Source: Polyangiales bacterium (GTDB lineage: Bacteria > Myxococcota_A > Polyangia > Polyangiales > Ga0077539). Taken from it: DNA of 64,000 nucleotides. Numbering within the stretch: position 1 is the first letter of the stretch; each line of letters opens with the position of its first letter. The notes below the pieces were generated by a model. The model was given only the letters and a program-made list of their open reading frames with translations. It was not told where the DNA came from and did not search any database. The position numbers were made by a program, and so were the translations under genes. This document shows, in pieces, positions 1 through 64,000 of the stretch. The DNA is taken from positions 64,001 to 128,000 of the forward strand of contig JBGARZ010000023.1 in assembly GCA_044229975.1 (NCBI GenBank), read 5' to 3'.

Positions 1-1
1 C

Positions 2-640
2 GTCCTGCTGCACGGCGACGGGACCTCCTGGCGGCAGGAGCGCCTCCCCGAGGCGGCCCGCGCGGAGAACCTCTACAAGATCGCGGCCGACGGGGACACG
101 CTCTACGTCGTGGGTTCCGGCGGGCTGGTGCTCCGACGCGACGTGCGCAGCGGCGAGTGGGAGCGGCTCGACGTCGCGCTGGCCACCAGCGACGACCGCC
201 TCTTCACCGTCTCGTGCGCGGGTGGGGCGTGCTTCGCGGTCGGCGGGAGCGGCGCAGGCCTCGTGCTCACCGGCGGCGTTGGAGGCTGGAACGCCCTCGC
301 GTCGGTGGGCGACGCCTCCCTCGACGCCCTGCCCGGCCTGAGCGGCGTGTGGGCGCGTGGGGCGGACGACGTCCTCCTGGTGGGCGCCAACGGCGCCACG
401 CTGCACCTCGGCGGCGGGGGCCTCCGCGGGCCCGGTCGGCCGCTCACCGCGGCGACCCTCCACGGCGTGGGCGGCTTCGACGACGTGGCGCTCGCCGTCG
501 GCGGAGAACTCTCCAACGCGACCGCCTCGCAGCGGGGGGTGATCCTCGTGCTGGGCGACCCCGAGCCTGACATCACCCTCGACGGCAGGCTCTACACGGC
601 GGGCGCGGTGCAGGGATCGCGACCAGGCGGCGGGCAGTAG
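2..640 (+). CDS. C-terminal part (5'-truncated) of a beta-propeller-like repeat protein
   Basis: Frame is open from base 2 (VLLHGDGTSWRQ...). Repeats such as LYVVGSGGLVLR, CFAVGGSG and LSGVWARGADDVLLVGANGATLH are typical of myxobacterial propeller-repeat surface proteins. Confidence 0.6.
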   Translation, partial: VLLHGDGTSWRQERLPEAARAENLYKIAADGDTLYVVGSGGLVLRRDVRSGEWERLDVALATSDDRLFTVSCAGGACFAVGGSGAGLVLTGGVGGWNALASVGDASLDALPGLSGVWARGADDVLLVGANGATLHLGGGGLRGPGRPLTAATLHGVGGFDDVALAVGGELSNATASQRGVILVLGDPEPDITLDGRLYTAGAVQGSRPGGGQ

Positions 641-764
641 TCGCCCGCGTGCTCGCTCCCTCGGGGCTCGTCGTACGACGTGGACGGTTCACCCACCTCA
701 GGTCGAGCGACAACGAACGGCGGGCGGACTAGTCCGCCGACTGAGCGGGCTCCGCGGCCGCCGT

Positions 765-1412
765 CTACGAGGTCGCGACGTGGGCGGACGGCACCCCATC
801 GACCCGGCGGAAGGAGCAGAACAGGAAGTCCTGCTGCGTCTGGAAGGGGGTGGCGTGCGTCTCCGAGACGCAACGCACTCGCGAGAACCCGCGACGCAGC
901 TCCGAGTCCAGGCTGTCCTCGCTGTATCGCCGGACCGGCAGGCCGCTGCACGTCGTCGGCCCCTCGATCGCGAAGGTGCCGATCACGGCGTGGCCACCGG
1001 GTCGCACCGCGGCCGTCGCGACGGAGAGATAGCGGACGATCTGTTCGGTCGTGGTGAGGAAGTGAAACGCAGCCCGGTCGTGCCAGAGGTCGTAGCTGCG
1101 GTCGGGCTCGTACTCGGTCACGTCTCCGACGACCCAGCGGACGCGGTCGGCCTGGGCGCCGAGGCGACGGCGCGCCCGCTCCAGCGAACGCTCGCTGATG
1201 TCCAGGACCGTCACGTCCGCGAACCCGGCCTCCAGGAGGAAGTCCACGAGCCGCCCGTCCCCGCCGCCGATGTCGATGACGCTCGCGCCCGTTGAAAGGA
1301 CCGCCTCCCGCATGAGGGCGAGGGAGGTCGCCGGCACGGCCTGCGTCCAGCTCATGGCCTCGGGCGGTCGCGTTTCGTAGATGCGGTCCCAATAATCTTT
1401 CGAGGTGCCCAT
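765..1412 (-). CDS. Class I SAM-dependent methyltransferase
   Basis: VIDIGGGDG motif I, VLDIS, YDLWHDRAAFHFL. Start placed at MGTSKDYW. Confidence 0.85.
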   Translation of the reverse strand: MGTSKDYWDRIYETRPPEAMSWTQAVPATSLALMREAVLSTGASVIDIGGGDGRLVDFLLEAGFADVTVLDISERSLERARRRLGAQADRVRWVVGDVTEYEPDRSYDLWHDRAAFHFLTTTEQIVRYLSVATAAVRPGGHAVIGTFAIEGPTTCSGLPVRRYSEDSLDSELRRGFSRVRCVSETHATPFQTQQDFLFCSFRRVDGVPSAHVATS

Positions 1413-1556
1413 CGCGGTAGCCGTCCCTGAACGGTCGTCGCATGGCCTTGGGGAGGCGTCCACCCGTGTGAGGGGCCGAGGACCCTGCACCGTCAACGCG
1501 CCCCGCTCCGGCGCTCGATGCGAGCTCGGTCGGCCGGTTGTTGACCGGCACCTTTG

Positions 1557-1589
1557 GTTAGTGTGAGCTTACGGTTAGTCATGGCTAAC
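1557..1589. promoter_or_regulatory. Tandem imperfect palindromes, candidate ArsR-family autoregulatory operator
   Basis: GTTAGTGTGAGCTTAC (1557-1572) and GTTAGTCATGGCTAAC (1574-1589). The second overlaps the ArsR ATG. Confidence 0.55.
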
Positions 1590-1907
1590 GCAGAGCACAT
1601 CCTCGACGCGCTGGGCAACGGGACCCGGCGCGCGGTGCTCCGGCGTTTGCAGCACGGGGCCCGCTCGGTGAGGGAGATCGCCGAGGGCCTGAACGTGACG
1701 CGCCCCGCGGTCTCGCAGCACCTCCGCGTGCTCAAGGCGGCGGGCCTGGTGAAGGATCGGGCTGAGGGGACGCGGCGCCTCTACTCGGTCGATCGGCAAG
1801 GGCTCGAAGCCGTGCGCCGATGGATCGACGGGGTGTGGGACGAGGCGCTGGCGGCGTTCGCGGAAGCCGCCGAGCAGGAAGCGGACAAGGAGATCCGAGG
1901 ACAATGA
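1581..1907 (+). CDS. ArsR/SmtB family transcriptional regulator
   Basis: ALGNGTRRAVL...VTRPAVSQHLRVLKAAGLV...GTRRLYS winged HTH. ATGA overlap with the next gene. Confidence 0.9.
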   Translation: MANAEHILDALGNGTRRAVLRRLQHGARSVREIAEGLNVTRPAVSQHLRVLKAAGLVKDRAEGTRRLYSVDRQGLEAVRRWIDGVWDEALAAFAEAAEQEADKEIRGQ

Positions 1908-2407
1908 CCGAAGAAGCGAAGACGTTGGATGGGGACCCGACCTGCGTGCGGAAGGTGATCCAGGTGCGGGCGCCGCTCGCCGTCGCCTGGCGGGTCTTCA
2001 CCGACCGCCTCGGGACGTGGTGGCCCCTGGAGCACTACAAGATCGGCAAGACCCGGCCGATCGACGCCGTGCTCGAACCGCGCGTCGGGGGCCGCTGGTA
2101 CGAGCGCGGCGAGGACGGGAGCACCTGCGAGTGGGGCACGGTGCTCGCGTGGGAGCCGCCCGCGCGCCTCGTGCTCTCCTGGGACATCACCGCGGACTGG
2201 CAGTACGACCCCGAGCTCAAGACCGAGATCGAGGTGCGCTTCGTCGCCGAGGGCGACCGGAGCACCCGCGTCGAGTTGGAGCACCGACGCCTCGACCGCT
2301 ACGGCGCGCGCCGCGACGAGATGCGGCGGGTCTTCGACAAGGAAGGCGACTGGGGACGTCTCCTCGAACGCTTCGCGGGCGTCGCCGAGAACGGGGGCGG
2401 CGAATGA
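1904..2407 (+). CDS. SRPBCC/AHSA1 domain protein
   Basis: VRKVIQVRAPLAVAWRVFT...WWP, WEPPARLVLSW, TEIEVRF, GDWGRLLERF. Classic ArsR-SRPBCC pair. Confidence 0.85.
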   Translation: MTEEAKTLDGDPTCVRKVIQVRAPLAVAWRVFTDRLGTWWPLEHYKIGKTRPIDAVLEPRVGGRWYERGEDGSTCEWGTVLAWEPPARLVLSWDITADWQYDPELKTEIEVRFVAEGDRSTRVELEHRRLDRYGARRDEMRRVFDKEGDWGRLLERFAGVAENGGGE

Positions 2408-2709
2408 GCGACATCCGAGGCGCACGGAAGGCGTTGATCGCGCGCATCCTGGAGGGCGACGGTCGCGCCTCTCGGGAGCAGCGCAGGGGCGCGTTCGATC
2501 GCGCGCTCACTGACGGGCCGTTGCAGGCGCTCGTCGGCAAGGTCGCCGAGCACGCCCACCGGGTGACCGACGAGGACGTCGCGGCGGCGAAGGCGTCGGG
2601 CCTCACGGAGGACCAGATCTTCGAGCTCGTCGTGTGCGCGGCGATCGGTCAGGCGTCCCGTGAGCACGACGCGGCGCTCGCCGCGCTCAACGCCGCCGGG
2701 GGCGCGTGA
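2404..2709 (+). CDS. Small AhpD/CMD-like helical protein
   Basis: KVAEHAHRVTDEDVAAAKASGLTEDQIFELVVCAA. Translationally coupled to the SRPBCC gene. Confidence 0.6.
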   Translation: MSDIRGARKALIARILEGDGRASREQRRGAFDRALTDGPLQALVGKVAEHAHRVTDEDVAAAKASGLTEDQIFELVVCAAIGQASREHDAALAALNAAGGA

Positions 2710-2711
2710 GC

Positions 2712-3293
2712 ATGCGACTCTCGATCCTCGACACGGGCCACGGCCTCGGGACGAAGGCTCTCTTCGCGACGATCCGCACGTTCTCCCGCCAGCCCGTGCT
2801 CGACGTCATCAAGCTGGTGAAGTACCGGGCCGACTTCTACGGCGACCCCGCGAGCGCCGTGACCCACGAGGCGATGCGCGGGCCCTCCGCGTGGACGGTC
2901 GGCGACCGCGAGCTCATGGCGGCGGTGGTCGCCCAGGCGAACGAGTGCGAGTGGTGTACGAAGGCCCATTCCGCCGTTGCGGAGGGCGCCTATCGCGACC
3001 ATGCGAAGGTCACTGCGGTGCTCTCCGACCTCGACTCGGCACCCATCGAAGAGCCGCTCCGGGCCACGTTGCGCATGCTGCGCAAGCTGACGCAGGAGCA
3101 CTCCGTCGATGCGGGCGACATGAGCGCTCTCCTGGCCGCGGGGGTCACTCGCGAGCAGGTCGAGGACGCGCTCGCGGTCTCCTTCGCGTTCGGCACCACC
3201 ACCCGCCTGGCCAACGCTTTCGGGTTCACCGTGCCCGGTCCCGAAGCCTTCGCGGCGGGAGCGAAGTACCTGCTCGCTCGCGGCTATCGCTGA
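2712..3293 (+). CDS. Carboxymuconolactone decarboxylase/AhpD family peroxidase-related protein
   Basis: RELMAAVVAQANECEWCTKAH (ExxA...NxCxxCxxxH AhpD motif). Confidence 0.8.
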   Translation: MRLSILDTGHGLGTKALFATIRTFSRQPVLDVIKLVKYRADFYGDPASAVTHEAMRGPSAWTVGDRELMAAVVAQANECEWCTKAHSAVAEGAYRDHAKVTAVLSDLDSAPIEEPLRATLRMLRKLTQEHSVDAGDMSALLAAGVTREQVEDALAVSFAFGTTTRLANAFGFTVPGPEAFAAGAKYLLARGYR

Positions 3294-3320
3294 GGCTCCT
3301 CCCGCATCGAAGAAGCACTG

Positions 3321-4364
3321 CTATGACCCATGCCGGTGCCGGTGATGGGTGTCCGGGAGGTGGGCGTGACGGTGCCGTAGCGGAGCGTGACGATGCGGAT
3401 GCGTGTGCCCGTCGCGCGCATCGACGCCATCGGGATGGACGTGCTGGTGGTGCGCGTCGTGGTCGTGTTCGTGGTCGTGCTCGACCGGTGCGTGGTCGTG
3501 CTCGTGTTCGTGACGCTCGGACAGGTGCAGCCACAGGCCCGCTGCCATCAGCGCCGCGGCGGGGTACGCGACGGCCGCAGGGCGCTCGCCCAGCAGCGGC
3601 ACCGAGAGCGCCGCCCCGACGAAGGGCGCGAGCGCGAACCACGCGCCGGTGCGAGCGGCCCCGAGGTGCCGTAGTGCGAGCACGAACAAGATCAGGCTCA
3701 GCCCGTTGCTGATGAAGCCCAGGAGCAGCGCGCCGCTGAGCGCTGGGAGCGGTGGCCAGCGCAGGCCGAGCGCGAGGGCGAGGAGCGCGTTGAAGGAGCC
3801 AGCGCAGAGGCCCTTGAACAGGACGATCCAGCGCGGGTCGAGGTCGGACAGATTGCGGGTGAGGTTGTTGTCGGCCGCCCAGCAGAGGCACGCCCCAGCG
3901 ATCGCGAGGGCGCCCCACGCCCCGCCGCGCGCGGGCACTCCCTGGAACGAGAGCAGCGCGCTGCCCGCGACGACGAGGGCGAAGCCGAGGACGAGACGGC
4001 GGTCGGAGGCTTCGCGGAAGGCAACCCAGGCGAGGAGCGCGGTGAAGACGCCCTCCAGGTTGAGCAGGAGGGCCGCGGTGGTCGCCGGGACGACGCGGAG
4101 CCCAAGCAGCAGGAGGAGCGGCCCAGCGACACCGCCCAGCGCGATCGGAGCGACCAGACGCCGACGCTCCGCGGGGGTCGGCGGTCGGCCCCAGGAGGCG
4201 CCTGGTGCGATCGCCCATAGGGCGAGGCCGAGGCCCGCGCCGAGGTAGAGAAGGGAGGCGATCGCGACCGGGTGCGCGTCCCGCAACAGCAACCGGGAGA
4301 GGGGCGTGCTGATGCCGAAGAGCACCGCGGCCACCACCGCATACGCGACTCCCCGAAGACTCAT
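3321..4364 (-). CDS. DMT/EamA family transporter with His-rich C-terminal tail
   Basis: About 10 TM segments, LLLNLEGVFTALLAW, WAADNNLTR, and the tail HEHEHDH...HDHEHDHDAHHQHVH...PDTHHRHRH. Confidence 0.85.
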   Translation of the reverse strand: MSLRGVAYAVVAAVLFGISTPLSRLLLRDAHPVAIASLLYLGAGLGLALWAIAPGASWGRPPTPAERRRLVAPIALGGVAGPLLLLLGLRVVPATTAALLLNLEGVFTALLAWVAFREASDRRLVLGFALVVAGSALLSFQGVPARGGAWGALAIAGACLCWAADNNLTRNLSDLDPRWIVLFKGLCAGSFNALLALALGLRWPPLPALSGALLLGFISNGLSLILFVLALRHLGAARTGAWFALAPFVGAALSVPLLGERPAAVAYPAAALMAAGLWLHLSERHEHEHDHAPVEHDHEHDHDAHHQHVHPDGVDARDGHTHPHRHAPLRHRHAHLPDTHHRHRHGS

Positions 4365-4410
4365 CGCTGGGCGGCGTCCGAGCGACGCCCTTCCTGTGTG
4401 AGCTCGCGGT

Positions 4411-7400
4411 TCATGCCGTCACCGTGGCCGGATCTCGATGGTCTTGGGTCAGAGCACCGAACCGTCGGTAGAGCGCGGGCACCACGAACATGTTGAGCAC
4501 TGTCGAGGAGAACAGCCCGCAGAGGATCACGACCGCCATCGGGGCCTGGATCTCGCTCCCGGGCCGCCCTCCTGCCAGTGCCAGGGGTACGAGGCCCAGG
4601 CCCGCCGCGAGCGCCGTCATCAGGATGGGAACGAGGCGCTCCAGGGCGCCGCGTCGCACCGCCTCGTGCGGGTCGGTCACGCCCTCTTCGTGCGCCAGAT
4701 GGCGGACGTGCGACACGAGCATGATGCCGTTGCGCGTCGCCACGCCGAAGAGCGTGATGAAGCCCACGAGCGAGGCGACCGAGAGCACGCCGCCTTCGAG
4801 GTAGACGCCGACGACGCCTCCCACGAGCGCGAGCGGCAGGTTGAGCATCACCAGCAGCGCGTCCCGCCCCGAGCGGAACGCCAGCGCGAGGAGCGCGAAG
4901 ACGCCGAGGATCGCCGCAGCGCCTGCGAGGGCGATGGTACGCGTCGCACCCTCGGCGCTCTCGAACTGGCCACCGTAGGCGATGCGGTAGCCGGGCGGGA
5001 GCGTGACGCCGCGCGCGATGGCCTGCCGCACATCGCCCACGACGCTGCCCACGTCGCGTGCGGCGACGTTGCAGCTCACCACGAGCTTGCGCTCGACGCC
5101 CTCGCGGCCGATCTCGTGTGGGGCCCGGTCGCGCCGGACGTCGGCCAGCGCCCGCAGGGGCACCCGCGCGCCGCGTGGGGTCAGCACGAGGGCGTCGCCG
5201 AGGGCGTCGATCGACGGGGCGCGCGCAGGGTCCATGCGGGCGACGAGCTCGAACACCGCTGTGCCCTCCATCACCTCGGAGACGACGTGCGTGCCCGTCG
5301 TGACCTCCAGCGTGCGAGCGACGTCGGCCACCCGCAGGCCGTGGCGGGCGATCGCCGCGCGGTCGAAGCGCACCCGCACGAAGGGGATGTCAGCCTGCTG
5401 CTCGCGGGCGAGGTCCACGACGCCGGGGACGCCGCGCATGGCGGTCTCGATGGCGGCCCCGAGGCGACGCAGCTCCGAGAGGTCGGGGCCGAAGAGCTTC
5501 ACCGCTACGCTGGCGCGCGTGCCCGACAGCATGTGGTCGATGCGGTGCCCGATGGGCTGACCCACCGTGACGTTCATCCCAGGCAGCAGGGAGAAGTCGC
5601 GCCGCAGCGCTGCCAGGAAGGTCTCCCGCGAGCGTGCCGTCTCCCGCAGGCTCACGTCGAGCTCGGAGGCGTGAACTCCCTGGGCGTGTTCGTCCATCTC
5701 CGCGCGCCCGGTGCGGCGAGCGACCGAGACGACCTCCCGGTGGCGCATCAGGATCCGCTCGACCCGCCGGCCCATGGCGTCCGACTCTGCCAGCGACGTT
5801 CCGGGGAGGGTCACGGTCGCGATGGTGAGCGTGCCTTCGCGGAACTCCGGTAGAAACGACCGTCCTGCGAGCGCGAGCGCGACGCCGGCCCCGCCGAGGA
5901 GCACCAGCGCGACGGCGGCGAGCACCCGCCACCCGCGGAGCGCGCGGTCGAGCAGCGGAGCGTAGCGGGCCTTGAGCCAGGCGGCGAGGCGAGGTTCCTC
6001 GGCCCGGGTCACCGCGCGCGCACCGGGCAGCAGGAACGAACAGAGCACCGGCGTGACGGTGACGGCCACGAGAAGCGAGGCCCCGAGCGACACCACGTAG
6101 GCGAGGCCCAACGGCTGGAGGAGCCGCCCCTCGACCCCCGACAGGAAGAAGAGCGGCGAGAACACCGCCACCACGATGAGCGTCGCGAAGACGATGGAGC
6201 TGCGGATCTCGCGGCTCGCGGCGAGGACGATGGCGAGCGCGGCCGCGCGCCGGTCGGGCGGCAGGGCGGCGTTTTCGCGGAGGCGGCGGACGACGTTTTC
6301 GACGTCGATCACGGCGTCGTCCACCAGCTCGCCGACCGCGATGGCCATGCCACCCAGGGTCATGGTGTTGAGCGTCGCACCGAAGGCGGACAGTGCGAAG
6401 ACCGCCGTCATCAGGCTCAGCGGAATGGCCACGATCGTAATGACGCTGGCCCGTCCGCTCGCGAGGAAGAGGAGCACGACGAGCAGCACGAGCCCGACGC
6501 CGTCGCGCAGGGCCGTCGTGACGTTGTGGATGGCCACGTCGATGAAGTCGGCCTGGCGGAAGATGTTGCGGTGGATGGTCATCCCAGCGGGCAACGCGCG
6601 TGCGATCTCGTCGAGCTCGCGGTCGAGGCGCGTGGTGAGTTCGAGGGTGTTGGCGCCGGGCTGCCGCTGGATGCCCAGCACGACCGCCGGCTCCGCGCGG
6701 TAGGACCCTTCGCCTCGCTTGAGCGCCGCGCCGACACGCACTTCGCCGAGGTGACGCACCAGCACGGGCTCCTCGCCGCGCATCGCCACCAGCGTCTCGC
6801 CGACGTCCTCGACCGAGCGGACGCGACCCGTGCCGTGGACGAGGTACTCCTGCGCCCCTTCGGCGAGGAAGCCCGCCGACACGTTGAGGTTGCTGTCGGC
6901 GAGCGCTCGAAGCACCTCGTCCACCGTGAGGCGGTAGGCGACGAGGCGGTCGGGGTTGAGCACCACCTCGAACTGACGCCGCTCGCCGCCCGTCACCACC
7001 ACCTGCGACACGCCGGGTACCGCGAGGAGGCGCCGCCGAACCGTGAAGTCGGCCGCGGTACGCACCTCCATCGGCGTGTGCCGCGCGCTCGTCATCGCGA
7101 CGAAGAGGATCTCGCCCATGATCGACGAGACCGGCGCGAGCACTGGCGCTTCGACCTCGGCGGGGAGCGCGCCCTGCACCAACTGGAGCTTCTCGCTCAC
7201 GATCTGCCGCGCGCGGAACACGTCCGCGCCCCACTCGAACTCCACGTAGACGATGGAGATGCCGACGCCCGTCGAGGAGCGCACGCGCCGCACCCCGGGC
7301 GCTCCGTTGACGGCCGTCTCGATTGGATAGGTGACGCGGGTCTCCAGCTCCTCGGGCGCCATCCCGTGCCCCTCGGTGAGGATGGTGACCGTCGGCGCCG

Positions 7401-7527
7401 TGAGGTCGGGAAACACATCGACGGGCATGTGCGAGGCCGTCCACGCACCCCAGCCGAGGAGCACGACCGCGAGCCCGAGCACGACGACCCGGTGGGCGAG
7501 GGACCAGCGCAGGATGGCGTCGATCAT
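4411..7527 (-). CDS. czcA: Heavy-metal efflux RND permease (CzcA/CusA family)
   Basis: PVDVFPDL, GELVDDAVIDVENV, ERLVPILMTA. About 1038 aa from MIDAILRWSL. Confidence 0.9.
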   Translation of the reverse strand: MIDAILRWSLAHRVVVLGLAVVLLGWGAWTASHMPVDVFPDLTAPTVTILTEGHGMAPEELETRVTYPIETAVNGAPGVRRVRSSTGVGISIVYVEFEWGADVFRARQIVSEKLQLVQGALPAEVEAPVLAPVSSIMGEILFVAMTSARHTPMEVRTAADFTVRRRLLAVPGVSQVVVTGGERRQFEVVLNPDRLVAYRLTVDEVLRALADSNLNVSAGFLAEGAQEYLVHGTGRVRSVEDVGETLVAMRGEEPVLVRHLGEVRVGAALKRGEGSYRAEPAVVLGIQRQPGANTLELTTRLDRELDEIARALPAGMTIHRNIFRQADFIDVAIHNVTTALRDGVGLVLLVVLLFLASGRASVITIVAIPLSLMTAVFALSAFGATLNTMTLGGMAIAVGELVDDAVIDVENVVRRLRENAALPPDRRAAALAIVLAASREIRSSIVFATLIVVAVFSPLFFLSGVEGRLLQPLGLAYVVSLGASLLVAVTVTPVLCSFLLPGARAVTRAEEPRLAAWLKARYAPLLDRALRGWRVLAAVALVLLGGAGVALALAGRSFLPEFREGTLTIATVTLPGTSLAESDAMGRRVERILMRHREVVSVARRTGRAEMDEHAQGVHASELDVSLRETARSRETFLAALRRDFSLLPGMNVTVGQPIGHRIDHMLSGTRASVAVKLFGPDLSELRRLGAAIETAMRGVPGVVDLAREQQADIPFVRVRFDRAAIARHGLRVADVARTLEVTTGTHVVSEVMEGTAVFELVARMDPARAPSIDALGDALVLTPRGARVPLRALADVRRDRAPHEIGREGVERKLVVSCNVAARDVGSVVGDVRQAIARGVTLPPGYRIAYGGQFESAEGATRTIALAGAAAILGVFALLALAFRSGRDALLVMLNLPLALVGGVVGVYLEGGVLSVASLVGFITLFGVATRNGIMLVSHVRHLAHEEGVTDPHEAVRRGALERLVPILMTALAAGLGLVPLALAGGRPGSEIQAPMAVVILCGLFSSTVLNMFVVPALYRRFGALTQDHRDPATVTA

Positions 7528-7534
7528 GCGGGCC

Positions 7535-9088
7535 TCAATGGGAGTGCCCGTGCGCGGGAACGGCACCGCCCGAGGCCGCGAGCTTCACCGACCACGCGCC
7601 CCGCGTGACGACGCGTTCGCCCGTGCGCACCCCGTCGGTCACGGCGACATAGCCGCGGTCGGAGGGGCCAAGCCGCACCGCACGGCGCTCGAAGGACTCG
7701 CCCTCGACCTGCACGAAGACCACACGATGGCTGCCGTCGTCCACGATCGCTCCGACGGGCACGGCGACGGCCTGGGTCGGCTCGCCGACGAGGAGGTGGG
7801 CGGTGACGAAGGCGCCGAGCGGGAGGCGCGCGCCCGGGTTTTCCACGGCGAAGAGGGTGGTCATCGTGCGCGAGGTGGGGTCGATGCGGTGGTCGTTCCC
7901 GAGGAACGCATCGGCGCCGAGCTCGACGGTCTGCCCGTGCCCGGGGAGCTCGAACCACGCGCCGCGCAGGTGCTCGACCCGACCGGCGTCGGCCTCGGGC
8001 ACGCGCGCGTCGAGCCAGAGCCGCGTGAGGTCGGCGACATGGAAGAGGGGCGCTCCGGCCTCGACGAAGGCGCCCGGCGCGACCTCGACCTCGACGAGCG
8101 TTCCGGCGAGCGGGGCGCGCACCTGGATGTTCCCCGTGCCGCCGCGGTTGCGGGTCTGCTCGACGCTCTGGAACTGCGCCCGCCGACGCTCGGCCGCGGC
8201 TAGCGCGGCGCGGGCCTCCTCCTCGACGTGCGTCGCTTCGACGACGCGGTGTTCGGGGACGGCGCCCTCGGCCCGCAGGGCGTCGAGGCGGGCGCGTTCG
8301 TGCGTGGCCCGCGCGAGGTCGAGGCGCGCGCTGGTGACGGCGAGGTCGATCGACGCTCGGTCCGATGCCTCCAGCCGAGGCACGAGCAGCGCGAGCGGGG
8401 CCTCCACGGCGACCGCCTCGCCGATGCGCGGGAACGTCGCGCCGACCCGCACTACCCGCCCCGCGGCAGGAGCCGCGACGATGACGTCGCCGTCACCCCG
8501 CGCGCGCAGCGTGCCGGTGACCGCGAGGGAGGGCCGGAAGGGACGCTCGGTCGCAGCCTCGGTCGCGAACTCCGTCTGCCACTGCTGCTCCTTGAGGAAG
8601 GAGATCCGTCCGGCGTGCTCGCGCTCGCTGGGTGTGGACCGCCGCGCGGCCTCCACGGACTCGAACACCTGCACGTCGCCGAGGTCGTGCGTGACCGTAC
8701 CGTTGGCCCACTGGACCTCCACGAGAAGACGACGCGCACCCGCTGCGGCTGGGATCGCGACGGGGTGGAAGATGCCGGGCACCTCGGCGTGCTCCGTCGA
8801 GAAGCGTTCCTCCGACGGGCCGCCGCGCAAGACGATCGTCACCCGACCGGCGCCCAGGGCGGAGAAGTCCGCGAGGCGCGTGACGTGCGCGGCGAAGGGC
8901 GAGGGGCGCCCGCGAACGAGGGCGCGCAGCTCGACGAAGAGCTCGGTCCGGTCCGTCCAGCTCGTGAAGGAGATCGTGGGAGGTGAGGCGGCCGTGGAGG
9001 CCGCGGTTGCCGCGTCGGGCCGATCGGCGCTCCCGAGCCCACCGCACGCGGTGATCATGGCGAGCAGGAGCAGGCTCCGGGGCTTCAT
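7535..9088 (-). CDS. RND periplasmic adaptor (MFP), lipoprotein
   Basis: Lipobox ITAC, ISFLKEQQW, VRAPLAG, FERRAVRLG, C-terminal HGHSH. Confidence 0.85.
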   Translation of the reverse strand: MKPRSLLLLAMITACGGLGSADRPDAATAASTAASPPTISFTSWTDRTELFVELRALVRGRPSPFAAHVTRLADFSALGAGRVTIVLRGGPSEERFSTEHAEVPGIFHPVAIPAAAGARRLLVEVQWANGTVTHDLGDVQVFESVEAARRSTPSEREHAGRISFLKEQQWQTEFATEAATERPFRPSLAVTGTLRARGDGDVIVAAPAAGRVVRVGATFPRIGEAVAVEAPLALLVPRLEASDRASIDLAVTSARLDLARATHERARLDALRAEGAVPEHRVVEATHVEEEARAALAAAERRRAQFQSVEQTRNRGGTGNIQVRAPLAGTLVEVEVAPGAFVEAGAPLFHVADLTRLWLDARVPEADAGRVEHLRGAWFELPGHGQTVELGADAFLGNDHRIDPTSRTMTTLFAVENPGARLPLGAFVTAHLLVGEPTQAVAVPVGAIVDDGSHRVVFVQVEGESFERRAVRLGPSDRGYVAVTDGVRTGERVVTRGAWSVKLAASGGAVPAHGHSH

Positions 9089-10401
9089 GGCGCCTCCGTA
9101 CCGGTTGCACGATCGAGCTCGACGCGCGCGCGCCGGGCGGCCTGGTCGAGGTCGAGCGCGGTGAGTTCGTCGTCCCCGGCGCCGCGGTAGGCGTCGAGGA
9201 GTTCGAGCAGCGTCATCTCGCCGCCCTGGTAGCCCGCGGTCGCGATGCGAACGAGGTCCGCCGACGCCGCCCGCGCGTCCTCGCGGAAGCGCCGCGCGGC
9301 GCGCACGAGACGCGTCGCCTCGGCGTGTAGTCCCGCCACCTCGCCCGAGAGCTCGGACTCCAGCAGCGCCCTTCGTCCATTGAGCGCAAGCGCCTCGCTG
9401 CGGGCGGCGAGCGCGAGGCCCCCCGAGGCGTCCCAGAGGGGGAGGGTCAACGTGGCGCCGAGGAGGAAGCCGTCGGTGCGCCCCTGCGCCCCCGCATCGA
9501 CGCCCTTCCAACCGGCTTCGAGGCGCAGGTCGGGGAGCCACCACCGCGTCGCCGAGGCGAGCTCCAGGTCGGCGGCGCGGAGACGCTCCCCGAGGGCGCG
9601 GAGGCGCGGCCCCCGGCGTGCAACGTCTCGCAGGGTCGGAAGCGCTGTGGGTTCGCTCTCGGGCCGCAGCGGACCCTCCAGGGTGAGACCCGCCGCCTCG
9701 CCATCGGGCAGGCCAACCAGGGCCGCGAGGCGGGCTCGGGCGCGATCGAGGGCGGCCTCCTCGACCTGCGCGCGCCCCTCCGCAACGATCCGCTCGCGCT
9801 CCAGGCGACGCCGGTCGTAGAGCGCCGTGTCCCCGCGCGCGGTGCGGTGCGCGACAATCGTCAGGGCGGCCTCGATGCGCGCGCTCCAGGCGCGTACCGC
9901 CGTCGCGCGCTCGTGGTGGTAGAGGGCCTCGTAGAAGCGCAGCCGCGTGTCGGCGGCCACCTCGACGCGCGCAGCAGAACCGTCGTGCGTCGCGGCGCTC
10001 GCTCGGCGTTCGCCGGCCGCTCCGCGGAGGCCACGGCGGTTGCCGAGGTCGATCACCTGCGAGACGGACACGTAGTCTTCGCCGGTTCCGAGGGCGCCGA
10101 AGGTCTGCTCGCGCAGGTAGGTGATCTGCGGGTTGGGGTAGGCACCCAGGGCGCGCGCGTTCCCCCGCTCGGCGTCGATCGCTCCGCGGACGGTGTCGGC
10201 GAGGGGAGCCCGCGCGAGCGCCCGTCGCACCGCCTCATCGGCGGTGAGCACCACGGTGGTCACAGCCTGGTCCGTTGCGGGTACCTCGGTCTGCTGCGCG
10301 CGCCCGAGGGATGGCAGAAGGAGGAGAGCCCCAGCGACAAGGAACCGGCCGACGATCGGTTTTTCGGACGCGGCGAGCAGCACGGCGTTTCCTCGACGCA
10401 T
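9085..10401 (-). CDS. TolC/CzcC family outer membrane efflux protein
   Basis: Signal peptide, YPNPQI, TLPLWD, YQGGEMTLLELLDA. First gene of the TolC-MFP-RND trio. Confidence 0.85.
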   Translation of the reverse strand: MRRGNAVLLAASEKPIVGRFLVAGALLLLPSLGRAQQTEVPATDQAVTTVVLTADEAVRRALARAPLADTVRGAIDAERGNARALGAYPNPQITYLREQTFGALGTGEDYVSVSQVIDLGNRRGLRGAAGERRASAATHDGSAARVEVAADTRLRFYEALYHHERATAVRAWSARIEAALTIVAHRTARGDTALYDRRRLERERIVAEGRAQVEEAALDRARARLAALVGLPDGEAAGLTLEGPLRPESEPTALPTLRDVARRGPRLRALGERLRAADLELASATRWWLPDLRLEAGWKGVDAGAQGRTDGFLLGATLTLPLWDASGGLALAARSEALALNGRRALLESELSGEVAGLHAEATRLVRAARRFREDARAASADLVRIATAGYQGGEMTLLELLDAYRGAGDDELTALDLDQAARRARVELDRATGTEAP

Positions 10402-10410
10402 GGTCGCGCG

Positions 10411-11391
10411 TCAGTGGGTGAGCGCCCCGAGGAGCGACTCGGTGGCGTGATGGAGCGGGTCGCTTGCAGCGAGGAGGCCGAGCGCGACGAGGCCAACGAT
10501 CGCCAGCGGACGAGCGAGGGTCCCGGGTGCGCGCGGCGGTTCGAGCAGCGCCTCGACGCGGGCGGGCACGTCGCCCCCAAACGAAGCCGCGACGCTGGTG
10601 AGGTCGGGTGGCGTCTGGAGGAGGCGCTCGACCCGGAGGATCACCTCCGCGACCCGCAACCGATCGCCGACCGCGCGGCCCGCGGCCTCGTCGCAGCTCT
10701 GCTCGGCGGCGAGCGTGAGCGCGTGCAGGAGACGCGTCCGTGCGGGGCCCCAGACGAACACCGTCGCGGCGCGCGCGAGGAGCCGCAGCCCGGTGTCGCG
10801 TCGAAGCGCGTGCGCGCGCTCGTGATGGAGCATGACATCGAGGTCGGCCGGCGGGACACGCGAGAGCAGCCCCTCCGAGACGACGACCGCAGGGTGGACG
10901 ACGCCCACGAGCAGGCAGAGCGGCGTCGCGGTCGGGAGCACCTGCGCGCCGAGCCGTGCGTTGTCGTAGCGGCGATCGAGGAGCCGTGACGCGACGCGCG
11001 CGGCGCGAACGAGTCCGACCGTCGCGCTCAGCGCGCGGGACACGAGCCACCCCGCCGCGAGGGCGAGGAGGAGCCAGGAGGCGGGGTTCGCGGCGTGTGT
11101 CGGCGGGTGCAGGAAGCACAGGTGGACGTGCCCGTAGTGGGCGAGGCAGTGGTCATGCGCGGGCCAGCGGAGCGCGACGACCGACGGCAGGAGCGCGGCG
11201 AGGAGGCCGACGAGCCCGAGCACCAACGGTGCGACCGAAAGCAGCAGGAGCGCGCGGTGCCGCCGCTCGGGGGCCCACGACGCGACGTGCGCGAGGACGG
11301 AGGGAATGAGCGTGGAGACGGCGAGACCGATGAGGAGCGCGAAGCCGAGGCCCGCCAGGAGGACGAGCTGGAGCACGCCGAGGGCGTTCAT
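10411..11391 (-). CDS. M56 family metallopeptidase (BlaR1-like sensor)
   Basis: HERAH zinc motif followed by RRD, EQSCDEAA, several TMs, and a His/Cys loop HDHCLAHYGHVHLCFLH. Confidence 0.85.
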   Translation of the reverse strand: MNALGVLQLVLLAGLGFALLIGLAVSTLIPSVLAHVASWAPERRHRALLLLSVAPLVLGLVGLLAALLPSVVALRWPAHDHCLAHYGHVHLCFLHPPTHAANPASWLLLALAAGWLVSRALSATVGLVRAARVASRLLDRRYDNARLGAQVLPTATPLCLLVGVVHPAVVVSEGLLSRVPPADLDVMLHHERAHALRRDTGLRLLARAATVFVWGPARTRLLHALTLAAEQSCDEAAGRAVGDRLRVAEVILRVERLLQTPPDLTSVAASFGGDVPARVEALLEPPRAPGTLARPLAIVGLVALGLLAASDPLHHATESLLGALTH

Positions 11392-11795
11392 GGGCGCCCC
11401 TTGGCGCGAGCGCGCCGCTCTGCGACGAGGGCTTCGAGGCGCGCGAGGTGTTCGGGTCCAGCCCGCTCGGTGAGCTCGACGAAGGCCGAGACCATCGCGT
11501 TGGCCTCGCCGCGCATCAGCTCACCGACGAGCTCACCCAGGGCGCTGTGTTGGAACTCCTCGCGCGTGAGGCGCGGCCGGTAGACGTGCGCGTGACTGAC
11601 CTTGTCGCGCTCCAGGAGGTTCTTCTCGAAGAGCCGTTTCAGGGTCGATTGGATCGTGTTCAGGGTGATGCCGCGCTTCGCCCCGAGCGCGCCGTGGATG
11701 GCCTTCGCCTCGCCCTCACCGCCCCTCCAGAGGTGCTCCATCACGGCAGCTTCGAGGGTGCCGAGGAGCGGTGGTCGAACGGGGCCCAGAGCCAT
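11388..11795 (-). CDS. BlaI/MecI/CopY family repressor
   Basis: LGTLEAAVMEHLW, TLNTIQSTLKRLFEKNLLER, YRPRLTREEF. Coupled to the M56 gene. Confidence 0.9.
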   Translation of the reverse strand: MALGPVRPPLLGTLEAAVMEHLWRGGEGEAKAIHGALGAKRGITLNTIQSTLKRLFEKNLLERDKVSHAHVYRPRLTREEFQHSALGELVGELMRGEANAMVSAFVELTERAGPEHLARLEALVAERRARAKGRP

Positions 11796-11945
11796 CGCCC
11801 GACGGTATCCGAAGAAAACCGGGCGTCAATCGGTTTTCACTCGAACCTCTACGGCGACGGATCGGGCGGAGGCGCTTCCGGGCGGGGAGACCTGTCTCGG
11901 CGCACGGTATGAATCGCTCGCCCGTGGGGGCAGGATGACGGCGAT

Positions 11946-12671
11946 ATGAACCCCATCGACCGCAGGGACTTCGGCGCCGTCGCGCTCGGCGCCGCCGCCG
12001 CGACACTCCTCCATGATCGCGATGCCGAGGCCCAGCCGCGCCGCCCGGACGCCGGTCCGCCTCTCAGCCCGAGCCCGGCGGAGGCGGCCATCGCGCCGCT
12101 GCCGTTCGCGCCCGCGTCGCTGCCGGGGCTCTCGGAGCGGATGCTGGTCTCCCACCACGACAACAACTACGGCGGCGCGGTGCGCAAGCTCAACGAGATC
12201 CGCGCGCAACTCGGCACCTCCGACCCGGCGCAGTCGGGCGCGTATTGGAGCCTCTACGGGACGTTGAAGTCGGCCGAGCTCGCCGCGCGCAACAGCGCCG
12301 TCCTGCACGAACTCTACTTCGCCAACCTCGCGGCCGGGCAGCAGCCACCGGCCGCGCTCGCGACCATGGTGACGCAGCGCTTCGGCTCGCTCGACCGTTT
12401 CCGCGCACAGATGCTCGGCGCCGCGAAGGCGGCCAACGGCTGGGTGCTGCTGGTGGCCGACGGGGTCTCGCACACGCTGGAGATCGTCCAGACTGAGAAC
12501 CACGCCATGGGCGGCTGGAGCGCCTCGCCGCTGCTGGTGCTGGACGTCTACGAGCACGCGTTCGCCATCGACTACGGCGCCAACAAGCCCGGCTACTTCG
12601 ACGCCTTCTGGCGCAACGTCGGCTGGAACGCCGTCCACGAGCGGGCCGCGCGCGCGCTGACCCGAGGCTAG
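11946..12671 (+). CDS. Tat-exported Fe/Mn superoxide dismutase (ChrC-like)
   Basis: DRRDF twin-arginine signal. Metal ligands in SHHDNNY, LHELYF and LDVYEHA. Confidence 0.85.
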   Translation: MNPIDRRDFGAVALGAAAATLLHDRDAEAQPRRPDAGPPLSPSPAEAAIAPLPFAPASLPGLSERMLVSHHDNNYGGAVRKLNEIRAQLGTSDPAQSGAYWSLYGTLKSAELAARNSAVLHELYFANLAAGQQPPAALATMVTQRFGSLDRFRAQMLGAAKAANGWVLLVADGVSHTLEIVQTENHAMGGWSASPLLVLDVYEHAFAIDYGANKPGYFDAFWRNVGWNAVHERAARALTRG

Positions 12672-12773
12672 GGCTCCCTGGGCGCGCCGGCGCTGGCGGT
12701 CGAGGGCTTGTCGTTCCGGCGCAACGGCCGGGCGGTGCTCGACGGCGTGACCTTCGAGGCGGCGGGCGGCGAG
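12672..12773 (+). pseudogene. Remnant of an ABC transporter ATPase N-terminus
   Basis: Translates as ...LAVEGLSFRRNGRAVLDGVTFEAAGGE, then loses similarity before any Walker A. No ATG/GTG start after the SOD stop. Confidence 0.5.
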
Positions 12774-12863
12774 GCAGATCGCCGTGCAGGAAGATCGCGG
12801 CGGGCCGTTCGCGCGGCCGGGTGCGGCCTGGGCCGCTGACGAGGCGATCGTTCGGACCGGCCG

Positions 12864-12889
12864 TGTAATGCCTCCGGGAAGTCTGCGTC
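12864..12889 (+). promoter_or_regulatory. ECF-type promoter TGTAA-N17-CGTC (copy 1)
   Basis: TGTAA 12864-68 and CGTC 12886-89, upstream of the cupredoxin gene. Confidence 0.7.
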
Positions 12890-12930
12890 TGTAGGGATGA
12901 ACGGCGGCAGGTCCGCCCGGAGGTGACGGC

Positions 12931-13326
12931 ATGACGACGCAACGAGGAATGCGGTGGGTGTTGGGCGCGGCGCTGGGCCTCGCGCCCTGGATGATGCCGG
13001 CGGTGGCGCGGGCGCAGGTCCCGGCGGGCGCCGCCGTCCGCGAGATCGAGGTGGTGGTGGACGGTGGCTACCAGCCCGCGCGCGTCGAGGTCGCGGCGGG
13101 CGAGCGTGTGCGGCTGCGCTTCGTCCGCCGCGACTACGGCGGCTGCACGCGCGAGGTGGTGTTCCCGACGCTGGGCCTGCGGCGCGAGCTGCCCACCGGC
13201 CGACCCGTGACGGTGGACCTGCCCGCCCTGCCGGCGGGCGAGACGCCCTTCGAGTGCGGGATGGGCATGGTGCGCGGCGTCGTGGTGGTCCGCGCGGCGC
13301 CCACCGCCGCCGGTTCGCGCCCGTAG
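12931..13326 (+). CDS. Cupredoxin domain-containing protein
   Basis: Signal peptide, GGYQPARVEV, GCTREVVFP, FECGMGMVRG (CupA-like Cu ligands). Confidence 0.85.
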   Translation: MTTQRGMRWVLGAALGLAPWMMPAVARAQVPAGAAVREIEVVVDGGYQPARVEVAAGERVRLRFVRRDYGGCTREVVFPTLGLRRELPTGRPVTVDLPALPAGETPFECGMGMVRGVVVVRAAPTAAGSRP

Positions 13327-13344
13327 GCCGTCGCGGAGGAGCCC

Positions 13345-13995
13345 GTGCCGACCCGTCCACGCTACGTCCCCGCGCTGGGCTTCCGCGCGCTCACGCCGCT
13401 CTACGACCTCGCGGTCCGGCTGACCACGCGCGAGGCCCTCTTCCGCGATCGCCTGGTGCGCGCCGCAGCCGTGGGGCCCGGGGAGCGCGTGCTCGACCTC
13501 GCCTGCGGCACCGGCTCGACCTCGGTCCTCTTGCAGCAGCGCCAGCCGTCCGCGGCGGTCTGTGGCCTCGACATCGACCCGGAGGTCCTCGTGCGCGCCC
13601 GGCGGAAGGCGGACCGCCTGGCGCTCCCGATCCGCTTCGAGGAGCGCTCCGCCACCGACCCACTGGACGACCTCGGCCCCTTCGACGTGGCGGTGTCGAG
13701 CCTCTTCTTCCACCACCTCGACGACGGCGCGAAGGTGCGCGCGCTCGCCAACGTCCGCGCGGCCCTGCGCGACGGCGGGCGCCTGCACGTCGTGGACTGG
13801 GGGCGCCCGAGCGGCGTTCGTACGGGCCTCGGGTTCCGCCTCGTGCGCCTCCTGGACGGGGCGGACAACACGGCCGCGAGCGCGCGCGGCACCTTTCCCG
13901 ACCTCGTCACGGCGGCCGGATTCCGCGACGTCGCCGAGACTGACAGCCTGGACACCGCGCTGGGGACACTGCGGTTCTTCCGCGCCACGGTGTGA
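13345..13995 (+). CDS. Class I SAM-dependent methyltransferase
   Basis: VLDLACGTG, GLDID, VSSLFFHHL. RBS GGAGG before GTG. Confidence 0.85.
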   Translation: MPTRPRYVPALGFRALTPLYDLAVRLTTREALFRDRLVRAAAVGPGERVLDLACGTGSTSVLLQQRQPSAAVCGLDIDPEVLVRARRKADRLALPIRFEERSATDPLDDLGPFDVAVSSLFFHHLDDGAKVRALANVRAALRDGGRLHVVDWGRPSGVRTGLGFRLVRLLDGADNTAASARGTFPDLVTAAGFRDVAETDSLDTALGTLRFFRATV

Positions 13996-14189
13996 GCGCC
14001 GCGGGCCGGTGCCGATCGGGCGAGGTGCGGGCGGCCGACCCGATGGCCTCCGCGCCAGTGCTGGTTGCTGCCATGCCGTTGGGCGAACAGGGCGGCGCGG
14101 GCGACTGCGCGGGGCCGACGCTCCGCACCTGCTTCGTGTAGGTACCGTTGTCGGCAGGAATGTCTGCCTTTCGGAGACGGAGAATCACC

Positions 14190-14669
14190 ATGAACCATCG
14201 CTCGGGCTTCGGGGCCTGCATCGCGCCGTGCCTCCTCATGGCGGCGTGCGCGTCCCGTCCTCCCGCCTCGACGCCCCCCGTGACGCAGACCAGCGGCGGC
14301 GAAGTCGTCCATCACGCCGCGGGCGCGCACCACGCGCCGGTCTTTCCGCCGGGGCCGATCGCCGAGATGTGGGACGCGCTCCGGCCGCTGACCCACGGGC
14401 GCGCGGGGTCGGTCCCCACAGAGCGCGACGGTCGCATCTGCGCTCGGGTCGATACGCTTCGTCAGCGCGCTGGCGTGCTCGCCGCAGCGCCCGTCCCGGC
14501 CGGGGCGGAGTCACGCGCCGATGCGTGGCGCGCCAGCACGACGCGGCTCGTGCGCGAGGCGGATGCGCTCGTCGCGTCGTGCGCGGACCCCACGCGCGCC
14601 GGGGCGTTCGAGCGTCTGGAGGCGCTGCATGTCACCTTTCACGAACTCACGGAGGACCTGCCCCCCTGA
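14190..14669 (+). CDS. Hypothetical lipoprotein, helical, His-containing
   Basis: RBS GGAG, lipobox MAAC, HHAAGAHH, LHVTFHEL. Confidence 0.6.
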   Translation: MNHRSGFGACIAPCLLMAACASRPPASTPPVTQTSGGEVVHHAAGAHHAPVFPPGPIAEMWDALRPLTHGRAGSVPTERDGRICARVDTLRQRAGVLAAAPVPAGAESRADAWRASTTRLVREADALVASCADPTRAGAFERLEALHVTFHELTEDLPP

Positions 14670-14766
14670 CGTTTCAGCGCCTGGTAGGCTCCCGGGCGCT
14701 CGCCCGTGCGGGTCGCGACAACGTTGTCGGGATCGTCGCGAACCCCTACCCTGCCCCATGGGTGTA

Positions 14767-15666
14767 ATGAACCCGCGCGCTCTGTTGATGCTCGCGGTCT
14801 GCCTCGGCGCCGCCGCCTGTGGCGGGGTCGCCGTCGGCAACCAGACCGCAGCGGACGTCCCTCCCGCGGACGCCGTCAGCGCGGACGCGAGGCTGGTGGA
14901 CATCCCCAGCAACGACTTGGGGCGCGCGGACGCGCCGGGGGCTGACGCGCCGTCGGTCGAGGCAGGCGTCGCGGACGCCGTCGGGGTCGAAGTGGGTCGA
15001 TCGGACGGGGCCCTCGTAGACACGAGCGCCGTCGAGGTAGGCGCGGCGAATGGTGGCGACGCGGGCACCGGCGACGTCGTGGACGCGGGCGCCAGCGATG
15101 CTGCGGTCGATGCAGACCTCCGCGCGGACGTCGCACCCGAGGCGGGGATGGACGCGGCGGGCCCCGCCGAAGCTGCCGTCTGTTCGGGTGCCCATCCGCT
15201 GGTCGATGCGGGGGCGAGGTTCTGCGGCCCGGGGCAGTGCTACTGCCCGGCGCCGGGGACGGGCGGCGACTCCTGCCTCCCGGCAGGCACGGCGGCCGCG
15301 TGCTGCCCGGGACGCTCGGTGGTTTGCACGGCCAGCGACGCAGGGGCGGCCTGCCCGGCGGGCACGCACCCGCTCCTCGACGGGGGCGCGCGGTTCTGCG
15401 CCGTGGGGAGTTGCTACTGCCCGTCGCCTGGGATCAACGGCGACGCGTGCCTTCCGGCGGGCGCGGGGGCAGCGTGTTGCCCGGGGCGTTCCGTGGTGTG
15501 CGCGAGCGAAGACGCGGGGGTGACGTGCCCCGCGGCGACGCACCCGCTCGTCGATGGGGGCGCGCGGTTCTGCGCCCCGGGAAGCTGTTACTGCCCGTCG
15601 AGCGACGCGTGCCGCCCAGTGGCGGTCGCGCGGATGTGCTGCCCGACCGCGGTGATCTGCGACTGA
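14767..15666 (+). CDS. Lipoprotein with acidic low-complexity stalk and three 8-Cys repeats
   Basis: Lipobox AAAC, D/A/V-rich linker, then 3 copies of C..HPL(V/L)DxGARFCxxGxCYCP...C...CCP...C. Confidence 0.7.
   Translation: MNPRALLMLAVCLGAAACGGVAVGNQTAADVPPADAVSADARLVDIPSNDLGRADAPGADAPSVEAGVADAVGVEVGRSDGALVDTSAVEVGAANGGDAGTGDVVDAGASDAAVDADLRADVAPEAGMDAAGPAEAAVCSGAHPLVDAGARFCGPGQCYCPAPGTGGDSCLPAGTAAACCPGRSVVCTASDAGAACPAGTHPLLDGGARFCAVGSCYCPSPGINGDACLPAGAGAACCPGRSVVCASEDAGVTCPAATHPLVDGGARFCAPGSCYCPSSDACRPVAVARMCCPTAVICD
15181..15660 (+). repeat. Three tandem intragenic Cys-rich repeats
   Basis: Near-identical DNA units encoding HPL.D.GARFC...CYCP (e.g. gcgcggttctgc...tactgcccg). Confidence 0.85.
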
Positions 15667-15830
15667 ACGCGACCCGAGCCCCAGCGGCCGGTCTGCATTC
15701 CGCCCGTCATCCCACCTATGCGCATCTCGGCGGGCCGGATCTGCAGGTAGGCCGCGCCGCCCGCCTATCGTCGTCGCCGACGATCGCCCCGCACGCGAAC
15801 CAGAACCCTCCGGGGTTCGACGCCGACCCT

Positions 15831-17570
15831 TCAGGGCGCGACGAAGCGCACGCGCGGGCGCACCCGGAGCGGCGTCCCGTCGAGCGAGACGAGCACGCGC
15901 GCGCTGCCCGCAAACGTCGGCGCCACCAGCGCGCGCCGCGTCCTGCCAGACGGCTCGACGACCGCGGGTCCCGTCCACGCGCAGGCCCCGCTGCACTCGA
16001 TGGCCGCGGTCCTGGCTCCGGCGGCGGCCGGATCGACGATCACCTCCACCTCCGACACGCCGTCCGCCGGCACGACCCGCCGCGCGACCTCGACGGCGCT
16101 CGGTTCGATCACGGTCGTGTAGCGGCCCGCCTCCGCCGACACCGTCTGGCGCAGGCCGCTCGGCCACTCGACCGTCACGTCCGCACGTTCCTGCTGTCCG
16201 ACCGCTAGGACCACTCCGCGGTCGTGCTCACCGCCCATCGACGACTGTCCGCCGGCCACGACGACCAGGGGCGGCCGGGCGCCGTTCAGCGACACCCGCG
16301 CTCCCGCTGCTTCGGCGGACGACACCGCCCCTCTCAGGCGGAGCCCGACCCAGCGGCCGCGCGGTTCGAGACGGTTGCGCAGGACGACGAGGCCCCGCGA
16401 AGGGTCCCCTGAGGTCGCGAGGCAGTCCGGCTGCCCGTTGAGCGAGAAGTCCCCGCACGCGAGGCCATGGAACTGAATCGTGGCGTCGAGCACGCGGGGG
16501 GTGACGCAGCCGTAGGTGCCGTCCTTCTGATTGACGTACAGCGTGGCGGGCGCGGGGCCTCCGTTCTCTTCGGTGAGCGAGAGCACGAGCAGGTCGCTCC
16601 AGCCGTCGAGGTCGGCGTCCTGCGTTGCGCACCCCCAGGCGAACGAGCCCTCCGGTGAGGAGAGGAGGGCCGCGTTGGCGACCGACGGGAGCGAGCGCCC
16701 GCCGCTTCCGTGCAGCAGGACGTTGGTGTCGATGACGCCGCTGACGAAGTAGTCCATGCGCCCGTCGCGGTCGAAGTCGAGCGGGCACAGCCCCATGGGG
16801 TGGGCGTCGGCGAAGTCGTCCGAGACGCTCGCATCCCGCTCGAACGTGGGCTCGTCGGAGGGACGGCCCCAGTTCAACGACCCCTGGTCGAAGTCTGCGA
16901 CGACGAACAGCTCGCGGTAGCCGTCGCCGTCTACGTCGTCGAAGAACGTGCCGTAGCCCATGTAGAGGCCGTCGCGCGGGGCGAACGAGGGCGTGCGGTC
17001 CACGAAGCGGCCGTCGCCCCACGCGGTGAGCAGGACCGCGGGCGACTCGCGGCGCGCGTTGTAGGAGACCGCGAGGTCGGTCAGGCCGTCGAGATCGACG
17101 TCCGTCGCGAGGAGCTGGGTGGGTTGGCCACGCGTCGCGGGCGCGACCACCGTGCCCGGTCCGAAGCGGCACCCGCCGAGGCCTCGGTGCCACTGCACGC
17201 CGGGGCCCGCCACCACCAGGTCACCCTCGCCGTCCGCGTCGAGGTCCACGAAGGTTCCCGCCGAGGTCGTGCTCGGGATGGGCGCCTCCAGATCGAGCAG
17301 GTCGAAGCCGCCCTCCGCGCGTGCGACGAACACCCGGCGCCCGTTCATCACGTCGGGGCGGCCGTCCCCCGAGCAGTCGCCCACCGCGACGAAGGTCGAT
17401 GGCCCACCGCGACCTTCCAGGTCCACCTGGATTCGGCCGGGGATCTCGACCTCGGGGCATTGGTTCGTGCAGCTCGCGAGGAGTGCGCCCGCGCCGGCCA
17501 GTTGGCCCGCAAGCGCGAGGACGCTGCGAGAGTTCGCGGGTCCCCGCTTCACGGCTCGGAGGGGGCTCAC
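15831..17570 (-). CDS. CRTAC1-like FG-GAP repeat + ASPIC/UnbV domain lipoprotein
   Basis: Repeated DxDxDGxxDL motifs, VVLRN, GARVSL...VEWPSG (ASPIC/UnbV), lipobox LASC. GTG start overlaps the stop of the upstream gene. Confidence 0.8.
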   Translation of the reverse strand: MSPLRAVKRGPANSRSVLALAGQLAGAGALLASCTNQCPEVEIPGRIQVDLEGRGGPSTFVAVGDCSGDGRPDVMNGRRVFVARAEGGFDLLDLEAPIPSTTSAGTFVDLDADGEGDLVVAGPGVQWHRGLGGCRFGPGTVVAPATRGQPTQLLATDVDLDGLTDLAVSYNARRESPAVLLTAWGDGRFVDRTPSFAPRDGLYMGYGTFFDDVDGDGYRELFVVADFDQGSLNWGRPSDEPTFERDASVSDDFADAHPMGLCPLDFDRDGRMDYFVSGVIDTNVLLHGSGGRSLPSVANAALLSSPEGSFAWGCATQDADLDGWSDLLVLSLTEENGGPAPATLYVNQKDGTYGCVTPRVLDATIQFHGLACGDFSLNGQPDCLATSGDPSRGLVVLRNRLEPRGRWVGLRLRGAVSSAEAAGARVSLNGARPPLVVVAGGQSSMGGEHDRGVVLAVGQQERADVTVEWPSGLRQTVSAEAGRYTTVIEPSAVEVARRVVPADGVSEVEVIVDPAAAGARTAAIECSGACAWTGPAVVEPSGRTRRALVAPTFAGSARVLVSLDGTPLRVRPRVRFVAP

Positions 17571-18148
17571 GCCGTCGCTCTCGCCCGGGTCCAGACCCAC
17601 GCCCCCGCGCTCACCGCCACGGCGCCGCCGAGGAGCCCGGCGAACATGCCCAGGGCCTCGCCCAGGAAGAGCCCGCTGCACCGCACCGAGCCGATCGACA
17701 CCACGCCCAGCAGCATCCCGACGCCGGCGCGCGCGCGCTGCCCGCCGTCGCCGCGGCGCGGGAGGAGCGCCGCCATCACCACGCCGAGCGCGAGCCCGGC
17801 GAGGGCGCAGGTGCCGGGGCGGGCGCAGCAGTTCTCGCAGACCATCATCCCGGGCGGGCAGCACGGGCGCAGCAGGGACATCGGGAGCAGGAGCGCCGCG
17901 AGGCCGCCCAGAAGGCCCACCTGCGCGCCCCGTAGCCACCACCCCCGGCGCCAGCCGAGAAAGGTCCACGCGAGGACCACCAGCGCCAGGGTGAGGGGCC
18001 GGAGGGCGACGCCGGCCACACGCGCGGCGAGCACCGACAGGCCGAGGACGATCAGCGCGCGCACGAGCCCGTCCCGGGCGAGGCCCCACTCGTAGGCCCG
18101 GCGGACGCGCGCTTCGAGGGACGGCGGGGCGGTCAAATCAGGGGTCAC
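17567..18148 (-). CDS. Multi-TM membrane protein with Cys cluster, putative anti-sigma factor
   Basis: Several TMs, RRAYEWG, loop RPCCPPGMMVCENCCARPGTC. Overlaps the ECF sigma stop. Confidence 0.6.
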   Translation of the reverse strand: MTPDLTAPPSLEARVRRAYEWGLARDGLVRALIVLGLSVLAARVAGVALRPLTLALVVLAWTFLGWRRGWWLRGAQVGLLGGLAALLLPMSLLRPCCPPGMMVCENCCARPGTCALAGLALGVVMAALLPRRGDGGQRARAGVGMLLGVVSIGSVRCSGLFLGEALGMFAGLLGGAVAVSAGAWVWTRARATA

Positions 18149-18675
18149 GGGTCACCTCCCAGGAGGGCGCGGAGCCGGGCGTAGGCGCGGGACAGGCGTT
18201 TGCGGTGCGTGGCGGGCGCGATCGGCGGGGGCGCCCCCTCCCCGAGCAGGACGGCAATGGCCTCGGCCGAGGTCGGGTCGAGCGCGTCCACGCTCCCCTG
18301 GAGCGCGCGACGGAGCTCGCGCTCGGCGAGCGCGTCGTCCGCCGCGGCCTCGGGGCTCGGGTGGTGCTCCGGGACGGCGCCGGCGTCGTGCCGGGTGCGA
18401 CGAAGCTCGGCGCGGACCTCGTTGGCCACCACGGCGTAGAACCACGGCAGCGCCGGTCGCCCGGGGGTGAACGAGGCCGCGCGGGTGAAGAGCTTGACCA
18501 TGGCGGCCTGGGCGACCTCGTCGGCGCGCGCGGGCCCGAGGCGCCGGGCCGCCACCCGCAACGCGCGCGGGTGCAGCGCGCGGAACAGGGGCGTGAAGGC
18601 CTCGCGCTCGCCCTCGCTCACGCGCGCCATGAGGTCGTCGAGCTCGGCCTCCGAGGCTTCGCGGGTCGGAGGCAC
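18145..18675 (-). CDS. ECF RNA polymerase sigma factor
   Basis: LMARVSEGEREAFTPLF, ADEVAQAAMVKLF, PWFYAVVANE, RKRLSRAYARLR. Confidence 0.85.
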   Translation of the reverse strand: MPPTREASEAELDDLMARVSEGEREAFTPLFRALHPRALRVAARRLGPARADEVAQAAMVKLFTRAASFTPGRPALPWFYAVVANEVRAELRRTRHDAGAVPEHHPSPEAAADDALAERELRRALQGSVDALDPTSAEAIAVLLGEGAPPPIAPATHRKRLSRAYARLRALLGGDP

Positions 18676-18687
18676 GCGGGCGTCGGG

Positions 18688-18870
18688 TCAGCCCGCGCGG
18701 TGGCGGCCCTGGCAGCAGGGCGAGCCGGGATGGCAGCAGGGCGAGCCGGGGTAGCAGCAGTCGCCGGCGCCCCGGGCGGTGCGAACGGCGGTGACCGTCG
18801 CCCCGAGGCCCGTGGCGAGGGAGAGGGCCCCGAGGATCATCAGGGTCCGGGGGGAGAGCAGCTTCATCAT
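18688..18870 (-). CDS. Small secreted Cys-rich peptide with CCxPGSP repeats
   Basis: RBS GGAGG, signal-like N-terminus, DCCYPGSPCCHPGSPCCQG encoded by 21-nt repeats. First gene of the ECF operon. Confidence 0.75.
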   Translation of the reverse strand: MMKLLSPRTLMILGALSLATGLGATVTAVRTARGAGDCCYPGSPCCHPGSPCCQGRHRAG

Positions 18871-18894
18871 GGGTAGAGACCTCCTGTCCCCCTG

Positions 18895-18921
18895 CTAGCC
18901 GTTCGGGCGGCGGCCGTGACC
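18895..18921 (-). promoter_or_regulatory. ECF-type promoter GGTCAC-N17-CTAG (copy 1)
   Basis: Minus-strand GGTCAC 18921-16 and CTAG 18898-95, upstream of the peptide-sigma operon. Confidence 0.7.
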
Positions 18922-18961
18922 GACAAAGTGTCGCGCGGGCCGTTTCGGGTGTCGCGGTCGC

Positions 18962-19507
18962 CTACGTCGCCGGGGCGCAGGTGCAGTCGGCGCACCCGTC
19001 GTCCGCGCAGGACCCGCAGCAGGCCTGCACCCGCGCGCGCAGCGCCTCGCGCGCCCGGAAGACCCGCACGGCGGCGTTGTTCGCGGTGATGCCCTCGGCC
19101 TCGGCGAAGTCCTTCACGCTCTGCCCGGCAACGGTCACCTGCCGGAGCGCCGCCGCGTACTCGGGCTTCATCGCGTCCGCCAGCCGCCCCACGCACGCGC
19201 AGGTGGTCGGCGCGAGGGCCGCCACCGGCGGCGCCTCCGGCTCGTCCAGCTCCGCGGCCAGGGCGTCGAGCGCGCGGCCGTGGCTGGCGTCCCGGCGCCG
19301 GCGGTCGATCACCGCGTTGCGCAGGATCCGGTAGAACCAGGCGCGCGACGACTCGTCCTGCCGGAGCGAGGCGCCGTGGGTCATGCTGCGGGCGTAGGCG
19401 TCCTGGAGGATGTCCTCGGCCGCCGCGCGGTCGCCGAGCCGGCGCTCCAGGAAGGCGAGGAAGCTCGAACGCGCGGCGAGCAGCGACTCGGTGACGTGGG
19501 CGTCCAT
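18962..19507 (-). CDS. corE: CorE-like metal-responsive ECF sigma factor with Cys-rich C-terminal domain
   Basis: AEDILQDAY, WFYRILRNAVIDRRR, CAC between regions 2 and 4, C-terminus CCGSCADDGCADCTC. Lies downstream of a Cu-ATPase. Confidence 0.8.
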   Translation of the reverse strand: MDAHVTESLLAARSSFLAFLERRLGDRAAAEDILQDAYARSMTHGASLRQDESSRAWFYRILRNAVIDRRRRDASHGRALDALAAELDEPEAPPVAALAPTTCACVGRLADAMKPEYAAALRQVTVAGQSVKDFAEAEGITANNAAVRVFRAREALRARVQACCGSCADDGCADCTCAPAT

Positions 19508-19551
19508 GGGCCGGAGTCTAACGGCGTCGGCGGCGGAGGGCACGGAGGGGA

Positions 19552-21846
19552 TCACGGCGACCACCGCCGCAGCCGCAGCGAGTTGAGGAGCACCGAGACG
19601 CTCGACAGCGACATCGCCGCGCTCGCGAAGACCGGCGAGAGCGACCAGCCCGTCACGGGCTCGAGCAGCCCCGCCGCGAGGGGGATGCCGACGAGGTTGT
19701 AGACGAAGGCCCAGAAGAGGTTCTGCCGGATCGTGCGCAGCGTGGCCCGCGCGAGCGCGAGCGCCGTCGGCACCGCCCCGACGCCGCCCCGCAGGATCGT
19801 CACGTCCGCGGCGGCCGCTGCGACGTCCGCGCCGCCGCCCATCGCCACGCCGAGGTCGGCCGCGGCTAGCGCGGGCGCGTCGTTCACGCCGTCGCCCACC
19901 ATCGCCACGGTGCGCCCCGCCGCGCGCAGCCGCGCCACCAGCGCGGCCTTCTCCTCGGGGCGCACTTCCGCATGCACCTCGCTCACGCCCGCGGCGCGCG
20001 CGACCGTCAGCGCCGTCGCCCACCGGTCGCCCGTCGCCATCGCCACGGACACGCCCATCGCCGTCAACGCGGCCACGGTCGCGGCGGCCTCGGGGCGCAC
20101 CGTGTCGGCCACCGTCACGAGGCCCGCCAGGGCGCCGTCGATGGCCACGAACACGGGCGTCTCGCCCCGGTCCGCGGCCGCGGCCGCCGCGGGCTCCAGC
20201 GCGTCGGCGGCGACCCCCTGCGACGCCAGCCAGCGGGTGGTGCCGACGCACACGAGCGACGTGCCGACGCGGGCCTGCACGCCGCCGCCCGGGGTCGCCG
20301 TGAACTCCGTCGCGGCGACGGCGGTCAGGCCCCGCGCGGCGGCGCCCGCGACGATGGCGCGCGCCACGGGGTGTTCGCTCCCCGCCTCCGCGGCGGCCGC
20401 CAGCGCGAGCAGCTCGTCCTCGCCCCTCCCGCCCGCGGGGACCACCCGCGCGAGGGCCATCCGGCCCAGGGTGAGGGTGCCCGTCTTGTCGAAGAGCACC
20501 TGGTCGATCTTCGAGGCGCGCTCCAGGGCCTCGCCGCCCTTCACCAGCAGCCCGAGGGCGGCCGCGCGGCTCGTGCCCACGGCGACGGCCGCGGGCGTGG
20601 CGAGCCCGAGCGCGCAGGGGCAGGCGATCACCAGCACCGCGACGAAGTGCTCGACCGCGGCGGCGAGTCCGTCGGGCCCGCGCGGGAGCACCATCCACGC
20701 GGCGAAGGTGAGTACGGCGAGCGCGACTACCGCCGGCACGAACACCGCGCTCACCCGGTCGGCGAGGCGGGCGATGGGCGCGCGCGTGCCCTGGGCCTCG
20801 GAGACGGCGTCCACGATGCGCGCAACGGCCGACTCGGCGCCCCGGCGCGTCACCTCGATCACGAGGCTGCCGCCCTCGACCAGCGTCCCGCCCTGCACGG
20901 GGTCGCCGGGCCCGCGCTCCACGGGCACGCTCTCGCCGGTGAGCATCGACTCGTCCACGGCGGCCTGACCCTCCACGACCGTCCCGTCGGTCGGGACGCG
21001 CTGCCCGGGGCGCACGCGCACGCGGTCGCCCGGGAGCAGCGACCCCACCGTCACCTCGAGCTCAACCCCGCCCCGCAGGCGCGTCGCGCTCGGCGGCTGG
21101 AGGGCCACGAGGCCGCGCACCGCGTCCCCCAGGCGCCGGCGCGCGCGCCGCTCCAGGGCCTTGCCCAGCAGCATGAACGCGACGATCGCGCCGGCCGCCT
21201 CGAAGTACACCGGGACGTGACCGTGCTCGCCGTGCGGAAGCAGTCGCGGCACGAAGGTCACCGCCGCCGACCAGCCCCAGGCGGTGAGGGCGCCGAGCGC
21301 GACGAGGACGTTCATGTCGGCGCTCCGGTGGCGCAGCGCCGCGGCCGCGAGGCGCAGGAAGCGGCGCCCGGGGCCGAAGACCACCGCCGTCGCCAGCGCG
21401 AGCTGGAGGTAGCGCCCGGCGGCGCCCGCGGTCCCCGGGATCGCGCCGTGCGACATCCCGACGACCAGGAGCGGCACGGCCAGCGCCGCAGCCACGATCA
21501 GGTCGCGCCGGTCGCGGCGGGCGTCGGACTCTTCGGCGGCGTCGATGCGCGCGAGGCGCGACGCTGCGTCGGGCGGGGCCTCGCCCGCCGCGGGCACGTC
21601 GGGGACCTCGTAGCCCGCCCCGCGGATCGCCTCGGCGAGGGCCTCCGGGGCCGTCGCGGCGGGGTCGTAGTCGATCGTCGCATGCTGGGTGGCGAGGTTC
21701 ACCCGCGCGTCGAGCACGCCGGGCGCGCGCCCGAGCACGCGCTCGATGCGGCCGACGCAGGCCGCGCAGGTCATGCCGAGCACCGCGAGCTGCACGCGCG
21801 TCGGGTCGTCGGGAGGGGACAGGGGGTTCGCGAGCGAGGATGTCAT
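19552..21846 (-). CDS. copA: Cu(I)-translocating P1B-type ATPase
   Basis: GMTCAAC HMA domain, [27 protein letters not shown] and MSLSS. Confidence 0.93.
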   Translation of the reverse strand: MTSSLANPLSPPDDPTRVQLAVLGMTCAACVGRIERVLGRAPGVLDARVNLATQHATIDYDPAATAPEALAEAIRGAGYEVPDVPAAGEAPPDAASRLARIDAAEESDARRDRRDLIVAAALAVPLLVVGMSHGAIPGTAGAAGRYLQLALATAVVFGPGRRFLRLAAAALRHRSADMNVLVALGALTAWGWSAAVTFVPRLLPHGEHGHVPVYFEAAGAIVAFMLLGKALERRARRRLGDAVRGLVALQPPSATRLRGGVELEVTVGSLLPGDRVRVRPGQRVPTDGTVVEGQAAVDESMLTGESVPVERGPGDPVQGGTLVEGGSLVIEVTRRGAESAVARIVDAVSEAQGTRAPIARLADRVSAVFVPAVVALAVLTFAAWMVLPRGPDGLAAAVEHFVAVLVIACPCALGLATPAAVAVGTSRAAALGLLVKGGEALERASKIDQVLFDKTGTLTLGRMALARVVPAGGRGEDELLALAAAAEAGSEHPVARAIVAGAAARGLTAVAATEFTATPGGGVQARVGTSLVCVGTTRWLASQGVAADALEPAAAAAADRGETPVFVAIDGALAGLVTVADTVRPEAAATVAALTAMGVSVAMATGDRWATALTVARAAGVSEVHAEVRPEEKAALVARLRAAGRTVAMVGDGVNDAPALAAADLGVAMGGGADVAAAAADVTILRGGVGAVPTALALARATLRTIRQNLFWAFVYNLVGIPLAAGLLEPVTGWSLSPVFASAAMSLSSVSVLLNSLRLRRWSP

Positions 21847-21874
21847 GGGGGTTCGGCTCCGGTTCGATCGGGCC

Positions 21875-21900
21875 GACGCAGCCGGGCGCGGCGGATTACA
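21875..21900 (-). promoter_or_regulatory. ECF-type promoter TGTAA-N17-CGTC (copy 2)
   Basis: Minus-strand TGTAA 21900-896 and CGTC 21878-75, upstream of copA-corE. Confidence 0.7.
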
Positions 21901-22005
21901 TCCCTCGTTCGCAGAGGATCGGCGGGTCGTTCTGGATCCCGGCACGCCGGCGCCCCTCAGTGCATGGGAGACCGCGGGGTCGTGAGCTGTCCGATGGACA
22001 GTCCT

Positions 22006-25000
22006 TCATGCCGGCGCGGCTCCTTCCGTCTCGGGCGGTCCGTCGATGCCCCCGCGACGAATCTGTCCCCTGCGCCAGACCGCGTAGGCGGCGGGCAGCA
22101 CGAGAAGCGTGAGCGCCAGACACGACACCAGGCCGCCCACGACCGGAGCGGCGATGCGCGCGGAGACGTCGGCGCCCGGGCCCGCCTCCCAGAGCAGGGG
22201 CAAGAGGCCCAGCACCGTGCTGGCCACCGACATCACGATGGGCCGTACCCGCGACGAAGCCCCCTCCACGACGGCTTCATCCACGTCGCTCACGTCCAGC
22301 GAAGCCTTGTCCTTCTGCCGCAACGAGACCGCCTGATCGAGGAACTCGACCATGAGGATGCCGGTCTCGGAGGCGGTTCCGATGACGGCGATGAGGCCCA
22401 CCCACACGGCGGTCGAGACGTTGTAGTGCCGCAGGTGGAGCAGCCACACGCTGCCGATCAATGCGAAGGGCAGGCTGGTGAGGACCAGGCCCGTCTGGGC
22501 CCAACCCCGCATGGCTCGACGAAGAAGGAAGACGACCAGCAGGAGGGTAAGCGGCACCACCCAGGCCATGCGCGCCTGCATCTCCGCCATGAACTCGTAC
22601 TGACCCGTCCATTGCAGCCGGTAGCCCGGAGGCAGTGACAACTGGCGCGCGACGACGGCCCTCGCGTCGCTCACCCAGCCGCCGAGGTCGCGCTGCGAGG
22701 CGTCGATGTCGGCGAAGACGTAGCCGACCAGGACGCCGTTCTCGTCCTTGATCATCGGCGGGCCGGTCACGACCCGCACGTCCGCGATCGCCCCGAGCGG
22801 AACCGTCGCCCCGGACGGTCGCCAGCGATCGCTCGGATCAGGCGCGGATGCGGCCGGTGCGCCCATCGCCGGTGCCGGGCTCGCGCCACCCGGTGCCCCG
22901 ACCCGCATCCCGGTGCGACCTGCGCCGCCTCCCATGCCGCTGCCACCCATGGCCCCCTGGGCGCTGTTGCCCGCCGGGGATGAGCCGGCGCCCGCGCCGC
23001 CGGCCTCCGCCTCGCCCACCGGCTCCGAGCTGGCCACCGGGATGAGGATGCGGCGCAGCGAGTCGGGATCGGCCCGGTAGTCCGCGGCGTAGCGCAGGTT
23101 GATCGAGAACCTCGACCGGCCTGCGATCACGGTCGAGACCGCCATGCCCCCGACGGCCGCTTCGACGACGTCGTGGACGTCCCGCACGCTCAGTCCGTAG
23201 CGGGCGATGGCCTCCCGGTCGGGGACGACGTCGATGTACTCGCGGCCCGTCTGGCGCTCCGCGAAGGTGCTGCGCGTTCCCGGGACGCCGCGCAGCATCC
23301 CTTCGAGGGCGATGGAGAGGCGCTCGATCTCGGCGAGGTCGGGCCCGAAGACCTTGATGCCAACGGGTGTCCGCACGCCGGTCGTCAGCATGTCGATGCG
23401 CGTCCGAATCGGCGGCGCGATCGCCATCTGATAGCCGGGCATCCGCAGCGCCGCGTCCAGGTCGCGGCTGAGCTCTTCGAGCGTGCGCGGACGCTGCTCA
23501 GGCCAGATCCATCGGAGGGGAACCCGCAGCCACTCGGGCCCTCCGCTGTACCACCGCGCGGTATACCGCCGCGGCCACGCGCTCGTGGGGCGCAGGACCA
23601 CGACGCTCTCGATCATGTCGAGCTGCGCCGGGTCGGTGGCCGTCTCCGCCCGCCCGGCCTTGCCATGCACCGACGACACCTCCCGGAAGGATCGGATGAT
23701 CCGATCCTGGGCCGTGAGCGCCCGGCGCGCCTCCTCGATGGAGATGCCCGGAAAGGTCGTGGGCATGACCAGGAGAGAGCCCTCGTCGAGGGGCGGCATG
23801 AACTCCGAGCCGAGGCGTAGGGCCACGGGCACCGTCGCCGCGAGCAACGCGGCCGCGCCGAGGAGGACGAACCATCGCGCCCGGACGGCGAGGCGCACCA
23901 CCGGCCGATACATCCGGGTCAGGACGCGGCTGACGGGGTTCTCGTCGTCCCGGCGAAACCTGCCCCGCATCACGAGCAACATGAGGGGCGGCACCAGCGT
24001 CACGGAGAGCAGCGCCGCCGCGAAGGTGGCGAAGGTGTGCGTGAGGACGAGCGGGCGGAACAGCCGCCCGGCCTGGCCGGTCAGGCTGAGGAGCGGGACG
24101 AAGCTCACGGTGACCAGGAGGAGGGAGAAGAACGTGGGGCGTCCGACCTCCTTGAGCGCGTCGAGGATGACGCGTCGCCGGTCCGCGCCCGCGGCCGCGA
24201 GCGAGAGCCGGCGCGCGCCGTTCTCGACGAAGGTCGTGGAGGCGTCCTCAAGCTCCCCCACCGCGATCGCGATCCCGGCGAGGGACATGATGTTGATCGA
24301 CATGCCGACGTGGAACGTCGGGATGAAGGTGAGCAGGACCGCGAGCGGAATGACGACGACGGCGACGAAGGCCGACCGGGCGCTGAACAGGAAGAAGAGG
24401 CAGATGAGCGCGACGATGACGCCCTCCTGGATGAGCGTATTTCTCAGCGTCGCCACGGAGCCGCGAATCAGGTGCGAGCGGTCGTAGGTCGGCACGAGGC
24501 GGACGCCCTCGGGCAGGCTCAGCCGCGCGATCTCGGCCTTGATGGCGTCGTTGACCTGGAGGGCGTTGGAGCCGATGCGCATGACGACGATGCCGCCGAC
24601 GGCCTCGCCGCGGCCGTCGAAGTCCGCGGCGCCCCGGCGGATCTCCGGGCCGAACTGGACGCGCGCGACGTCGCGCAGCCGGATGGGGTTGCCGCCCGCG
24701 CCCACGCTCACGACGCTCGCTTCGAGGTCGGCGAGGGTCCGCACGTACCCGCGGCCGCGCAGGACGTACTCGCGCCCGGCGACCTCCAGCACGCGCGCCC
24801 CCACCTCGGAGTTGGCGTCCCGCGCGGCGCGGGTCACGTCGGCCAGTGAGAGTCCGTAGGCGGCGAGGCGGTTCGGATCGAGGACGATCTGGTACTGGCG
24901 CTCGAAGCCGCCGACCGTCGCGACCTCGGCGACGCCGGAGACCGCCTGGAGCGTCGGGCGGATCGTGAAGTCCTGGAGCTCACGGAGCTGCGCGAGGTCG

Positions 25001-25452
25001 CGTCGCCCGGAGGTGTCCTCGATCACGTATTGGAACACCCAGCCGACGCCGGTCGCGTCGGGTCCGAGGATGGGTGCGACGTCCGGGGGCAGGAGCCGCT
25101 GCACGCGCCCGAGCTGCTCGAGGACCCGGGTGCGCGCCCAGTAGATGTCGGTGTCGTCCTCGAAGATCACGTAGATGAAGCTCATCCCGAACATCGAGTA
25201 GCCGCGCACCGTCCGGGCGTGGGGCGTGCTCTGGAGCGCGCGCACGAGGGGGTAGGTGATCTGGTCCTCGACGAGGTCGGGGCTCCGGCCCATCCAGTCG
25301 GTGAACACGATGACCTGCGGATCGGAGAGGTCTGGGATCGCGTCGAGGGGCGTCCGCCTCATGGCGGTGACGGCCCACACGACGAGGAGGGCCATCACGC
25401 CGAAGACGACCCACGGGCGCTTCGCGGACAGCTCGATGATGCGCTCGACCAC
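22006..25452 (-). CDS. cusA: CusA-type Cu/Ag RND efflux permease
   Basis: PLDAIPDLSDPQVI, VEDQITYPL, LGPDATGVGW, GSEFMPPLDEG, DMIES, RIDMLTTG. Confidence 0.92.
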   Translation of the reverse strand: MVERIIELSAKRPWVVFGVMALLVVWAVTAMRRTPLDAIPDLSDPQVIVFTDWMGRSPDLVEDQITYPLVRALQSTPHARTVRGYSMFGMSFIYVIFEDDTDIYWARTRVLEQLGRVQRLLPPDVAPILGPDATGVGWVFQYVIEDTSGRRDLAQLRELQDFTIRPTLQAVSGVAEVATVGGFERQYQIVLDPNRLAAYGLSLADVTRAARDANSEVGARVLEVAGREYVLRGRGYVRTLADLEASVVSVGAGGNPIRLRDVARVQFGPEIRRGAADFDGRGEAVGGIVVMRIGSNALQVNDAIKAEIARLSLPEGVRLVPTYDRSHLIRGSVATLRNTLIQEGVIVALICLFFLFSARSAFVAVVVIPLAVLLTFIPTFHVGMSINIMSLAGIAIAVGELEDASTTFVENGARRLSLAAAGADRRRVILDALKEVGRPTFFSLLLVTVSFVPLLSLTGQAGRLFRPLVLTHTFATFAAALLSVTLVPPLMLLVMRGRFRRDDENPVSRVLTRMYRPVVRLAVRARWFVLLGAAALLAATVPVALRLGSEFMPPLDEGSLLVMPTTFPGISIEEARRALTAQDRIIRSFREVSSVHGKAGRAETATDPAQLDMIESVVVLRPTSAWPRRYTARWYSGGPEWLRVPLRWIWPEQRPRTLEELSRDLDAALRMPGYQMAIAPPIRTRIDMLTTGVRTPVGIKVFGPDLAEIERLSIALEGMLRGVPGTRSTFAERQTGREYIDVVPDREAIARYGLSVRDVHDVVEAAVGGMAVSTVIAGRSRFSINLRYAADYRADPDSLRRILIPVASSEPVGEAEAGGAGAGSSPAGNSAQGAMGGSGMGGGAGRTGMRVGAPGGASPAPAMGAPAASAPDPSDRWRPSGATVPLGAIADVRVVTGPPMIKDENGVLVGYVFADIDASQRDLGGWVSDARAVVARQLSLPPGYRLQWTGQYEFMAEMQARMAWVVPLTLLLVVFLLRRAMRGWAQTGLVLTSLPFALIGSVWLLHLRHYNVSTAVWVGLIAVIGTASETGILMVEFLDQAVSLRQKDKASLDVSDVDEAVVEGASSRVRPIVMSVASTVLGLLPLLWEAGPGADVSARIAAPVVGGLVSCLALTLLVLPAAYAVWRRGQIRRGGIDGPPETEGAAPA

Positions 25453-25463
25453 GGCGGCGGCTC

Positions 25464-26795
25464 CTAGTGGCCCGCGTGAGCCGAGCCCGGCGGTGGGCTC
25501 GGAGCGGGCTCGGGACGGGCGCCGCGATCGCTCGGTGTGGCGCCGGCCGCCGGCGGCGTCTGTCCGCCGTGGGCGTGACCCGTGCCGCCCCCCGAGGCGC
25601 GCAGACGGCTCTCCGAGTCGATCAGGAACACCCCCGAAGCAACGATCGACTCCCCTTCGCTCAGCCCCTCGCGCACCTCCACGCGGTCGTCGAGCCGGGT
25701 CCCCAGCGTGACGGCTCGGGGCACGAAGCGCCCGTCACTCCCGACGACGAAGACGTGCTGGGTCTCGCCGGTGTCCACGACGGCGTCCCGCGGGACCGTC
25801 AGCGCCCCGTGAGCGCTCACCTGGAAGTTGGCTTCACCGTAGAGGCCGGGGCGCAGGGAGCCGTCGTCGTTCGGGACCACGAAGCGCGCGCGCAAGGTCC
25901 GCGTGCGTTCGGTGAGGGTGGGGTAGAGGAAGTCGATTCGCGCCTCGAAGGGTGCCCGGCCCGAGGCCGCGAACTCGAGCCGCGCCGGCGTGTCCCGCTG
26001 AATCGCGGGGATGTCGCCTTCGGGGACCTCGGCCAGCACCCAGACGCGGGAGAGGTCCGCGATCGTGAGCAGCTCCGTCGAGGGGTCCACCGCGGTCCCG
26101 ACGGCGATCCCGCGGTGGAGCACCACGCCCGTGCGGGGAGCCACCACGGTGACGGTGCGCAGGGGGCGGCCCGTGCTCTCGACCTGGGCGAGCTCCGCCG
26201 CGGTCATCCCGAGCACCGCGAGGCGGCTGCGCGTGGCCGCGAGGAGGCCCTGCGTAGCCGCCGCAGTGGTCGGGTGGGCGAGGTTCTGGCGCAGCGCGAT
26301 GAGCTCGTTCTGCGAGGCCAGCAGCTCCTGCGAGAAGATGGCGGCGAGCGGTGCGCCGCGCGTGACGCGCTGCCCGGTGGTGTTGACGTAGAGCCGCTCG
26401 ATCCACCCCGCCACGCGGGTGTGAACGTGCGAGACCCGCGACTCGTCGAGCGCCACCGTCGCGACGGCGCGCACGGGCCGACCGATGTCCTCCCTCGCGA
26501 CGCGGGCGACGCGCACGCCGATCGCGTCGAGCTGCCCCCGGGGGACCGCCACCGGCACGCGCCCCGGTACGGTGTGGGCCGCGTGCGGATCGACGGCCTC
26601 GTTCCCGTCGAGGGCGAGTGGCGCGGCGGTGCGCCCTCCGGGCGGATTCGCCGGCGCCATCTCGTGGTGCAGCGAGAAGGGCCAGGCCCGGCGGAGGTGC
26701 TGCGTGATGAGCGACCCCACCATGAGGACGACCACGGCGAGCGTGGCCACCGAGAGCGTGCGCCATCCCCGCGCCACCAGCGGGTGAGCGATCAT
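25464..26795 (-). CDS. cusB: CusB-like RND periplasmic adaptor
   Basis: GWIERLYVN, FSQELLASQNE, IADLSRVWV, FLIDSES, His-containing tail. Confidence 0.88.
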   Translation of the reverse strand: MIAHPLVARGWRTLSVATLAVVVLMVGSLITQHLRRAWPFSLHHEMAPANPPGGRTAAPLALDGNEAVDPHAAHTVPGRVPVAVPRGQLDAIGVRVARVAREDIGRPVRAVATVALDESRVSHVHTRVAGWIERLYVNTTGQRVTRGAPLAAIFSQELLASQNELIALRQNLAHPTTAAATQGLLAATRSRLAVLGMTAAELAQVESTGRPLRTVTVVAPRTGVVLHRGIAVGTAVDPSTELLTIADLSRVWVLAEVPEGDIPAIQRDTPARLEFAASGRAPFEARIDFLYPTLTERTRTLRARFVVPNDDGSLRPGLYGEANFQVSAHGALTVPRDAVVDTGETQHVFVVGSDGRFVPRAVTLGTRLDDRVEVREGLSEGESIVASGVFLIDSESRLRASGGGTGHAHGGQTPPAAGATPSDRGARPEPAPSPPPGSAHAGH

Positions 26796-28081
26796 CGCGG
26801 CCCGCCGCCGAAGCGCCCGACGGTGCGCTCCAGCCGTGCGCGGACGACGCCGACATCGACCTCCGCCATCACCCGCTCCTCCTGCGTCATGCGCAGCGAC
26901 ACGATGGCTTCGATCACCGCGACGAGCGGCGCCTGGCCGGCGGCGTAGGCCGCGATCGTCGCCCGCAGGGTCTGGACCGCCTGCGGCTCGACCTCGTCGC
27001 GCAGGGCGGCCGACCGCACGCGGGCGGCGTCGAGCGAGCCGAGGGCGGCGCGCACCTCGCCTTCGATCATCGTGCGCGCCCCGCGCAGCTCCGCGTCTGC
27101 CATCGTCCCCATGGCGCGGGCCTCGGCGACGCCCGCCGCGAGCCGCGCGCGCCAGATCGGAACGGTCACCCCCACCATCACCATCACCCCCGGGCCGTCG
27201 CTCATGGTGGTCGAGGCCCCCGCGCGCACGAAGGCCATCGGCGCGTACATCGCGCGCATCGCCTCGACCTCCGAGCCGTACTGGCGCCGCGAGGCCTCGA
27301 CCGACGCGAGCTCGGGCCGCGAGCGCAGGGCCTCGGCGACCAGCGCCTCCGCGGCCGCCGGGGGCTCGTCGGCCGCGGCGGCGAGCTCCGGCACCGGGAG
27401 GTCGCCCGCGCGGCCGAGGGCGGCGTTGAGCATCGCCTCGGCGGCGACCGTCTGGCCCCGCAGCGCGGCCCGCCGGGTGGCCTGCCGGCGCGTCTCCGTG
27501 TCGGCGCGCAGGACGTCCGACTGCGGCGCCGCGCCAGCGGCGTAGCGCGCGGTGGCGATGCGGGTGAGGTCCCCGGCGAGCGCGACCTGGGCGTCGAGCA
27601 CCGCGGCCATCCGACGCAGGCCCGCGAGCATGTGGAAGGCCCGGAGCGCCTCCGCCGTCACGTCGAGCACGGTCTCGCCCGCCCGCAGGCGTCGCGCGTC
27701 GGCGGCGGACTGGGCCGCGCGCCGACGGGCGCCCAGGACGCCGGAGAGCGGGAACTCCTGCTGCACCATCACGCTCCCGTCGAAGCCCATGCCGGAGAAG
27801 GGGATGTGGTCCGCCGACACCATCACCATGGGGTCGGGCAGCGATCCGACGATGGCCGGTCGCTGTCCGAGCGCCCGCGCCTCGGCCAGCGCGGCCGTGA
27901 TCTCCGCCCGGTGCGCGCCCGCGTATTGGACCACGCCGACGACATCGAGCGGGCTCGGCAGCGTGTCGCGAGGCTGGCCGTGGGCGCCCTCCGTCGCGAG
28001 GAGCGTGATCACCGCGGCGATGAGTCCGGCCCACGCCGTCGCGACGCGCCGATCACGGGCGCCTTGAGGTTGGCCATTCAC
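26792..28081 (-). CDS. TolC/CusC family outer membrane protein
   Basis: GTG start with GGAGG RBS, LPDPMV, QEFPL, TVPIW. First gene of the cusCBA-like operon. Confidence 0.85.
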   Translation of the reverse strand: MNGQPQGARDRRVATAWAGLIAAVITLLATEGAHGQPRDTLPSPLDVVGVVQYAGAHRAEITAALAEARALGQRPAIVGSLPDPMVMVSADHIPFSGMGFDGSVMVQQEFPLSGVLGARRRAAQSAADARRLRAGETVLDVTAEALRAFHMLAGLRRMAAVLDAQVALAGDLTRIATARYAAGAAPQSDVLRADTETRRQATRRAALRGQTVAAEAMLNAALGRAGDLPVPELAAAADEPPAAAEALVAEALRSRPELASVEASRRQYGSEVEAMRAMYAPMAFVRAGASTTMSDGPGVMVMVGVTVPIWRARLAAGVAEARAMGTMADAELRGARTMIEGEVRAALGSLDAARVRSAALRDEVEPQAVQTLRATIAAYAAGQAPLVAVIEAIVSLRMTQEERVMAEVDVGVVRARLERTVGRFGGGPR

Positions 28082-28310
28082 GGGAGATCCTCCCTCGAGC
28101 GTTCGATGGGGATCACTCCCCCGCGTTGCGCCGATGACGTCCCCTTGAGCAACCCACGCGCCACGTCCATGGGCGCGGAGGAATCGGTGGAACTTCGCCT
28201 GCCCGGAACTCGATCTCGGTGTCCGGCGCACAAGCTGCGCTCGGGCGAACGGATTGCACCATCGACGACCGCCGGACGTCCGCTCGGGCGCGGGGCGGAG
28301 ATTCGCGCGG

Positions 28311-28336
28311 TGTAATGCCGATGGCACTGGTCCGTC
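28311..28336 (+). promoter_or_regulatory. ECF-type promoter TGTAA-N17-CGTC (copy 3)
   Basis: TGTAA 28311-15 and CGTC 28333-36, upstream of the YHS-CopA gene. Confidence 0.7.
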
Positions 28337-28431
28337 TGCGGCTCCAGAGACGGAAGCCGGTGACAGATCGCAGCGACGGGGCACGCCGCCTGCTCTGCGG
28401 ACTGCCGGGCGACCGCCCCGCGAGGCACTCC

Positions 28432-30810
<2,379 letters not shown>

Positions 30811-30822
30811 GGTCGATGCGGC

Positions 30823-30848
30823 TGTAAGGCACCGAGGGGGCCTGCGTC
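30823..30848 (+). promoter_or_regulatory. ECF-type promoter TGTAA-N17-CGTC (copy 4)
   Basis: TGTAA 30823-27 and CGTC 30845-48, upstream of copZ. Confidence 0.7.
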
Positions 30849-30896
30849 TGCCTTGATGCGAGCCAAAGCAACGCGGCCCGCAGGAGCGACGAAACC

Positions 30897-31121
30897 ATGA
30901 ACTCCAACGAGACCCTGCTCGACGTCCGCGGCATGAACTGCGGCTCGTGCGTCCGCCACATTTCCCAGGCACTCGACGCGCTCGACGGCGTCGAGGAGGT
31001 CCACCCCTCGCTGCCCGACAAGACCGTCCGCGTCCGGCACGACCCGGCGCGGGTGAGCGCCGAGCAGCTCGCCGGCGCGCTGACCGCGAAGGGCTACCCC
31101 GCCGCCGCGCGCGCCGCGTGA
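30897..31121 (+). CDS. copZ: HMA-domain copper chaperone
   Basis: GMNCGSCV, C-terminal GY, 74 aa. Confidence 0.88.
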   Translation: MNSNETLLDVRGMNCGSCVRHISQALDALDGVEEVHPSLPDKTVRVRHDPARVSAEQLAGALTAKGYPAAARAA

Positions 31122-31135
31122 ATCGACCCCGGCCG

Positions 31136-31207
31136 GGTCACAGGTCGGCCGCGCAGCCGTAGAGCCTGAGCCCGCTTCGGCTGTAATCCCCACCCACCAC
31201 GCGCGTC
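31136..31207 (+). promoter_or_regulatory. Two tandem ECF-type promoters: GGTCAC-N17-GTAG and TGTAA-N17-CGTC
   Basis: GGTCAC 31136-41 with GTAG 31159-62, and TGTAA 31182-86 with CGTC 31204-07. Confidence 0.65.
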
Positions 31208-31223
31208 TGCCGCGACGAAGCCC

Positions 31224-31484
31224 ATGAACCTCCTGATCCCACGCGTTCTCATCCTGGTCAGTGCGACCGCCCTCCCGCTCGGGTGCGGGGGCCGCGAGGT
31301 CCCTGTGCGCTTCGCCGAGCAGTCGGCGCTCTCCTCGGGCGCGCGCGAGGCGCCGGTTGGCGACCCCACGGTGGCCCTCACGGGCGACCCGCCCCTCCCG
31401 GGCGAGCCCACCGGGGCCTGGACCGGCCTCGCCGCGGACGCGGGTGCTCCCCCGACCGGAGGAGGCCACGTCCATGCGCACTGA
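31224..31484 (+). CDS. Small lipoprotein with His tail
   Basis: Lipobox PLGC, C-terminus GGGHVHAH. Overlaps the TolC start. Confidence 0.65.
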   Translation: MNLLIPRVLILVSATALPLGCGGREVPVRFAEQSALSSGAREAPVGDPTVALTGDPPLPGEPTGAWTGLAADAGAPPTGGGHVHAH

Positions 31485-32892
31485 GCGCCTCCTGCCGGCC
31501 GCGCTAGCGCTGCTGCTGCCGCTCACCGGATGCGCGACGACGTCGTTCTCGTCCGACCTGCGGCGCGTCGAGCAGCTCTCCGGCGCGTCCATCCCCCTAC
31601 GCGTCGCGGACGGCCCCCCCGAGGATCACGACCCGGCCGTCACGCGGGAGGTCCTCGCCCGCCCGCTCACGGCCGACGCCGCGGTGGGGATCGCGTTACG
31701 CAACAACCGCCACCTGCGCGCGTCGCTGCGGGACCTCGGCGTGGCGCGCGGCTGGCTCGCCCAGGCCGGCACGCTCCCCAACCCGGCGGTCGAGTTCGAC
31801 GTGCGCTACCAGACCGACCGCTCGCAGCCCCTGCAGGGCGACGTGCGCCTGGAGTTCGGGCTGACGCGGGCGATCCTCACGACGCAGCGGGCGGGCCTCG
31901 CCCGGGCGGAGCTGGAGACGGCGCAGGCGCGCGTCGCGGGGACGGTGCTGGAGACGGGCTACGCGGTGCGCGCGGCCTTCTACGCGGTGCAGGCCTCCGA
32001 GGAGCGGCTCGCGACCGCCCAGCAGGCGCTGGACGCCTTCGCGGCCGCGCGCGACGCCGCCCGCGCGCTCCACGCGGCGGGCAACCTCCGGGCCCTCGAC
32101 TTCTCGGTGCAGGAGGCGGCCTACGAAACCGCGCGCGTCACGGTGGCGGAGATCGAGCTGGAGCGCTTCGACCGCCGCGAGCGTCTGCAGCGCCTGCTCG
32201 GGCTCCACGGCGACGCCACCGAGTGGACCCTCGCGGAGGGCTTACCCCCCGCGCCCGAGGCCCTCTCGCTGGAGGCGATGACCGAGACGCGCGCCCTCGA
32301 GGCCAGCCTCGACCTCGCGGCCCAGCGCGCCAACCTCCAGGCCCTCGCCCGGCGCGTCGGCCTCAGCCGGGCCGAGGGGTGGCTGCCCGACATCACGGTG
32401 GACGCGCACGCCGAACAGGACGGCAACTCCGTGGAGGTCGGCGGCGGGGCGCGCGTCACGCTCCCGATCTTCGACCAGCGGCGGGGCGCCACAGCCGCCT
32501 ATGGGGCGCAGTTCGACGCCGCGCTCGAGCGCTACTACGCGAGCGCCGTGGACCTGCGCTCGGCCCTGCGCGAGACCCGCAACCGCCTGCGCTCCGCGCA
32601 CGCCCGCGCGCGGCAGTACGACGCCGTGATCGTGCCGGCGCGCGAGCGCGTGCTGCGCGAGACGCTGCTCCAGTACAACGCGATGCAGGTCTCGGTGTTC
32701 CAGCTGCTCCAGGCCCGGCGCGAGCTCCTGGACGCCACGCTCCGGCGCGCCGAGGTCCGCCGAGAGTTCTGGAGCGCCACCGCGGGCACCACCACCCTCT
32801 TCGCGGGGCGCCAGGTGGGCGCGTCCGACGGCACCGAATCCATGTCCGCCGCGTCGATGGACGCGTCGGGCGCATCCGCAGGAGGTCACTGA
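31474..32892 (+). CDS. TolC family outer membrane protein of the copper-oxidase operon
   Basis: Lipobox LTGC, LPNP, TLPIFD, LLQYNAMQVSVFQLL. Confidence 0.88.
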   Translation: MRTERLLPAALALLLPLTGCATTSFSSDLRRVEQLSGASIPLRVADGPPEDHDPAVTREVLARPLTADAAVGIALRNNRHLRASLRDLGVARGWLAQAGTLPNPAVEFDVRYQTDRSQPLQGDVRLEFGLTRAILTTQRAGLARAELETAQARVAGTVLETGYAVRAAFYAVQASEERLATAQQALDAFAAARDAARALHAAGNLRALDFSVQEAAYETARVTVAEIELERFDRRERLQRLLGLHGDATEWTLAEGLPPAPEALSLEAMTETRALEASLDLAAQRANLQALARRVGLSRAEGWLPDITVDAHAEQDGNSVEVGGGARVTLPIFDQRRGATAAYGAQFDAALERYYASAVDLRSALRETRNRLRSAHARARQYDAVIVPARERVLRETLLQYNAMQVSVFQLLQARRELLDATLRRAEVRREFWSATAGTTTLFAGRQVGASDGTESMSAASMDASGASAGGH

Positions 32893-32896
32893 AGCC

Positions 32897-34270
32897 ATGG
32901 ACCGACGATCCTTTCTCCATGCCAGCAGCGCGGCGACGGCGCTCGGGTTGATGACCCGCGCGGAGCGGGCCGAGGCGCAGACCCACGAGGGCCACGGCGC
33001 GCCCGGGGGCCCGACGCAGGGACAGACGGCGGGGCAGACGCCACCCCCGCCAGCGACCTCCGCCGCGATCGTGCGCCGCTTCCCTGCCGGGCAGCCTGGG
33101 GTGACGGTGCCCAACGGGGGCACGCTGCCGCTGCGCGTGGTCGATGGGGTGAAGGTCGGCCACCTCGTGGTCGAGTCCTTCCCCAACGAGTTCAGCCCCG
33201 ACCTCACCGCGGAGGTGTGGGGCTACAACGGCACGACGCCGGGGCCGGTGATCGAGCTCGTCGAGGGCGACCGGCTGCGGATGTACGTCACCAACCGGCT
33301 GCCCGAGCCGACCACGGTGCATTGGCACGGCATCGTCCTGCCCAACGGGATGGACGGCGTCAGCGGCCTGAACCAGCGCCCGATCCCGCCGGGCGAGACG
33401 TGGGTGTACGAGTTCACGCTCCGCCACCCCGGCACGTTCATGTACCACTCGCACTTCGACGAGATGACGCAGATCGCGCTCGGCGCAGTGGGCATGATCG
33501 TCGTGCATCCGCGCCAGGCGAGGGGCCCGCGGGTCGATCGCGACTTCGTGCTCATGGCGCACGAGTGGAAGATCGAGGCGGGCGCCCGGCGGCCCGACCC
33601 CAACGCCATGAACGACTTCAACGTCCTCACCTTCAACGGCAAGGCGTTCCCGAGCACCGCGCCGCTGCTGGTGGGCAAGGGCGAGCGGGTGCGCATCCGC
33701 CTGGGCAACCTCGGCCCCATGGACCACCACCCGATCCACATCCACGGCCTGTGGTTCCACGTCACGGCGACGGACGGCGGCTACGTGCCCGCGAGCGCGC
33801 AGCGGCCCGAGACGACGGTGCTGGTGCCCGTCGGGGCCACGCGGGTGATCGAGTTCGTGCCGCCCGAGTCGGGCGACTGGGCGATGCACTGCCACATGAC
33901 CCACCACGTTATGATGCAGATGGCCCACGGCCTGCCGAACATGGTCGGCATGGACCCGCGCGTGCTGGAGCGCCGCATGAGCCGCTCGATGCCGGAGTAC
34001 ATGACCATGGGCCACCGGGGCATGGGCGGCATGGGTGAGATGCGGATGGAGATCCCGCCCAACAGCGCGCCGATGCGCGGGGGCCCCGGGCCCCACGCGT
34101 ACATCGACATGGGCGGGATGTTCACCGTGCTCAAGGTGCGCGACGACGTGGCGACGGCCGACCCCGCGGGGTGGTACCAGGCGCCCGCCGGGACGGTGCC
34201 CACGGTGGCCGACGAGGCGCGGCTGCGCGCCGATGGGATCGACGTGGCGCGGACCTGGCGGCGCGGCTGA
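32897..34270 (+). CDS. Tat-exported multicopper oxidase with Met-rich C-terminus (CuoB-like)
   Basis: DRRSFL, HWHG, YHSH, HPIHIHG, HCHMTHH. Confidence 0.92.
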   Translation: MDRRSFLHASSAATALGLMTRAERAEAQTHEGHGAPGGPTQGQTAGQTPPPPATSAAIVRRFPAGQPGVTVPNGGTLPLRVVDGVKVGHLVVESFPNEFSPDLTAEVWGYNGTTPGPVIELVEGDRLRMYVTNRLPEPTTVHWHGIVLPNGMDGVSGLNQRPIPPGETWVYEFTLRHPGTFMYHSHFDEMTQIALGAVGMIVVHPRQARGPRVDRDFVLMAHEWKIEAGARRPDPNAMNDFNVLTFNGKAFPSTAPLLVGKGERVRIRLGNLGPMDHHPIHIHGLWFHVTATDGGYVPASAQRPETTVLVPVGATRVIEFVPPESGDWAMHCHMTHHVMMQMAHGLPNMVGMDPRVLERRMSRSMPEYMTMGHRGMGGMGEMRMEIPPNSAPMRGGPGPHAYIDMGGMFTVLKVRDDVATADPAGWYQAPAGTVPTVADEARLRADGIDVARTWRRG

Positions 34271-34343
34271 GCGGGGCGGCGGGCCGGTGAAGAGCTGCAG
34301 GCCCTGACGGCGCCGCGTCAGGGCCGCGCTGGGAGGGGATCCG

Positions 34344-34916
34344 TCAGGGCAGGACGCGCACGACGCCGGCCATCCCGACGTGCCCGTGGGTGTTGCAATG
34401 GAACGGGTAGAAGCCGGCGCCCGCGAACGTCACCGTGTAGGTGTCCCCGGCACGCTGCGCCTCGATGGGGCTGGGGCTAGTGGCGCCCGCGCTCGACCCG
34501 TGCGGGACGCCGGGGTTCAACGGGTGGGTGGTGAGGCTCATGGCGAAGGTCACCGATTGGCCCGCGCGGATGGTGAGGCAGCGCGGGGTGTAGCCCGTGG
34601 TGCCGCGCGGCACCACGGTGCGCTCGGCGGCGTCGGCGGAGCGGTCCACGTAGGCCGAGGCCGCGCAGTCGTTGAGCAGGGGCACCATGGCGGGTGCGTC
34701 CGCCGCCGTACCGGCGTCGGTCCCGGCGTCCTGCTCGGCCGGTGCGACGTCGGCGACGGGCGGTTGGTCGGTCGCGGGGCCGACGTCCGTCGTCCCGACG
34801 TCGGCCGCATCGTGGCCGTCGTGGGCGGACGCGTCGCCGGTCGCGTCGTGGGCCATGTCACCGCAGCCGACAAGCAAAGCAAGCAGTGGGAGAACGATGG
34901 TCAGACGGGCGTGCAT
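34344..34916 (-). CDS. Plastocyanin/azurin-type cupredoxin lipoprotein
   Basis: Lipobox LVGC, THPL, YPFHCNTHGHVGMAGVV (type-1 Cu C-H-M). Confidence 0.85.
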   Translation of the reverse strand: MHARLTIVLPLLALLVGCGDMAHDATGDASAHDGHDAADVGTTDVGPATDQPPVADVAPAEQDAGTDAGTAADAPAMVPLLNDCAASAYVDRSADAAERTVVPRGTTGYTPRCLTIRAGQSVTFAMSLTTHPLNPGVPHGSSAGATSPSPIEAQRAGDTYTVTFAGAGFYPFHCNTHGHVGMAGVVRVLP

Positions 34917-34951
34917 CGGTGGGGTCCTTCCGGGTCACAGAGGGGCGTGGC

Positions 34952-36382
34952 TCAGGGCTCCACGCGCACGGTGGCCATCATCCCGTGCTCGATATGCTCG
35001 AGGATGTGGCAGTGGTACATCCAGTGGCCGGGGCGCTCGTCGGGGCGGAACGCGATGCGCACGCGCTCCTTGCCCCGGAGCTGGATCGTGTCCTCCCACG
35101 ACCGCTCGCCCTCGGGGGCGCCGTCGCGCGAGACCACCTGGAAGAAGAACCCGTGCAGGTGGAAGGGGTGCTCCATCTCGCTCGCGTTGACGAGGTCCCA
35201 GACCTCGGTGACGCCGACGCGCGCGACGACGTCGGGCACGTCGGGGTAGGACGCGTCGTTGATGGTGAAGACGACCCGCTCCGCGTCGCGGTCGATGTGC
35301 TCGTTGAAGGTCACGGTGCGCGGCGCGACGCCCGCCGTGGCCAGCGGCTCGACCCGCGGGCTGGGCGCGGGCGTGGCGAGCGCCGGCAGCGCCGGGTCGG
35401 GCGCGTAGCGGAGCCGTAGGATGTCCGACGCCTCGGTGAGGCCGGCGCCGTGGCCGCGGGCGTAGGGGAGGTTCTGGAGGACGGCCGTCGCACCCGGGTC
35501 GCCGGTACCGTCCACCAGGACGTCGAGGCGGTCCCCAGGCACCAGGAAGAGCTCGTCGGAGGCGCGCGGCGTCTCGACGGGACCACCGTCGGTGCCCACC
35601 ACGGTGAAGCGGTGTCCCGGCAGGGCGAGGCGGTAGAAGCGTGCGCTGCCCGCGTTGACCACGCGCCACCGCTGCCGCTGGCCCGCACGGATGGGGAGTT
35701 CCGCGCCCGCGCGGCCGTTGACCAGGGCGACGGCCCCCTCGCGGCCGGTGTGCTGCTCGACGAGGTCCCCGGTCGGCGCGATCTGGCCGTCGGCGCCGAG
35801 CAGCAGGTCGTCGAGCACCAGCACGCCCTCGGCGTCGGCGCGCGGCTCGCGGTCGCCCCGCACCACGATCGCGCCGTAGAGGCCGCGCTCCATCTGCACG
35901 CTCTCAGTGACGTGCGGGTGGTACCAGAAGGTCCCCGCGTCGGGCACGGTGAAGCGGTACTCGAAGGAGGCTCCCGGGGCGACAGGCGGCTGCGAATGGG
36001 GGCTTCCGTCCATGGAAGCGGGTACCCGCACGCCGTGCCAGTGGATGGTCGTGGGCTGGTCGAGGCGGTTGGTGAAATGCACGACCACCGTGTCGCCCGC
36101 GCGGGCCTCGATCGTCGGCCCCGGCACCGACCCGTTGTAGGTCATCGCCCGGACGCGACGACCCGGCGCGTACTCCCACTCGCCGAAGCGCGCCTCAAGG
36201 TCGATCTCGACGACGCGGGGATCGGGGTTGCGATCGACGGCGGGGGCGACCCGGAGCACCGAGGCCCAAGGGTCCGGGCCGGTGCGCGGGGTGGCCGACG
36301 TCGGGGGCGCGTCGCCGCAACCGCCGACGAGGAGCGCGGCAGAGAGGCTACAGAGGAGGTGTCGGTTGGACGGCATGATCAC
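34952..36382 (-). CDS. Three-domain multicopper oxidase lipoprotein
   Basis: Lipobox VGGC, HWHG, WYHPH, HPFHLHG, HCHILEHIEHGMM. Confidence 0.93.
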   Translation of the reverse strand: MIMPSNRHLLCSLSAALLVGGCGDAPPTSATPRTGPDPWASVLRVAPAVDRNPDPRVVEIDLEARFGEWEYAPGRRVRAMTYNGSVPGPTIEARAGDTVVVHFTNRLDQPTTIHWHGVRVPASMDGSPHSQPPVAPGASFEYRFTVPDAGTFWYHPHVTESVQMERGLYGAIVVRGDREPRADAEGVLVLDDLLLGADGQIAPTGDLVEQHTGREGAVALVNGRAGAELPIRAGQRQRWRVVNAGSARFYRLALPGHRFTVVGTDGGPVETPRASDELFLVPGDRLDVLVDGTGDPGATAVLQNLPYARGHGAGLTEASDILRLRYAPDPALPALATPAPSPRVEPLATAGVAPRTVTFNEHIDRDAERVVFTINDASYPDVPDVVARVGVTEVWDLVNASEMEHPFHLHGFFFQVVSRDGAPEGERSWEDTIQLRGKERVRIAFRPDERPGHWMYHCHILEHIEHGMMATVRVEP

Positions 36383-36430
36383 CTACGGGGGCTGAGGAGC
36401 GGGGCACGCGAGCAGGCACCGACCGGCCTT

Positions 36431-36457
36431 CTAGTCGCCCGAACCGAAGGTGTGACC
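36431..36457 (-). promoter_or_regulatory. ECF-type promoter GGTCAC-N17-CTAG (copy 2)
   Basis: Minus-strand GGTCAC 36457-52 and CTAG 36434-31, upstream of the MCO-plastocyanin operon. Confidence 0.7.
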
Positions 36458-36465
36458 GAGGAACC

Positions 36466-37800
36466 TCACCGGGCGTTGCCGTTCCGGGCGTCGCCGCCGG
36501 TGACGGGCCATGCCGACGGGGCCGCGCCGGCGGACTCGGTCGCCACGACGAGCAGGCGGTCGTCGTCGGTGTGCAGGGCGAGGTCGCCGTTGGGCGAGAG
36601 CACGGGCGCCGAGGCGTTGGCGCCCTCCGGGATCGCGAGCGTCCACCGCTGGCGGCCGTCCTCCCCGACGGCGTAGAGCGCCCGGCCCACCGCGAGGTAG
36701 ATCACGCTCGCGCGCCCGACGGCGTGCGTGGCGAAACGCTGGTAGTCGGTGCGGGTGGCGCTGGCACCGAAGCCCCAGGCGCGCGAGCCGTCGCGGCGGA
36801 CGGCCACCAGCTCGCCGCTCGCGCCGCCGCCGCCACGGTGGACGTTCAGGTAGACGTAGACCGTGCCGTCGGCGCCGATCACGGGCGCGCCCATGAGGAG
36901 ATCGACCTGGCCCCGCGAGGAGCGGGCGAGGTTTACCCGCCAGATCAGCCGGCCCGTCCGCAGTTCCCGGGCGACGAGCACATAGGAACTCAGGCCGAAG
37001 AACGCGATGTAGATCCGGTCGCCGTCGATCGCGGGCGGGAGCGCGTGGCGCAGCGTCCCATCGAGGATCTCGTAGGGTTCGGACCAGAGCCTGCGGCCGT
37101 TGGTGAGGTCGAGCGCGGTGTCGAGGCAGCCGACGGTCGTGCCCGCAACGGCGCACTCGTTCACGTTGGACCAGTCCGGCGCGTCGAGGGTCTGGCGGCC
37201 CGCGAGCTCGAAGCCCGCGAGGCGCCCCACGGTCGTCCTCGCGCCCTGGGTTACCAGCACCGGGCCGCGCCCCGGCGGCAGTCCGACGAAGCGCACCACG
37301 GCATCGACCGTCGGGTACGGCGGCCGGGCCTCGCCGTTCCGCCCGAAGCGCCACAGACCGCGCGCGGCGGTGTCGCCGTACATGCTCGTGAGCAGCACGT
37401 CGTCGCCGGTGGAGAGGCGGACCTCGCCCCCAAGCACGCGTCCGCCCGCGCCGGGGCGCACCGCCGGCGACCGCCAGCGCTCCCGGCCGCAGGCATCGAG
37501 GGCGACCACGCCGCGCCCGCGGTCGGAGGTCTCGTACGGCGCGTAGATCGTCCCTTCGGCGTCGATGGCGACGTGCCCGGTGACGCCGACGACGGCGAAA
37601 CGAACGCTCCCGACGGGCGTGTCCCGACCGCAGCGCGGGGGCTGGAGTGGGACGTCCTCGGGGCCGGCGTCGTGTCGATCGAGGGCGTCGCAGGGCACGT
37701 CCACCGCCGCGTCGAACAGCTCATCGAGGCCGGTGCGCGCGCCGCACGCCGAGGCCACACACGCGAGGAACAGGTGGCGTTGGAAGGAGGGGCCGCGCAC
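36466..37800 (-). CDS. PQQ-like beta-propeller lipoprotein
   Basis: ACGARTGLD lipoprotein start, and repeats GRERW, GRRLW, GRLIW, PVIGADGTVYV, GRQRW. Start uncertain. Confidence 0.7.
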   Translation of the reverse strand: MRGPSFQRHLFLACVASACGARTGLDELFDAAVDVPCDALDRHDAGPEDVPLQPPRCGRDTPVGSVRFAVVGVTGHVAIDAEGTIYAPYETSDRGRGVVALDACGRERWRSPAVRPGAGGRVLGGEVRLSTGDDVLLTSMYGDTAARGLWRFGRNGEARPPYPTVDAVVRFVGLPPGRGPVLVTQGARTTVGRLAGFELAGRQTLDAPDWSNVNECAVAGTTVGCLDTALDLTNGRRLWSEPYEILDGTLRHALPPAIDGDRIYIAFFGLSSYVLVARELRTGRLIWRVNLARSSRGQVDLLMGAPVIGADGTVYVYLNVHRGGGGASGELVAVRRDGSRAWGFGASATRTDYQRFATHAVGRASVIYLAVGRALYAVGEDGRQRWTLAIPEGANASAPVLSPNGDLALHTDDDRLLVVATESAGAAPSAWPVTGGDARNGNAR

Positions 37801-37992
37801 CCGCTGAGGGTAAGGGCGATCCCGTCGCCCGAGCGTCGATCTTCGCTTGCGACGATTGTATCGGCGCGCTGAACAATGCCGGCGAGGAGCGTCCGCCCTC
37901 CGTGTTTCCACGCCTTGCTTCCGCGCCCACGCGCTCACGCGCATGGGATGGCCGATCGAGCGGATCGCAGGGGCGGTTTGTTGGAGCCTCCG

Positions 37993-38019
37993 GGTCACGG
38001 ACGGGATGGACACGGCTAG
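37993..38019 (+). promoter_or_regulatory. ECF-type promoter GGTCAC-N17-CTAG (copy 3)
   Basis: GGTCAC 37993-98 and CTAG 38016-19, upstream of the MNIO precursor. Confidence 0.7.
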
Positions 38020-38087
38020 TACCTGCCCAATAGGACCCTACGCGACGGCCGACCGGCCGCGGAGCGTCCCAAGGAGCGAGTGACCCG

Positions 38088-38513
38088 ATGAACAACGAAA
38101 CCCGCGCGAAGCTTCTGGCGATGGTGTCTGCCGCTCTGGGCGGCGCGGCCCTTGAGGGCTGCGCGAGTAATCCGCCAGCGATGGCGCAGCCCCCGACGAG
38201 CGCGAGCGCTCAGTCGGCCACAGGGCAGGCCGGCAGCTGCAGTGCTGCGATGGCCCAGAGCGGGAACTGCGGCGCCAACATGGGCCACGCCCCGGGGGCA
38301 GCTCCGGCGGCCCCTCAGGGGGCGGCGACTGGGCAGGCGATGAGCTGCGGACACGACGGGAACTGCGGCGCGCACATGGCCGCGCCGACCGCGCCGGCCG
38401 CTCCGGGGACGACCGCGGCGCAGCCGACTGCACCGCCCGCCCCGGCCCCCACGACTCCCGCCGCGGCACCTCCTCCCGCGGCCCCCGCTCGCCCTCACGT
38501 CCACGCCCACTGA
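38088..38513 (+). CDS. Putative MNIO RiPP precursor (lipoprotein-type, Cys repeats)
   Basis: Signal with LEGC, two ATGQAxSC...GNCGA(N/H)M units, Pro/Ala tail, HVHAH. Ends 3 nt before the DUF692 gene. Confidence 0.75.
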   Translation: MNNETRAKLLAMVSAALGGAALEGCASNPPAMAQPPTSASAQSATGQAGSCSAAMAQSGNCGANMGHAPGAAPAAPQGAATGQAMSCGHDGNCGAHMAAPTAPAAPGTTAAQPTAPPAPAPTTPAAAPPPAAPARPHVHAH

Positions 38514-38516
38514 GCG

Positions 38517-39341
38517 ATGGCGCGCGTTGAGGGGGTCGGCCTGGGGCTGCGGGCGCCGCTGGTCGGTGACCTGATGACCCGGGCCCCGCCCTCGCTGCGC
38601 TGGGTCGAGGTCTCCCCCGAGAACCACATGGGCCGCGGAGGCTTCTTCGAGCGCATGCTCGCCGACGCGCGCGGGCGCTTCCCGGTGGTCACCCACGGCC
38701 TCAGCCTGGGCCTCGGCGATCGGGCCCCGCCGGAGCCCGCCTTCCTCCGGGCGTTGCGTGCCTTCCTGGAGGAAGTGGGAACGCCCTGGCACAGCGACCA
38801 CCTCTGCTTCGGGTCCGTGGACGGCGCGCACCTCCACGACCTGCTGCCGCTGCCCTTCACCCGCGAGAGCGCCCGCGTGGTGGCGGACCGCGTGCGCCTG
38901 CTGGAGGACGCCCTGGGCCTCCCGATCGCCGTCGAGAACATCTCCTGGTACGCCCACCCCGGCGAGGCGGAGATGGGCGAGGCGGACTTCCTCGGCGAGA
39001 TCGTCGCGCGCTGCGACGCGCGGGTCCTGCTCGACGTGAACAACGCCTTCGTCAACGCCCGCAACCACGGCACCGACGCGCGGGATTTCCTCCGGCGCGT
39101 TCCCGCCGAGCGTGTTGTGCAGATCCACGTCGCGGGGCACTTCACCGCCGCGGACGGCCTCCACATCGACACCCACGGGGAGCCCGTCTGCGAGGAGGTC
39201 TACGGCCTGCTCGAGTTCGCCCTCTCCCGCACTGGTCGGGTGCCAGTGCTCCTCGAGCGCGACGGCGGCTTCCCGCCCTTCGACGAGCTCGCGGCGGAGG
39301 TCGAGCGGCTCGACGCGATCCTGCGACGGGCCGCGCCGTGA
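38517..39341 (+). CDS. DUF692 multinuclear non-heme iron oxidase (MNIO, BufB/HvfB-like)
   Basis: GVGLGLR, PENHM, HGLSLGLG, SDHLC, HDLLPLP, ENISWY, LLDVNN, HVAGH, DTHG, LLERD. Confidence 0.93.
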   Translation: MARVEGVGLGLRAPLVGDLMTRAPPSLRWVEVSPENHMGRGGFFERMLADARGRFPVVTHGLSLGLGDRAPPEPAFLRALRAFLEEVGTPWHSDHLCFGSVDGAHLHDLLPLPFTRESARVVADRVRLLEDALGLPIAVENISWYAHPGEAEMGEADFLGEIVARCDARVLLDVNNAFVNARNHGTDARDFLRRVPAERVVQIHVAGHFTAADGLHIDTHGEPVCEEVYGLLEFALSRTGRVPVLLERDGGFPPFDELAAEVERLDAILRRAAP

Positions 39342-40081
39342 GCGACCTCGACGCGCGGCAGCGGGCGATCGCCCGCGTGTGCCTCGGCGAGGAGCCGCCG
39401 GCCGACGCACTGGCCCTCCTGGGGGGCGACCCGCGGCGGTGGCAGGTCTACCGCGACCTGGTCCGCACGCGGCTCTGGCGCGCCCTGCTGGAGGCCCTCC
39501 CGCGGACCTACGCGGCGGCGGGCCCCGATCGCTTCGGGGGCTGGTTCACGCGGTTCCTCGACGAGGCGCCGCCGCGCACGCGCTACGTGCGGGAGGTCGC
39601 CCCGGCCTTCGGGGCGTGGGTGCGCGCGGCCGAGGGGGACGCGCTGTCGCGCCCCGCGCCGTGGCTGCCGGACGCCCTCACGCTCGACCTCGCCGAGCAC
39701 CGGGTCGCGCTCTCCGACGCGCGCCTCGACCCGTCCCGCGTGGCGCCGTTCTCGATGGACCTCCCGGCGGCCCTGGACCCTGCCCACTGCCGCGCACGGC
39801 TGTGGTGGGCGATGGACGGCGCGTCGGCCATCCATCGCCCCCGCGCGCTCCTCGTCCACCGTCACCCGGCGACGGGCCGCGTCGAGACGATGGAGCTCGA
39901 CGCGCTCGACGCGGAGGTAGTGGACGCGATGGACGACGAGGCGACGCCCGTAACGGCGGCGGTCCTGTCGGTGCTGAACCGCCACGGTCTGGCCGCCGAC
40001 GCCGCCTTCTCGGGCCGCCTCGCCGGCCTGCTCGCCGACCTGATGGAGCGGGGCGTCTTGCTAGGCTCTCGACGGCCCTGA
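39338..40081 (+). CDS. DUF2063-type MNIO partner protein (BufC/HvfC-like)
   Basis: RWQVYRDLVR...LLEALPRT...F...WL D. GTGA-coupled to DUF692. Confidence 0.75.
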   Translation: MSDLDARQRAIARVCLGEEPPADALALLGGDPRRWQVYRDLVRTRLWRALLEALPRTYAAAGPDRFGGWFTRFLDEAPPRTRYVREVAPAFGAWVRAAEGDALSRPAPWLPDALTLDLAEHRVALSDARLDPSRVAPFSMDLPAALDPAHCRARLWWAMDGASAIHRPRALLVHRHPATGRVETMELDALDAEVVDAMDDEATPVTAAVLSVLNRHGLAADAAFSGRLAGLLADLMERGVLLGSRRP

Positions 40082-40191
40082 GCCCCGCGCCTTGCGCGGC
40101 TACCCGGCCGCGTGCGCAGTGCCCGCGCCCCGCGCGGCGCCAGCCATCTGCCGACAGTCGGCGGCGCACCGGCAGGCGTCGGCGCCAAGGC

Positions 40192-41403
40192 TCAGGGGAG
40201 CCCGCCGAGCCGCTGCAGGGCCGCGATCATCTCGCCGACCTCACGCGCCTGAGCGTCCATGACGTCCGCCGCGAGGTCGGCGAGCTCGGCGCGGCGGAGC
40301 ACCGGGAGCGCGCGGTGCGCGGGCTCGAGCCCGCCGCCGTGATGGGGGATCATCCCCTCCAGGAACATCCGGTCGAGCGCGCGGCCCGAGAGGGAGCGCA
40401 TGGCGGCCATGTCGCGTTCCATGTGCGGGTCGGGGATGGGGGGCGGCTCCGGCGCGACGCCGAGCGCGCGGCGGGCGTCCTGCATCACGGTGATCTCGCG
40501 GGTCTGCGCCTCGCGCATGCTCGCGGCCATGCGGCGCACCTCCGGGTCGGCGCCGCGGGCGACCTCCATCTCGGCCATCATCACCGCGCCGCGGTGGTGG
40601 GGGATGAGCATGTCGGTGAAGCGCACGTCGTCGGTCGGGGTGAAGGGCGCGCGCGGGTCGGGCGGCGGCCGGATCGCCGCCGGGTCGATCGCGCGCGACT
40701 CCGCTGCGAGCGCCGCGCGGGCGTCGCCCGTGAGCCGGTCGAGCAGGGCGTACATCTCCCCGACCTCCTCGGCCTGAGCGACGTAGATCGAGCGCGCGAT
40801 GTCGCGCAGGTCGGCGCGCCGCAGGTGCGGCAGGGCGCGGTGGGCGGCCGGGAGGCCACCGCCGTGGTGCGGGATCATGTGGACCAGGAACGCGCGGTCG
40901 AGCGCCGAGCCGGAGAGCGACGCGAGCCGGGCCATGTCCGCCTCGCCCGTCGGGTCGTCGATCGGGGGGTAGTCCCCCACGCCCGTCAGCTCCTCGCGCG
41001 CGACGCGCAGGAGGTCCAGCTCGCGCGCCTGGGCGTCGCGCATGTGCTCCGCCATCCGACGGACCTCGGCGTCCTCGCCGCGCTCAAGGACCATCTCCGC
41101 CATCTCAATGGCCATGTGGTGGTGCGGCTTGAAGAAGTCGATGAACTCGACGTCCCCGAGCGGGGTGTACGGGCCCCGCGGGTCGGGCCTCGCCTCGTCC
41201 GTCGGCGTCGCAGGGCCCGCGTCCCCGGGCCCGGGTCGGCCGGCGTCCGCCGCGGCGCCCGCATCCGCCACGACGGCCGCGTCCGTGTCCCCGTGAGGGC
41301 GTCCGTGGGAGAGGGCCCGGAACCACTCCTCCCAGGGACAGCCGGGCAGCGCGGCGAGGGCGGCCGCGAGGAGCACGCCGCGAAGAAATCGACTCTGGTG
41401 CAT
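40192..41403 (-). CDS. Lipoprotein with tandem DUF305 (CopM-like) domains
   Basis: Lipobox LPGC and four (MI/FK)PHH motifs with AQxxE(I/V/L) helices. Confidence 0.85.
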   Translation of the reverse strand: MHQSRFLRGVLLAAALAALPGCPWEEWFRALSHGRPHGDTDAAVVADAGAAADAGRPGPGDAGPATPTDEARPDPRGPYTPLGDVEFIDFFKPHHHMAIEMAEMVLERGEDAEVRRMAEHMRDAQARELDLLRVAREELTGVGDYPPIDDPTGEADMARLASLSGSALDRAFLVHMIPHHGGGLPAAHRALPHLRRADLRDIARSIYVAQAEEVGEMYALLDRLTGDARAALAAESRAIDPAAIRPPPDPRAPFTPTDDVRFTDMLIPHHRGAVMMAEMEVARGADPEVRRMAASMREAQTREITVMQDARRALGVAPEPPPIPDPHMERDMAAMRSLSGRALDRMFLEGMIPHHGGGLEPAHRALPVLRRAELADLAADVMDAQAREVGEMIAALQRLGGLP

Positions 41404-41663
41404 GACGATGCCTCCTTAGTGGGGGCGACGGGTCGCCCTCGGCGACGCGTGCAACGGAGCGGCCACCCTGCGGTTCGGGCGATGGCGAGCCACGCGCTGG
41501 CGTGCGTTGCCGCAGGTGTGGCGCACCGATGCGGGCGGCCGCGGTCCACGCGGACTGGGCGCCGACGCGGCGACGTGAGAATCTCGCGCCGCATCGTTGA
41601 ACCTCGGGCCGAGGGAGGTCGTCGTAGCGCGGCGACATCGACGTCGGAGGAGCGGAGGAGCCG

Positions 41664-42458
41664 ATGGGGAAGAACTGCCCGAATCCCGCCTGCGGGGCCT
41701 TCACAGCGGACGACGGGGCCGCCTTCTGCTCGCGCTGCGCGACGCCGCTGGCCCGCGCCCCGTTCCCCACCGAGGTGAACCCGGCGCTCGCGGCCCCGTG
41801 GACCAGCCCGCCCTCGCAGGCGTCTCACCGCGTGTCGTGGCCGATGCTCGTGGCCGCCGCCCTCGCGGCCTCTACGCTCGCCGGGGGCGCCTTCCTCGCC
41901 CTCGCCCGCCGGCCACCCCCCGCGGCGCCGCCCGCCCCGGCGGTCCCCGGCGAACCGGGCCAGGCCGAGCAGCGCGCGCTCCCGCCCATGGTTCCGGCCT
42001 CGACGCCGCCCGCTGTTCCCCCCGCGCCGCCCGCGGCGCCGGCGTACCCCGCGGCCCCGTCCCCCGCGTGGCTCTCGTCGGTCCACTACCGCAGCCCGGG
42101 CGTCGATCTGCACGCGGGCGACCTCGACGCCGCCGACGGGCGCTGCGTCCGCCTGACGGGCGCGATGATCACCCTGGAGGTGCCGGGCGGCGACCAGTTC
42201 GTCTCCGACGGGGACCCGCAGCGCGCCGACCTCGAGCTGCGCCTCGGCGCCCCCGCCGGGCAGACCTATGATGTGGAGCTCGGCGTCGGCCACAACCGCT
42301 TCGTTCCGGTGGGCAGCGGCCTCACGGGCGACCAGTCGATCGACCTCGACCGCGCCGGCGGGCGCGTGGGCCGCTTCGTGCGGGTCTCCACGCGGCGCAC
42401 CGGCGGCACCATCTGCCTCGACGGCGTCATGGCGACCCGGCGCGTGCCGCAGGCCTGA
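41664..42458 (+). CDS. Hypothetical membrane protein with N-terminal zinc ribbon
   Basis: RBS GGAGG, CPNPAC...CSRC, one TM, Pro-rich linker, beta-rich C-terminal domain. Confidence 0.65.
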   Translation: MGKNCPNPACGAFTADDGAAFCSRCATPLARAPFPTEVNPALAAPWTSPPSQASHRVSWPMLVAAALAASTLAGGAFLALARRPPPAAPPAPAVPGEPGQAEQRALPPMVPASTPPAVPPAPPAAPAYPAAPSPAWLSSVHYRSPGVDLHAGDLDAADGRCVRLTGAMITLEVPGGDQFVSDGDPQRADLELRLGAPAGQTYDVELGVGHNRFVPVGSGLTGDQSIDLDRAGGRVGRFVRVSTRRTGGTICLDGVMATRRVPQA

Positions 42459-42509
42459 TCGCGCGTCGCGGGGCCGCCGCGCGGAGCAACGTCAGCGCGC
42501 GGCCCCGCC

Positions 42510-43139
42510 CTACCTCACGACTGGCTGCTCGACGACGCGCACGACCAGCCCCCAGAGCTGCCCCGAGCACCGGTAGGCGTCGGCCACGACGTACCCCTCC
42601 GCGTCGATCGAGGGCGCGCCCGTGATCGTGCAGACGCCGATGTCGTCGTCGAACATCACGTCCGCGTCGATCGCGCGAAACTCTAGGAAGGCCTCCAGCG
42701 GCACCGCGCCGACGTCTACGGGGGCGCTCACCCAGGTTGGCGCGACCGTGTCCTGCGCGACGCTGGTGCCTCCCAGCACGCGGCCGTTGAGGCTCACCGC
42801 CACGCGCACGTCCGGCGCGGCGTAGGCGCCGTTCATCAGCGACGCCACCTCGGGGGCCACCGCCGTGAGCGCCGACAGCCCGCCGACGCTCGGCATCAAC
42901 CCGAGCATGGCGTGCCGCAGCGGGGGAGCGAGGCCCTGGACGGCGGCCCGCGCGACCGCGGGCGGCAGCGTGCCCGTGCCGTCCCAGGGGCGGCCGTCGC
43001 TCTTGCCGGGGGCGATCAGGGCGGCCGTCACGAACACCTGCAACCGGCCGGTGGGACGGCGCGTATGCGTCCCGGCACAGCTCATCTCTCCGACGGCCAA
43101 CACCGCAACGCCGGCGATCGCCGACAACCGCACGCCCAT
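42510..43139 (-). CDS. Hypothetical secreted/lipoprotein with C2-like domain
   Basis: KSDGRPWD...APDVRV...QDTVAPTW...IDADVMFDDDIG. Confidence 0.6.
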   Translation of the reverse strand: MGVRLSAIAGVAVLAVGEMSCAGTHTRRPTGRLQVFVTAALIAPGKSDGRPWDGTGTLPPAVARAAVQGLAPPLRHAMLGLMPSVGGLSALTAVAPEVASLMNGAYAAPDVRVAVSLNGRVLGGTSVAQDTVAPTWVSAPVDVGAVPLEAFLEFRAIDADVMFDDDIGVCTITGAPSIDAEGYVVADAYRCSGQLWGLVVRVVEQPVVR

Positions 43140-43222
43140 GGGGCGGACCCTCGCCCAGCCGGGCGAGCAGCGCAAGCCGCTAAACTCACTACGGATACCG
43201 ACTTCGTCTTCGATGAGAAGTC

Positions 43223-43672
43223 GTGAACCAAAAAAGAGGAGCGACCTTGCACGGAGAGCGTGTCGAAGTCATGCCGTTCGCCATGGAATCCGCTGCAACC
43301 TTCGCCTACGACGCCGAGCGTGAAACCCTCCTCGCTCTCGCCCCCATCGTGCAGCCGTTGGCGCTGGGGATGGGCGACCGGGACGAGGTCCGGGACGCCG
43401 CGCTCGCGGCCTTGGGCCACAACTTCCGCCCCGCCTGGCGGCTCGTGAAGCGCGTCGCGCGCGGGCTCAACGCGGATGGCTCTCGCGCCGCCATGAGCCG
43501 CAGGCACTGGATGCTGGTCCGGCAGGTGAAGTGGGCCATGCACAACGTTGTGCGGTGCGCCCAAGGGTTGAGCGCGCTCCCTCCGCAGGAGGACCTGCGG
43601 GTGTTCATGGCAGCGCCGACCTTTTCGCCTCGGCCGAGGGCCGCGCTGACGCGTTTCACCCGGACTTGGTAG
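43223..43672 (+). CDS. Hypothetical protein
   Basis: 149-aa ORF with a protein-like composition in the middle. No recognised motif, start uncertain. Confidence 0.35.
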   Translation: MNQKRGATLHGERVEVMPFAMESAATFAYDAERETLLALAPIVQPLALGMGDRDEVRDAALAALGHNFRPAWRLVKRVARGLNADGSRAAMSRRHWMLVRQVKWAMHNVVRCAQGLSALPPQEDLRVFMAAPTFSPRPRAALTRFTRTW

Positions 43673-44013
43673 ACCGAGTGGGAAGAGCGGCTCGGGAGGA
43701 TCCGAGAGATGCAGCGGGCCGTTGGCATCGAGCCCCTCCGCCCGCGCCGGTGCGTCGTCCGGCCCGTCCGACCCGCCCGCCGGCCCCGCCCCGCCGCGGG
43801 CCGAGGTAGCGCGGGGCGATCGCTCCCACGAACGATCCGATTGGATCGGCGGCTGCCCAGTAGCCTCGGTCACAAGGCGACGTCGCGTGGGGGCCTCGAC
43901 GGTCTTCACGGGCGCCGAAGCACATCGGTACGCCGCGGTAGCGGTCCAGCATGCGTGTACTGCGCATCGTGCTGGTTGGCGTGCGGTCCTTCCTTTCAGC
44001 ATGCGTGCCACAT

Positions 44014-44125
44014 GGACTAGATATCTGGAACTGTTGACCTACTAGTCCACTGCGTGTAAGCTTCTTTTTAGCGAGTTTTTGTAGAAACGGACTAGATGCC
44101 AGACATAGAGAAAGAATTAGTCCAC
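44014..44125 (+). promoter_or_regulatory. Sigma70 promoter with two GGACTAGAT-N20-TAGTCCAC operator units
   Basis: TTGACC 44034-39, N17, TAAGCT 44057-62. Operator units at 44014-44050 and 44089-44125. Confidence 0.7.
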
Positions 44126-45208
44126 GTTGCGCGGCTCGCCCTTGAGGGGCGACGCCCCGACCTCGTCGCCGTTGTCCGGCGCTCCCTCCGGTCCCTCGCA
44201 GGGCGACGGCCCGACTTGCAGGAGCAGATCAACGCGGTGCTGGCTCTCGCGTCGGCCAACCCCCCGATCCGCGAGGCGTCCAGGCTCCCCATCCCCGCGG
44301 ACAACGACAGCCGTGCCGAGCTCATCCGCCGCGATGACCAGCCGGAGGTGGCGATCGAGCCGACGTGGCCTGCGGCCGTCGAGAAGGCGCTCGGGGAGTT
44401 TTTGCTGGAGCGTGACCGGGAGGCGGAACTGCGCGCGGCTGGTCTGTCCCCCGTCCGCTCGCTGCTTTTCATCGGCCCGCCCGGTGTCGGCAAGACCATG
44501 GCTGCGCACTGGGTGGCCCAGCGTCTCGGGCGGTCGCTCCTCACGCTCGACCTGGCGGCCGTGATGAGCTCCTACCTGGGGCGCACGGGGCTCAACTTGA
44601 AGGTCGTGTTGGACTACGCACGGCACCAACACGCGGTGCTGCTGCTGGACGAGTTCGACGCCATCGCCAAGCGCCGCAACGACGACGCGGAGGTCGGGGA
44701 GCTCAAGCGCCTCGTCACGGTGCTCCTCCAAGCCATCGACCAGTGGCCGAGCGACGGGGTGCTGCTGGCGGCGACCAACCACCCTGAGTTGCTTGATGCC
44801 GCTGTGTGGCGCCGCTTCGACCGGGTGATCGAGTTCCCGTGTCCGACCGTCCCGGAGATTCGGTCGTCCGTGGAGAGGCTCCTTGGCGCGCCGGCGGCCT
44901 CGGACCTCGCCGAGGTCCTCGACACGCTGGCCGCCCTTCTCGGCGGCCAATCCTTCGCGGACGTCGTGCGGCATGTGAACTCCGCGCGCCGCGCGTCGGT
45001 GCTGCGGGGCATCCCGCTGAGCGAGGCGCTGACCGAGCTGACGAGCGAGCTCGTCCGCGCGGCGCCACTGGAGCGAAAACTACAGTTCGCCCGCGAGCTC
45101 GAACGCCAGAAGCGCTCGCAGCGGACGATCTCCCAGATCACGGGGCTCTCCCGCGACACGATCCGAAAGCACCTGGGCAAGGGCGCCCCGACGGGCGGTC
45201 GGAAATAG
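44096..45208 (+). CDS. AAA+ ATPase (IetA-like) with C-terminal HTH
   Basis: GPPGVGKT, LLLDEFDAI, AATNH, AVWRRFD, and HTH SQRTISQITGLSRDTIRKHL. Confidence 0.88.
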   Translation: MPDIEKELVHVARLALEGRRPDLVAVVRRSLRSLAGRRPDLQEQINAVLALASANPPIREASRLPIPADNDSRAELIRRDDQPEVAIEPTWPAAVEKALGEFLLERDREAELRAAGLSPVRSLLFIGPPGVGKTMAAHWVAQRLGRSLLTLDLAAVMSSYLGRTGLNLKVVLDYARHQHAVLLLDEFDAIAKRRNDDAEVGELKRLVTVLLQAIDQWPSDGVLLAATNHPELLDAAVWRRFDRVIEFPCPTVPEIRSSVERLLGAPAASDLAEVLDTLAALLGGQSFADVVRHVNSARRASVLRGIPLSEALTELTSELVRAAPLERKLQFARELERQKRSQRTISQITGLSRDTIRKHLGKGAPTGGRK

Positions 45209-45223
45209 AAGGGTTGAAGGACC

Positions 45224-47464
45224 ATGGCGCGCGAGAACAACTTTTTGCTCGGTCGCGGTGAGCGCCTCACCGAGCCCGTCGAAGTGCCCTCGGGCGGAGG
45301 CGACAAGAACCCTCCCTACGACTTCGACAACGCCCGCACCCGCGTGGCGCAGAGGCTCGCTGTTGCGGGGGACACGATGCGGTCGATGCCAAGAGACGCC
45401 TGCCCGCGCGGCGAGGCGGTCGCGATCCTGACCATGCACCCCCGCTACATTTCGAAGAGCGATTTTCCCAACGAGTTGCTGATCGCCGCCGGCGTGCGGG
45501 CGGTGGGCAGCCGGTCGCGCGCCGTCACGCCCGAGCGGTGGGGCGTGCAGCTCCATCCGGTGCGCGCCGTCACCGAGGAGATCTTCATCGCGGGACCCCG
45601 CGACAACTTCACCCGGTGGGCGGCGCAGGTGAGCGCGTGGACCGAGCAGACCCGCGGCGCGCGCCACCTGACCCACGTCGAGGACCTGGCCGCCTTCACG
45701 GCGTCCGAGAAGCTCCGCGCGATCCCTGCGAACCGGGACGAGGTGCTCCTCGAGGTGGTGCTCCACAACGCCGACGACGAGGGCATCGTCGAGGCTTTCG
45801 AGGCCTACGCGCTGCGCCGCGGGGCGCGGCCGCTCATGGAGCGCCTGCGCCGGGTGCAGGGCCTGGGGTTCGTGCCGGTGAGGGCGGCGGCCGAGAGGGT
45901 CGGCGAGTTGGCGGCGTTCACGTTCGTGCGCGTCGCGCGCGGGATGCCCTCGCTGCGCCCTTGCGAGCCGGGGGTGCTCCGCGTGGTGGGCGGGTTCCCG
46001 GTCAACCTGCCGACGGAGGGCCCCCTCGACAACGAGGTCCGCGCGGTGGTCTTTGACGGCGGCCTGCCGAAGTCCGAGCGCGCGCGGCTCGCCCCGTGGG
46101 TCACGTACGTCGAGCCGGCGGGCATCGGCCCCGCCGTGCCTCAGTACGAGGCCCACGGCCTGAGCGTGACGGCGGCGCTGGCCTTCGGCCCCCTCTCGAA
46201 GGCGGGTCCGCTGCCGCGACCGCTCTGTCACATCGACCATGTGCGCATCCTCGACGACGGCACGGGCACGACCCCGAGCGACCTCGAGTGCGTGGACGCC
46301 CTCGACCGGATCCTGGGCTTCCTGGAGGCGCACCCGGCCGAGTACGGGTATGCCAATATCAGCGTGGGTCCGAACATCGCCGTGGCAGACGACGAGGTCA
46401 CCCTTTGGACCGCCTCGCTGGACGAGCGGTTCGCTCACGGCGCGATCCTCGCGACCATCGCCGCGGGCAACGACGGAGAGCTCGACGCGGAGAGCGGCGC
46501 CAACCGGGTCCAGCCGCCCGCGGACGGCGTGAACGTGCTGGCCGTCGGCGCGTCCCACCGGCCCGGGTCCGCCTGGCAGAGGGCGGCCTACAGCTGCGTC
46601 GGCCCGGGGCGCAGCCCCGGCGTGGTGAAGCCCGATGGCGTGGCGTTCGGCGGCTCCGACGAGGAGCCCTTTATGGTGCTCGGACCCGGCCTCCGCGCGC
46701 GCGGCGTCCAGGGCACCAGCTTCGCGTCGCCCTTCGCGCTGCGCAACGCGCTGTCCGCGCGCGTGCAGATCGGCAGCGACCTCGCGCCCCTCACCGCCCG
46801 CGCGCTGCTGATCCACCGGGCGGACCCGGCCAAGCACCCCCAGCCCCACGTCGGCTGGGGTCGCTTCGAGTCGGACTCATCGATGTTGGTCACCTGCGAC
46901 GACGACGAGGCGGTCGTGGTGTTCCAGGGCGAGCTCCCTGTGAAGGAGCACCTTCGGGCGCCGATCCCCCTCTCGCAGGTGGCCTTGGCGGGGAAGGTCA
47001 CGCTCTCGGCGACCCTCCTGATCGCGCCCGAGGTCGATCCGGGCTACCCCGGCGTCTACACGCGCAGCGGGCTGGAGGTCTCCTTCCGCCCGCACCGGGA
47101 CAAGTTCAAGCGGTACGACGACGGCTCGACGTCCGCTCACCCCAAGACGGACTCGTTCTTTTCGGCGGCGCACCTATACGGCGTGCCCGAGTACGAGACC
47201 CGCGAGGATGGTCACAAGTGGGAGCCGGTGCTGCGCAGCTCCCGGACGTTCCTCGCGTCGTCGCTCAAGGAGCCGTGCTTCGACATCTACTACCACCACC
47301 GCAGCAAGGGCACGGCGGCCGCCGAGCAGCATCCAATCCCCTACGCGCTCGTGGTGAGCGTGAAGGCCCCGAAGGTGGCCGACCTCTACAACCAGGTCGT
47401 GCGCGCCTACGCGAACATCCTCGTGCCGATGCGGCCGCGCGTGCAGATCCCCCTGTCGGCCTAG
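45224..47464 (+). CDS. S8 subtilisin-like serine protease (IetS-like)
   Basis: Catalytic D (VFDGG), H (HGLSV), oxyanion N (AAGND), S (GTSFASP), KPD motif. No signal peptide. Follows the AAA ATPase. Confidence 0.88.
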   Translation: MARENNFLLGRGERLTEPVEVPSGGGDKNPPYDFDNARTRVAQRLAVAGDTMRSMPRDACPRGEAVAILTMHPRYISKSDFPNELLIAAGVRAVGSRSRAVTPERWGVQLHPVRAVTEEIFIAGPRDNFTRWAAQVSAWTEQTRGARHLTHVEDLAAFTASEKLRAIPANRDEVLLEVVLHNADDEGIVEAFEAYALRRGARPLMERLRRVQGLGFVPVRAAAERVGELAAFTFVRVARGMPSLRPCEPGVLRVVGGFPVNLPTEGPLDNEVRAVVFDGGLPKSERARLAPWVTYVEPAGIGPAVPQYEAHGLSVTAALAFGPLSKAGPLPRPLCHIDHVRILDDGTGTTPSDLECVDALDRILGFLEAHPAEYGYANISVGPNIAVADDEVTLWTASLDERFAHGAILATIAAGNDGELDAESGANRVQPPADGVNVLAVGASHRPGSAWQRAAYSCVGPGRSPGVVKPDGVAFGGSDEEPFMVLGPGLRARGVQGTSFASPFALRNALSARVQIGSDLAPLTARALLIHRADPAKHPQPHVGWGRFESDSSMLVTCDDDEAVVVFQGELPVKEHLRAPIPLSQVALAGKVTLSATLLIAPEVDPGYPGVYTRSGLEVSFRPHRDKFKRYDDGSTSAHPKTDSFFSAAHLYGVPEYETREDGHKWEPVLRSSRTFLASSLKEPCFDIYYHHRSKGTAAAEQHPIPYALVVSVKAPKVADLYNQVVRAYANILVPMRPRVQIPLSA

Positions 47465-47554
47465 CGTCGCCCACCGGTCCCAGACCCGACGAGCGAACTC
47501 GTTCCCGCGCACGGCCTTTGAGGGCCTCCACCAACCCCGATCATCGAGAGAGCC

Positions 47555-47716
47555 ATGACCACTAAGAAGCCGAACATCGAGCGCCAACACCCCGACCCGC
47601 GACCCCCGCGCCAGGGCGAGTTTCGCCAAGACCACGGGCGGGAGCCGGGCCTGATCACCAACCAGATGCCGAAGGAGAGCAACCCTCCTCCCGCGCCGCC
47701 GGCCGACAAGAAGTGA
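47555..47716 (+). CDS. Small Pro-rich protein (53 aa, below the ORF-track cutoff)
   Basis: MTTKKPNIERQHPDPRPPRQGEFRQDHGREPGLITNQMPKESNPPPAPPADKK, with purine-rich GAGAGAG upstream and GC3-rich codons. Confidence 0.5.
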   Translation: MTTKKPNIERQHPDPRPPRQGEFRQDHGREPGLITNQMPKESNPPPAPPADKK

Positions 47717-47743
47717 TTCCGTAGAAGGCGGTTCAAGCTCCTC

Positions 47744-48760
47744 GTGGACGTCGGTTGCACTCCCATCCTCAGCTTCGTCGGCACCCTCCTCGCCTTGGGG
47801 GTGACCAAGACTTTCGAGCGGGTGCTGACGCGGCGCCAGGACGCGAGCGACCTGGCGAGGGACGTCCTCGTGGACTTCGCGAGCACGCTGACCAGCGTAG
47901 AGCGGACCCTCGCGGTGCTGGCCCGCGAGCCCGCGGTCTCCCGGCGCGAAGACCTCCCAAGCATTTCGAGCGCGTTCAGCCGTAGGCCTCCGACCATCTC
48001 GCTCGAGCGCATGCTCAACGTCTTTCACGACGAGCGCCTCCACCGCTCCCTGATGCTCTTCTTCGACCGCCAAGCGCTGTTCGCGGAAAGCTCGGACGAG
48101 CGCCGAGCCGCCTTCTATTGGTTGATCGACCGGCCGGAAACGTCCGCGGAGGACCTAGCGGCTCAGGAGCGGCTGGGCGTCATCCGGTACTCGCGGGTGC
48201 AGATGACGCAGCACTGCTCGGACATGCTCAGGCACGGATACGAAGTGATCGAGCACCTCTTCGACCGCGCGGAGCGGGCGTTCGCACCCATGAGGGCGGA
48301 CTTCGCGGAGACGCGGGCGTTCCTCAAGTCTAAGTACGGCCTGGACTCGGAGACGATCCGCTTGAGGCGCGCGTACTACAGCGCCGAACGGATCGAAGAC
48401 GACGAGGCGCAGGCCGCTCCGTTCGAGCCCAGCCTCGCCTACGGCCTCACGTCGTGGGAGGGGCCCCTCGCCAACGAGGTGGCCGCCCGCGGAGGCTGCC
48501 TCCAACTCCGGGTAGAATCCCCCTCGCAGGAATGCCGCCTGCTCCTCTCGCTCTCGCCCGAGACGGAAGTCGCTCTGCCACGCAACGCTCGCGTGGTCTG
48601 CGCTCACGTATGCCTGCGGGGCACCGGAGCGGGTGGTGTTCACCACGCGGTGAATCTCGAGCAACTCGACGTGACCAAGCCGCCCGTGGTGGGCCGCGTT
48701 CGACTGGAGGGTCCCTCGCTTGCGCGGTTGGGAGACGCCCTCCGAGAGCGGGGCCAATGA
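47744..48760 (+). CDS. Hypothetical protein with one N-terminal TM and a helical body
   Basis: ILSFVGTLLALGV hydrophobic segment, coding-like codon usage. Lies between ietS and the CD-NTase. Confidence 0.6.
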   Translation: MDVGCTPILSFVGTLLALGVTKTFERVLTRRQDASDLARDVLVDFASTLTSVERTLAVLAREPAVSRREDLPSISSAFSRRPPTISLERMLNVFHDERLHRSLMLFFDRQALFAESSDERRAAFYWLIDRPETSAEDLAAQERLGVIRYSRVQMTQHCSDMLRHGYEVIEHLFDRAERAFAPMRADFAETRAFLKSKYGLDSETIRLRRAYYSAERIEDDEAQAAPFEPSLAYGLTSWEGPLANEVAARGGCLQLRVESPSQECRLLLSLSPETEVALPRNARVVCAHVCLRGTGAGGVHHAVNLEQLDVTKPPVVGRVRLEGPSLARLGDALRERGQ

Positions 48761-48920
48761 ACGGGATGCAAGACAGTCGTGTGCCGCGCGAACCCCGCGT
48801 CCCTCGGCGCGAAGTCGCGTTCAGATCACAAAACGCCCGGCAACCGGTCGCCGGGACAGGAGCACGAACAGGTGGCGAAACTTGTCCGTCGAGCGCGACT
48901 GGCTCCAGTGTCCCGATCCC

Positions 48921-50378
48921 ATGAAGCTCCTCGACCACTTCAGCGAGTTTATGACCGAGGTCGTGAACCTAAACGACACGCGGGTGGACCAGCTCGAAAA
49001 GAGCATCGTCACCCTCAAGGGAGTCATCCGCGGTTCCGCCTGGGGGCCAAAGGTGAGTTCCTTTGAGGCTCAAGGATCGTGGGCCCACAAGACGATCATC
49101 AGGCCTGTCGGCGACAACGCCTTTGACGCCGATCTGCTCGCCTTCGTGGAGCCTGTCGAGGGATGGGACGCCCGGAAGTACCTCACCACCCTCCGCTCGG
49201 TGTTCGCCAGCCTCGCCCCCTACGAAGGGAAGGTCACCCGCTCGTCGCACTGCGTGACGATCGAATATGCCGGAGAACGCAAGATCGACATCGCCCCATG
49301 TGTCGTGGACAGGACGGGCGTTCCTCGCTTCGAGGTATGCAACCACGATCGGAACGAATTCGAGGAATCGGAGCCGAAAAAGTACACCGACTGGTTTGTC
49401 CAGCGGAACGCTTGGACGGGTGGCAACGGCCTCCGCAAGGTGACCCGGCTCCTGAAGTATCTGCGCGACATCAAGGGCACGTTTACCTGCCCGTCGGTTC
49501 TCTTCACCACCCTGCTTGGCTACCGGATCGACTGGCTCGACGATGCCAACTCAAAAGAGTTCAACGATTTGCCGACGTCGCTCAAGACCATCACGAGCCG
49601 TCTGGACGACTGGTTGCAGACGCGACCGTTGCGGCCGAACGTGACCAACCCGGTCCTGCCTTCCGAGGCCTTCAGCGACTTGTGGGACGATGCGCAGTAC
49701 GCGAACTTTCGAGAGCGAATCCATACGTACCGCGCCTGGATCGACGACGCCTACGACGAGACCGACCCCGACGAGAGCATCGGTAAATGGCAGCGAGTGT
49801 TCGGCGATCAGTTCGCCAAGAACGCCGCGATGGAGAAGGCCGCCTTGGTGTCGGAGGACGCCGCTAGCCGCCTTTCGGAAAGCACGATACTTGCGGGCCC
49901 CGGCTCGCGGGAAGACCTAGTCGCACTCTTCACCCGCTTCGGGCGACAGATCCTGCCGAAGGGGTTCGACAGGCTCCCGCACAAGCACCGGCCACGCTGG
50001 CCTGCACTCTCGAGACCTCCGTTTCGGGTCAGCGTTGTGGCCAACCGTCACACCGCCCGAAACGGCGACTGGATTGCGCCGGTGGCCTCCGGGGAGGGCC
50101 CTTTGCCTAAGCACCACTGGCTCCAGTTCCGGGCTCGTACCGAAGACGGCTCTCCTCTAGCGGCCAACTTCGAGGTCCATTGGCGCGTGACCAACACCGA
50201 CCGGGCGGCCAGGGAAGCCGACTGCCTGCGCGGGTGGTTTGATAGGGGCAACGACGGAGCATCCCGTTGGGAGCGACTCCAGTACCGGGGCGTCCACTCC
50301 GTGGAGGCCTTTGTCGTGCGCAGGGACGACCAGATGTTGGTGTCCCAGAGCGATCCCTTCTACGTGGTCATCGAATAG
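48921..50378 (+). CDS. SMODS-family CD-NTase with C-terminal AGS-C domain (CBASS cyclase)
   Basis: VNLN, QGSWAHKTIIRP, FDADLL, IDIAP, RLLKYLRD, SVLFTTL, W..VFG..F. C-terminal VHWRVTN...LRG...E.LQYRGVHSVEAFVV. Confidence 0.85.
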   Translation: MKLLDHFSEFMTEVVNLNDTRVDQLEKSIVTLKGVIRGSAWGPKVSSFEAQGSWAHKTIIRPVGDNAFDADLLAFVEPVEGWDARKYLTTLRSVFASLAPYEGKVTRSSHCVTIEYAGERKIDIAPCVVDRTGVPRFEVCNHDRNEFEESEPKKYTDWFVQRNAWTGGNGLRKVTRLLKYLRDIKGTFTCPSVLFTTLLGYRIDWLDDANSKEFNDLPTSLKTITSRLDDWLQTRPLRPNVTNPVLPSEAFSDLWDDAQYANFRERIHTYRAWIDDAYDETDPDESIGKWQRVFGDQFAKNAAMEKAALVSEDAASRLSESTILAGPGSREDLVALFTRFGRQILPKGFDRLPHKHRPRWPALSRPPFRVSVVANRHTARNGDWIAPVASGEGPLPKHHWLQFRARTEDGSPLAANFEVHWRVTNTDRAAREADCLRGWFDRGNDGASRWERLQYRGVHSVEAFVVRRDDQMLVSQSDPFYVVIE

Positions 50379-50417
50379 ACCGTGGCCAGCCTGCGCTGGC
50401 CGCTGTGAGGCAAACCG

Positions 50418-51341
50418 ATGAACCAGATTCCGAACCTCCAGAACGAAGAAGCGCAGCTCAAGCTACGGCGGGCCTGCAAACGCTTCTATACGCTCGCCAC
50501 CTGGGTGATGGCGTCCCAGCTTGTTCTCACACTGGGCCTTCCGCTCGTAGGGGCGACCCTCACGATCTTCTGCCCCGCGGTGAGCGCCTATGTGGCTTCG
50601 GTCTCGCTCGTGGTGCTCGTGCTCGACGTCCTCGTGCTTGACCGTCAGCACAAGTTGCTGATGAAGCGCGCCGCGAAGATCGCCGAGCAGTTCGACTGCG
50701 CCGTTTTGGATCTGCCTTGGGACCAGTTCATCGTCGGGGACAGAGTCGAAGCGGAGGACGTCCACAGGGCAGCAACGGACTTTGCGGCATCTCACGACGA
50801 CGCGGAGCTTCGAGGGTGGTACCCCGAGGCCGTGGGGGCTGCGCCTATGCACCTTGCACGCATCATCTGTCAGCGCTCCAACCTTCGCTACGACAGCAAG
50901 CTGCGGCGCAGCTACGGCACAGCGATCGTTGCTGTCGTCGTGGTCGTGCTGATCGCCCTATTTGCCTCCGGCTTGGCGCGCGGACTCTCGCTGACCGCCT
51001 GGGTGTTGAGCATGGTTCCAGCCTCGTCCATGCTCGCCTGGGCGGTCCGCGAGTACTACCGCCAGCGCGACACCGCCGACTTCTTGGAAGACCTGATGAA
51101 GGAAGCCAAGAAGCTGTGGGGGCAGGCGCTCGGAGGCTCCTGCGACGCCGAGGGCTGTCGGCAGAAGTCGCGCGAGTTCCAGAACGCCATCTACGCGCGT
51201 CGAGCCACAAGCCCGCTCGTCATGCCGTTCCTCTACCGCCTTCAGCGCGCGAGGCTGGAAGACGAGATGAAAGAAGGCGCGGCAGCTTGGCTGCGCGAAC
51301 TCAACGAGACATCCGTGGCCTCCGATCTCGGGGGCCGATAG
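50418..51341 (+). CDS. S-4TM (SMODS-associated 4TM) pore-forming CBASS effector
   Basis: IPNLQN, two TM hairpins, EQFDCAVLDLPW, LRGWY, ICQRSNLRYD, R...PLVM. Directly after the CD-NTase. Confidence 0.85.
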   Translation: MNQIPNLQNEEAQLKLRRACKRFYTLATWVMASQLVLTLGLPLVGATLTIFCPAVSAYVASVSLVVLVLDVLVLDRQHKLLMKRAAKIAEQFDCAVLDLPWDQFIVGDRVEAEDVHRAATDFAASHDDAELRGWYPEAVGAAPMHLARIICQRSNLRYDSKLRRSYGTAIVAVVVVVLIALFASGLARGLSLTAWVLSMVPASSMLAWAVREYYRQRDTADFLEDLMKEAKKLWGQALGGSCDAEGCRQKSREFQNAIYARRATSPLVMPFLYRLQRARLEDEMKEGAAAWLRELNETSVASDLGGR

Positions 51342-51803
51342 GTACGGTCGCTCACTGCAGCGTACTCGTTTCTTGGATAGGATCGACCGTACCCAGTGCG
51401 CGATCCCCATGCCAACGATGCCATTGCGCTGCTTGCGAGCGCCCGCGCCCCGTAGTGGACGCCGCGCCCGACGTGGCCGTCATCGCGCCAACCGACGGCC
51501 GCCGACGCGCTCGATCGCATGCGGGCTCTGGAAGCCCGCTTCCTCGGTCTCCATGGCGACGCCGGCCTTGCCACCGTTCACTCCGGCGTCGAGTGGCTCC
51601 CCGGGCTCAACTGACCGACACGCGCGACCGCGAACTCGACGAGGTCTTCACCGCCTCGCCCCCTGCCCCCTGCCCCCGCGCCGTCTTCCTCGCGCTCTGC
51701 CGTCGGTACATCCAACGCCGGGTGGCAAAGAAGTGCGCCCTACGACCGTAGGGGCGCCCGTGCGGGGTTTCGGGCCGGAGGCTGCGTGGTACGTTCCGAC
51801 CCG

Positions 51804-53003
51804 GTGCAGATCCGCGCGCTGAACGTGAGCAACTTCCGCAGCCTTGGTTACGACGTGCGGATCGAGTTCCCCCGTGAGGGCACCCGGCTGATCGTACTCG
51901 CGGGGGGCAACGGCGCGGGTAAGAGCAACGTCCTCGACGCCTTCGAGTTCGTGGGTGACGTGACCCGCGTCGGCATCGACGTCGCCATGACGGCGCGTGG
52001 TGGCGAGGGCTCGGTGCTCCGCGAAGGCAGTGATTATCTCGAGCTGGCGGTCGAGTTTGAGTACGGAGAGGGCCGCCTCGTCTGGGGCATTGGATTCTCC
52101 AGACACGACACGCTGTGGGGGCGCGGCTGGGAGTGGGGGTACGCGGTGCCGACGCGCTCCCTCCCCGGCTACGACGCCGCGCTTCAGGCGGCGCTGGGCG
52201 GCGAAGGCGTGCGGACCAGAGAGCTCGGACGCGCGGGGGTGCTTCACGACCTTCCCGATCGGGGGAGCTTCGCGGAGGCCGCGTGGGAGGAGGGCAACCT
52301 TTCCGGGACGCAGAGCGGTGGCCTCGCCGAGCACGCGCGTACCAACGTTCGCTGGCGGGCCGTGAGGGAGCACCTCGCTGCGTGGCGCACGTACGTGCTG
52401 CCGATCGAGACGATCCGCGACCCGAGGTCGTCGGGGGTGGAGCGGGTGATGGTGCGTGACGGGGGGAACTGGCCGTCCGTGCTCCGGTCGCTGGACCCGG
52501 CGGGGCCGGGTCTGGAGCTGCGGGCCGCCCTCTGCCGTTTGGTGCCCGACCTGACCGACTACGACGTGCTCGACGCCGGAGGTCGCAACATCGCGCGGTT
52601 CCAGCACCGCGGTGCCGGGGGCGACCTCTGGCGGGCCGCGCCGCTGGAGTCGGACGGGACCCTGCGCGCTGCGGCCCTCCTCACGGCAACACTGCAGCGC
52701 CCCCTGCCCGTGCTCCTCGGCGTCGAGGAGCCCGAGACGGCCATCCACGTCCGGGCCCTGGGCGTGATCGCGGACTTCCTCCTGGACGCCGCCGACCACG
52801 CACAGGTCGTCCTCACGACCCAGAGCCCCGACCTGCTGGATCTCCTCCCGCCGGACGCCGTCCGGGTCGTGACGCGCGACGAGCGCGGGACCACGGTTCA
52901 CCCGCTCGACCCCGTGCAGCGGGCCGTCCTCCAAGCGGGTGGCGGGACCGGCGCCCTGCTCCGCGAACAGGGCCTGATCGCTGCCGAGGCGGCCCGTGGG
53001 TAG
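51804..53003 (+). CDS. AAA_21/ABC-type ATPase
   Basis: VSNFRSL, GGNGAGKSN, ESDGT signature, GVEEPETAIH, TTQSP. Confidence 0.85.
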   Translation: MQIRALNVSNFRSLGYDVRIEFPREGTRLIVLAGGNGAGKSNVLDAFEFVGDVTRVGIDVAMTARGGEGSVLREGSDYLELAVEFEYGEGRLVWGIGFSRHDTLWGRGWEWGYAVPTRSLPGYDAALQAALGGEGVRTRELGRAGVLHDLPDRGSFAEAAWEEGNLSGTQSGGLAEHARTNVRWRAVREHLAAWRTYVLPIETIRDPRSSGVERVMVRDGGNWPSVLRSLDPAGPGLELRAALCRLVPDLTDYDVLDAGGRNIARFQHRGAGGDLWRAAPLESDGTLRAAALLTATLQRPLPVLLGVEEPETAIHVRALGVIADFLLDAADHAQVVLTTQSPDLLDLLPPDAVRVVTRDERGTTVHPLDPVQRAVLQAGGGTGALLREQGLIAAEAARG

Positions 53004-53646
53004 GGGGTATGTCGTCATCGAAGGCCATGGGGAGGACGCGGCGATCCTCAACCTACTCGTCCGCCTGGCTGATGATCTCGGCCTCCCCAGGGTCGTCTGG
53101 GCGCCCCCCATCCGCCGCAACGCGCTGCATCGCGAAGCGGCCACGCTCGCCCTCTGCGACGACCTGCGTCGGCGGCCCGACTGCGAGCGGGCGCTGTTGC
53201 TCAGAGACGATGAAGACGGCTGCCCCCGTAAAACGGGGCCCGAGGTCGCGTCATGGGTAGTCCAGGCGGCGCTCCCGTTCCCCACAGCGGTGGTGCTGTT
53301 CTACCGCGAGTACGAGACGCTGTTCCTGCCCTGCGCGAGCGCGATGGCGGGGAAGCCGCTGCGCGACCTGAGCGGCGCTGAGCGCCCGGGATTGCCGCTG
53401 GGGGCTACGTGGCAGGGCGACCCGGAGGCGAAGCGGGACGCCAAGGGGGCCATCTCCGCGCTACTCGGCCGCCGCTATAAGGCGACCATCGACCAGCTCG
53501 CACTGACACGGTTGCTCGACTTCGAGGCGCTCCGCCGGTCGGGCCTCCCATGCTTCGGGACGTTGGAGCGCGCCCTGAGTTGGCTGGCGTACGCCAAGGA
53601 GCCTGGCGTCTATCCGCCACCGCCGCGTGTCGCAATCGAATCCTGA
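52996..53646 (+). CDS. DUF4276-like (TOPRIM-like) partner of the ATPase
   Basis: VIEGHGED, LLRDDEDGCP, REYETLFL, PEAKRDAK, Y...DQ. Overlaps the ATPase stop. Confidence 0.75.
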   Translation: MGRGYVVIEGHGEDAAILNLLVRLADDLGLPRVVWAPPIRRNALHREAATLALCDDLRRRPDCERALLLRDDEDGCPRKTGPEVASWVVQAALPFPTAVVLFYREYETLFLPCASAMAGKPLRDLSGAERPGLPLGATWQGDPEAKRDAKGAISALLGRRYKATIDQLALTRLLDFEALRRSGLPCFGTLERALSWLAYAKEPGVYPPPPRVAIES

Positions 53647-53993
53647 GCGCCTGCTCCCCACTTCAGCGTGCCCGCCGAGCAGGTCTCGTCGGGGTGGAGC
53701 TCGCCGAGCTCCGCGAGGGACAATGCCGCTTCCCGGTGGCGTTGCGCATCGAGCCCGAGCGGGCGGTGGACGCCGAGGCTATGGGCGGCCTGTGGCATCA
53801 ACGACCGCTGAGTGGGTCAGGACGAGCCCGGCAAAGCTCGCCAACGGTCATGGGAAGACCTCAGCCAACACGGGGGCTGAGTAATAATGCCCGGACCCCT
53901 TGTGTTGCCTGCCAAGCACCTTATGGTGGGCGGCCGAGTTTTCTCACGGGGGCCTACACCTCCACCAACGTCGCTTCCTTGCCAGGGTCACGG

Positions 53994-54815
53994 ATGAACA
54001 ATCAAGGCTTCTTTTGGGTGGATGTCGTGCGGGAAATTGGTCGCGGCGGCCTTGGGGTCGTGGAAGAAGTCCAAGTTTCACGCTCTACCTGCGAATATCC
54101 GGTTGGCTTGCGGCTGGCGCGAAAGAAGCTGGGGCCGAAGTGGGCGGCGGACCCGGGCGCGACTGAGCGGTTTGAACGAGAGATTTCGATGCTCTCCACA
54201 ATGAGCCACCCGACAATCGTCCCCTTCCGCGGACGGAACGTCAATGGTGAGCGCACGTACTTCATGCCGCTGTACAACAACAGCCTCCGGCAGGCCATTC
54301 TGGCCATGAACAACGTCGGCTTGCCCCTTCGCACTGTCATCTCGATCGGCCTGAACCTGGCGAGCGCGCTCGAATACGCGCACGCGTGCAACTACGTCCA
54401 CCGTGACTTGAAGCCCGAGAACATCCTTGTCGCCTCCAACGGCGACTACGTGATCGCGGACTGGGGGCTCGGCCAGTTCATCCATAAGGAATCGAAGGTG
54501 TTCGACCTCACGCGGGGGGCCGGGTTGGGAACTCCGCTCTACTGCCCGCTGGAGCAGTGGGCCAACGGCGAATGTGGGGCGCCTGGGGACATCTACTCTC
54601 TCGGCTTGGTCATGGCGGAGCTCGCTCTCGGTCGTGGGGAGTTGATCACCCAGACGGGCGCTGGCCTGCCGAGAGGCGCCTTCGGTGCGGTTGCGATGCC
54701 CCTGGCCGAGTTTGACCGCATCCTCGCGAAGATGACAGCGATGTTCGCGAAGGATCGCTACCAGAGCATTGCGGGGTTGCGTGCGGATCTCTCGGCCCTG
54801 CAGCCGCTCTGCTGA
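53994..54815 (+). CDS. Stand-alone Hanks-type Ser/Thr protein kinase
   Basis: IGRGGLGVV, ARK, RFERE, HRDLKPEN, DWG (DFG variant), GTPLYCPLE, DIYSLG. No extra domains. Confidence 0.88.
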   Translation: MNNQGFFWVDVVREIGRGGLGVVEEVQVSRSTCEYPVGLRLARKKLGPKWAADPGATERFEREISMLSTMSHPTIVPFRGRNVNGERTYFMPLYNNSLRQAILAMNNVGLPLRTVISIGLNLASALEYAHACNYVHRDLKPENILVASNGDYVIADWGLGQFIHKESKVFDLTRGAGLGTPLYCPLEQWANGECGAPGDIYSLGLVMAELALGRGELITQTGAGLPRGAFGAVAMPLAEFDRILAKMTAMFAKDRYQSIAGLRADLSALQPLC

Positions 54816-54910
54816 CACGGCTCTGAAAAATTCGAAGGCCACGTTGGCTTTCGGACTACTTAGTGGCGGCGACGGGGCTTCCGAAATTCGGCCAGAAGGA
54901 AGATGGAACG

Positions 54911-55189
54911 ATGTCAATCTACTATGTTTCGGCGATCAAAAAGACGTCGTCGGGTGGCATCGATCAACTCCAAACCGCCCTGCTGGACACTATGGCAAAC
55001 CGTCTGGGGCAGTGGCAGTGGGTTGCCGTCCAAGTGGTGAAAAAATCCATTGTCGATGGACATCAGTTCTTCACGAGCAAGCAGACCCCCGAGGGATGGG
55101 TGCGCGGCGCGCTCGTCGAGATCCACCTGACTACCCATGCCGACAAGGACATTGCTGACAACCTTCGCAGCTTGCCCGTCGTTCCATAG
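54911..55189 (+). CDS. DUF3892-like small protein
   Basis: YYVSAIK, V...I..G..FFT, HLTTHADKDIADNLRSLP. Confidence 0.7.
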   Translation: MSIYYVSAIKKTSSGGIDQLQTALLDTMANRLGQWQWVAVQVVKKSIVDGHQFFTSKQTPEGWVRGALVEIHLTTHADKDIADNLRSLPVVP

Positions 55190-55345
55190 CGCCTGACGTT
55201 GCGCCCTGGCGATCTACGCTAAGCTACCCGTCGAAAACACTTCCTCCACTCGCTCCAACGCTCTGTCTGCTAGGCGTTTGCGTGCGGAGGCGTGGGCATG
55301 AGACGCGTGGTTTGGCGTCCCGACCTGGGAAACCCGGCCACTTCG

Positions 55346-56248
55346 TTACGAAGCCGACCGACCGCCGAAGCGCTGGGCCAACGGTTGGAGCACATCGGCC
55401 AGGAACTGCTGGCCCGTCGCGCGAAGGTTCTCCATCGTGACGCCCTTGCCGGCGAGCAGCCCCACGTCTACGGCGTAATGCGCTTCATCGAGGGCGAGGT
55501 CGTCCTCGAGCAGCGCCCGAAGCCCGTCCCCGGCGGAGAGACTCAACCGAGAAGACTCCTCTGGAAACCTCTCCCGAAGTGCCTCTCCCCAGCTCTGCAC
55601 CCACGCCTCCGTGCCGCGGCGGCTCGTGAGCCACGCCAGCGCGAGCACGCGCCCGAGATCCTTCGCGGACCGCAGGATGGTCCGGTTCCCGATCGGGCTG
55701 CTCATCTTCTTCGTACCGATTTTCGGGTGGGCCAGCAGGTTCGCGAGGGCCAGCATTTCGGGCGCCGCGTAGTGCAGGCCGTTCTCCGCCTGCTTCCAGT
55801 CGCGCCCGGTCAGGCCAAGGTAGCGGAAGCTCGGGAGGCAGTACCAACCGTCGCTCAACTGGAACGGGATCCACCTCACGGCCTCCTTCTGCCCGACGTC
55901 CGGGAAGGCGAGGAGCTCGATGAAGTACGCTTCCGTGCTGGGCGGGTTCAGGCGGATCGCCCGCAGCTCGGTGTCCGGCTCGGGCCGCTCCCTGGGGCTG
56001 CAATCGTCCCGGCGCCTCCAGCCGTCCGAGAGCAGCTGGGTTGCGATGGCTTGGCACTCCGTCAAGGCGCCGGCCGGGTGGATCACGCAGTCGGCGTCCT
56101 TGGTGGCGATGCCGTCGCGGTGGATGGCGTCGCGGAAGTGGTAGGCGGCCGCGAGGCTGCCGACCACGAGGACGTGGGGCCGGAGCTCGTCGGGCAAATC
56201 GTGGGCGATCATCTCGAAGAGCATCCGGGGGTCGAGGCGGTCAGACAT
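55346..56248 (-). CDS. Nucleotidyltransferase-fold protein (AbiEii-like toxin)
   Basis: VVGSLAA...TKDAD (Pol-beta NTase motif), IELL, KDLGR. Confidence 0.65.
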   Translation of the reverse strand: MSDRLDPRMLFEMIAHDLPDELRPHVLVVGSLAAAYHFRDAIHRDGIATKDADCVIHPAGALTECQAIATQLLSDGWRRRDDCSPRERPEPDTELRAIRLNPPSTEAYFIELLAFPDVGQKEAVRWIPFQLSDGWYCLPSFRYLGLTGRDWKQAENGLHYAAPEMLALANLLAHPKIGTKKMSSPIGNRTILRSAKDLGRVLALAWLTSRRGTEAWVQSWGEALRERFPEESSRLSLSAGDGLRALLEDDLALDEAHYAVDVGLLAGKGVTMENLRATGQQFLADVLQPLAQRFGGRSAS

Positions 56249-57431
56249 GGTCGTCCCTCTTGCGCCGCAGCATCTGCACGAAGTCGTCGGCCTGCTCGGT
56301 GAGCCGAAGGTCGTAAAGGTCCAGCAGGACCTCCGCCGGACTGGCTAAGGGATAGGCCTCCCGGCGCCCCGACGGCTCGTCCGGCGCAGCGCGTCGGCGG
56401 TGGTGAACGACGAGGAGCGGCGACCGCTCCTGGAGGGTCGCAGGGCGCAGCGCCGGATCGAGGCGGGCGACCCACGACGACGCGTCCTGCTCCAGCGTGG
56501 TCACGTCCACGCGCGGGAGGCCGTTCAGGTCGAAGGTCGGCACGTACTGCCGCGCGGCGGCGACCCCGCCGACCGCGACGGACACTGGCGCCTTCGTGCC
56601 GACTCGCTGGAGGAGGTCCTCCGGGTCCGGGCGACGCCCCGAGCCATCGACGTAGCGCACCGTGCCGCGAAGGTGGTCCGCCAGCACGAGGATCTCGCCC
56701 AGAGAGCCGCGCGGTAGCGAGCGGAGGCTCGCCTGGCGCGCGCTGGTCCGGGTCACCTCGTTGCGGTCCTCCAGGTGCCCTACCGTTGCCGCGACGGTCG
56801 GGGTGCTGCACCGCGAACGGCGAGCGATCTCGCTCATCAGAAGCGGCCCTTCGCGCCCGAGCCACGCGTCGAGGAGGACCATCCAGACATCGAACGCCTT
56901 CGCTGTCCACGTCATCGTCTGGAGCGCGCGCCGCTTGTTCCAGGCGTCCGGGTCGAGAGAGATCCTCGCGCGCTGCGCCAGCCACCTGAGCTCCTCGTCA
57001 TCCTGGGGGAGGGCCACTAAGCCCTCGGCCGAGAGAGCAACGAGCGCTAGGCGCTGTGACAGTTCCGGGCGGAGCGCGTCCAAGACGCGCCTCCATTCCT
57101 CTTCGATCCGTCCCAGGCTGATACGACCGACGTAGGCCACCAGGGTCATTCGCGCGAGCCCAGGCACGGCGCCGAGTTGAAGGGCGAGGTGGATCGCGGC
57201 GGCGTGGAAGTCACGAACACCGTGGAGGGCGGACTTGAGGACCAAGGCCTCCTGGCGATCAGAGCGGAGGAAGTCGTAGCCCTCATCACTCCCTCTCGGG
57301 CTGGGCTCGTAATGTTTGGAGACGGCCGACGCGAAGGCGTCGAGTCGCACTCTCAAGGGTGGGGGCGGGTCGAGAAAGTAGTGGCTACCCACAGCGCTGC
57401 AGAAAGTCGCAACTCCTTTCAAAAGTTGCAA
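56241..57431 (-). CDS. wHTH protein (AbiEi-like antitoxin); start uncertain
   Basis: MSEIARRSRCSTPTVAATVGHLE HTH, VGGVAAA, ASPAEVLLDL. Overlaps the NTase start. Confidence 0.6.
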   Translation of the reverse strand: MQLLKGVATFCSAVGSHYFLDPPPPLRVRLDAFASAVSKHYEPSPRGSDEGYDFLRSDRQEALVLKSALHGVRDFHAAAIHLALQLGAVPGLARMTLVAYVGRISLGRIEEEWRRVLDALRPELSQRLALVALSAEGLVALPQDDEELRWLAQRARISLDPDAWNKRRALQTMTWTAKAFDVWMVLLDAWLGREGPLLMSEIARRSRCSTPTVAATVGHLEDRNEVTRTSARQASLRSLPRGSLGEILVLADHLRGTVRYVDGSGRRPDPEDLLQRVGTKAPVSVAVGGVAAARQYVPTFDLNGLPRVDVTTLEQDASSWVARLDPALRPATLQERSPLLVVHHRRRAAPDEPSGRREAYPLASPAEVLLDLYDLRLTEQADDFVQMLRRKRDDHV

Positions 57432-57511
57432 CTACCTTTCGAGTTGCGACCTCTGATCGGTTCTGGAGCTAGCGCTACCCAGACGAAACCGAAACGCTCC
57501 TTTCGGTTTCG
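57405..57511. promoter_or_regulatory. Cluster of palindromes between the divergent AbiE-like and recombinase genes
   Basis: AGTCGCAACT 57405-14, AGTTGCAACT 57424-33, AGTTGCGACC 57442-51, and CGAAACCGAAA-N6-TTTCGGTTTCG 57484-57511. Confidence 0.6.
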
Positions 57512-57544
57512 CCCGACCCCCACCCCCGAGGTAGGGTCAGGCCC

Positions 57545-58432
57545 GTGGACATTCCCCCGAAGCGTGGCGGACGACCTCGGGGCAGCCGCTCTAAGGTCCG
57601 ACCGACCGTCGCCCCCTCCCCGACCGGTCGGCCGCGGACTCGGGTGGTGGGCTACGTCCGGGTGAGCACCGAGCGTCAGGCCGATGAGGGGGTTTCTCTC
57701 GACGCCCAACGAGCGAAGCTCCGCGCCCACTGCACCGCCCTCGATCTCGATCTCGTGGCCATCGAGTCTGACGAAGGAGTCAGCGCCAAGACCCTCGACC
57801 GGCCCGCCCTCCAGCGCGCCCTCGCGGCCCTCCGCGACGGCCGAGCCGACGCGCTTCTCGTGCCCAAACTCGACCGCCTCACCCGCCGTGTGGTGGACCT
57901 GGGGCATCTCATCGAGAGCTACTTCGCCGAAGGACGCTGGGCCCTGGTCTCCGTCGCCGACCAGATCGACACCCGCACCGCCGCCGGCCGCATGACCCTC
58001 TTCATCCTGATGAGCGTCGCCCAGTGGGAGCGTGAGGCGATCGGCGAGCGCACCGCTGACGCCCTCGCGCACCTGCGGGCTGAGGGTGTTCCTCTCGGCC
58101 GCCCAGCGCTGGGCTGGCGGCACACCTCGGCGACTGACCCCGTCACAGGTCGTCGCGTGCTCGCCGCCGTGGAGGGAGAACAGGCGGCCGTCGCGCGAAT
58201 CCGGGCGCTACGGACGGAGGGGTGGTCGTACGCGGCCATCGCGTGCCAGCTCGTCGCCGAGGGGCACCCCTCCCAGCGCGGGGGGCGGTGGCTGCCCAAC
58301 ACGGTGCGGCGGGTGTGGCTGCGCGGCGGGACGGAGTTGTCAGGGGACAGCGTAGGGCCGGTTGAGGTCAGGGCGGGGACACCTCCATCGTGCGGAAAGA
58401 TGGAAGGACGTCAAGAAGGAGTTCCTTCTTGA
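57545..58432 (+). CDS. Serine recombinase (resolvase family with short recombinase domain)
   Basis: GYVRVSTERQ (catalytic Ser), RPALQRAL, KLDRLTR, AQWEREAIGERT, GGRW.PNTVRR. Confidence 0.92.
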   Translation: MDIPPKRGGRPRGSRSKVRPTVAPSPTGRPRTRVVGYVRVSTERQADEGVSLDAQRAKLRAHCTALDLDLVAIESDEGVSAKTLDRPALQRALAALRDGRADALLVPKLDRLTRRVVDLGHLIESYFAEGRWALVSVADQIDTRTAAGRMTLFILMSVAQWEREAIGERTADALAHLRAEGVPLGRPALGWRHTSATDPVTGRRVLAAVEGEQAAVARIRALRTEGWSYAAIACQLVAEGHPSQRGGRWLPNTVRRVWLRGGTELSGDSVGPVEVRAGTPPSCGKMEGRQEGVPS

Positions 58433-58434
58433 CG
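58409..58434. repeat. Perfect 12-bp inverted repeat around a central GT dinucleotide
   Basis: CGTCAAGAAGGA-GT-TCCTTCTTGACG. Confidence 0.75.
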
Positions 58435-58604
58435 GCATGCCCTGGGTCCAACGAACTCCTCCCATAGCCCCCCGCCTGTGAGCTCAGCGCCATCGATCGA
58501 TGGCTCATGCGCGAGATGGGCACCCATCAGTTCCAAAGACTAGGGTGTCCAGACTGTCACGCTGTCTCGAGCTCCCTGACCCTCGCTGGCGAACGCGGGG
58601 GAGC

Positions 58605-58790
58605 TGCCGCCAGGAAACCTGCCAGCCATCTTGCTAGTTGCCATCCTCCTGCCAGTGTTCCTTGCCATGCTCCTGGCATGGACTCTTCGCCAAGCTCTTC
58701 CCTGTGCTCCCAGCCAAGCTGCTCGCCGTATTCCTAGCCGACCTCCATGCTACGCTCCGTCAAGCTCCTGTTAGCTCCTACCCAGCGCCG
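58605..58790. repeat. Degenerate array of about 12-bp period with GCCA-like cores
   Basis: GCCA/GCTA/GCCG-like cores at 58609, 58621, 58633, 58651, 58664, 58675, 58689, 58713, 58725, 58737, 58749, 58759 and 58770. Confidence 0.5.
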
Positions 58791-58805
58791 GAAGGTACCA
58801 TCCAG

Positions 58806-59474
58806 ATGCCAGCTGCTAGCACGTCGCCAACGCCGACCCCCGCTCGTGTTCGCCGCCAGCGTCCCCCGCCGGGCCCCCCCGTCGAGGTCTGGTTCTGGCG
58901 GATCCTTCCGAAGAAAGGGCGCGGCGAACACCGGACCCTCGCCGACCACGTCCAGTACGAGGGTTGGCAGGAACTCGGACGCCATCGCCCCCTCTCCGAG
59001 GGCCGCTACCGCGTCGAGTTCCGAGACGCCCGGTGCGCGATCGTTGAGGTGCGGTACATGAACGTCCCGGACCCGCGCTCTGGAGAGAAGCCGTACTTCA
59101 CGACGGGCCGACACCGGCGGTCGCAACGAAAGGTCCCGCCGGCCCGTCCAGCATGGGAGCCACGCGCCGCATCGCCCTCTACCCCCACGGCGCGCCCTGC
59201 GGCGACTCGGGCTCCCACGCCAGCTTCGGCAGCCGCCCTCCGGCCGCCCGTGACGGCCCTTCCCCAGGGCATGATGTGGCGGCTGCGGAACGGGAAGTGG
59301 GAGCATTTCAACCGTACCCAGGCCGTCCCCCCGAACTGTCACCCGGTTTGGCTCGCCGACTCGAAGCAAGTCGTCCTCGTCTACTCGACCACGGGGACAT
59401 GGCCGGGTCACGAGTGGGGCAAGCTCTCGAACGGCACGCCGGTTCTCGTTCCCCTCAAAGGATCGCGCAGGTGA
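58806..59474 (+). CDS. Hypothetical basic protein
   Basis: Two Trp-rich globular-looking segments joined by a Pro/Ala linker. No recognised family. Confidence 0.45.
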   Translation: MPAASTSPTPTPARVRRQRPPPGPPVEVWFWRILPKKGRGEHRTLADHVQYEGWQELGRHRPLSEGRYRVEFRDARCAIVEVRYMNVPDPRSGEKPYFTTGRHRRSQRKVPPARPAWEPRAASPSTPTARPAATRAPTPASAAALRPPVTALPQGMMWRLRNGKWEHFNRTQAVPPNCHPVWLADSKQVVLVYSTTGTWPGHEWGKLSNGTPVLVPLKGSRR

Positions 59475-59590
59475 TCTCGCCGCACGCCTGACCAGGCTGC
59501 GTTCGACGCCCGAAGGAATGCGCTCCGACCGTTGGCGAACCGCCGAGACTCTGCGCGCTTCTCAAAGCCCGAGGCGGAGCCATTTTCTCT

Positions 59591-60523
59591 TCAACTCTCA
59601 GGCGGCTCCCGTCCCCCGGTCCGCAGTCGATAAACGTACCCTCCGCGGAAACCCTCGCGCACCAGGGCCCCGGCGTCGAACAAGCTCCGCACCACGTTGT
59701 GGAGCTCGTTCTTGCGCGGACGGAGTGAGCTGGCGCCAAGGACCTCGGCGATCTCAGTCGTCCGCAGTCCACCAGGGTTGGCCCGCAGGAGGAGGACCAC
59801 AGCGCCGCGGACGTTGCGTTCGTGCTGGAGGGGCGGCGTGACCACCGCCGCCGCGGTCACGCGCGCCACGACCGCCGTCGCGGTGGAGGGCGCACCGCCC
59901 GGCGCGTCCGCGAGGTTGAGCAACGCGGACTCGACCTGCTGGGCCTTCCGAACCAGGCGACTTAGGCGGTCTTCAAGCTCCTGACGAAACTCGGCGACGC
60001 GACGGGCGAGCGGTAGCTCCTCCGCGGCAGCGTCCCCCGGAGGGTTGGTGTCGGCTCCGTTCGCCTGTGGCACCGCGATAGGTGGGCCAAGTGGGCTTGG
60101 GAGGGCGACCGGAAGATCCGCCCGGTCCGGTGCCTCGCTCGACACCTTCGAGAGCACCGCCTCGGCCGATCGAAACGCTTCGTCCACGAAGTTCGCCGTG
60201 CCAGAGGCGCGCCCCTCGCCAGGAGGGTTCTTACGGGGACGTCCGCGCTTCGGCTGCGGGGGTGGGGCGGGGGCAAGGAGCGCGGCGACGTCTACCTCCA
60301 ACGCCTCGGCGATCCGGGTCAGGGTCGCTGCCGTCAGGTTGGTCGTGCCCGACTCGATCTGCCGATAGAGCCGCGGAGACAGGCGCCCCGCTCGCGCGGC
60401 GACCTCCTCCTGGGTCCACGGGTGCGCCGCGCGGATGCGTCGGACGTTGCTCGCGATGCGGCTCACCGTGTCGGCGTATTGGGCCGAGCGGTACCTCGCG
60501 CTTCCTGGCGCCTTGGGCTGCAC
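59591..60523 (-). CDS. XRE-family HTH regulator with AT-hook-like motif and C-terminal wHTH
   Basis: NVRRIR..HPWTQEEVA...IESG..NL, PKRGRPRK, GLRTTEIAEVL...L...G.L......GYVY. Confidence 0.7.
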   Translation of the reverse strand: MQPKAPGSARYRSAQYADTVSRIASNVRRIRAAHPWTQEEVAARAGRLSPRLYRQIESGTTNLTAATLTRIAEALEVDVAALLAPAPPPQPKRGRPRKNPPGEGRASGTANFVDEAFRSAEAVLSKVSSEAPDRADLPVALPSPLGPPIAVPQANGADTNPPGDAAAEELPLARRVAEFRQELEDRLSRLVRKAQQVESALLNLADAPGGAPSTATAVVARVTAAAVVTPPLQHERNVRGAVVLLLRANPGGLRTTEIAEVLGASSLRPRKNELHNVVRSLFDAGALVREGFRGGYVYRLRTGGREPPES

Positions 60524-60645
60524 AGGGGACGTTTTTCGAGACGTGCTCTTTGCTGAAAGTCACTTCTTCGCCTATAGACGTGCCGCGATGGAAACCCTGG
60601 GAAGGATTCCAGTGACCCTCGCATCAGCCTGACAAGGAGGGACCC

Positions 60646-61494
60646 GTGTCGAAGCGATTGGTGGGGTTGGGGATGCTGTGCATGCTGCTGGGCGGGTGCT
60701 CGGGGGACGATTCGAGAACGGGGGACGACGGCGACGCCGGCTTCCCAGGCGACACGGGGGGAAACCCGTGCGCGGGCCGCGTATGTGGCGGCAACGGGGC
60801 GGGCGTCTCCTGCGGCAGCTGCAACGCTGGCTACAGCTGCACAGCGGCGGGGCAGTGCGTCGAGGACAACCCGGCGGTGATGTGCCGATCCGAGTGCAGC
60901 AATCGGCAATGCGGCGCGGACCCCGGCCTGAACTGCTCGAACCGGTTCTGCGGTCCCAACGGCGGCGCGTGCCCGACGGGCACCGCCTGCATGTCAGGCC
61001 AGTGCGTCTGCACCCCTAACTGCGCGGGGCGGACGTGCGGTTCCGACGGCTGCGGTGGCACCTGCGCGCCGGGCTGTGGGCGAGGGTTCCAATGCGGCGG
61101 CGCGGGCACCTGTGACCTCGACCCCTCCTCGCGATGGGGGCTCACTGTCACCACGGGCGCCGTCGCCACCCAGGGTTCGGGAGGCGGCGCCTGGGACCCC
61201 TTCGGTGGCGCGCCCGACCCCCAGGTGTGCATCACCATCAGCGGCCGGCAGACCTGCACGCCCTACGCGAACGACAGCTTCTCCGCGGCGTGGAACTTCG
61301 CCTTCCCGGTCACCACCGCCGGGGTGCTCCAGGCCGGCGTGCTGACCTCCTACCTCGACTACGACAGCGGCACCGCCAACGACCGCATCTGCGGCGACTA
61401 CACGCTAGCCATCAACCGCGCGACCTTCGAGGCGGGCGGCACCACGGTGGGGTGCGGCGCCAGTGGGTGGACCTTCACGCTGAGGGCGCAGTAG
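60646..61494 (+). CDS. Cys-rich lipoprotein with C-terminal C2-like domain
   Basis: RBS GGAGG, lipobox LGGC, CxGRxCG.DGCGG.C repeats, WDPFGGAPDPQV...DYD. Confidence 0.75.
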   Translation: MSKRLVGLGMLCMLLGGCSGDDSRTGDDGDAGFPGDTGGNPCAGRVCGGNGAGVSCGSCNAGYSCTAAGQCVEDNPAVMCRSECSNRQCGADPGLNCSNRFCGPNGGACPTGTACMSGQCVCTPNCAGRTCGSDGCGGTCAPGCGRGFQCGGAGTCDLDPSSRWGLTVTTGAVATQGSGGGAWDPFGGAPDPQVCITISGRQTCTPYANDSFSAAWNFAFPVTTAGVLQAGVLTSYLDYDSGTANDRICGDYTLAINRATFEAGGTTVGCGASGWTFTLRAQ

Positions 61495-61551
61495 GCCGAG
61501 AAGCTTCTTCTCCTTCGCGAACTCGCGACGAGCCAGGCGTCAGCTTGCCGT

Positions 61552-62013
61552 TCATGCGCAGCGGTCACAGCGGCCCTTGATCTGGACCTCCAGCGCGCCC
61601 CCATGGAGGGACCGCGGGAGCCCGCGGCCCCCGGAGACGCGGACGATGCCCGCCGGGAGGCACTCGACCTCGCCGCAGTCGCTGCAGACGAAGTGGGGAT
61701 GCTCCACGTCGGCGTGTTCGCTTCGCCCGGAGACCCCACGCAGCTCGAACCGCCAGACGTGATCCCCTACGTCCGTGCGCTGCAGGAGGCTTGCCTCGGT
61801 CAGGTCCATGAGGTTGCGGTAGAGGGTCACGCGGTCCCACCCGCGCGGCGCGAGCGCGGCAAATACCTGGGCGTGGGTCATCGGCGATCGGGCCTGCTGG
61901 AGATGCTCCACCACCGCGACGCGCGAGGCCGTGACGCGCAAGCCCACAGCTCGAATCCGCTCGCGAACCTTGTCCGTCGTCAGTTTGCGGTGCGGAGGAG
62001 CCATGGAGTCCAT
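61552..62013 (-). CDS. Fur family metalloregulator
   Basis: GLRVTASRVAV, DRVTLYRNL, HPHFVCSDCG, GRCDRC. Confidence 0.88.
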   Translation of the reverse strand: MDSMAPPHRKLTTDKVRERIRAVGLRVTASRVAVVEHLQQARSPMTHAQVFAALAPRGWDRVTLYRNLMDLTEASLLQRTDVGDHVWRFELRGVSGRSEHADVEHPHFVCSDCGEVECLPAGIVRVSGGRGLPRSLHGGALEVQIKGRCDRCA

Positions 62014-62216
62014 CTTGGTTTTGAGGGCGACAAGGACACGCCTCGTGCCCGTCTCAAACCCGAGCAGCTCGGGCTTCGGCACACGCTCATCTTGTAGCAG
62101 CGGCGGGAAGAAGACCGCGATCGCCCGCTTCTCTCTAGCTCGACGGACGGTGCCTCTCTCCAGTGCTCGTCGCACCAACGAGCGTGATCACCTACCGCCG
62201 CGCCGAGCCGACAGCG

Positions 62217-62585
62217 TCACCCGTTCGGGGAGCGGGCGGCCTGAATCTTGGTCTCGAGGTCCGGCGGCACCGGCATGCGGGCCAGCGGGCTGACGTTGGC
62301 GCCGCCCGTGTTGCCGTGGGGCACCAGACCGATGGCGGTCTTCGTCGCGGCGCCGCCGATGCGCAGCAGCTGTCCCGCGCACTCCCGCACGTCCCCTCGC
62401 TTCAAGCCCCACAGGAACATGCGCCAGTGGACCCGAACGTGCTGTCTCGTCGAGGCCTGTCCCAGGACGTGAGCCCGCTCCAGGTGGGCGAACGCTTCGG
62501 CGGCTCGGCCGGCGGCGTTGGCCTCGTCCGCCGCGCGGAGTTCAGCATCGACGTGGGGGCGGATGTTGCGGCCGAAGGCGCTCAT
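62217..62585 (-). CDS. DUF3703 domain protein
   Basis: HLERAHVLGQ...HVRVHWRM, GQLLR, PHGNTGGANVSP..MPVPPDL. Confidence 0.85.
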   Translation of the reverse strand: MSAFGRNIRPHVDAELRAADEANAAGRAAEAFAHLERAHVLGQASTRQHVRVHWRMFLWGLKRGDVRECAGQLLRIGGAATKTAIGLVPHGNTGGANVSPLARMPVPPDLETKIQAARSPNG

Positions 62586-64000
62586 GCGCCCGATGCTGTC
62601 GGAACCGGACGCGGAGGGTCAAGGCGTGCGGGAGCGGTCGCCAGCCGCAGGCCGTTGGCGACCACGATGATGGTGGCGCCCACGTCCGCGAGCACGGCCA
62701 TCCACATCGTTGCCACGCCCGCGAGGGCCAGCGCGAAGAACACGACCTTGCTGCCGATCGCGAAGACGATGTTCTGCGTGAGGATCGCGGAGGTGCGTCG
62801 GCTCAGCCGGATGAACTCCGGCAGCGCCCGCAGGTCGTCCCCCATCAGCGCGACGTCAGCGGTCTCGATGGCGGCGTCGGTGCCCGCCGCCCCCATCGCA
62901 AACCCCACCGTCGCCCGGGCCAGCGCGGGCGCGTCGTTGACCCCGTCGCCCACCATGCCGACGCTCCCGTGCGCGGCCAGGAGCGACTCGATCGCGGCGA
63001 GCTTGTCCTCCGGGAGCAGCTCGCCACGGGCGTCGTCGATGCCCACGGCGCGCGCGATCGCCGCCGCTGTCACCCTGTTGTCGCCGCTCAGCATCACGGT
63101 GCGCACGCCGAGGGCGCGCAGCTCGCGCAGCGCCTCCGCGCTCGACGCCCGGGGCGCGTCAGCGACAGCCAGCACGGCCCTCGCCTCCCGCCCGCGCAGG
63201 AGCACGACGGCGGTTCGCCCCTGCTCTTCCTGCGCCCGCAGCGCGGCCTCGACGCGCGCGTCGCCCGCCCCCGCCTCCTCCGCGAAGCGGCGGTTGCCGA
63301 GCGAGTACGCTTCACCGCCGACGCGCCCCCGCACCCCTCGACCCGGGACAGACGTGAACCCCTCCACGGGCGCGAGGGGCCCCTGCCACGCCGCGGTGAT
63401 GGCGCGCGCGACGGGGTGGTCCGAGCCCGCGTCGAGGCTTGCGGCGAGCCGCAGGGCTTCGTCCCGCGTTCCGGCCAGGGGCACGACCTCGACCAGCCGG
63501 GGCCTGCCCTCGGTGATCGTGCCGGTCTTGTCGAGCGCCACGACCGCGAGCCGGCGGCCCTGCTCCAGGTGGACGCCGCCCTTCACCAGGATCCCGCGCC
63601 GCGCCGCCGCCGCGAGCCCGCTCACGATCGTGACCGGGATGGAGATCACCAGCGCGCAGGGGCAGGCGATGACCAGCAGCACCAGGGCGCGGCTGAACCA
63701 CGCCAGGAAGGGTTGGTGGAGCAGGAGCGGGGGGAGGACGGCGACGAGCGCTGCGAGCGCGAAGACCACGGGCGTGTAGACACGGGCGAAGCGGTCCACG
63801 AAGCGCTGCGTCGGCGCGCGCTGCGCCTGGGCCTCCTGCACGCTGCGCACGATGCGCGCGAGGGTGGTGTCGTCCCGGCCGCCCGTCGTGCGGAACTCCA
63901 GCAGGCCCTCGCCGTTGATCGTCCCGGCGAAGACCGCGTCCCCCGGGCTCTTCGCGACCACCGCGCTCTCGCCCGTGATGGGGGCCTGATCGACCGACGA
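62582..64000 (-). CDS. Zn/Cd/Pb-translocating P1B ATPase (ZntA/CadA-type), 5'-truncated
   Basis: ITGES, CPCALVISIP, DKTGT, GDGVND, K in TM7, MWMAVLADVG. Runs off the window end. Confidence 0.9.
   Translation of the reverse strand, partial: SSVDQAPITGESAVVAKSPGDAVFAGTINGEGLLEFRTTGGRDDTTLARIVRSVQEAQAQRAPTQRFVDRFARVYTPVVFALAALVAVLPPLLLHQPFLAWFSRALVLLVIACPCALVISIPVTIVSGLAAAARRGILVKGGVHLEQGRRLAVVALDKTGTITEGRPRLVEVVPLAGTRDEALRLAASLDAGSDHPVARAITAAWQGPLAPVEGFTSVPGRGVRGRVGGEAYSLGNRRFAEEAGAGDARVEAALRAQEEQGRTAVVLLRGREARAVLAVADAPRASSAEALRELRALGVRTVMLSGDNRVTAAAIARAVGIDDARGELLPEDKLAAIESLLAAHGSVGMVGDGVNDAPALARATVGFAMGAAGTDAAIETADVALMGDDLRALPEFIRLSRRTSAILTQNIVFAIGSKVVFFALALAGVATMWMAVLADVGATIIVVANGLRLATAPARLDPPRPVPTASGA

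Follow-up and report, generated by a model that had tools for sequence, protein, structure and literature searches.

A CC-repeat peptide heading an ECF sigma factor operon in Polyangiales: a candidate envelope metallothionein

Introduction

Why should an operon for an ECF sigma factor open with a peptide of only 60 amino acids? The question is raised by an open reading frame (ORF) at 18688-18870 on the reverse strand of a 64,000-nucleotide stretch of a Polyangiales contig, referred to here as the window. The window holds a metal island comprising CopA-type ATPases, CusABC-type efflux, two multicopper oxidases, HMA and cupredoxin proteins, and an MNIO with DUF2063. A preliminary description of this DNA offered three roles for the peptide, namely a periplasmic metal buffer, a ligand or competitor for the anti-sigma factor, and an in-trans substrate of the MNIO.

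The peptide and its gene

The peptide gene is preceded by the Shine-Dalgarno sequence AGGAGGT (18885-18879, reverse strand) with the ATG 8 nt further on, in agreement with the strong ribosome-binding site reported earlier. Its product consists of a basic N-region, a hydrophobic helix that is predicted to serve as a signal peptide or anchor, a CC-x5-CC-x5-CC segment and a His-containing tail. Residues 37-57 read DCCYPGSPCCHPGSPCCQGRH, and six cysteines fall within 24 residues counted from D37. The three CC pairs had been ascribed to 21-nt repeats. The pairs are present, but only two full units encoding CCxPGSP exist (18718-18759, reverse strand); these units, 18759-18739 and 18738-18718, are identical at 19 of 21 positions, and only TGCTGC, the CC codons, is left of the third. 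A paralog on contig C31 of the same genome differs by six synonymous and four non-synonymous codon changes.

The AF2 model of the peptide has a helix over residues 7-34 and then no regular structure (pLDDT 64, pTM 0.29); over the cysteine part, pLDDT is 55-67 without a confident fold. The peptide is thereby small and Cys-rich, with clustered cysteines and, in this low-confidence model, no regular apo structure, as is typical of metallothioneins. All family members compared begin with a basic N-region and an uncharged stretch of 20-22 residues. By a crude rule, a small-x-Ala site follows the hydrophobic stretch in 44 of 72 Myxococcota, 20 of 22 planctomycete and 6 of 7 Bacteroidota members. For the Myxococcota peptide, export to the periplasmic side is predicted and cleavage is doubtful. 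Of the earlier claim that it is secreted, the signal-like N-terminus stands while cleavage, judged by the crude rule only, is uncertain.

Family and distribution

The ORF is real and conserved. Twenty close homologs were found, and at E<=0.001 the family extends to 362 clusters at 50% identity; its repeat module is the seven-residue CCxPGxP. The closest named records are from Myxococcales/Deltaproteobacteria MAGs. Sixty-four peptide loci from GTDB were collected: 28 Myxococcota-type (two labelled Proteobacteria, and including L063 from the unpublished genome G023), 25 planctomycete-type (two labelled Alcaligenaceae), 8 Bacteroidota and 3 Gemmatimonadota. The last three, in which the match is the C-terminal tail of a larger protein, were set aside. 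At about 7900-8080 in these loci (L055, L057, L061), ACCYPGSPCCGPDC ends a larger protein, presumably an arsenite methyltransferase, encoded downstream of an ArsR gene.

The window peptide has no match in Pfam or NCBIfam. For 72 Myxococcota members these databases gave scattered weak matches only and the PDB none, and no member matched a described bacterial metallothionein family in any of the three. Three unnamed clusters of the ESM Atlas resemble the peptide at 0.76-0.78 and serve as leads only.

Exactly six cysteines occur in 72 of 72 aligned Myxococcota members, arranged as CC-x5-CC-x5-CC in 71; C38, C39, C45, C46 and C53 are invariant, a histidine follows the last CC in 71 of 72, and 32-40 residues separate the initial Met from the first CC. 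Outside the Myxococcota, the 22 planctomycete members counted (of 25 loci) have 10-31 cysteines and 4-15 CC pairs, and the seven from Bacteroidota (of eight loci) have 3-6 CC pairs. Three homologs are fused to metal domains, either HMA (P0024, L022) or YHS (P0068), and HMBD genes neighbour the peptide in three Bacteroidota loci.

The periplasm is oxidising, and cysteines there could form disulfides instead of binding metal. With their even and fixed number in all Myxococcota members, the cysteines might hold together a disulfide-folded mini-protein with a non-metal role in envelope stress. The range of 3 to 15 CC pairs elsewhere, the fusions to metal domains and an AF2 model without a confident fold over the cysteine part speak against such a protein, and we consider it quite improbable.

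The sigma factor and the Cys-loop membrane protein

The next gene, starting 12 nt beyond the peptide stop (18145-18675, reverse strand), encodes an ECF sigma factor of 176 amino acids (PF04542, Sigma70_r2, E 5.9e-10), whose best NCBIfam match, PRK05602, is far below cut-off. Its stop is overlapped by a gene (17567-18148, reverse strand) for a membrane protein of 193 amino acids with six predicted helices (AF2 pLDDT 74), which we infer to be the anti-sigma factor. This protein carries the loop PCCPPGMMVCENCCARPGTC, giving it a CC..CC..C loop, and a further cysteine at the end of helix 5; C97, C108, C114 and C157 are invariant in 42 rows of its alignment. By the positive-inside rule, which is based on charge, the loop and the helix-5 cysteine are predicted to face the periplasm. 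None of 17 sequences of the putative anti-sigma matches NrsF (PF06532) at E<=1, and Foldseek of the model against the PDB returned no match at E<=0.001. An FG-GAP/ASPIC protein follows the sensor in the window (15831-17570, reverse strand) and is absent from other cassettes.

The preliminary description had proposed looking for the peptide beside homologous ECF/anti-sigma pairs, and it does recur there: the ECF follows it in 26 of 28 Myxococcota-type loci and in 0 of 36 other loci, while two Myxococcota loci (L063, L064) have the peptide without ECF and anti-sigma. The association was also read in reverse, from metagenome loci chosen by the ECF alone. Among the best 80 of 203 such loci, 62 have 300 nt or more of upstream sequence, and of these all encode the peptide and 61 show the promoter motif GTCAC-N16-18-CTA; the remaining 18 are shorter. 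One short locus (L137, 288 nt upstream) has the motif and no peptide. Profile searches matched the anti-sigma in at least 12 of 301 genomes (11 candidates scored per genome) and the ECF in at least 15 of 401. The peptide is a fixed partner of this ECF clade in Myxococcota.

Linkage in 62 of 62 loci would also be expected of a membrane-anchored microprotein that binds the anti-sigma, by helix packing and through its CC motifs, joined to those of the sensor by a common metal or mixed disulfides, and so tunes the switch. The fixed cysteines, the narrow spacing from Met to first CC and the lower share of small-x-Ala sites in Myxococcota (by the crude rule) agree with a partner of this kind. So does the pairing of CC peptides with CC-loop sensors and of CxC/CPC peptides mostly with C-x4-C-x3-C-x3-C sensors, a comparison of two clades that are not independent. 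A CCPPG...CC loop similar to the peptide had been noted in the anti-sigma; a CC loop is indeed there, but the likeness consists mostly of CC pairs beside a membrane helix. The peptide matches sensor helix 3 and loop only weakly as a profile (probability 22%), with a score that 0 of 40 block shuffles but 4 of 40 shuffles with fixed CC pairs reach, and homology of the two was rejected as unproven on the latter count. Further against the microprotein are L063, L064 and 33 planctomycete and Bacteroidota loci, all without this ECF, and the sister-clade loci L099 and L108, which lack a Cys peptide. On balance we judge it decidedly unlikely. Since those 33 loci lack this ECF, binding the anti-sigma cannot be the general role of the family; the ligand proposed earlier could apply to the Myxococcota subfamily, whose rigid six-cysteine pattern appears to suit a peptide with a definite fold or partner more than a loose sponge.

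Upstream of the peptide, and outside the conserved cassette, lies a CorE-like ECF with a CxC linker and a Cys-rich C-tail (18962-19507, reverse strand), which is found in only 3 of 28 Myxococcota-type loci. Read-through from copA-corE cannot be what the peptide depends on, since in three close relatives (L001-L003) a Fe/Mn SOD-like gene separates its promoter from the CorE-like sigma.

Promoter motif and regulon

A pattern scan placed the predicted ECF promoter, GGTCAC-N17-CTAG, before the peptide operon (18895-18921, reverse strand), before the multicopper oxidase (34952-36376) and cupredoxin-lipoprotein genes (36431-36457, reverse strand; also in the C31 island) and before the MNIO operon (37993-38019, forward strand). 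The motif shared by peptide and MNIO operons, as claimed in the preliminary description, is therefore confirmed and gains a third site. Because the pattern was written from the window's own sites, its chance figure of 0.22 is flattered. The 10 Mb genome holds six sites, all 24-68 nt before peptide, multicopper-oxidase or MNIO-precursor operons, and the two copies of the island account for all of them. Other spacer lengths, from 8 to 30 nt between GGTCAC and CTAG, give 0-4 sites each.

The second copy of much of the island lies on C31 of the same genome (G000, about 63000-109200, 65-91% DNA identity) and includes paralogs of the peptide, ECF, sensor, CorE-like sigma, CopA and MNIO operon. A 19-residue segment is duplicated in the CopA encoded there. 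The window also encodes, at 14521-15666 on the forward strand, a lipoprotein-like ORF of 381 amino acids with three Cys-rich repeats (C..GARFC..G.CYC) and no Pfam match.

In 24 of the 28 Myxococcota-type loci, G[GT]TCAC is found no more than 90 nt from the peptide start, and the other four have near versions. A stricter pattern found 43 sites in 24 genomes, no more than a reversed-pattern control, and so the position of the motif alone, not its count, is used here; CTAG is probably depleted in these genomes. Thirty of the 43 sites were fetched. The peptide lies behind 10 of them, a multicopper oxidase behind 4, an MNIO precursor behind 3 and a small metal-motif protein (HMBD-, YHS-, CopZ-like or His-rich, classed by motif reading) behind 6; nothing related follows the other 7.

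CorE was considered as the owner of GGTCAC/CTAG and rejected. The -35 element of CorE holds AAC (PMC3107203, PMC4937300), and only 3 of 28 loci have a CorE-like neighbour; the most likely reader of the motif is therefore the downstream ECF, an arrangement that would amount to autoregulation. The parts of the ECF classification covered (PMC7826278 and its supplement) list no group with a GGTCAC/CTAG promoter. TGTCAC -35 elements are given there for ECF41, 103, 250 and 288, and these were discarded as home groups on account of their different -10 elements and regulators. Literature searches on the motif strings, with most subscription journals and bioRxiv supplements outside their coverage, found nothing relevant.

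RNA-library contigs from related strains cover the peptide and the ECF start, although such contigs carry no strand information and may include DNA. One contig of 497 nt (X1) spans 18382-18878 with nine differences to the window, and pieces from a second study (X7) likewise end at 18878, 17 nt beyond CTAG, a weak hint of transcription from the motif. Over 19600-28400 the same two runs yielded short pieces only, and missing contig cover there proves nothing.

Other peptides in the same slot

A sister ECF clade, which has C-x4-C-x3-C-x3-C sensors, uses the same promoter motif. In 8 of its 9 loci with enough upstream DNA, the motif is accompanied by a short exported peptide of CxC/CPC type that is unrelated to the CC peptide; among the ten loci of that set, L203 has neither motif nor peptide and the short L195 shows a CPC tail. 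Eight of ten further, more distant loci have an exported Cys peptide (L103 being the same locus as L199, and L100 and L101 coming from one genus), while L099 has a 142-aa protein with two cysteines and L108 has none. L097-L106 and L194-L202 include several unrelated CxC/CPC peptides, 38-99 amino acids long, of which some (L100, L101) are very metallothionein-like. At L108 (G000, C31 52234-53372), divergent GTCAC..CTA sites accompany the sister ECF/sensor pair, one of them before a small membrane protein with C..CC. With unrelated Cys-rich peptides in one position, what is selected for there seems to be Cys content and not a particular sequence.

Retention of Cys content would likewise suit a scavenger whose thiols are sacrificed to oxidants or electrophiles and which is governed by a Cys anti-sigma that senses redox state. 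It would be the Cys counterpart of MrpX, a Met-rich periplasmic scavenger that is under the control of SigF/NrsF in Azospira (PMC4436054); NrsF itself acts via two periplasmic cysteines (PMC3511200) that C114 and C157 match in position. The motif sites, however, precede copper and metal-handling genes, with no repair reductase among the 30 fetched, and both the HMA/YHS fusions and the CutF-like leaders described below point to metals. We regard a scavenger as unlikely, if still the foremost of the alternatives.

The MNIO operon

The MNIO operon of the window has its own probable precursor, a lipoprotein-like protein of 141 amino acids with two SC..GNCG units (38088-38513, forward strand), assigned this role by position and by the criteria of PMC12452194. 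It is followed by the MNIO (PF05114) and DUF2063 partner (38517-40081, forward strand), assigned by Pfam, with NF003818 and NF050167 as best NCBIfam matches, both below cut-off. The peptide had been proposed as an in-trans substrate of this enzyme, to be matured into a bufferin-like chelator, and co-occurrence with DUF692 had been suggested as a check. No MNIO lies in any of the 64 peptide loci, whose flanks reach up to 8 kb and are often shorter. When 50 genomes were searched for PF05114, it was found in 24 of 24 Myxococcota-type genomes (a tally that includes G023 and lacks a comparison with peptide-free Myxococcota), 1 of 8 Bacteroidota and 4 of 18 planctomycete-type; it was thus not found in 21 of 26 planctomycete and Bacteroidota genomes, with the reservation that MAGs may be incomplete. 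Fourteen of the 64 loci fall outside this search: six in genomes already included, five further planctomycete and three Gemmatimonadota.

Besides this genome, three close relatives have the promoter motif before the MNIO precursor. In 11 more distant peptide-bearing genomes it occurs within about 1.5 kb of 0 of 20 MNIO loci, and 15 of these 20, read by eye, have their own lipoprotein-like Cys precursor. With regard to bufferins, the peptide has a Sec-signal-like N-terminus (by the crude rule), cysteines and fewer than 200 residues, and its gene precedes an MNIO gene at 0 of 64 loci; stand-alone bufferin precursors do exist, many of them unlinked to an MNIO gene (PMC12452194). Neither the window peptide nor any of the 72 members matches a bufferin, DUF2282 or oxazolin model in Pfam or NCBIfam, the Buf2 HMM of PMC12452194 being covered as far as NCBIfam 20.0 contains it. 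Taken together, the shared motif, the MNIO in every Myxococcota-type genome and the existence of unlinked precursors leave the proposed substrate poorly supported against the separate loci, the dedicated precursor and motif sharing confined to close relatives, and it is the least probable reading of those weighed here.

In Polyangia (L205-L224), the gene before the MNIO mostly encodes a lipoprotein-like precursor with SCGAGTC, SSCS or CKGxNxCKG units, and MNIO substrates of undescribed types may be among these. A third close MNIO operon (G000, C19 407270-409249) has its own repeat precursor with ASCGAH units and an AAC-type TGAAACC-N16-CGTAG site instead of the GGTCAC motif.

Leader ORFs in other phyla

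None of the 33 planctomycete and Bacteroidota loci has such an ECF. In 21 of the 25 planctomycete loci and 6 of 7 from Bacteroidota (L038 is too short and was excluded), the peptide is preceded at a distance of 33-132 nt by a leader ORF that is rich in Cys and has an export-type start and a conserved, arrest-like tail. The leader pattern, which was derived from the same loci in which it was counted, occurs in 0 of 308 other called genes there (0 of 232 and 0 of 76) and in 0 of 28 Myxococcota-type peptides. In L014-L060 the leaders end in xHPP, PP..LHCVWLC or HHxLRC, directly before the peptide genes. They have no match to the DUF2946 model, and weak matches to Pfam DUF6660 in 2 of 22 (E 0.06 and 0.6). 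Three Bacteroidota loci have multicopper oxidase and HMBD genes upstream. That two unrelated regulators of apparent metal type stand over one peptide family argues that the peptide is an effector.

A working model for the peptide

Which role accounts best for these observations? At somewhat better than even chances, the peptide buffers Cu(I) or another thiophilic metal in the envelope, in the manner of a metallothionein, and thereby damps its own Cys-loop sensor. The metal buffer of the preliminary description is favoured by the regulon content, the HMA/YHS fusions and the variable repeat number, as well as by the second, independent metal-type regulator in two other phyla. Counting against it, 7 of 30 motif sites precede unrelated genes, most Myxococcota-type loci show only the ECF beside the peptide, many cassettes lie far from any metal gene, and the slot has exceptions in L099 (142 aa, two cysteines), L108 (no peptide) and L137 (motif only).

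According to this model, metal or thiol stress would alter the periplasmic Cys loop of the membrane protein, upon which the ECF would be released. The free ECF would then transcribe the operon that encodes it and that of the multicopper oxidase, joined in this lineage alone by the MNIO/bufferin-type operon. The peptide, first in its operon, would bind metal via six thiolates and the tail histidine, and in doing so would also switch the sensor off, by competition and not by specific contact. The regulon suggests copper as the preferred metal. This is not certain, because XCCX clusters mark Cd- rather than Cu-metallothioneins in Tetrahymena (PMC4862169).

A broader and more speculative proposal, which we think more likely wrong than right, is that CCxPGxP proteins are widespread, undescribed envelope metallothioneins of three phyla under two unrelated metal-sensing schemes, one being the unclassified GGTCAC/CTAG ECF with its Cys-loop sensor and the other the CutF-like nascent-chain leaders. 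The Myxococcota peptide would stay in the membrane and exert feedback by drawing metal off a sensor with matching CC pairs.

Comparison with known systems

Described bacterial metallothioneins are few and cytosolic, while exported copper-buffering Cys peptides, the bufferins, need enzymatic modification. If our reading is true, an unmodified, exported and modular CC-repeat family of hundreds of clusters would fill a gap in the way Myxococcota, Planctomycetota and Bacteroidota deal with metals in the envelope. No paper describing such a family was found, with most subscription journals and bioRxiv supplements outside coverage. The analysis also defines an ECF clade with its likely promoter and Cys-loop sensor, none of which was found in the covered parts of the ECF classification.

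SmtA/BmtA and MymT (PMC7558416) resemble the peptide in being very small and Cys-rich, with no predicted apo fold and a metal-stress context. They are described in the cytosolic pool, whereas the peptide has an export-type N-terminus and a seven-residue CCxPGxP module without sequence match to them. MrpX of Azospira suillum (PMC4436054) offers a parallel as a small periplasmic sacrificial peptide of a SigF/NrsF-type regulon, but it is Met-rich and comes with a repair reductase; here there are Cys pairs and copper-type co-targets. The leaders of CutF and CruR (PMC9973294, PMC9426467) share with those of planctomycetes and Bacteroidota an export-type N-terminus, many cysteines, a conserved C-terminal tail and a gap of mostly less than 120 nt; the latter differ in having no DUF2946 match and, in many planctomycetes, tails without PP. 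The window has no leader of this type, its role being taken by the ECF. CorE (ECF238) of Myxococcus xanthus has its counterpart in the CorE-like sigma that adjoins the cassette upstream in the island. CorE needs no anti-sigma and has AAC in its -35 element (PMC3107203, PMC4937300); as 25 of 28 cassettes have no CorE-like sigma, GGTCAC/CTAG is unlikely to be read by it.

The nearest parallel is SigF-NrsF (ECF16) with the bufferins of Caulobacter, in which an ECF and a six-helix anti-sigma with periplasmic cysteines (PMC3511200, PMC12452194) control small exported Cys peptides and an MNIO/DUF2063 operon in metal stress (PMC12452194; see also bioRxiv 10.1101/2024.03.18.585515). The window cassette has the ECF16 layout of an anti-sigma at +1 with six membrane helices and conserved periplasmic cysteines, its topology being predicted. 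C131 and C181 of NrsF face the periplasm (PMC3511200), and C97, C108, C114 and C157 can be likened to them by their predicted periplasmic side. The sensor here is not PF06532/DUF1109 (0 of 17) and has extra CC pairs; the promoter is GGTCAC/CTAG (conserved as GTCAC-N16-18-CTA) and not GTAACC-N16-CGAA; and the peptide has CC repeats, no bufferin-model match and no MNIO linkage. The cassette would work like SigF/NrsF with an exported Cys chelator, yet by the tests run it stands outside the NrsF and bufferin families.

Follow-up and report, generated by a model that had tools for sequence, protein, structure and literature searches.

Among described ECF sigma factors, several control genes for metal handling. 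In Caulobacter, SigF and its partner NrsF control the buf1 and buf2 bufferin operons (PMC3511200, PMC11626156), and chromate and cadmium are sensed via periplasmic cysteines (PMC3511200). In Myxococcus xanthus, the targets of CorE are a multicopper oxidase, P1B-ATPases, an HMA protein, and the promoter of an outer-membrane efflux gene (PMC3107203). A linker CxC and a C-terminal Cys-rich domain define the CorE/CorE2 sigma factors (ECF44, now ECF238; PMC4937300, PMC6851896), in which metal specificity hinges on single Cys positions (PMC4937300). CnrYXH/ECF291 systems are three-gene metal-sensing ECF cassettes with a small periplasmic component; they drive an RND efflux pump, and their gene contexts include multicopper oxidase (PMC7826278).

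The window, the whole 64,000-nucleotide stretch of Polyangiales DNA that was analyzed, contains a cassette of peptide, sigma factor, and membrane protein genes, together with a promoter-like motif (motif A, GGTCAC-N17-CTAG) and several operons, as follows.

15831 to 17552, minus strand: FG-GAP/ASPIC lipoprotein gene (start approximate)
17567 to 18148, minus strand: membrane protein with six helices and a Cys loop, putative anti-sigma, no Pfam family
18145 to 18675, minus strand: ECF sigma factor with short region 4 (first HTH helix not modeled)
18688 to 18870, minus strand: 60-amino-acid Cys peptide
18895 to 18921, minus strand: P1, exact motif A before the peptide gene, predicted autoregulatory promoter
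31136 to 31162, plus strand: P2, degenerate motif A (GTAG) before the TolC-MCO1 operon
31224 to 34270, plus strand: operon of an 86-amino-acid lipoprotein-like gene, a TolC-type outer membrane protein, and the TAT-exported multicopper oxidase MCO1
34344 to 36376, minus strand: operon of multicopper oxidase MCO2 and a plastocyanin-like protein
36431 to 36457, minus strand: P3, predicted motif A promoter before the MCO2-plastocyanin operon
37993 to 38019, plus strand: P4, predicted motif A promoter before the MNIO operon
38088 to 40081, plus strand: MNIO operon (precursor 38088 to 38513, MNIO 38517 to 39341, DUF2063 partner 39338 to 40081)

The sigma factor of the cassette has the fold of a small ECF sigma, with SigW, SigE, and AlgU as its best structural and sequence matches, and Sigma70_r2 (Pfam) was matched in 21/21 family members. 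Region 4 carries a 7-residue deletion relative to AlgU and SigE, and Sigma70_r4_2 (Pfam) was matched at an E value of ≤0.1 in 3/21 members (best 0.015). The 2021 ECF classification demands a Pfam match to region 4 (PMC7826278), and because region 4 fails this filter, the family has probably escaped classification. Loss of the first HTH helix could weaken reading of a -35 box. The peptide consists of a basic N-terminus, a hydrophobic stretch of about 20 residues, CCxPGxxCCxPGxxCC, and a short His/Arg tail. Its six Cys are invariant in 21/21 sequences, and its CCxPG unit reappears in the Cys loop of the membrane protein. A family search gave 599 matches at an E value of ≤0.001; NCBIfam contained no fitting family, and an atlas search returned nothing scoring at least 0.9. 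This six-Cys family has no annotation so far, and the peptide may chelate copper.

The AlphaFold model of the membrane protein consists of six long helices (pLDDT 82), and the N-terminal helix carries the sequence RRAYExG. Its Cys loop contains C96, C97, C107, C108, and C114, to which C157 is added; the invariant Cys lie in this loop and after helix 5, C114 and C157 being at least 90% conserved among 87 sequences. The charge distribution suggests that the loop and C157 face the periplasm, and the conserved +1 position and gene overlap argue for an anti-sigma of the cassette sigma. A fold search gave generic helical matches only (best Z 7.6), and an atlas search gave unnamed clusters only. Like SigF-NrsF (ECF16), the cassette encodes an apparently autoregulated ECF sigma with a six-helix partner in +1, apparently periplasm-facing conserved Cys near the helix 4 start and helix 5 end, and a predicted regulon with distant copper genes and, in places, an MNIO operon. 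However, the SigF-NrsF promoter is GTAACC-N16-CGAA, NrsF has two Cys rather than a five-Cys loop, and the cassette adds a CC-CC-CC peptide gene in -1 (46/47 loci) and the short region 4. None of 21 membrane protein members matched PF06532 (NrsF/DUF1109) at an E value of ≤1, and hhalign against 13 myxobacterial NrsF sequences gave probabilities of 0.5% and 1.0%; NrsF membership is therefore unsupported, very remote homology aside. A true NrsF pair, with a full-length sigma, is encoded elsewhere in the source genome, on C34. The link to SigF/NrsF drawn in the preliminary description is an analogy. CnrX is a membrane-anchored periplasmic sensor. The cassette differs from CnrYXH/ECF291 in its putative anti-sigma, with six helices and a Cys cluster, and in having a 60-amino-acid Cys peptide as third component; no sequence families are shared.

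The preliminary description had placed motif A before three operons and a GTAG variant before a fourth, and all four sites lie where it put them, on the correct strands. These four matches in the window compare with a shuffle mean of 0.14, and 0/100 shuffles reached four, a test that is circular if taken alone because the pattern was derived from this window. Genome-wide, the motif occurs six times in 10.0 Mb, compared with zero to four times for each of the 15 other spacings between 10 and 25. All six sites are promoter positioned. The window's island accounts for three of them and a paralogous island for the other three; the latter lies on C31, where the oxidase and MNIO promoters retain hexamer and tetramer amid diverged intergenic DNA. 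The distance from the -10 end to the start codon is 24 nt for P1, 61 nt for P2, 54 nt for P3, and 68 nt for P4. Although present as claimed, P2 is the weakest member: its GTAG alters a C invariant in 42/42 autoregulatory sites (which were chosen with CTA in the pattern), its profile score is below 7 (P1 itself, at 13.9, is low, the training minimum being 17.4), and a genome-wide count shows no enrichment of the GTAG variant (7 matches with N17 versus 2 to 44 with other spacings). The same position reads CTAA in some island copies and is a perfect motif in three distant orthologous operons. RNA contigs from two studies terminate at 18878, just within the predicted 5' end, a weak hint, as such contigs indicate presence only and may include DNA.

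Comparison of related loci, all from kin and mostly from incomplete bins, showed that the order peptide-sigma-membrane protein is conserved and that GTCAC-N17-CTAG lies within 450 bp of the sigma gene in 43/47 evaluable loci (49 fetched). The cassette is carried by many myxobacteria, among them the cultured Sorangium sp. So ce1128 (L141). The 778 kb of flanking DNA contain just one further motif A site. Most cassettes are solitary and their neighborhoods otherwise unrelated: copper genes of the kind found in the window lie within 10 kb in only 7/49 loci, and at one of the loci (L157) orthologues of MCO2 and plastocyanin stand immediately behind the cassette. The ASPIC gene, previously counted as an operon member, follows the cassette only in the window (0/49 loci). 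Neither motif nor cassette is described in the literature searched, which lay outside subscription journals and figure files. GGTCAC is absent from the searched portion of the PMC7826278 supplement, where the GTCAC matches seen belong to the -35 box TGTCACA, which ECF41, ECF103, and ECF288 combine with different -10 boxes.

Across 23 cassette genomes, we counted 87 motif A sites: 23 autoregulatory, 7 in islands, and 57 elsewhere. We retrieved 55 of the last group. Sixteen of these, spread over 11 genomes from three families, are placed immediately upstream of a gene or operon of copper type; the products include multicopper oxidases, cupredoxins, CusCBA/TolC, HMBD lipoproteins, and one MNIO-type precursor. 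The other 39 are not before copper genes and resemble chance matches, and 9/23 cassette genomes have no copper target. Outside the count of 16, a lipoprotein at locus L217 may be thioredoxin-like. Motif A precedes 7/20 MCO2 loci and 8/28 TolC loci in cassette genomes versus 0/29 and 0/26 in cassette-lacking genomes, although near-identical island copies make up half of these positives and the motif is absent from most cassette-genome orthologues (13/20 and 20/28). Non-island positives come from G065, G086, G166, G107, G051, G173, and G189, plus G145 with an N18 spacer. Since motif A tracks the cassette and, among the genomes searched, marks copper genes only where the cassette is present, the sigma at 18145 to 18675 is the likely reader, as had been proposed.

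A second regulator lies directly upstream of the cassette. The preliminary description overlooked both this sigma and its associated motif B (TGTAAT-N16-CGTC, four copies in the window), which are located as follows.

12864 to 12889, plus strand: motif B before a cupredoxin gene (12931 to 13326)
18962 to 19507, minus strand: CorE-like (ECF44/ECF238-type) sigma
21875 to 21900, minus strand: motif B before a P1B-ATPase gene (19552 to about 21843) and the CorE-like gene
28311 to 28336, plus strand: motif B before a second P1B-ATPase gene
30823 to 30848, plus strand: motif B variant (TGTAAG-N16-CGTC) before an HMA chaperone gene (30897 to 31121)
31182 to 31207, plus strand: motif B following P2 in tandem, 46 nt downstream of it

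The protein has the defining features of CorE and CorE2, its linker containing CAC and its tail five Cys; its best NCBIfam model is SigZ, under the cut-off. The motif B targets, P1B-ATPases, HMA protein, and efflux protein plus oxidase, are the gene classes of the CorE regulon. The published CorE promoter is described as having AAC in its -35 and a G in its -10. Motif B tracks the CorE-like sigma, a match to which is carried by 12/12 genomes with motif B at TolC, and this sigma is its likely reader. As P2 and motif B both precede the TolC-MCO1 operon, this operon is probably under dual control.

The MNIO operon encodes an MNIO protein (PF05114), a partner (PF09836/PF22106), and a Cys-containing precursor with a signal peptide. 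The MNIO protein is closest to the HvfB and BufB models, under both curated cut-offs (288 of 360 and 267 of 310). As in bufferin/Buf_EGKCG-oxazolin clusters (PMC12452194), a signal-peptide precursor with repeated xxCG motifs accompanies an MNIO and a DUF2063 partner. Here, however, the precursor is of the lipoprotein type with SCS/NCG/SCG/NCG motifs rather than EGKCG, it matched nothing in Pfam or NCBIfam, and the operon is without a DoxX gene. The claim that the operon belongs to the regulon is limited to island copies of one genus, which have P4, and does not extend to a general link: motif A precedes 4/30 MNIO loci in cassette genomes, all four near-identical island copies, and 0/30 in other genomes, several loci in this count having short upstream DNA. 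The motif is missing at the source genome's own core MNIO copy and at same-genus orthologues that are 80% identical, and we rejected a general sigma-MNIO link. Nor did the GAAAC/GTAAC-CGT pattern reveal a consistent shared promoter when it was sought upstream of 20 MNIO loci outside the islands.

Motif A might instead be an operator of a transcription factor rather than a sigma promoter, or its distant sites might be due to chance. GTCAC-N17-CTAG is indeed frequent by chance, with matches in 183/201 genomes of the order, a count that is uninformative in itself, and two or three genomes that lack the cassette have GGTCAC, without CTAG, upstream of MCO2. However, motif A is nonpalindromic, its two parts are separated by a spacer fixed at 17 nt, and it is oriented and near start codons; the sigma gene behind it in 43/47 loci and its absence from all control loci (0/55, oxidase and TolC combined) make this explanation the least credible of those considered. 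Hardly more probable is a scheme in which the CorE-like or another sigma reads motif A, leaving the short-region-4 sigma as a bystander or an inactive protein. The CorE regulon of M. xanthus does cover similar copper genes (PMC3107203), and in the window only 40 nt separate P1 from the end of the CorE-like gene. Yet among the short loci a CorE-like gene is adjacent to the cassette only in the source genome's two copies, and one lies within 10 kb in 3/49 loci. Five genomes (G051, G058, G107, G112, and G173) have motif A before copper genes but yield no match to the CorE-like sigma, and motif A is missing at the MCO2 and TolC genes of many genomes that have CorE but not the cassette. A cluster on C27 that includes a CorE-like paralogue shows two copies of motif B but lacks a motif A promoter.

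We favor, at a probability of about 0.7, motif A as the promoter of the short-region-4 sigma. The motif would be a -35/-10 pair, and at rest the six-helix membrane protein would keep the sigma inactive until the Cys loop probably binds periplasmic copper. The freed sigma would then transcribe its own cassette and dispersed copper-envelope operons, and the CC peptide may soak up the same metal, damping the response. The signal would be copper, not an oxidant or some other metal that reacts with thiols. It is unlikely, though less so than the two alternatives above, that the sigma-promoter pairing is correct but responds, in the envelope, to general thiol or oxidative stress or to a soft metal (Cd, Hg, or Ag), the CC peptide being the only universal output and copper genes opportunistic add-ons. 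The mostly solitary cassettes in unrelated neighborhoods would fit such a signal, as would the four genomes (G175, G118, G127, and G062) in which the autoregulatory site is the sole motif match, the response of SigF/NrsF to chromate and cadmium, and a distant relative behind a small Cys-containing membrane gene that we take to be MerC/MerT-like. Against it, the 16 distant targets are of copper type, and no thioredoxin, Dsb, or Msr genes were recognized among them.

Under the copper circuit, the island in the source genus would have drawn a bufferin-like MNIO operon into the regulon. Because a CorE-like sigma, which likely reads motif B and drives P1B-ATPases, is encoded on this island as well, we propose that cytoplasmic and periplasmic sensing run in parallel and converge at the TolC-MCO1 operon. 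A more ambitious version, which is possible but rather doubtful, would have an undescribed ECF family read a strictly conserved GTCAC -35 with a region 4 lacking the first HTH helix, implying a new -35 grip. The periplasmic copper sensor would have three parts, with a membrane-anchored CC-CC-CC peptide copying the CCxPG loop of the anti-sigma as cosensor or feedback decoy, and mobile islands would pair this sigma with a CorE-like cytoplasmic sensor in a two-compartment copper logic; by replacing promoters, it would capture new operons, a bufferin-like RiPP cluster among them.

Through this locus, an ECF family that standard classification has probably missed gains a candidate promoter, sensor, and regulon that can be tested. 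Since there are related sigmas, likewise short in region 4, whose membrane partners are more distant, a larger class of this kind may lie hidden. A fixed -35 box retained without the HTH scaffold helix would, if true, be a structural surprise. The island offers two candidate orthogonal metal-responsive promoters and an apparent case of a RiPP metallophore operon rewired to a new regulator.

At the level of comparative genomics, the putative promoter motif GGTCAC-N17-CTAG (motif A; GTCAC-N17-CTAG at related cassette loci) marks a real regulon that reaches beyond the window. Its reader, as the preliminary description proposed, would be the ECF sigma factor of a small cassette, an assignment supported by the co-occurrence of cassette and motif and to which we give a probability of about 0.85. 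The features concerned are the following.

17567-18148 (-), cassette: six-helix membrane protein
18145-18675 (-), cassette: ECF sigma factor with a short region 4
18688-18870 (-), cassette: CC-CC-CC peptide
18895-18921 (-), motif A site P1
18962-19507 (-), CorE-like sigma factor
31136-31162 (+), site P2, with GTAG for CTAG
31224-34270 (+), TolC-MCO1 operon
34344-36376 (-), MCO2 and plastocyanin operon
36431-36457 (-), motif A site P3
37993-38019 (+), motif A site P4
38088-40081 (+), MNIO operon

The four sites are present as originally described; in 100 shuffles the mean count was 0.14, and four matches were never reached. Across the genome itself (10.0 Mb, 71% GC), GGTCAC-N17-CTAG has six matches versus 0 to 4 at each of 15 other spacings, three of them in the window and three in a paralogous island on contig C31. 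The two islands are 73 to 91% identical, and the C31 copy keeps both boxes at the oxidase and MNIO promoters although the intergenic DNA around them has diverged. The GTAG variant, by contrast, is not enriched (7 genome-wide versus 2 to 44 at other spacings), and the P2 position reads CTAA on C31; we put even odds on P2 being a functional member.

The expected upstream conservation is borne out. A scan with the sigma alignment yielded 49 loci, almost all relatives being myxobacterial. Two had upstream DNA too short for evaluation; in 43 of the other 47, which overlap the loci of a 201-genome search and are kin, GTCAC-N17-CTAG lies within 450 bp of the sigma gene, and the 778 kb around the loci hold a single additional site. 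The remaining four comprise one CTAC variant, one spacer shortened by 3 nt next to frameshifted genes, which may be an assembly error, and two without an exact site. One cassette (L031/L125, G161:C10) combines a 14-nt spacer with frameshifts in the sigma and membrane protein genes, possibly joint decay or a long-read assembly error. The peptide gene is present in 46/47 loci. Of 201 genomes searched in the order, 24 have the membrane protein, the window's own genome among them. The neighborhood is not conserved: copper genes of the window occur within 10 kb of the cassette in just 7/49 loci, and the ASPIC gene, formerly counted in the cassette operon, in none of the 49. At one locus (L157), orthologues of MCO2 and plastocyanin lie immediately behind the cassette, and at another (L141) the cassette sits within a copper cluster. 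Convergent with the ASPIC gene, 14758-15666 (+) encodes an exported protein in which a Cys-rich repeat (HPLxDxGARFCxxGxCYC...CCPGRSVVC) recurs three or four times; this protein had no Pfam match and was not seen near other cassettes.

In 23 cassette genomes a refined pattern of motif A has 87 sites: 23 autoregulatory, 7 in islands, and 57 others. Gene context was fetched for 55 of these 57; 16 directly precede a copper-type gene or operon, and 39 lie within genes or before unrelated ones.

Putative copper-type targets of motif A outside the islands, by genome
Cupredoxins: G107, G112, G051
Small lipoprotein plus TolC: G107, G051, G189, G173
CusC/CusCBA-type operons: G038, G107, G145, G112 (contig end)
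MCO2-type oxidases: G065, G166, G058, G112 (frameshifted)
Orphan MNIO-type precursor: G117

The controls were 49 genomes without a membrane protein match, where the profile gave two distant second-tier matches. Motif A precedes 7/20 MCO2 loci in cassette genomes versus 0/29 in controls (one locus dropped per group, the control one for short upstream DNA) and 8/28 versus 0/26 TolC loci (two and one dropped). The Fisher values, 0.0009 and 0.004, overstate the contrast because the genomes are related, and half of the positive loci are island copies. One further MCO2 locus in a cassette genome has an N18-spaced site, found by eye. In cassette-lacking genomes, MCO2 orthologues of 73 to 81% identity lack motif A. 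Upstream of MCO2 in three loci of such genomes (L232, L233, and L236) stands GGTCAC without CTAG, either a relic or the site of another regulator; one copy lies within an inverted repeat, GTGACC-N5-GGTCAC, also found in L267.

The window encodes another sigma factor, overlooked earlier, at 18962-19507. Its linker CxC and Cys-rich tail are the defining features of CorE-like sigma factors in the available text of PMC4937300 and PMC6851896. A second motif, TGTAAT-N16-CGTC (motif B), occurs at four sites in the window, ahead of a cupredoxin gene, each of the two P1B-ATPases, and the TolC operon, and a variant precedes an HMA gene; compared by gene class alone, these are the classes described as CorE regulated in the part of PMC3107203 drawn on here. 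On contig C27, a third copper cluster includes a CorE-like paralogue; it has two motif B sites and lacks a motif A promoter. Motif B is equally common at TolC loci with (8/28) and without (7/26) the cassette; a CorE-like match occurs in 12/12 genomes with motif B at TolC and in 26/43 overall, and five genomes with motif A targets have none. In their distribution, motif A thus tracks the short sigma factor and motif B the CorE-like one. At the TolC-MCO1 operon, every island copy examined carries both motifs, motif A being degenerate; in three distant orthologues of the operon, motif A is perfect and motif B is absent. The first gene of this operon, 31224-31484 (+), is an unannotated lipoprotein-like gene of 86 aa with a His tail, also first in distant TolC-oxidase operons (L180, L198, L317). 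A BlaI/M56 pair heads a TolC-MFP-RND heavy-metal efflux operon at 4411-11795 (-), and a similar BlaI/M56-RND block lies behind the C31 cassette; the pair would give the island a third regulatory input. Provided that the promoter-sigma assignment holds, copper is likely to be the signal.

The MNIO operon is bufferin-like: besides MNIO and a DUF2063 partner it encodes a lipoprotein-type precursor, which carries xCG motifs and matches no Pfam or NCBIfam model. Such operons are widespread in the order (MNIO match in 21/23 cassette genomes and 47/49 controls), and the family has been surveyed (PMC12452194). Among the loci examined, motif A lies upstream of such an operon only in this genus's island copies and in the C31 copy, and one orphan precursor also has it; the claimed place of the operon in the regulon is limited to these. 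A 99.6% identical MNIO gene in another species of the genus suggests recent transfer of the island. The nearest working model is Caulobacter, whose buf operons are SigF controlled and copper induced in the available portion of PMC11626156. The core MNIO operon, on contig C19, has no motif A. Its precursor is preceded, upstream of 407709, by a different ECF-like sequence, GAAACC ... CGTAG, which we take to resemble CarQ/SigF-type promoters; a separate NrsF pair on contig C34 is a candidate reader. Between P4 and P3 lies a PQQ-type beta-propeller gene (36466-37800, -), missing from the C31 copy, and beyond the operon a double CopM/DUF305 gene (40192-41403, -); neither has motif A or B. Two loci outside the copper island, presumably defense-island-like, encode an AAA-ATPase followed by a 746-aa protein resembling S8 protease (44096-47464, +) and an ATPase alongside a small partner (51786-53646, +).

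Metatranscriptome contigs, from strains differing from that of the window, cover the cassette. Contigs of two same-year studies stop at 18878, about 10 bases inside the predicted start, and in one of them depth drops upstream of that point, a weak hint in favor of the start.

The membrane protein matched no Pfam family; one search returned 223 homologues and another 93 representatives at E<=1e-10, with a second, more distant tier of about 180 aa. Its model has six helices, and its charge distribution suggests that the CC..CC..C loop and C157 face the periplasm. NrsF likewise has six helices, with two Cys reported as periplasmic in the consulted part of PMC3511200. Against 13 NrsF sequences, profile-profile comparison yielded a probability of 0.5 to 1.0%. 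The system would operate in the manner of SigF/NrsF, but membership of the short sigma factor in ECF16 is not supported. The peptide has six invariant Cys, a basic N terminus, and an uncharged run of 16 to 30 residues; because no conserved cleavage motif was seen by eye, membrane anchoring appears as probable as secretion. Its CCxPG unit also begins the sensor loop in 12/21 membrane proteins.

By sequence and fold, the cassette sigma factor is an ECF. Its region 4 has 7 residues fewer than those of AlgU and SigE, the gap covering the LSYEDIA helix; most of 21 members share a spacing of 24 residues, and RKRxSRAY is invariant. In the model (pLDDT 85, pTM 0.54), a ten-residue loop joins helices 134-143 and 154-171. 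The 2021 ECF classification, as set out in the accessible part of PMC7826278, required both Pfam region 2 and Pfam region 4 for inclusion and by its own statement omitted all other proteins; because Pfam region 4 matches only 3/21 members (best E, 0.015), the family is probably absent from that scheme. More distant pairs of an ECF and a six-helix membrane protein (L230:656-2015 and L231:1414-2500) have a likewise short region 4, and a larger concealed class of short-region-4 ECFs may exist.

Follow-up and report, generated by a model that had tools for sequence, protein, structure and literature searches.

A putative lipid-anchored, captophorin-like MNIO cluster in a metal-resistance island of a Polyangiales bacterium

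All characterised clusters that combine an MNIO (DUF692) enzyme with a PME1-type partner install 5-thiooxazoles, according to the accessible text of 10.1101/2025.11.18.689057. In the same text, the fontiphorin pair FonBC accepts substitutions at the majority of repeat positions and needs a small residue after the Cys (Gly and Ala were tested); the part available reports no modification of Ser-Cys, Asn-Cys or Cys-Ser. Lipidated members have also been described. The lipidated EGKCG peptide lipo-NedA was shown experimentally: the triacylated, MNIO-modified product was isolated with a mass shift of -12 Da and its class was named DAG-RiPPs (PMC13056109). The sections of that paper at hand further predict lipidated bufferins and oxazolins plus an uncharacterised CxxxxC cluster, and about 16% of Buf2 precursors are predicted lipoproteins in the accessible text of PMC12452194. 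For the CxxxxC family these two sources give Lactamase_B_2 in 54% of the clusters.

Here we analyzed a stretch of 64,000 nucleotides from a Polyangiales bacterium (assembly GCA_044229975.1, contig JBGARZ010000023.1, positions 64,001 to 128,000), referred to as the window. It contains a precursor gene, an MNIO gene and a gene for a PME1-type partner, which form a translationally coupled trio: the precursor stop and the MNIO start are separated by 3 bases, and the MNIO stop overlaps the partner start (Table 1). The initial annotation had called this an MNIO RiPP cluster with a coupled precursor-DUF692-DUF2063-like operon, and the spacing, the overlap and the Pfam matches bear it out. The MNIO scores 300 bits against PF05114 (cut-off 25) and the partner 39.3 bits against PF09836, DUF2063 (cut-off 27.2). 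The partner also comes just below the cut-off of PF22106, NGO1945_C (26.5 bits versus 27), and matches the HvfC model below its cut-off with an E value of 5e-14. The copper setting and the missing DoxX neighbor noted in the same annotation were found as well. The surrounding metal-resistance island encodes two multicopper oxidases, a cupredoxin, CopZ, P-type ATPases, CusCBA-type efflux and CopM; the multicopper oxidases, cupredoxin, CopZ, a CopA-type ATPase and CopM flank the cluster. The genome has two DoxX matches, which lie on contigs C2 and C10 and not on the contig of the window. A scan for sigma-70 promoters and terminators found nothing.

Table 1. Coordinates of the features in the window
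Feature	Position	Strand	Remark
Precursor gene	38088..38513	+	141 aa, predicted lipoprotein, four core Cys
Signal peptide with lipobox-like LEG-Cys25	38088..38162	+	Glu at -2 non-canonical
Repeat unit 1: AGSCS (Cys51), SGNCG (Cys61), then ANM	38217..38282	+	residues 44-65
Repeat unit 2: AMSCG (Cys87), DGNCG (Cys93), then AHM	38325..38378	+	residues 80-97
Pro/Ala linker and C-terminal HVHAH	38379..38510	+	
MNIO (DUF692) gene	38517..39341	+	274 aa
PME1-type partner gene (DUF2063 and RRE-type C-terminal domain)	39338..40081	+	247 aa
GTCAC-N17-CTAG, likely ECF-sigma promoter of the precursor operon	37994..38019	+	68 bases 5' of start codon
Second GTCAC-N17-CTAG	36431..36456	-	upstream of multicopper oxidase and cupredoxin genes
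Third GTCAC-N17-CTAG	18895..18920	-	upstream of Cys-peptide/ECF sigma/anti-sigma module
Multicopper oxidase gene	34952-36382		neighboring operon
Cupredoxin gene	34344-34916		neighboring operon
Likely regulator module	17567..18870	-	Cys-rich peptide, ECF sigma and Cys-rich membrane protein
Cys-rich peptide	18688-18870	-	60 aa
ECF sigma	18145-18675	-	
Cys-rich membrane protein	17567-18148	-	likely anti-sigma

Translation of 38088-38513 confirmed the two repeat units, the Pro/Ala tail and the HVHAH end that had been read from the sequence earlier. The precursor has Cys at positions 25, 51, 61, 87 and 93; the core Cys are paired, 5 and 9 residues apart, and Pro plus Ala make up 77% of residues 98-136. 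The enrichment in Met and His was also confirmed, with 11 such residues against a family median of 1. No match to any Pfam or NCBIfam model was obtained for this protein, with the HvfA models searched up to E = 1.

Relatives of the cluster were collected with the MNIO. The best 80 MNIO relatives in GTDB genomes carry labels that are nearly all Myxococcota, Polyangiales or Deltaproteobacteria, and in 59 of these loci the ORF immediately upstream of the MNIO encodes a complete precursor that has a hydrophobic signal and a Cys near position 22-27. The script that picked the precursors favored a Cys at about 22-27; an unfiltered pass gave the same ORFs. The remaining 21 loci comprise five that are cut at a contig end with the motif still visible, one frameshifted precursor, one with an atypical signal, five with too little upstream DNA, three whose precursor lies on the opposite strand at a distance of 2-3 kb, and six in which no precursor was found. 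One pick without repeats (L072) was false and was removed from the precursor set. Class-wide searches (E up to 1e-70) detected the MNIO in 90 of 301 genomes and a precursor of the family type in 37 of 44 loci, several of which overlap with the best 80. The family also includes a Pyxidicoccus precursor (P0045). Contigs from three public RNA libraries match the window precursor with 0-1 differences, span it and bridge into the MNIO gene, a sequence match compatible with transcription of the operon. Because homologous precursors stand directly upstream of the MNIO in so many loci, and because of these contigs, the cluster is not a chance arrangement. Searches of the ESM Atlas returned only nameless Myxococcota clusters, with recognition below threshold for both queries.

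Several of the related loci deviate in organization. In L013, L017 and L018, the three with a distant precursor, the latter lies near a radical SAM and a CobW/methyltransferase ORF, and a YceI gene precedes the MNIO. L004-L006 (~5470-5997; L005 4483-4956) encode sister precursors with nine core Cys, CxC motifs and many His; an ECF + NrsF pair lies upstream of those in L004 and L006.

Within 60 precursors of the family the residue before the core Cys is Ser in 187 of 250 cases and the residue after it is Gly, Ser or Ala in 245 of 250, in line with the small residue that FonBC requires there. The commonest 5-mers around the Cys are EASCG (51) and EGSCG (48), and by comparison of the sequences AGSCS, SGNCG, AMSCG and DGNCG of the window precursor are variants of this myxobacterial repeat. 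The family repeat [EA][GA]SCG in turn grades into the EGKCG of oxazolin and the captophorins. One relative (L147) combines the signal scaffold of the family with canonical EGKCG repeats, the reference precursors of Neisseria gonorrhoeae and Pseudomonas aeruginosa mix EGKCG/EAKCG with GSCG and GNCG, and the HvfA-family model NF050137 is passed by 3 of the 23 precursors tested and by one more in another search. The earlier suggestion of a new precursor class is not supported in view of these intermediates. The proposed comparison with BufA and HvfA models thus had a divided outcome: the window protein itself is without a match, and its family is linked to HvfA/oxazolin. Since a few relatives pass NF050137 and the window protein does not, the cluster would work like the HvfA/oxazolin family without being a filed member. 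On these sequence comparisons the cluster would act in the manner of a lipidated captophorin, and it lies outside the HvfA and bufferin families as their models define them.

The MNIO enzyme gives a similar picture. Its best NCBIfam score is that of the HvfB family (288 bits; the NF003818 equivalog cut-off of 360 is not reached), and with the BufB model NF050167 it scores 267 bits, below the cut-off of 310; it is therefore a separate branch. Four relatives gave HvfB scores of 281-298 bits. Scores on the ApyH, ChrH and MbnB models are far below those for HvfB and BufB (ChrH 51 of 600 bits). A tree of 24 MNIOs separated 17 myxobacterial enzymes, together with the EGKCG-type enzymes from Neisseria and Pseudomonas, from five bufferin-type references with a support of 100/100; the references number only seven and were labeled by annotation or by a reading of their precursors. 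In this tree the window enzyme groups with the EGKCG-type enzymes, to which its clade is sister. A fourth, distant MNIO (G000 C38, ~102990-104680, minus strand; 38% identity) has a partner gene beside it and no identified precursor; its long branch places it close to the bufferin-type references.

The best PDB match of the window MNIO is 3BWW, and the roles of residues were inferred by mapping them through this structure onto characterised enzymes. All 83 MNIOs compared share H60, H95, E140, D173, N176, H204, H208, D218, H220, E247 and D249, and the window enzyme has every predicted iron ligand as well as the Asp equivalent to the catalytic base of FonB. N176, D218 and H220 correspond to the site-3 ligands described as required in HvfB, as far as the accessible text goes. 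By the same inferred mapping, two specificity sites of FonB differ in the window enzyme (Arg16 is replaced by Ala, Phe250 by Gly). The window group lacks both the Arg16 equivalent and a Glu at repeat position 1. Covariation between the Arg16 site and this Glu was considered and rejected, because Glu-rich precursors also pair with Tyr, His, Met or Val at that enzyme site.

Two properties of the characterised clusters, namely that those with a PME1 all install 5-thiooxazoles and that FonBC requires a small residue after the Cys, are the basis of the chemistry we infer for the window. The intact predicted iron ligands and the grouping with EGKCG-type enzymes suggest that 5-thiooxazoles are likely formed from all four core Cys. 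A different chemistry, with one heterocycle and one thiol or disulfide in each Cys pair or with a macrocycle like those made by ChrH and DybH, would fit the pairing of the Cys in the window, the CxxxxC motif that 48 of 61 relatives possess and the window precursor lacks, the position of the clade below both curated MNIO cut-offs, and the two altered specificity residues. We judge it very improbable nevertheless, given the low ChrH score, the presence of a PME1 partner, the absence of a CPACG motif and C-terminal bundle, and the fact that every Cys sits in a captophorin-like 5-mer of its own.

Whether the peptide carries a lipid is a separate issue. The signal sequence has a basic n-region and a hydrophobic h-region with a mean hydropathy of 2.05. 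Its LEG-C25 does not satisfy a Prosite-style lipobox pattern, which 53 of the 62 family precursors pass; the failures are the window precursor and eight more. The residue at -1 is Gly or Ala in all 62, and the Glu at -2 recurs in seven members, the window and six close relatives, all of which keep the Cys and a small -1 residue. The lipoprotein-like signal that the initial annotation described is therefore upheld as likely from the position of Cys25, the h-region and the -1 residue, and is qualified in that the Glu at -2 is non-canonical. We regard lipid anchoring at Cys25 as likely and not as proven because this Glu fails the lipobox rule. Should the Glu block Lgt, the peptide would be modified and not lipidated, and either signal peptidase I would release a soluble captophorin or the uncleaved signal would serve as the anchor. 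The AxA site A31-M32-A33 could serve such a cleavage, yet it lies about 11 residues beyond the h-region, and the family-wide conservation of Cys25 and the small -1 residue, which includes the seven members with Glu, also makes this outcome improbable. A lipid anchor as such is no novelty, contrary to what had been suggested: the accessible parts of PMC13056109 (lipo-NedA) and PMC12452194 (lipoprotein Buf2) already contain it.

With these data the cluster can be set against the described systems. It has in common with the captophorins (oxazolin HvfABC, fontiphorin FonABC and gonophorin NgoABC; 10.1101/2025.11.18.689057, as far as accessible) the order precursor-MNIO-PME1, the signal peptide, a low-complexity precursor with xGxCG 5-mers, and the conserved iron ligands and catalytic Asp. 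It differs in that Ser or Asn replaces Lys ahead of the Cys, position 1 has no Glu, and the core Cys number only four; a lipoprotein-type signal, a Pro/Ala tether and a His tail are further differences. It is also without DoxX, and its precursor and MNIO remain below the NCBIfam cut-offs. The DAG-RiPP lipo-NedA from Neisseria dentiae shares a signal that is likely of the SPII type here, Cys repeats, the MNIO with its partner and a proposed sequestration of copper at the membrane (accessible text of PMC13056109). However, NedA has tested EGKCG repeats, whereas the window precursor has xGSC/xGNC repeats and Glu at -2. Cluster X (PMC13056109) and the CxxxxC family (PMC12452194) were compared by their descriptions, and Cluster X could belong to the family of the window. 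Bufferins Buf1 and Buf2 (10.1101/2024.03.18.585515; PMC12452194; both available in part) share the MNIO-PME1 pair and, by prediction for the window, Sec export and ECF control (SigF/NrsF), and buf2 is without DoxX like the window cluster. Unlike them, the window cluster has neither DUF2282 nor a pattern of six or twelve Cys, and its MNIO lies across the 100/100 split. Chryseobasin and DybA (ChrH, DybH) have a lipid anchor and an MNIO-modified core, both of which are predicted for the window peptide, but it is their CPACG motif and C-terminal helical bundle that the window lacks. Among the relatives, no DoxX was found in 32 hydrophobic ORFs scanned nearby, with less than 1.8 kb of downstream sequence in 8 loci, and Lactamase_B_2 was absent among 30 recurrent neighbors scanned.

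A literature search found no description of a myxobacterial Ser-Cys lipoprotein lineage, of which the supplementary SSN tables and datasets of three MNIO surveys may hold some members, and none of a GTCAC-N17-CTAG promoter; PMC12766979 and PMC13445942 gave no MNIO terms in a term search. Neither the myxobacterial Ser/Asn-Cys lineage nor its subtype with CGA[N/H]M and HxHAH was found in print. To the captophorins and DAG-RiPPs of Pseudomonadota and Bacteroidota they add a lineage in which nearly all precursors found are lipoprotein-like and have Ser-Cys in place of Lys-Cys, and most of these precursors are missed by current family models. With no Glu1, no Lys3 and an enzyme without equivalents of Arg16 and Phe250, the lineage is a natural test of the substrate rules of MNIOs. 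It opens neither a new chemistry nor a new kind of system.

The copper genes next to the window cluster raise the question of its function. With nine copper proteins of the island as queries, copper genes were detected within 6 kb in 6 of the best 80 loci, three of them through a P-type ATPase only, which is about equal to the background of 37 in 760 genome tiles. A family-wide copper linkage is rejected on this comparison; the other 74 loci have no match to the island copper proteins, and their recurrent neighbors are housekeeping genes. Five of 62 precursors (the window, L001-L003 and the copy on C31) form the subtype that combines CGA[N/H]M with an HxHxH tail; all of them adjoin oxidase/cupredoxin genes and have 9-11 Met and His against the median of 1. 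These five copies count as about one event because the islands are homologous, and at least four Met/His-rich relatives occur outside copper islands. The evidence argues for a local copper link at the island of the window and not for one across the family.

The genome carries two cluster copies besides that of the window, on C19 and C31. The C31 MNIO shares 91% identity with that of C19 and 78% with that of the window, whereas the C31 precursor is closer to the window (65%) than to C19 (54%). This cluster of the second island (L082, 10175-12168; G000 C31) looks mosaic, with an island-type promoter. A search in six frames found five instances of H[VAN]HAH before a stop in the genome; they are two precursors and three small lipoproteins that head efflux/oxidase operons. 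One of the latter is an 86-aa lipoprotein-like ORF without a family at 31224-31484 on the plus strand of the window, which has the same C-terminal HVHAH as the precursor, stands ahead of an efflux-protein/oxidase operon and has copies on C27 and C31.

A comparison of the window with C31 brought out the motif GTCAC-N17-CTAG, which lies upstream of both precursors although the spacer sequences differ. The window has three sites versus 0.19 expected (0/100 shuffles), one of the three having defined the motif. In the whole genome it is not enriched, with 7 exact sites at spacer 17 and also 7 at spacer 21; six of the former are the same three sites in two islands. A form with one mismatch precedes the operon of the HVHAH lipoprotein, efflux protein and oxidase in both islands. 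In genome G370 the motif has 14 matches against 26 for its reversed control, and it is missing at the MNIO operons in the remaining genomes inspected. Homologues of the ECF module were compared at nine loci in six genomes; eight loci have the exact motif upstream and the ninth has a one-mismatch form, and this holds down to about 51% sigma identity. In the class the module was found in 6 of 301 genomes, every copy with the motif or its one-mismatch form. The position of the motif upstream of the module fits an autoregulated ECF promoter, and the promoter shared with the cluster points to the module as a candidate metal sensor. It is possibly an undescribed metal-sensing ECF group. Its signal-bearing peptide has the pattern CCxPGxxCCxPGxxCC, and its Cys-rich membrane protein belongs to no Pfam or NCBIfam family. 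A second ECF sigma (~18962-19560, minus strand), with SigZ as its best match, lies behind a heavy-metal P-type ATPase and is CorE/ECF238-like: its linker contains a CxC and its C-terminus is rich in Cys. This CorE-like sigma is disfavored as the reader of the motif, because in genomes that belong to another family the motif goes with the first ECF module.

Other members of the family have sites of a different ECF type: G[A/T]AAC-N15-17-CGTA-like sequences occur upstream of 17 of 61 precursors compared with 268 of 11641 random windows (2.3%). The sister loci L004, L006 and L007 have ECF + NrsF upstream, a combination also carried by bufferin clusters in the accessible descriptions. From these two observations it is likely that the lineage of the window changed its promoter on entering the island.

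The reading we favor, and consider probable, is that this is a myxobacterial cluster of the captophorin branch whose core Cys become copper-binding 5-thiooxazoles in an exported peptide that is lipidated at Cys25 and acts as a copper sponge on the membrane. The MNIO and its partner would oxidise Cys51, Cys61, Cys87 and Cys93 in the cytoplasm, with a loss of 4 Da each and up to 16 Da in total. Sec export, lipidation by Lgt and cleavage by LspA at Cys25 would follow, and the product would be held on the periplasm-facing side of the membrane. Copper would be bound by the thiooxazole thiolates. In the subtype, the Met and His behind each GNCG repeat would assist, and so would the HVHAH tail, which is borne on a flexible Pro/Ala tether. 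The ECF sigma of the island would induce the cluster together with the multicopper oxidase/cupredoxin operon through GTCAC-N17-CTAG.

The same chemistry and anchor could instead serve a general response to envelope, oxidative or multi-metal stress, with the island being the address of just one lineage. The 74 loci among housekeeping genes, the different ECF-type promoter of other members and the additional metal efflux systems of the island speak for this role. We nevertheless hold it to be unlikely, considering the added Met/His and HxHAH of the subtype, the motif common to the precursor and the oxidase operon, and the binding of copper by characterised relatives in the accessible literature. 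A further proposal is more speculative and on the whole doubtful. A housekeeping lipid-anchored captophorin may have become a hybrid chelator in the island, with Ser/Asn-Cys thiooxazoles, Met/His and HxHAH; with the usual ECF promoter of the family swapped for GTCAC-N17-CTAG it would have joined the oxidase regulon under an undescribed module of ECF sigma, Cys-rich anti-sigma and CCxPG peptide, which would sense periplasmic copper. If this is true, the role of the tethered peptide would be to capture Cu(I) and pass it to the co-induced oxidase.

Beyond the cluster, at 44096-58432, the window contains a defence-like block of lower GC content. It encodes an AAA ATPase with an S8 peptidase, AAA_21 with DUF4276, a serine recombinase, and a SMODS/AGS-C nucleotidyltransferase with an S_4TM effector, a pair which we take to be CBASS-like.
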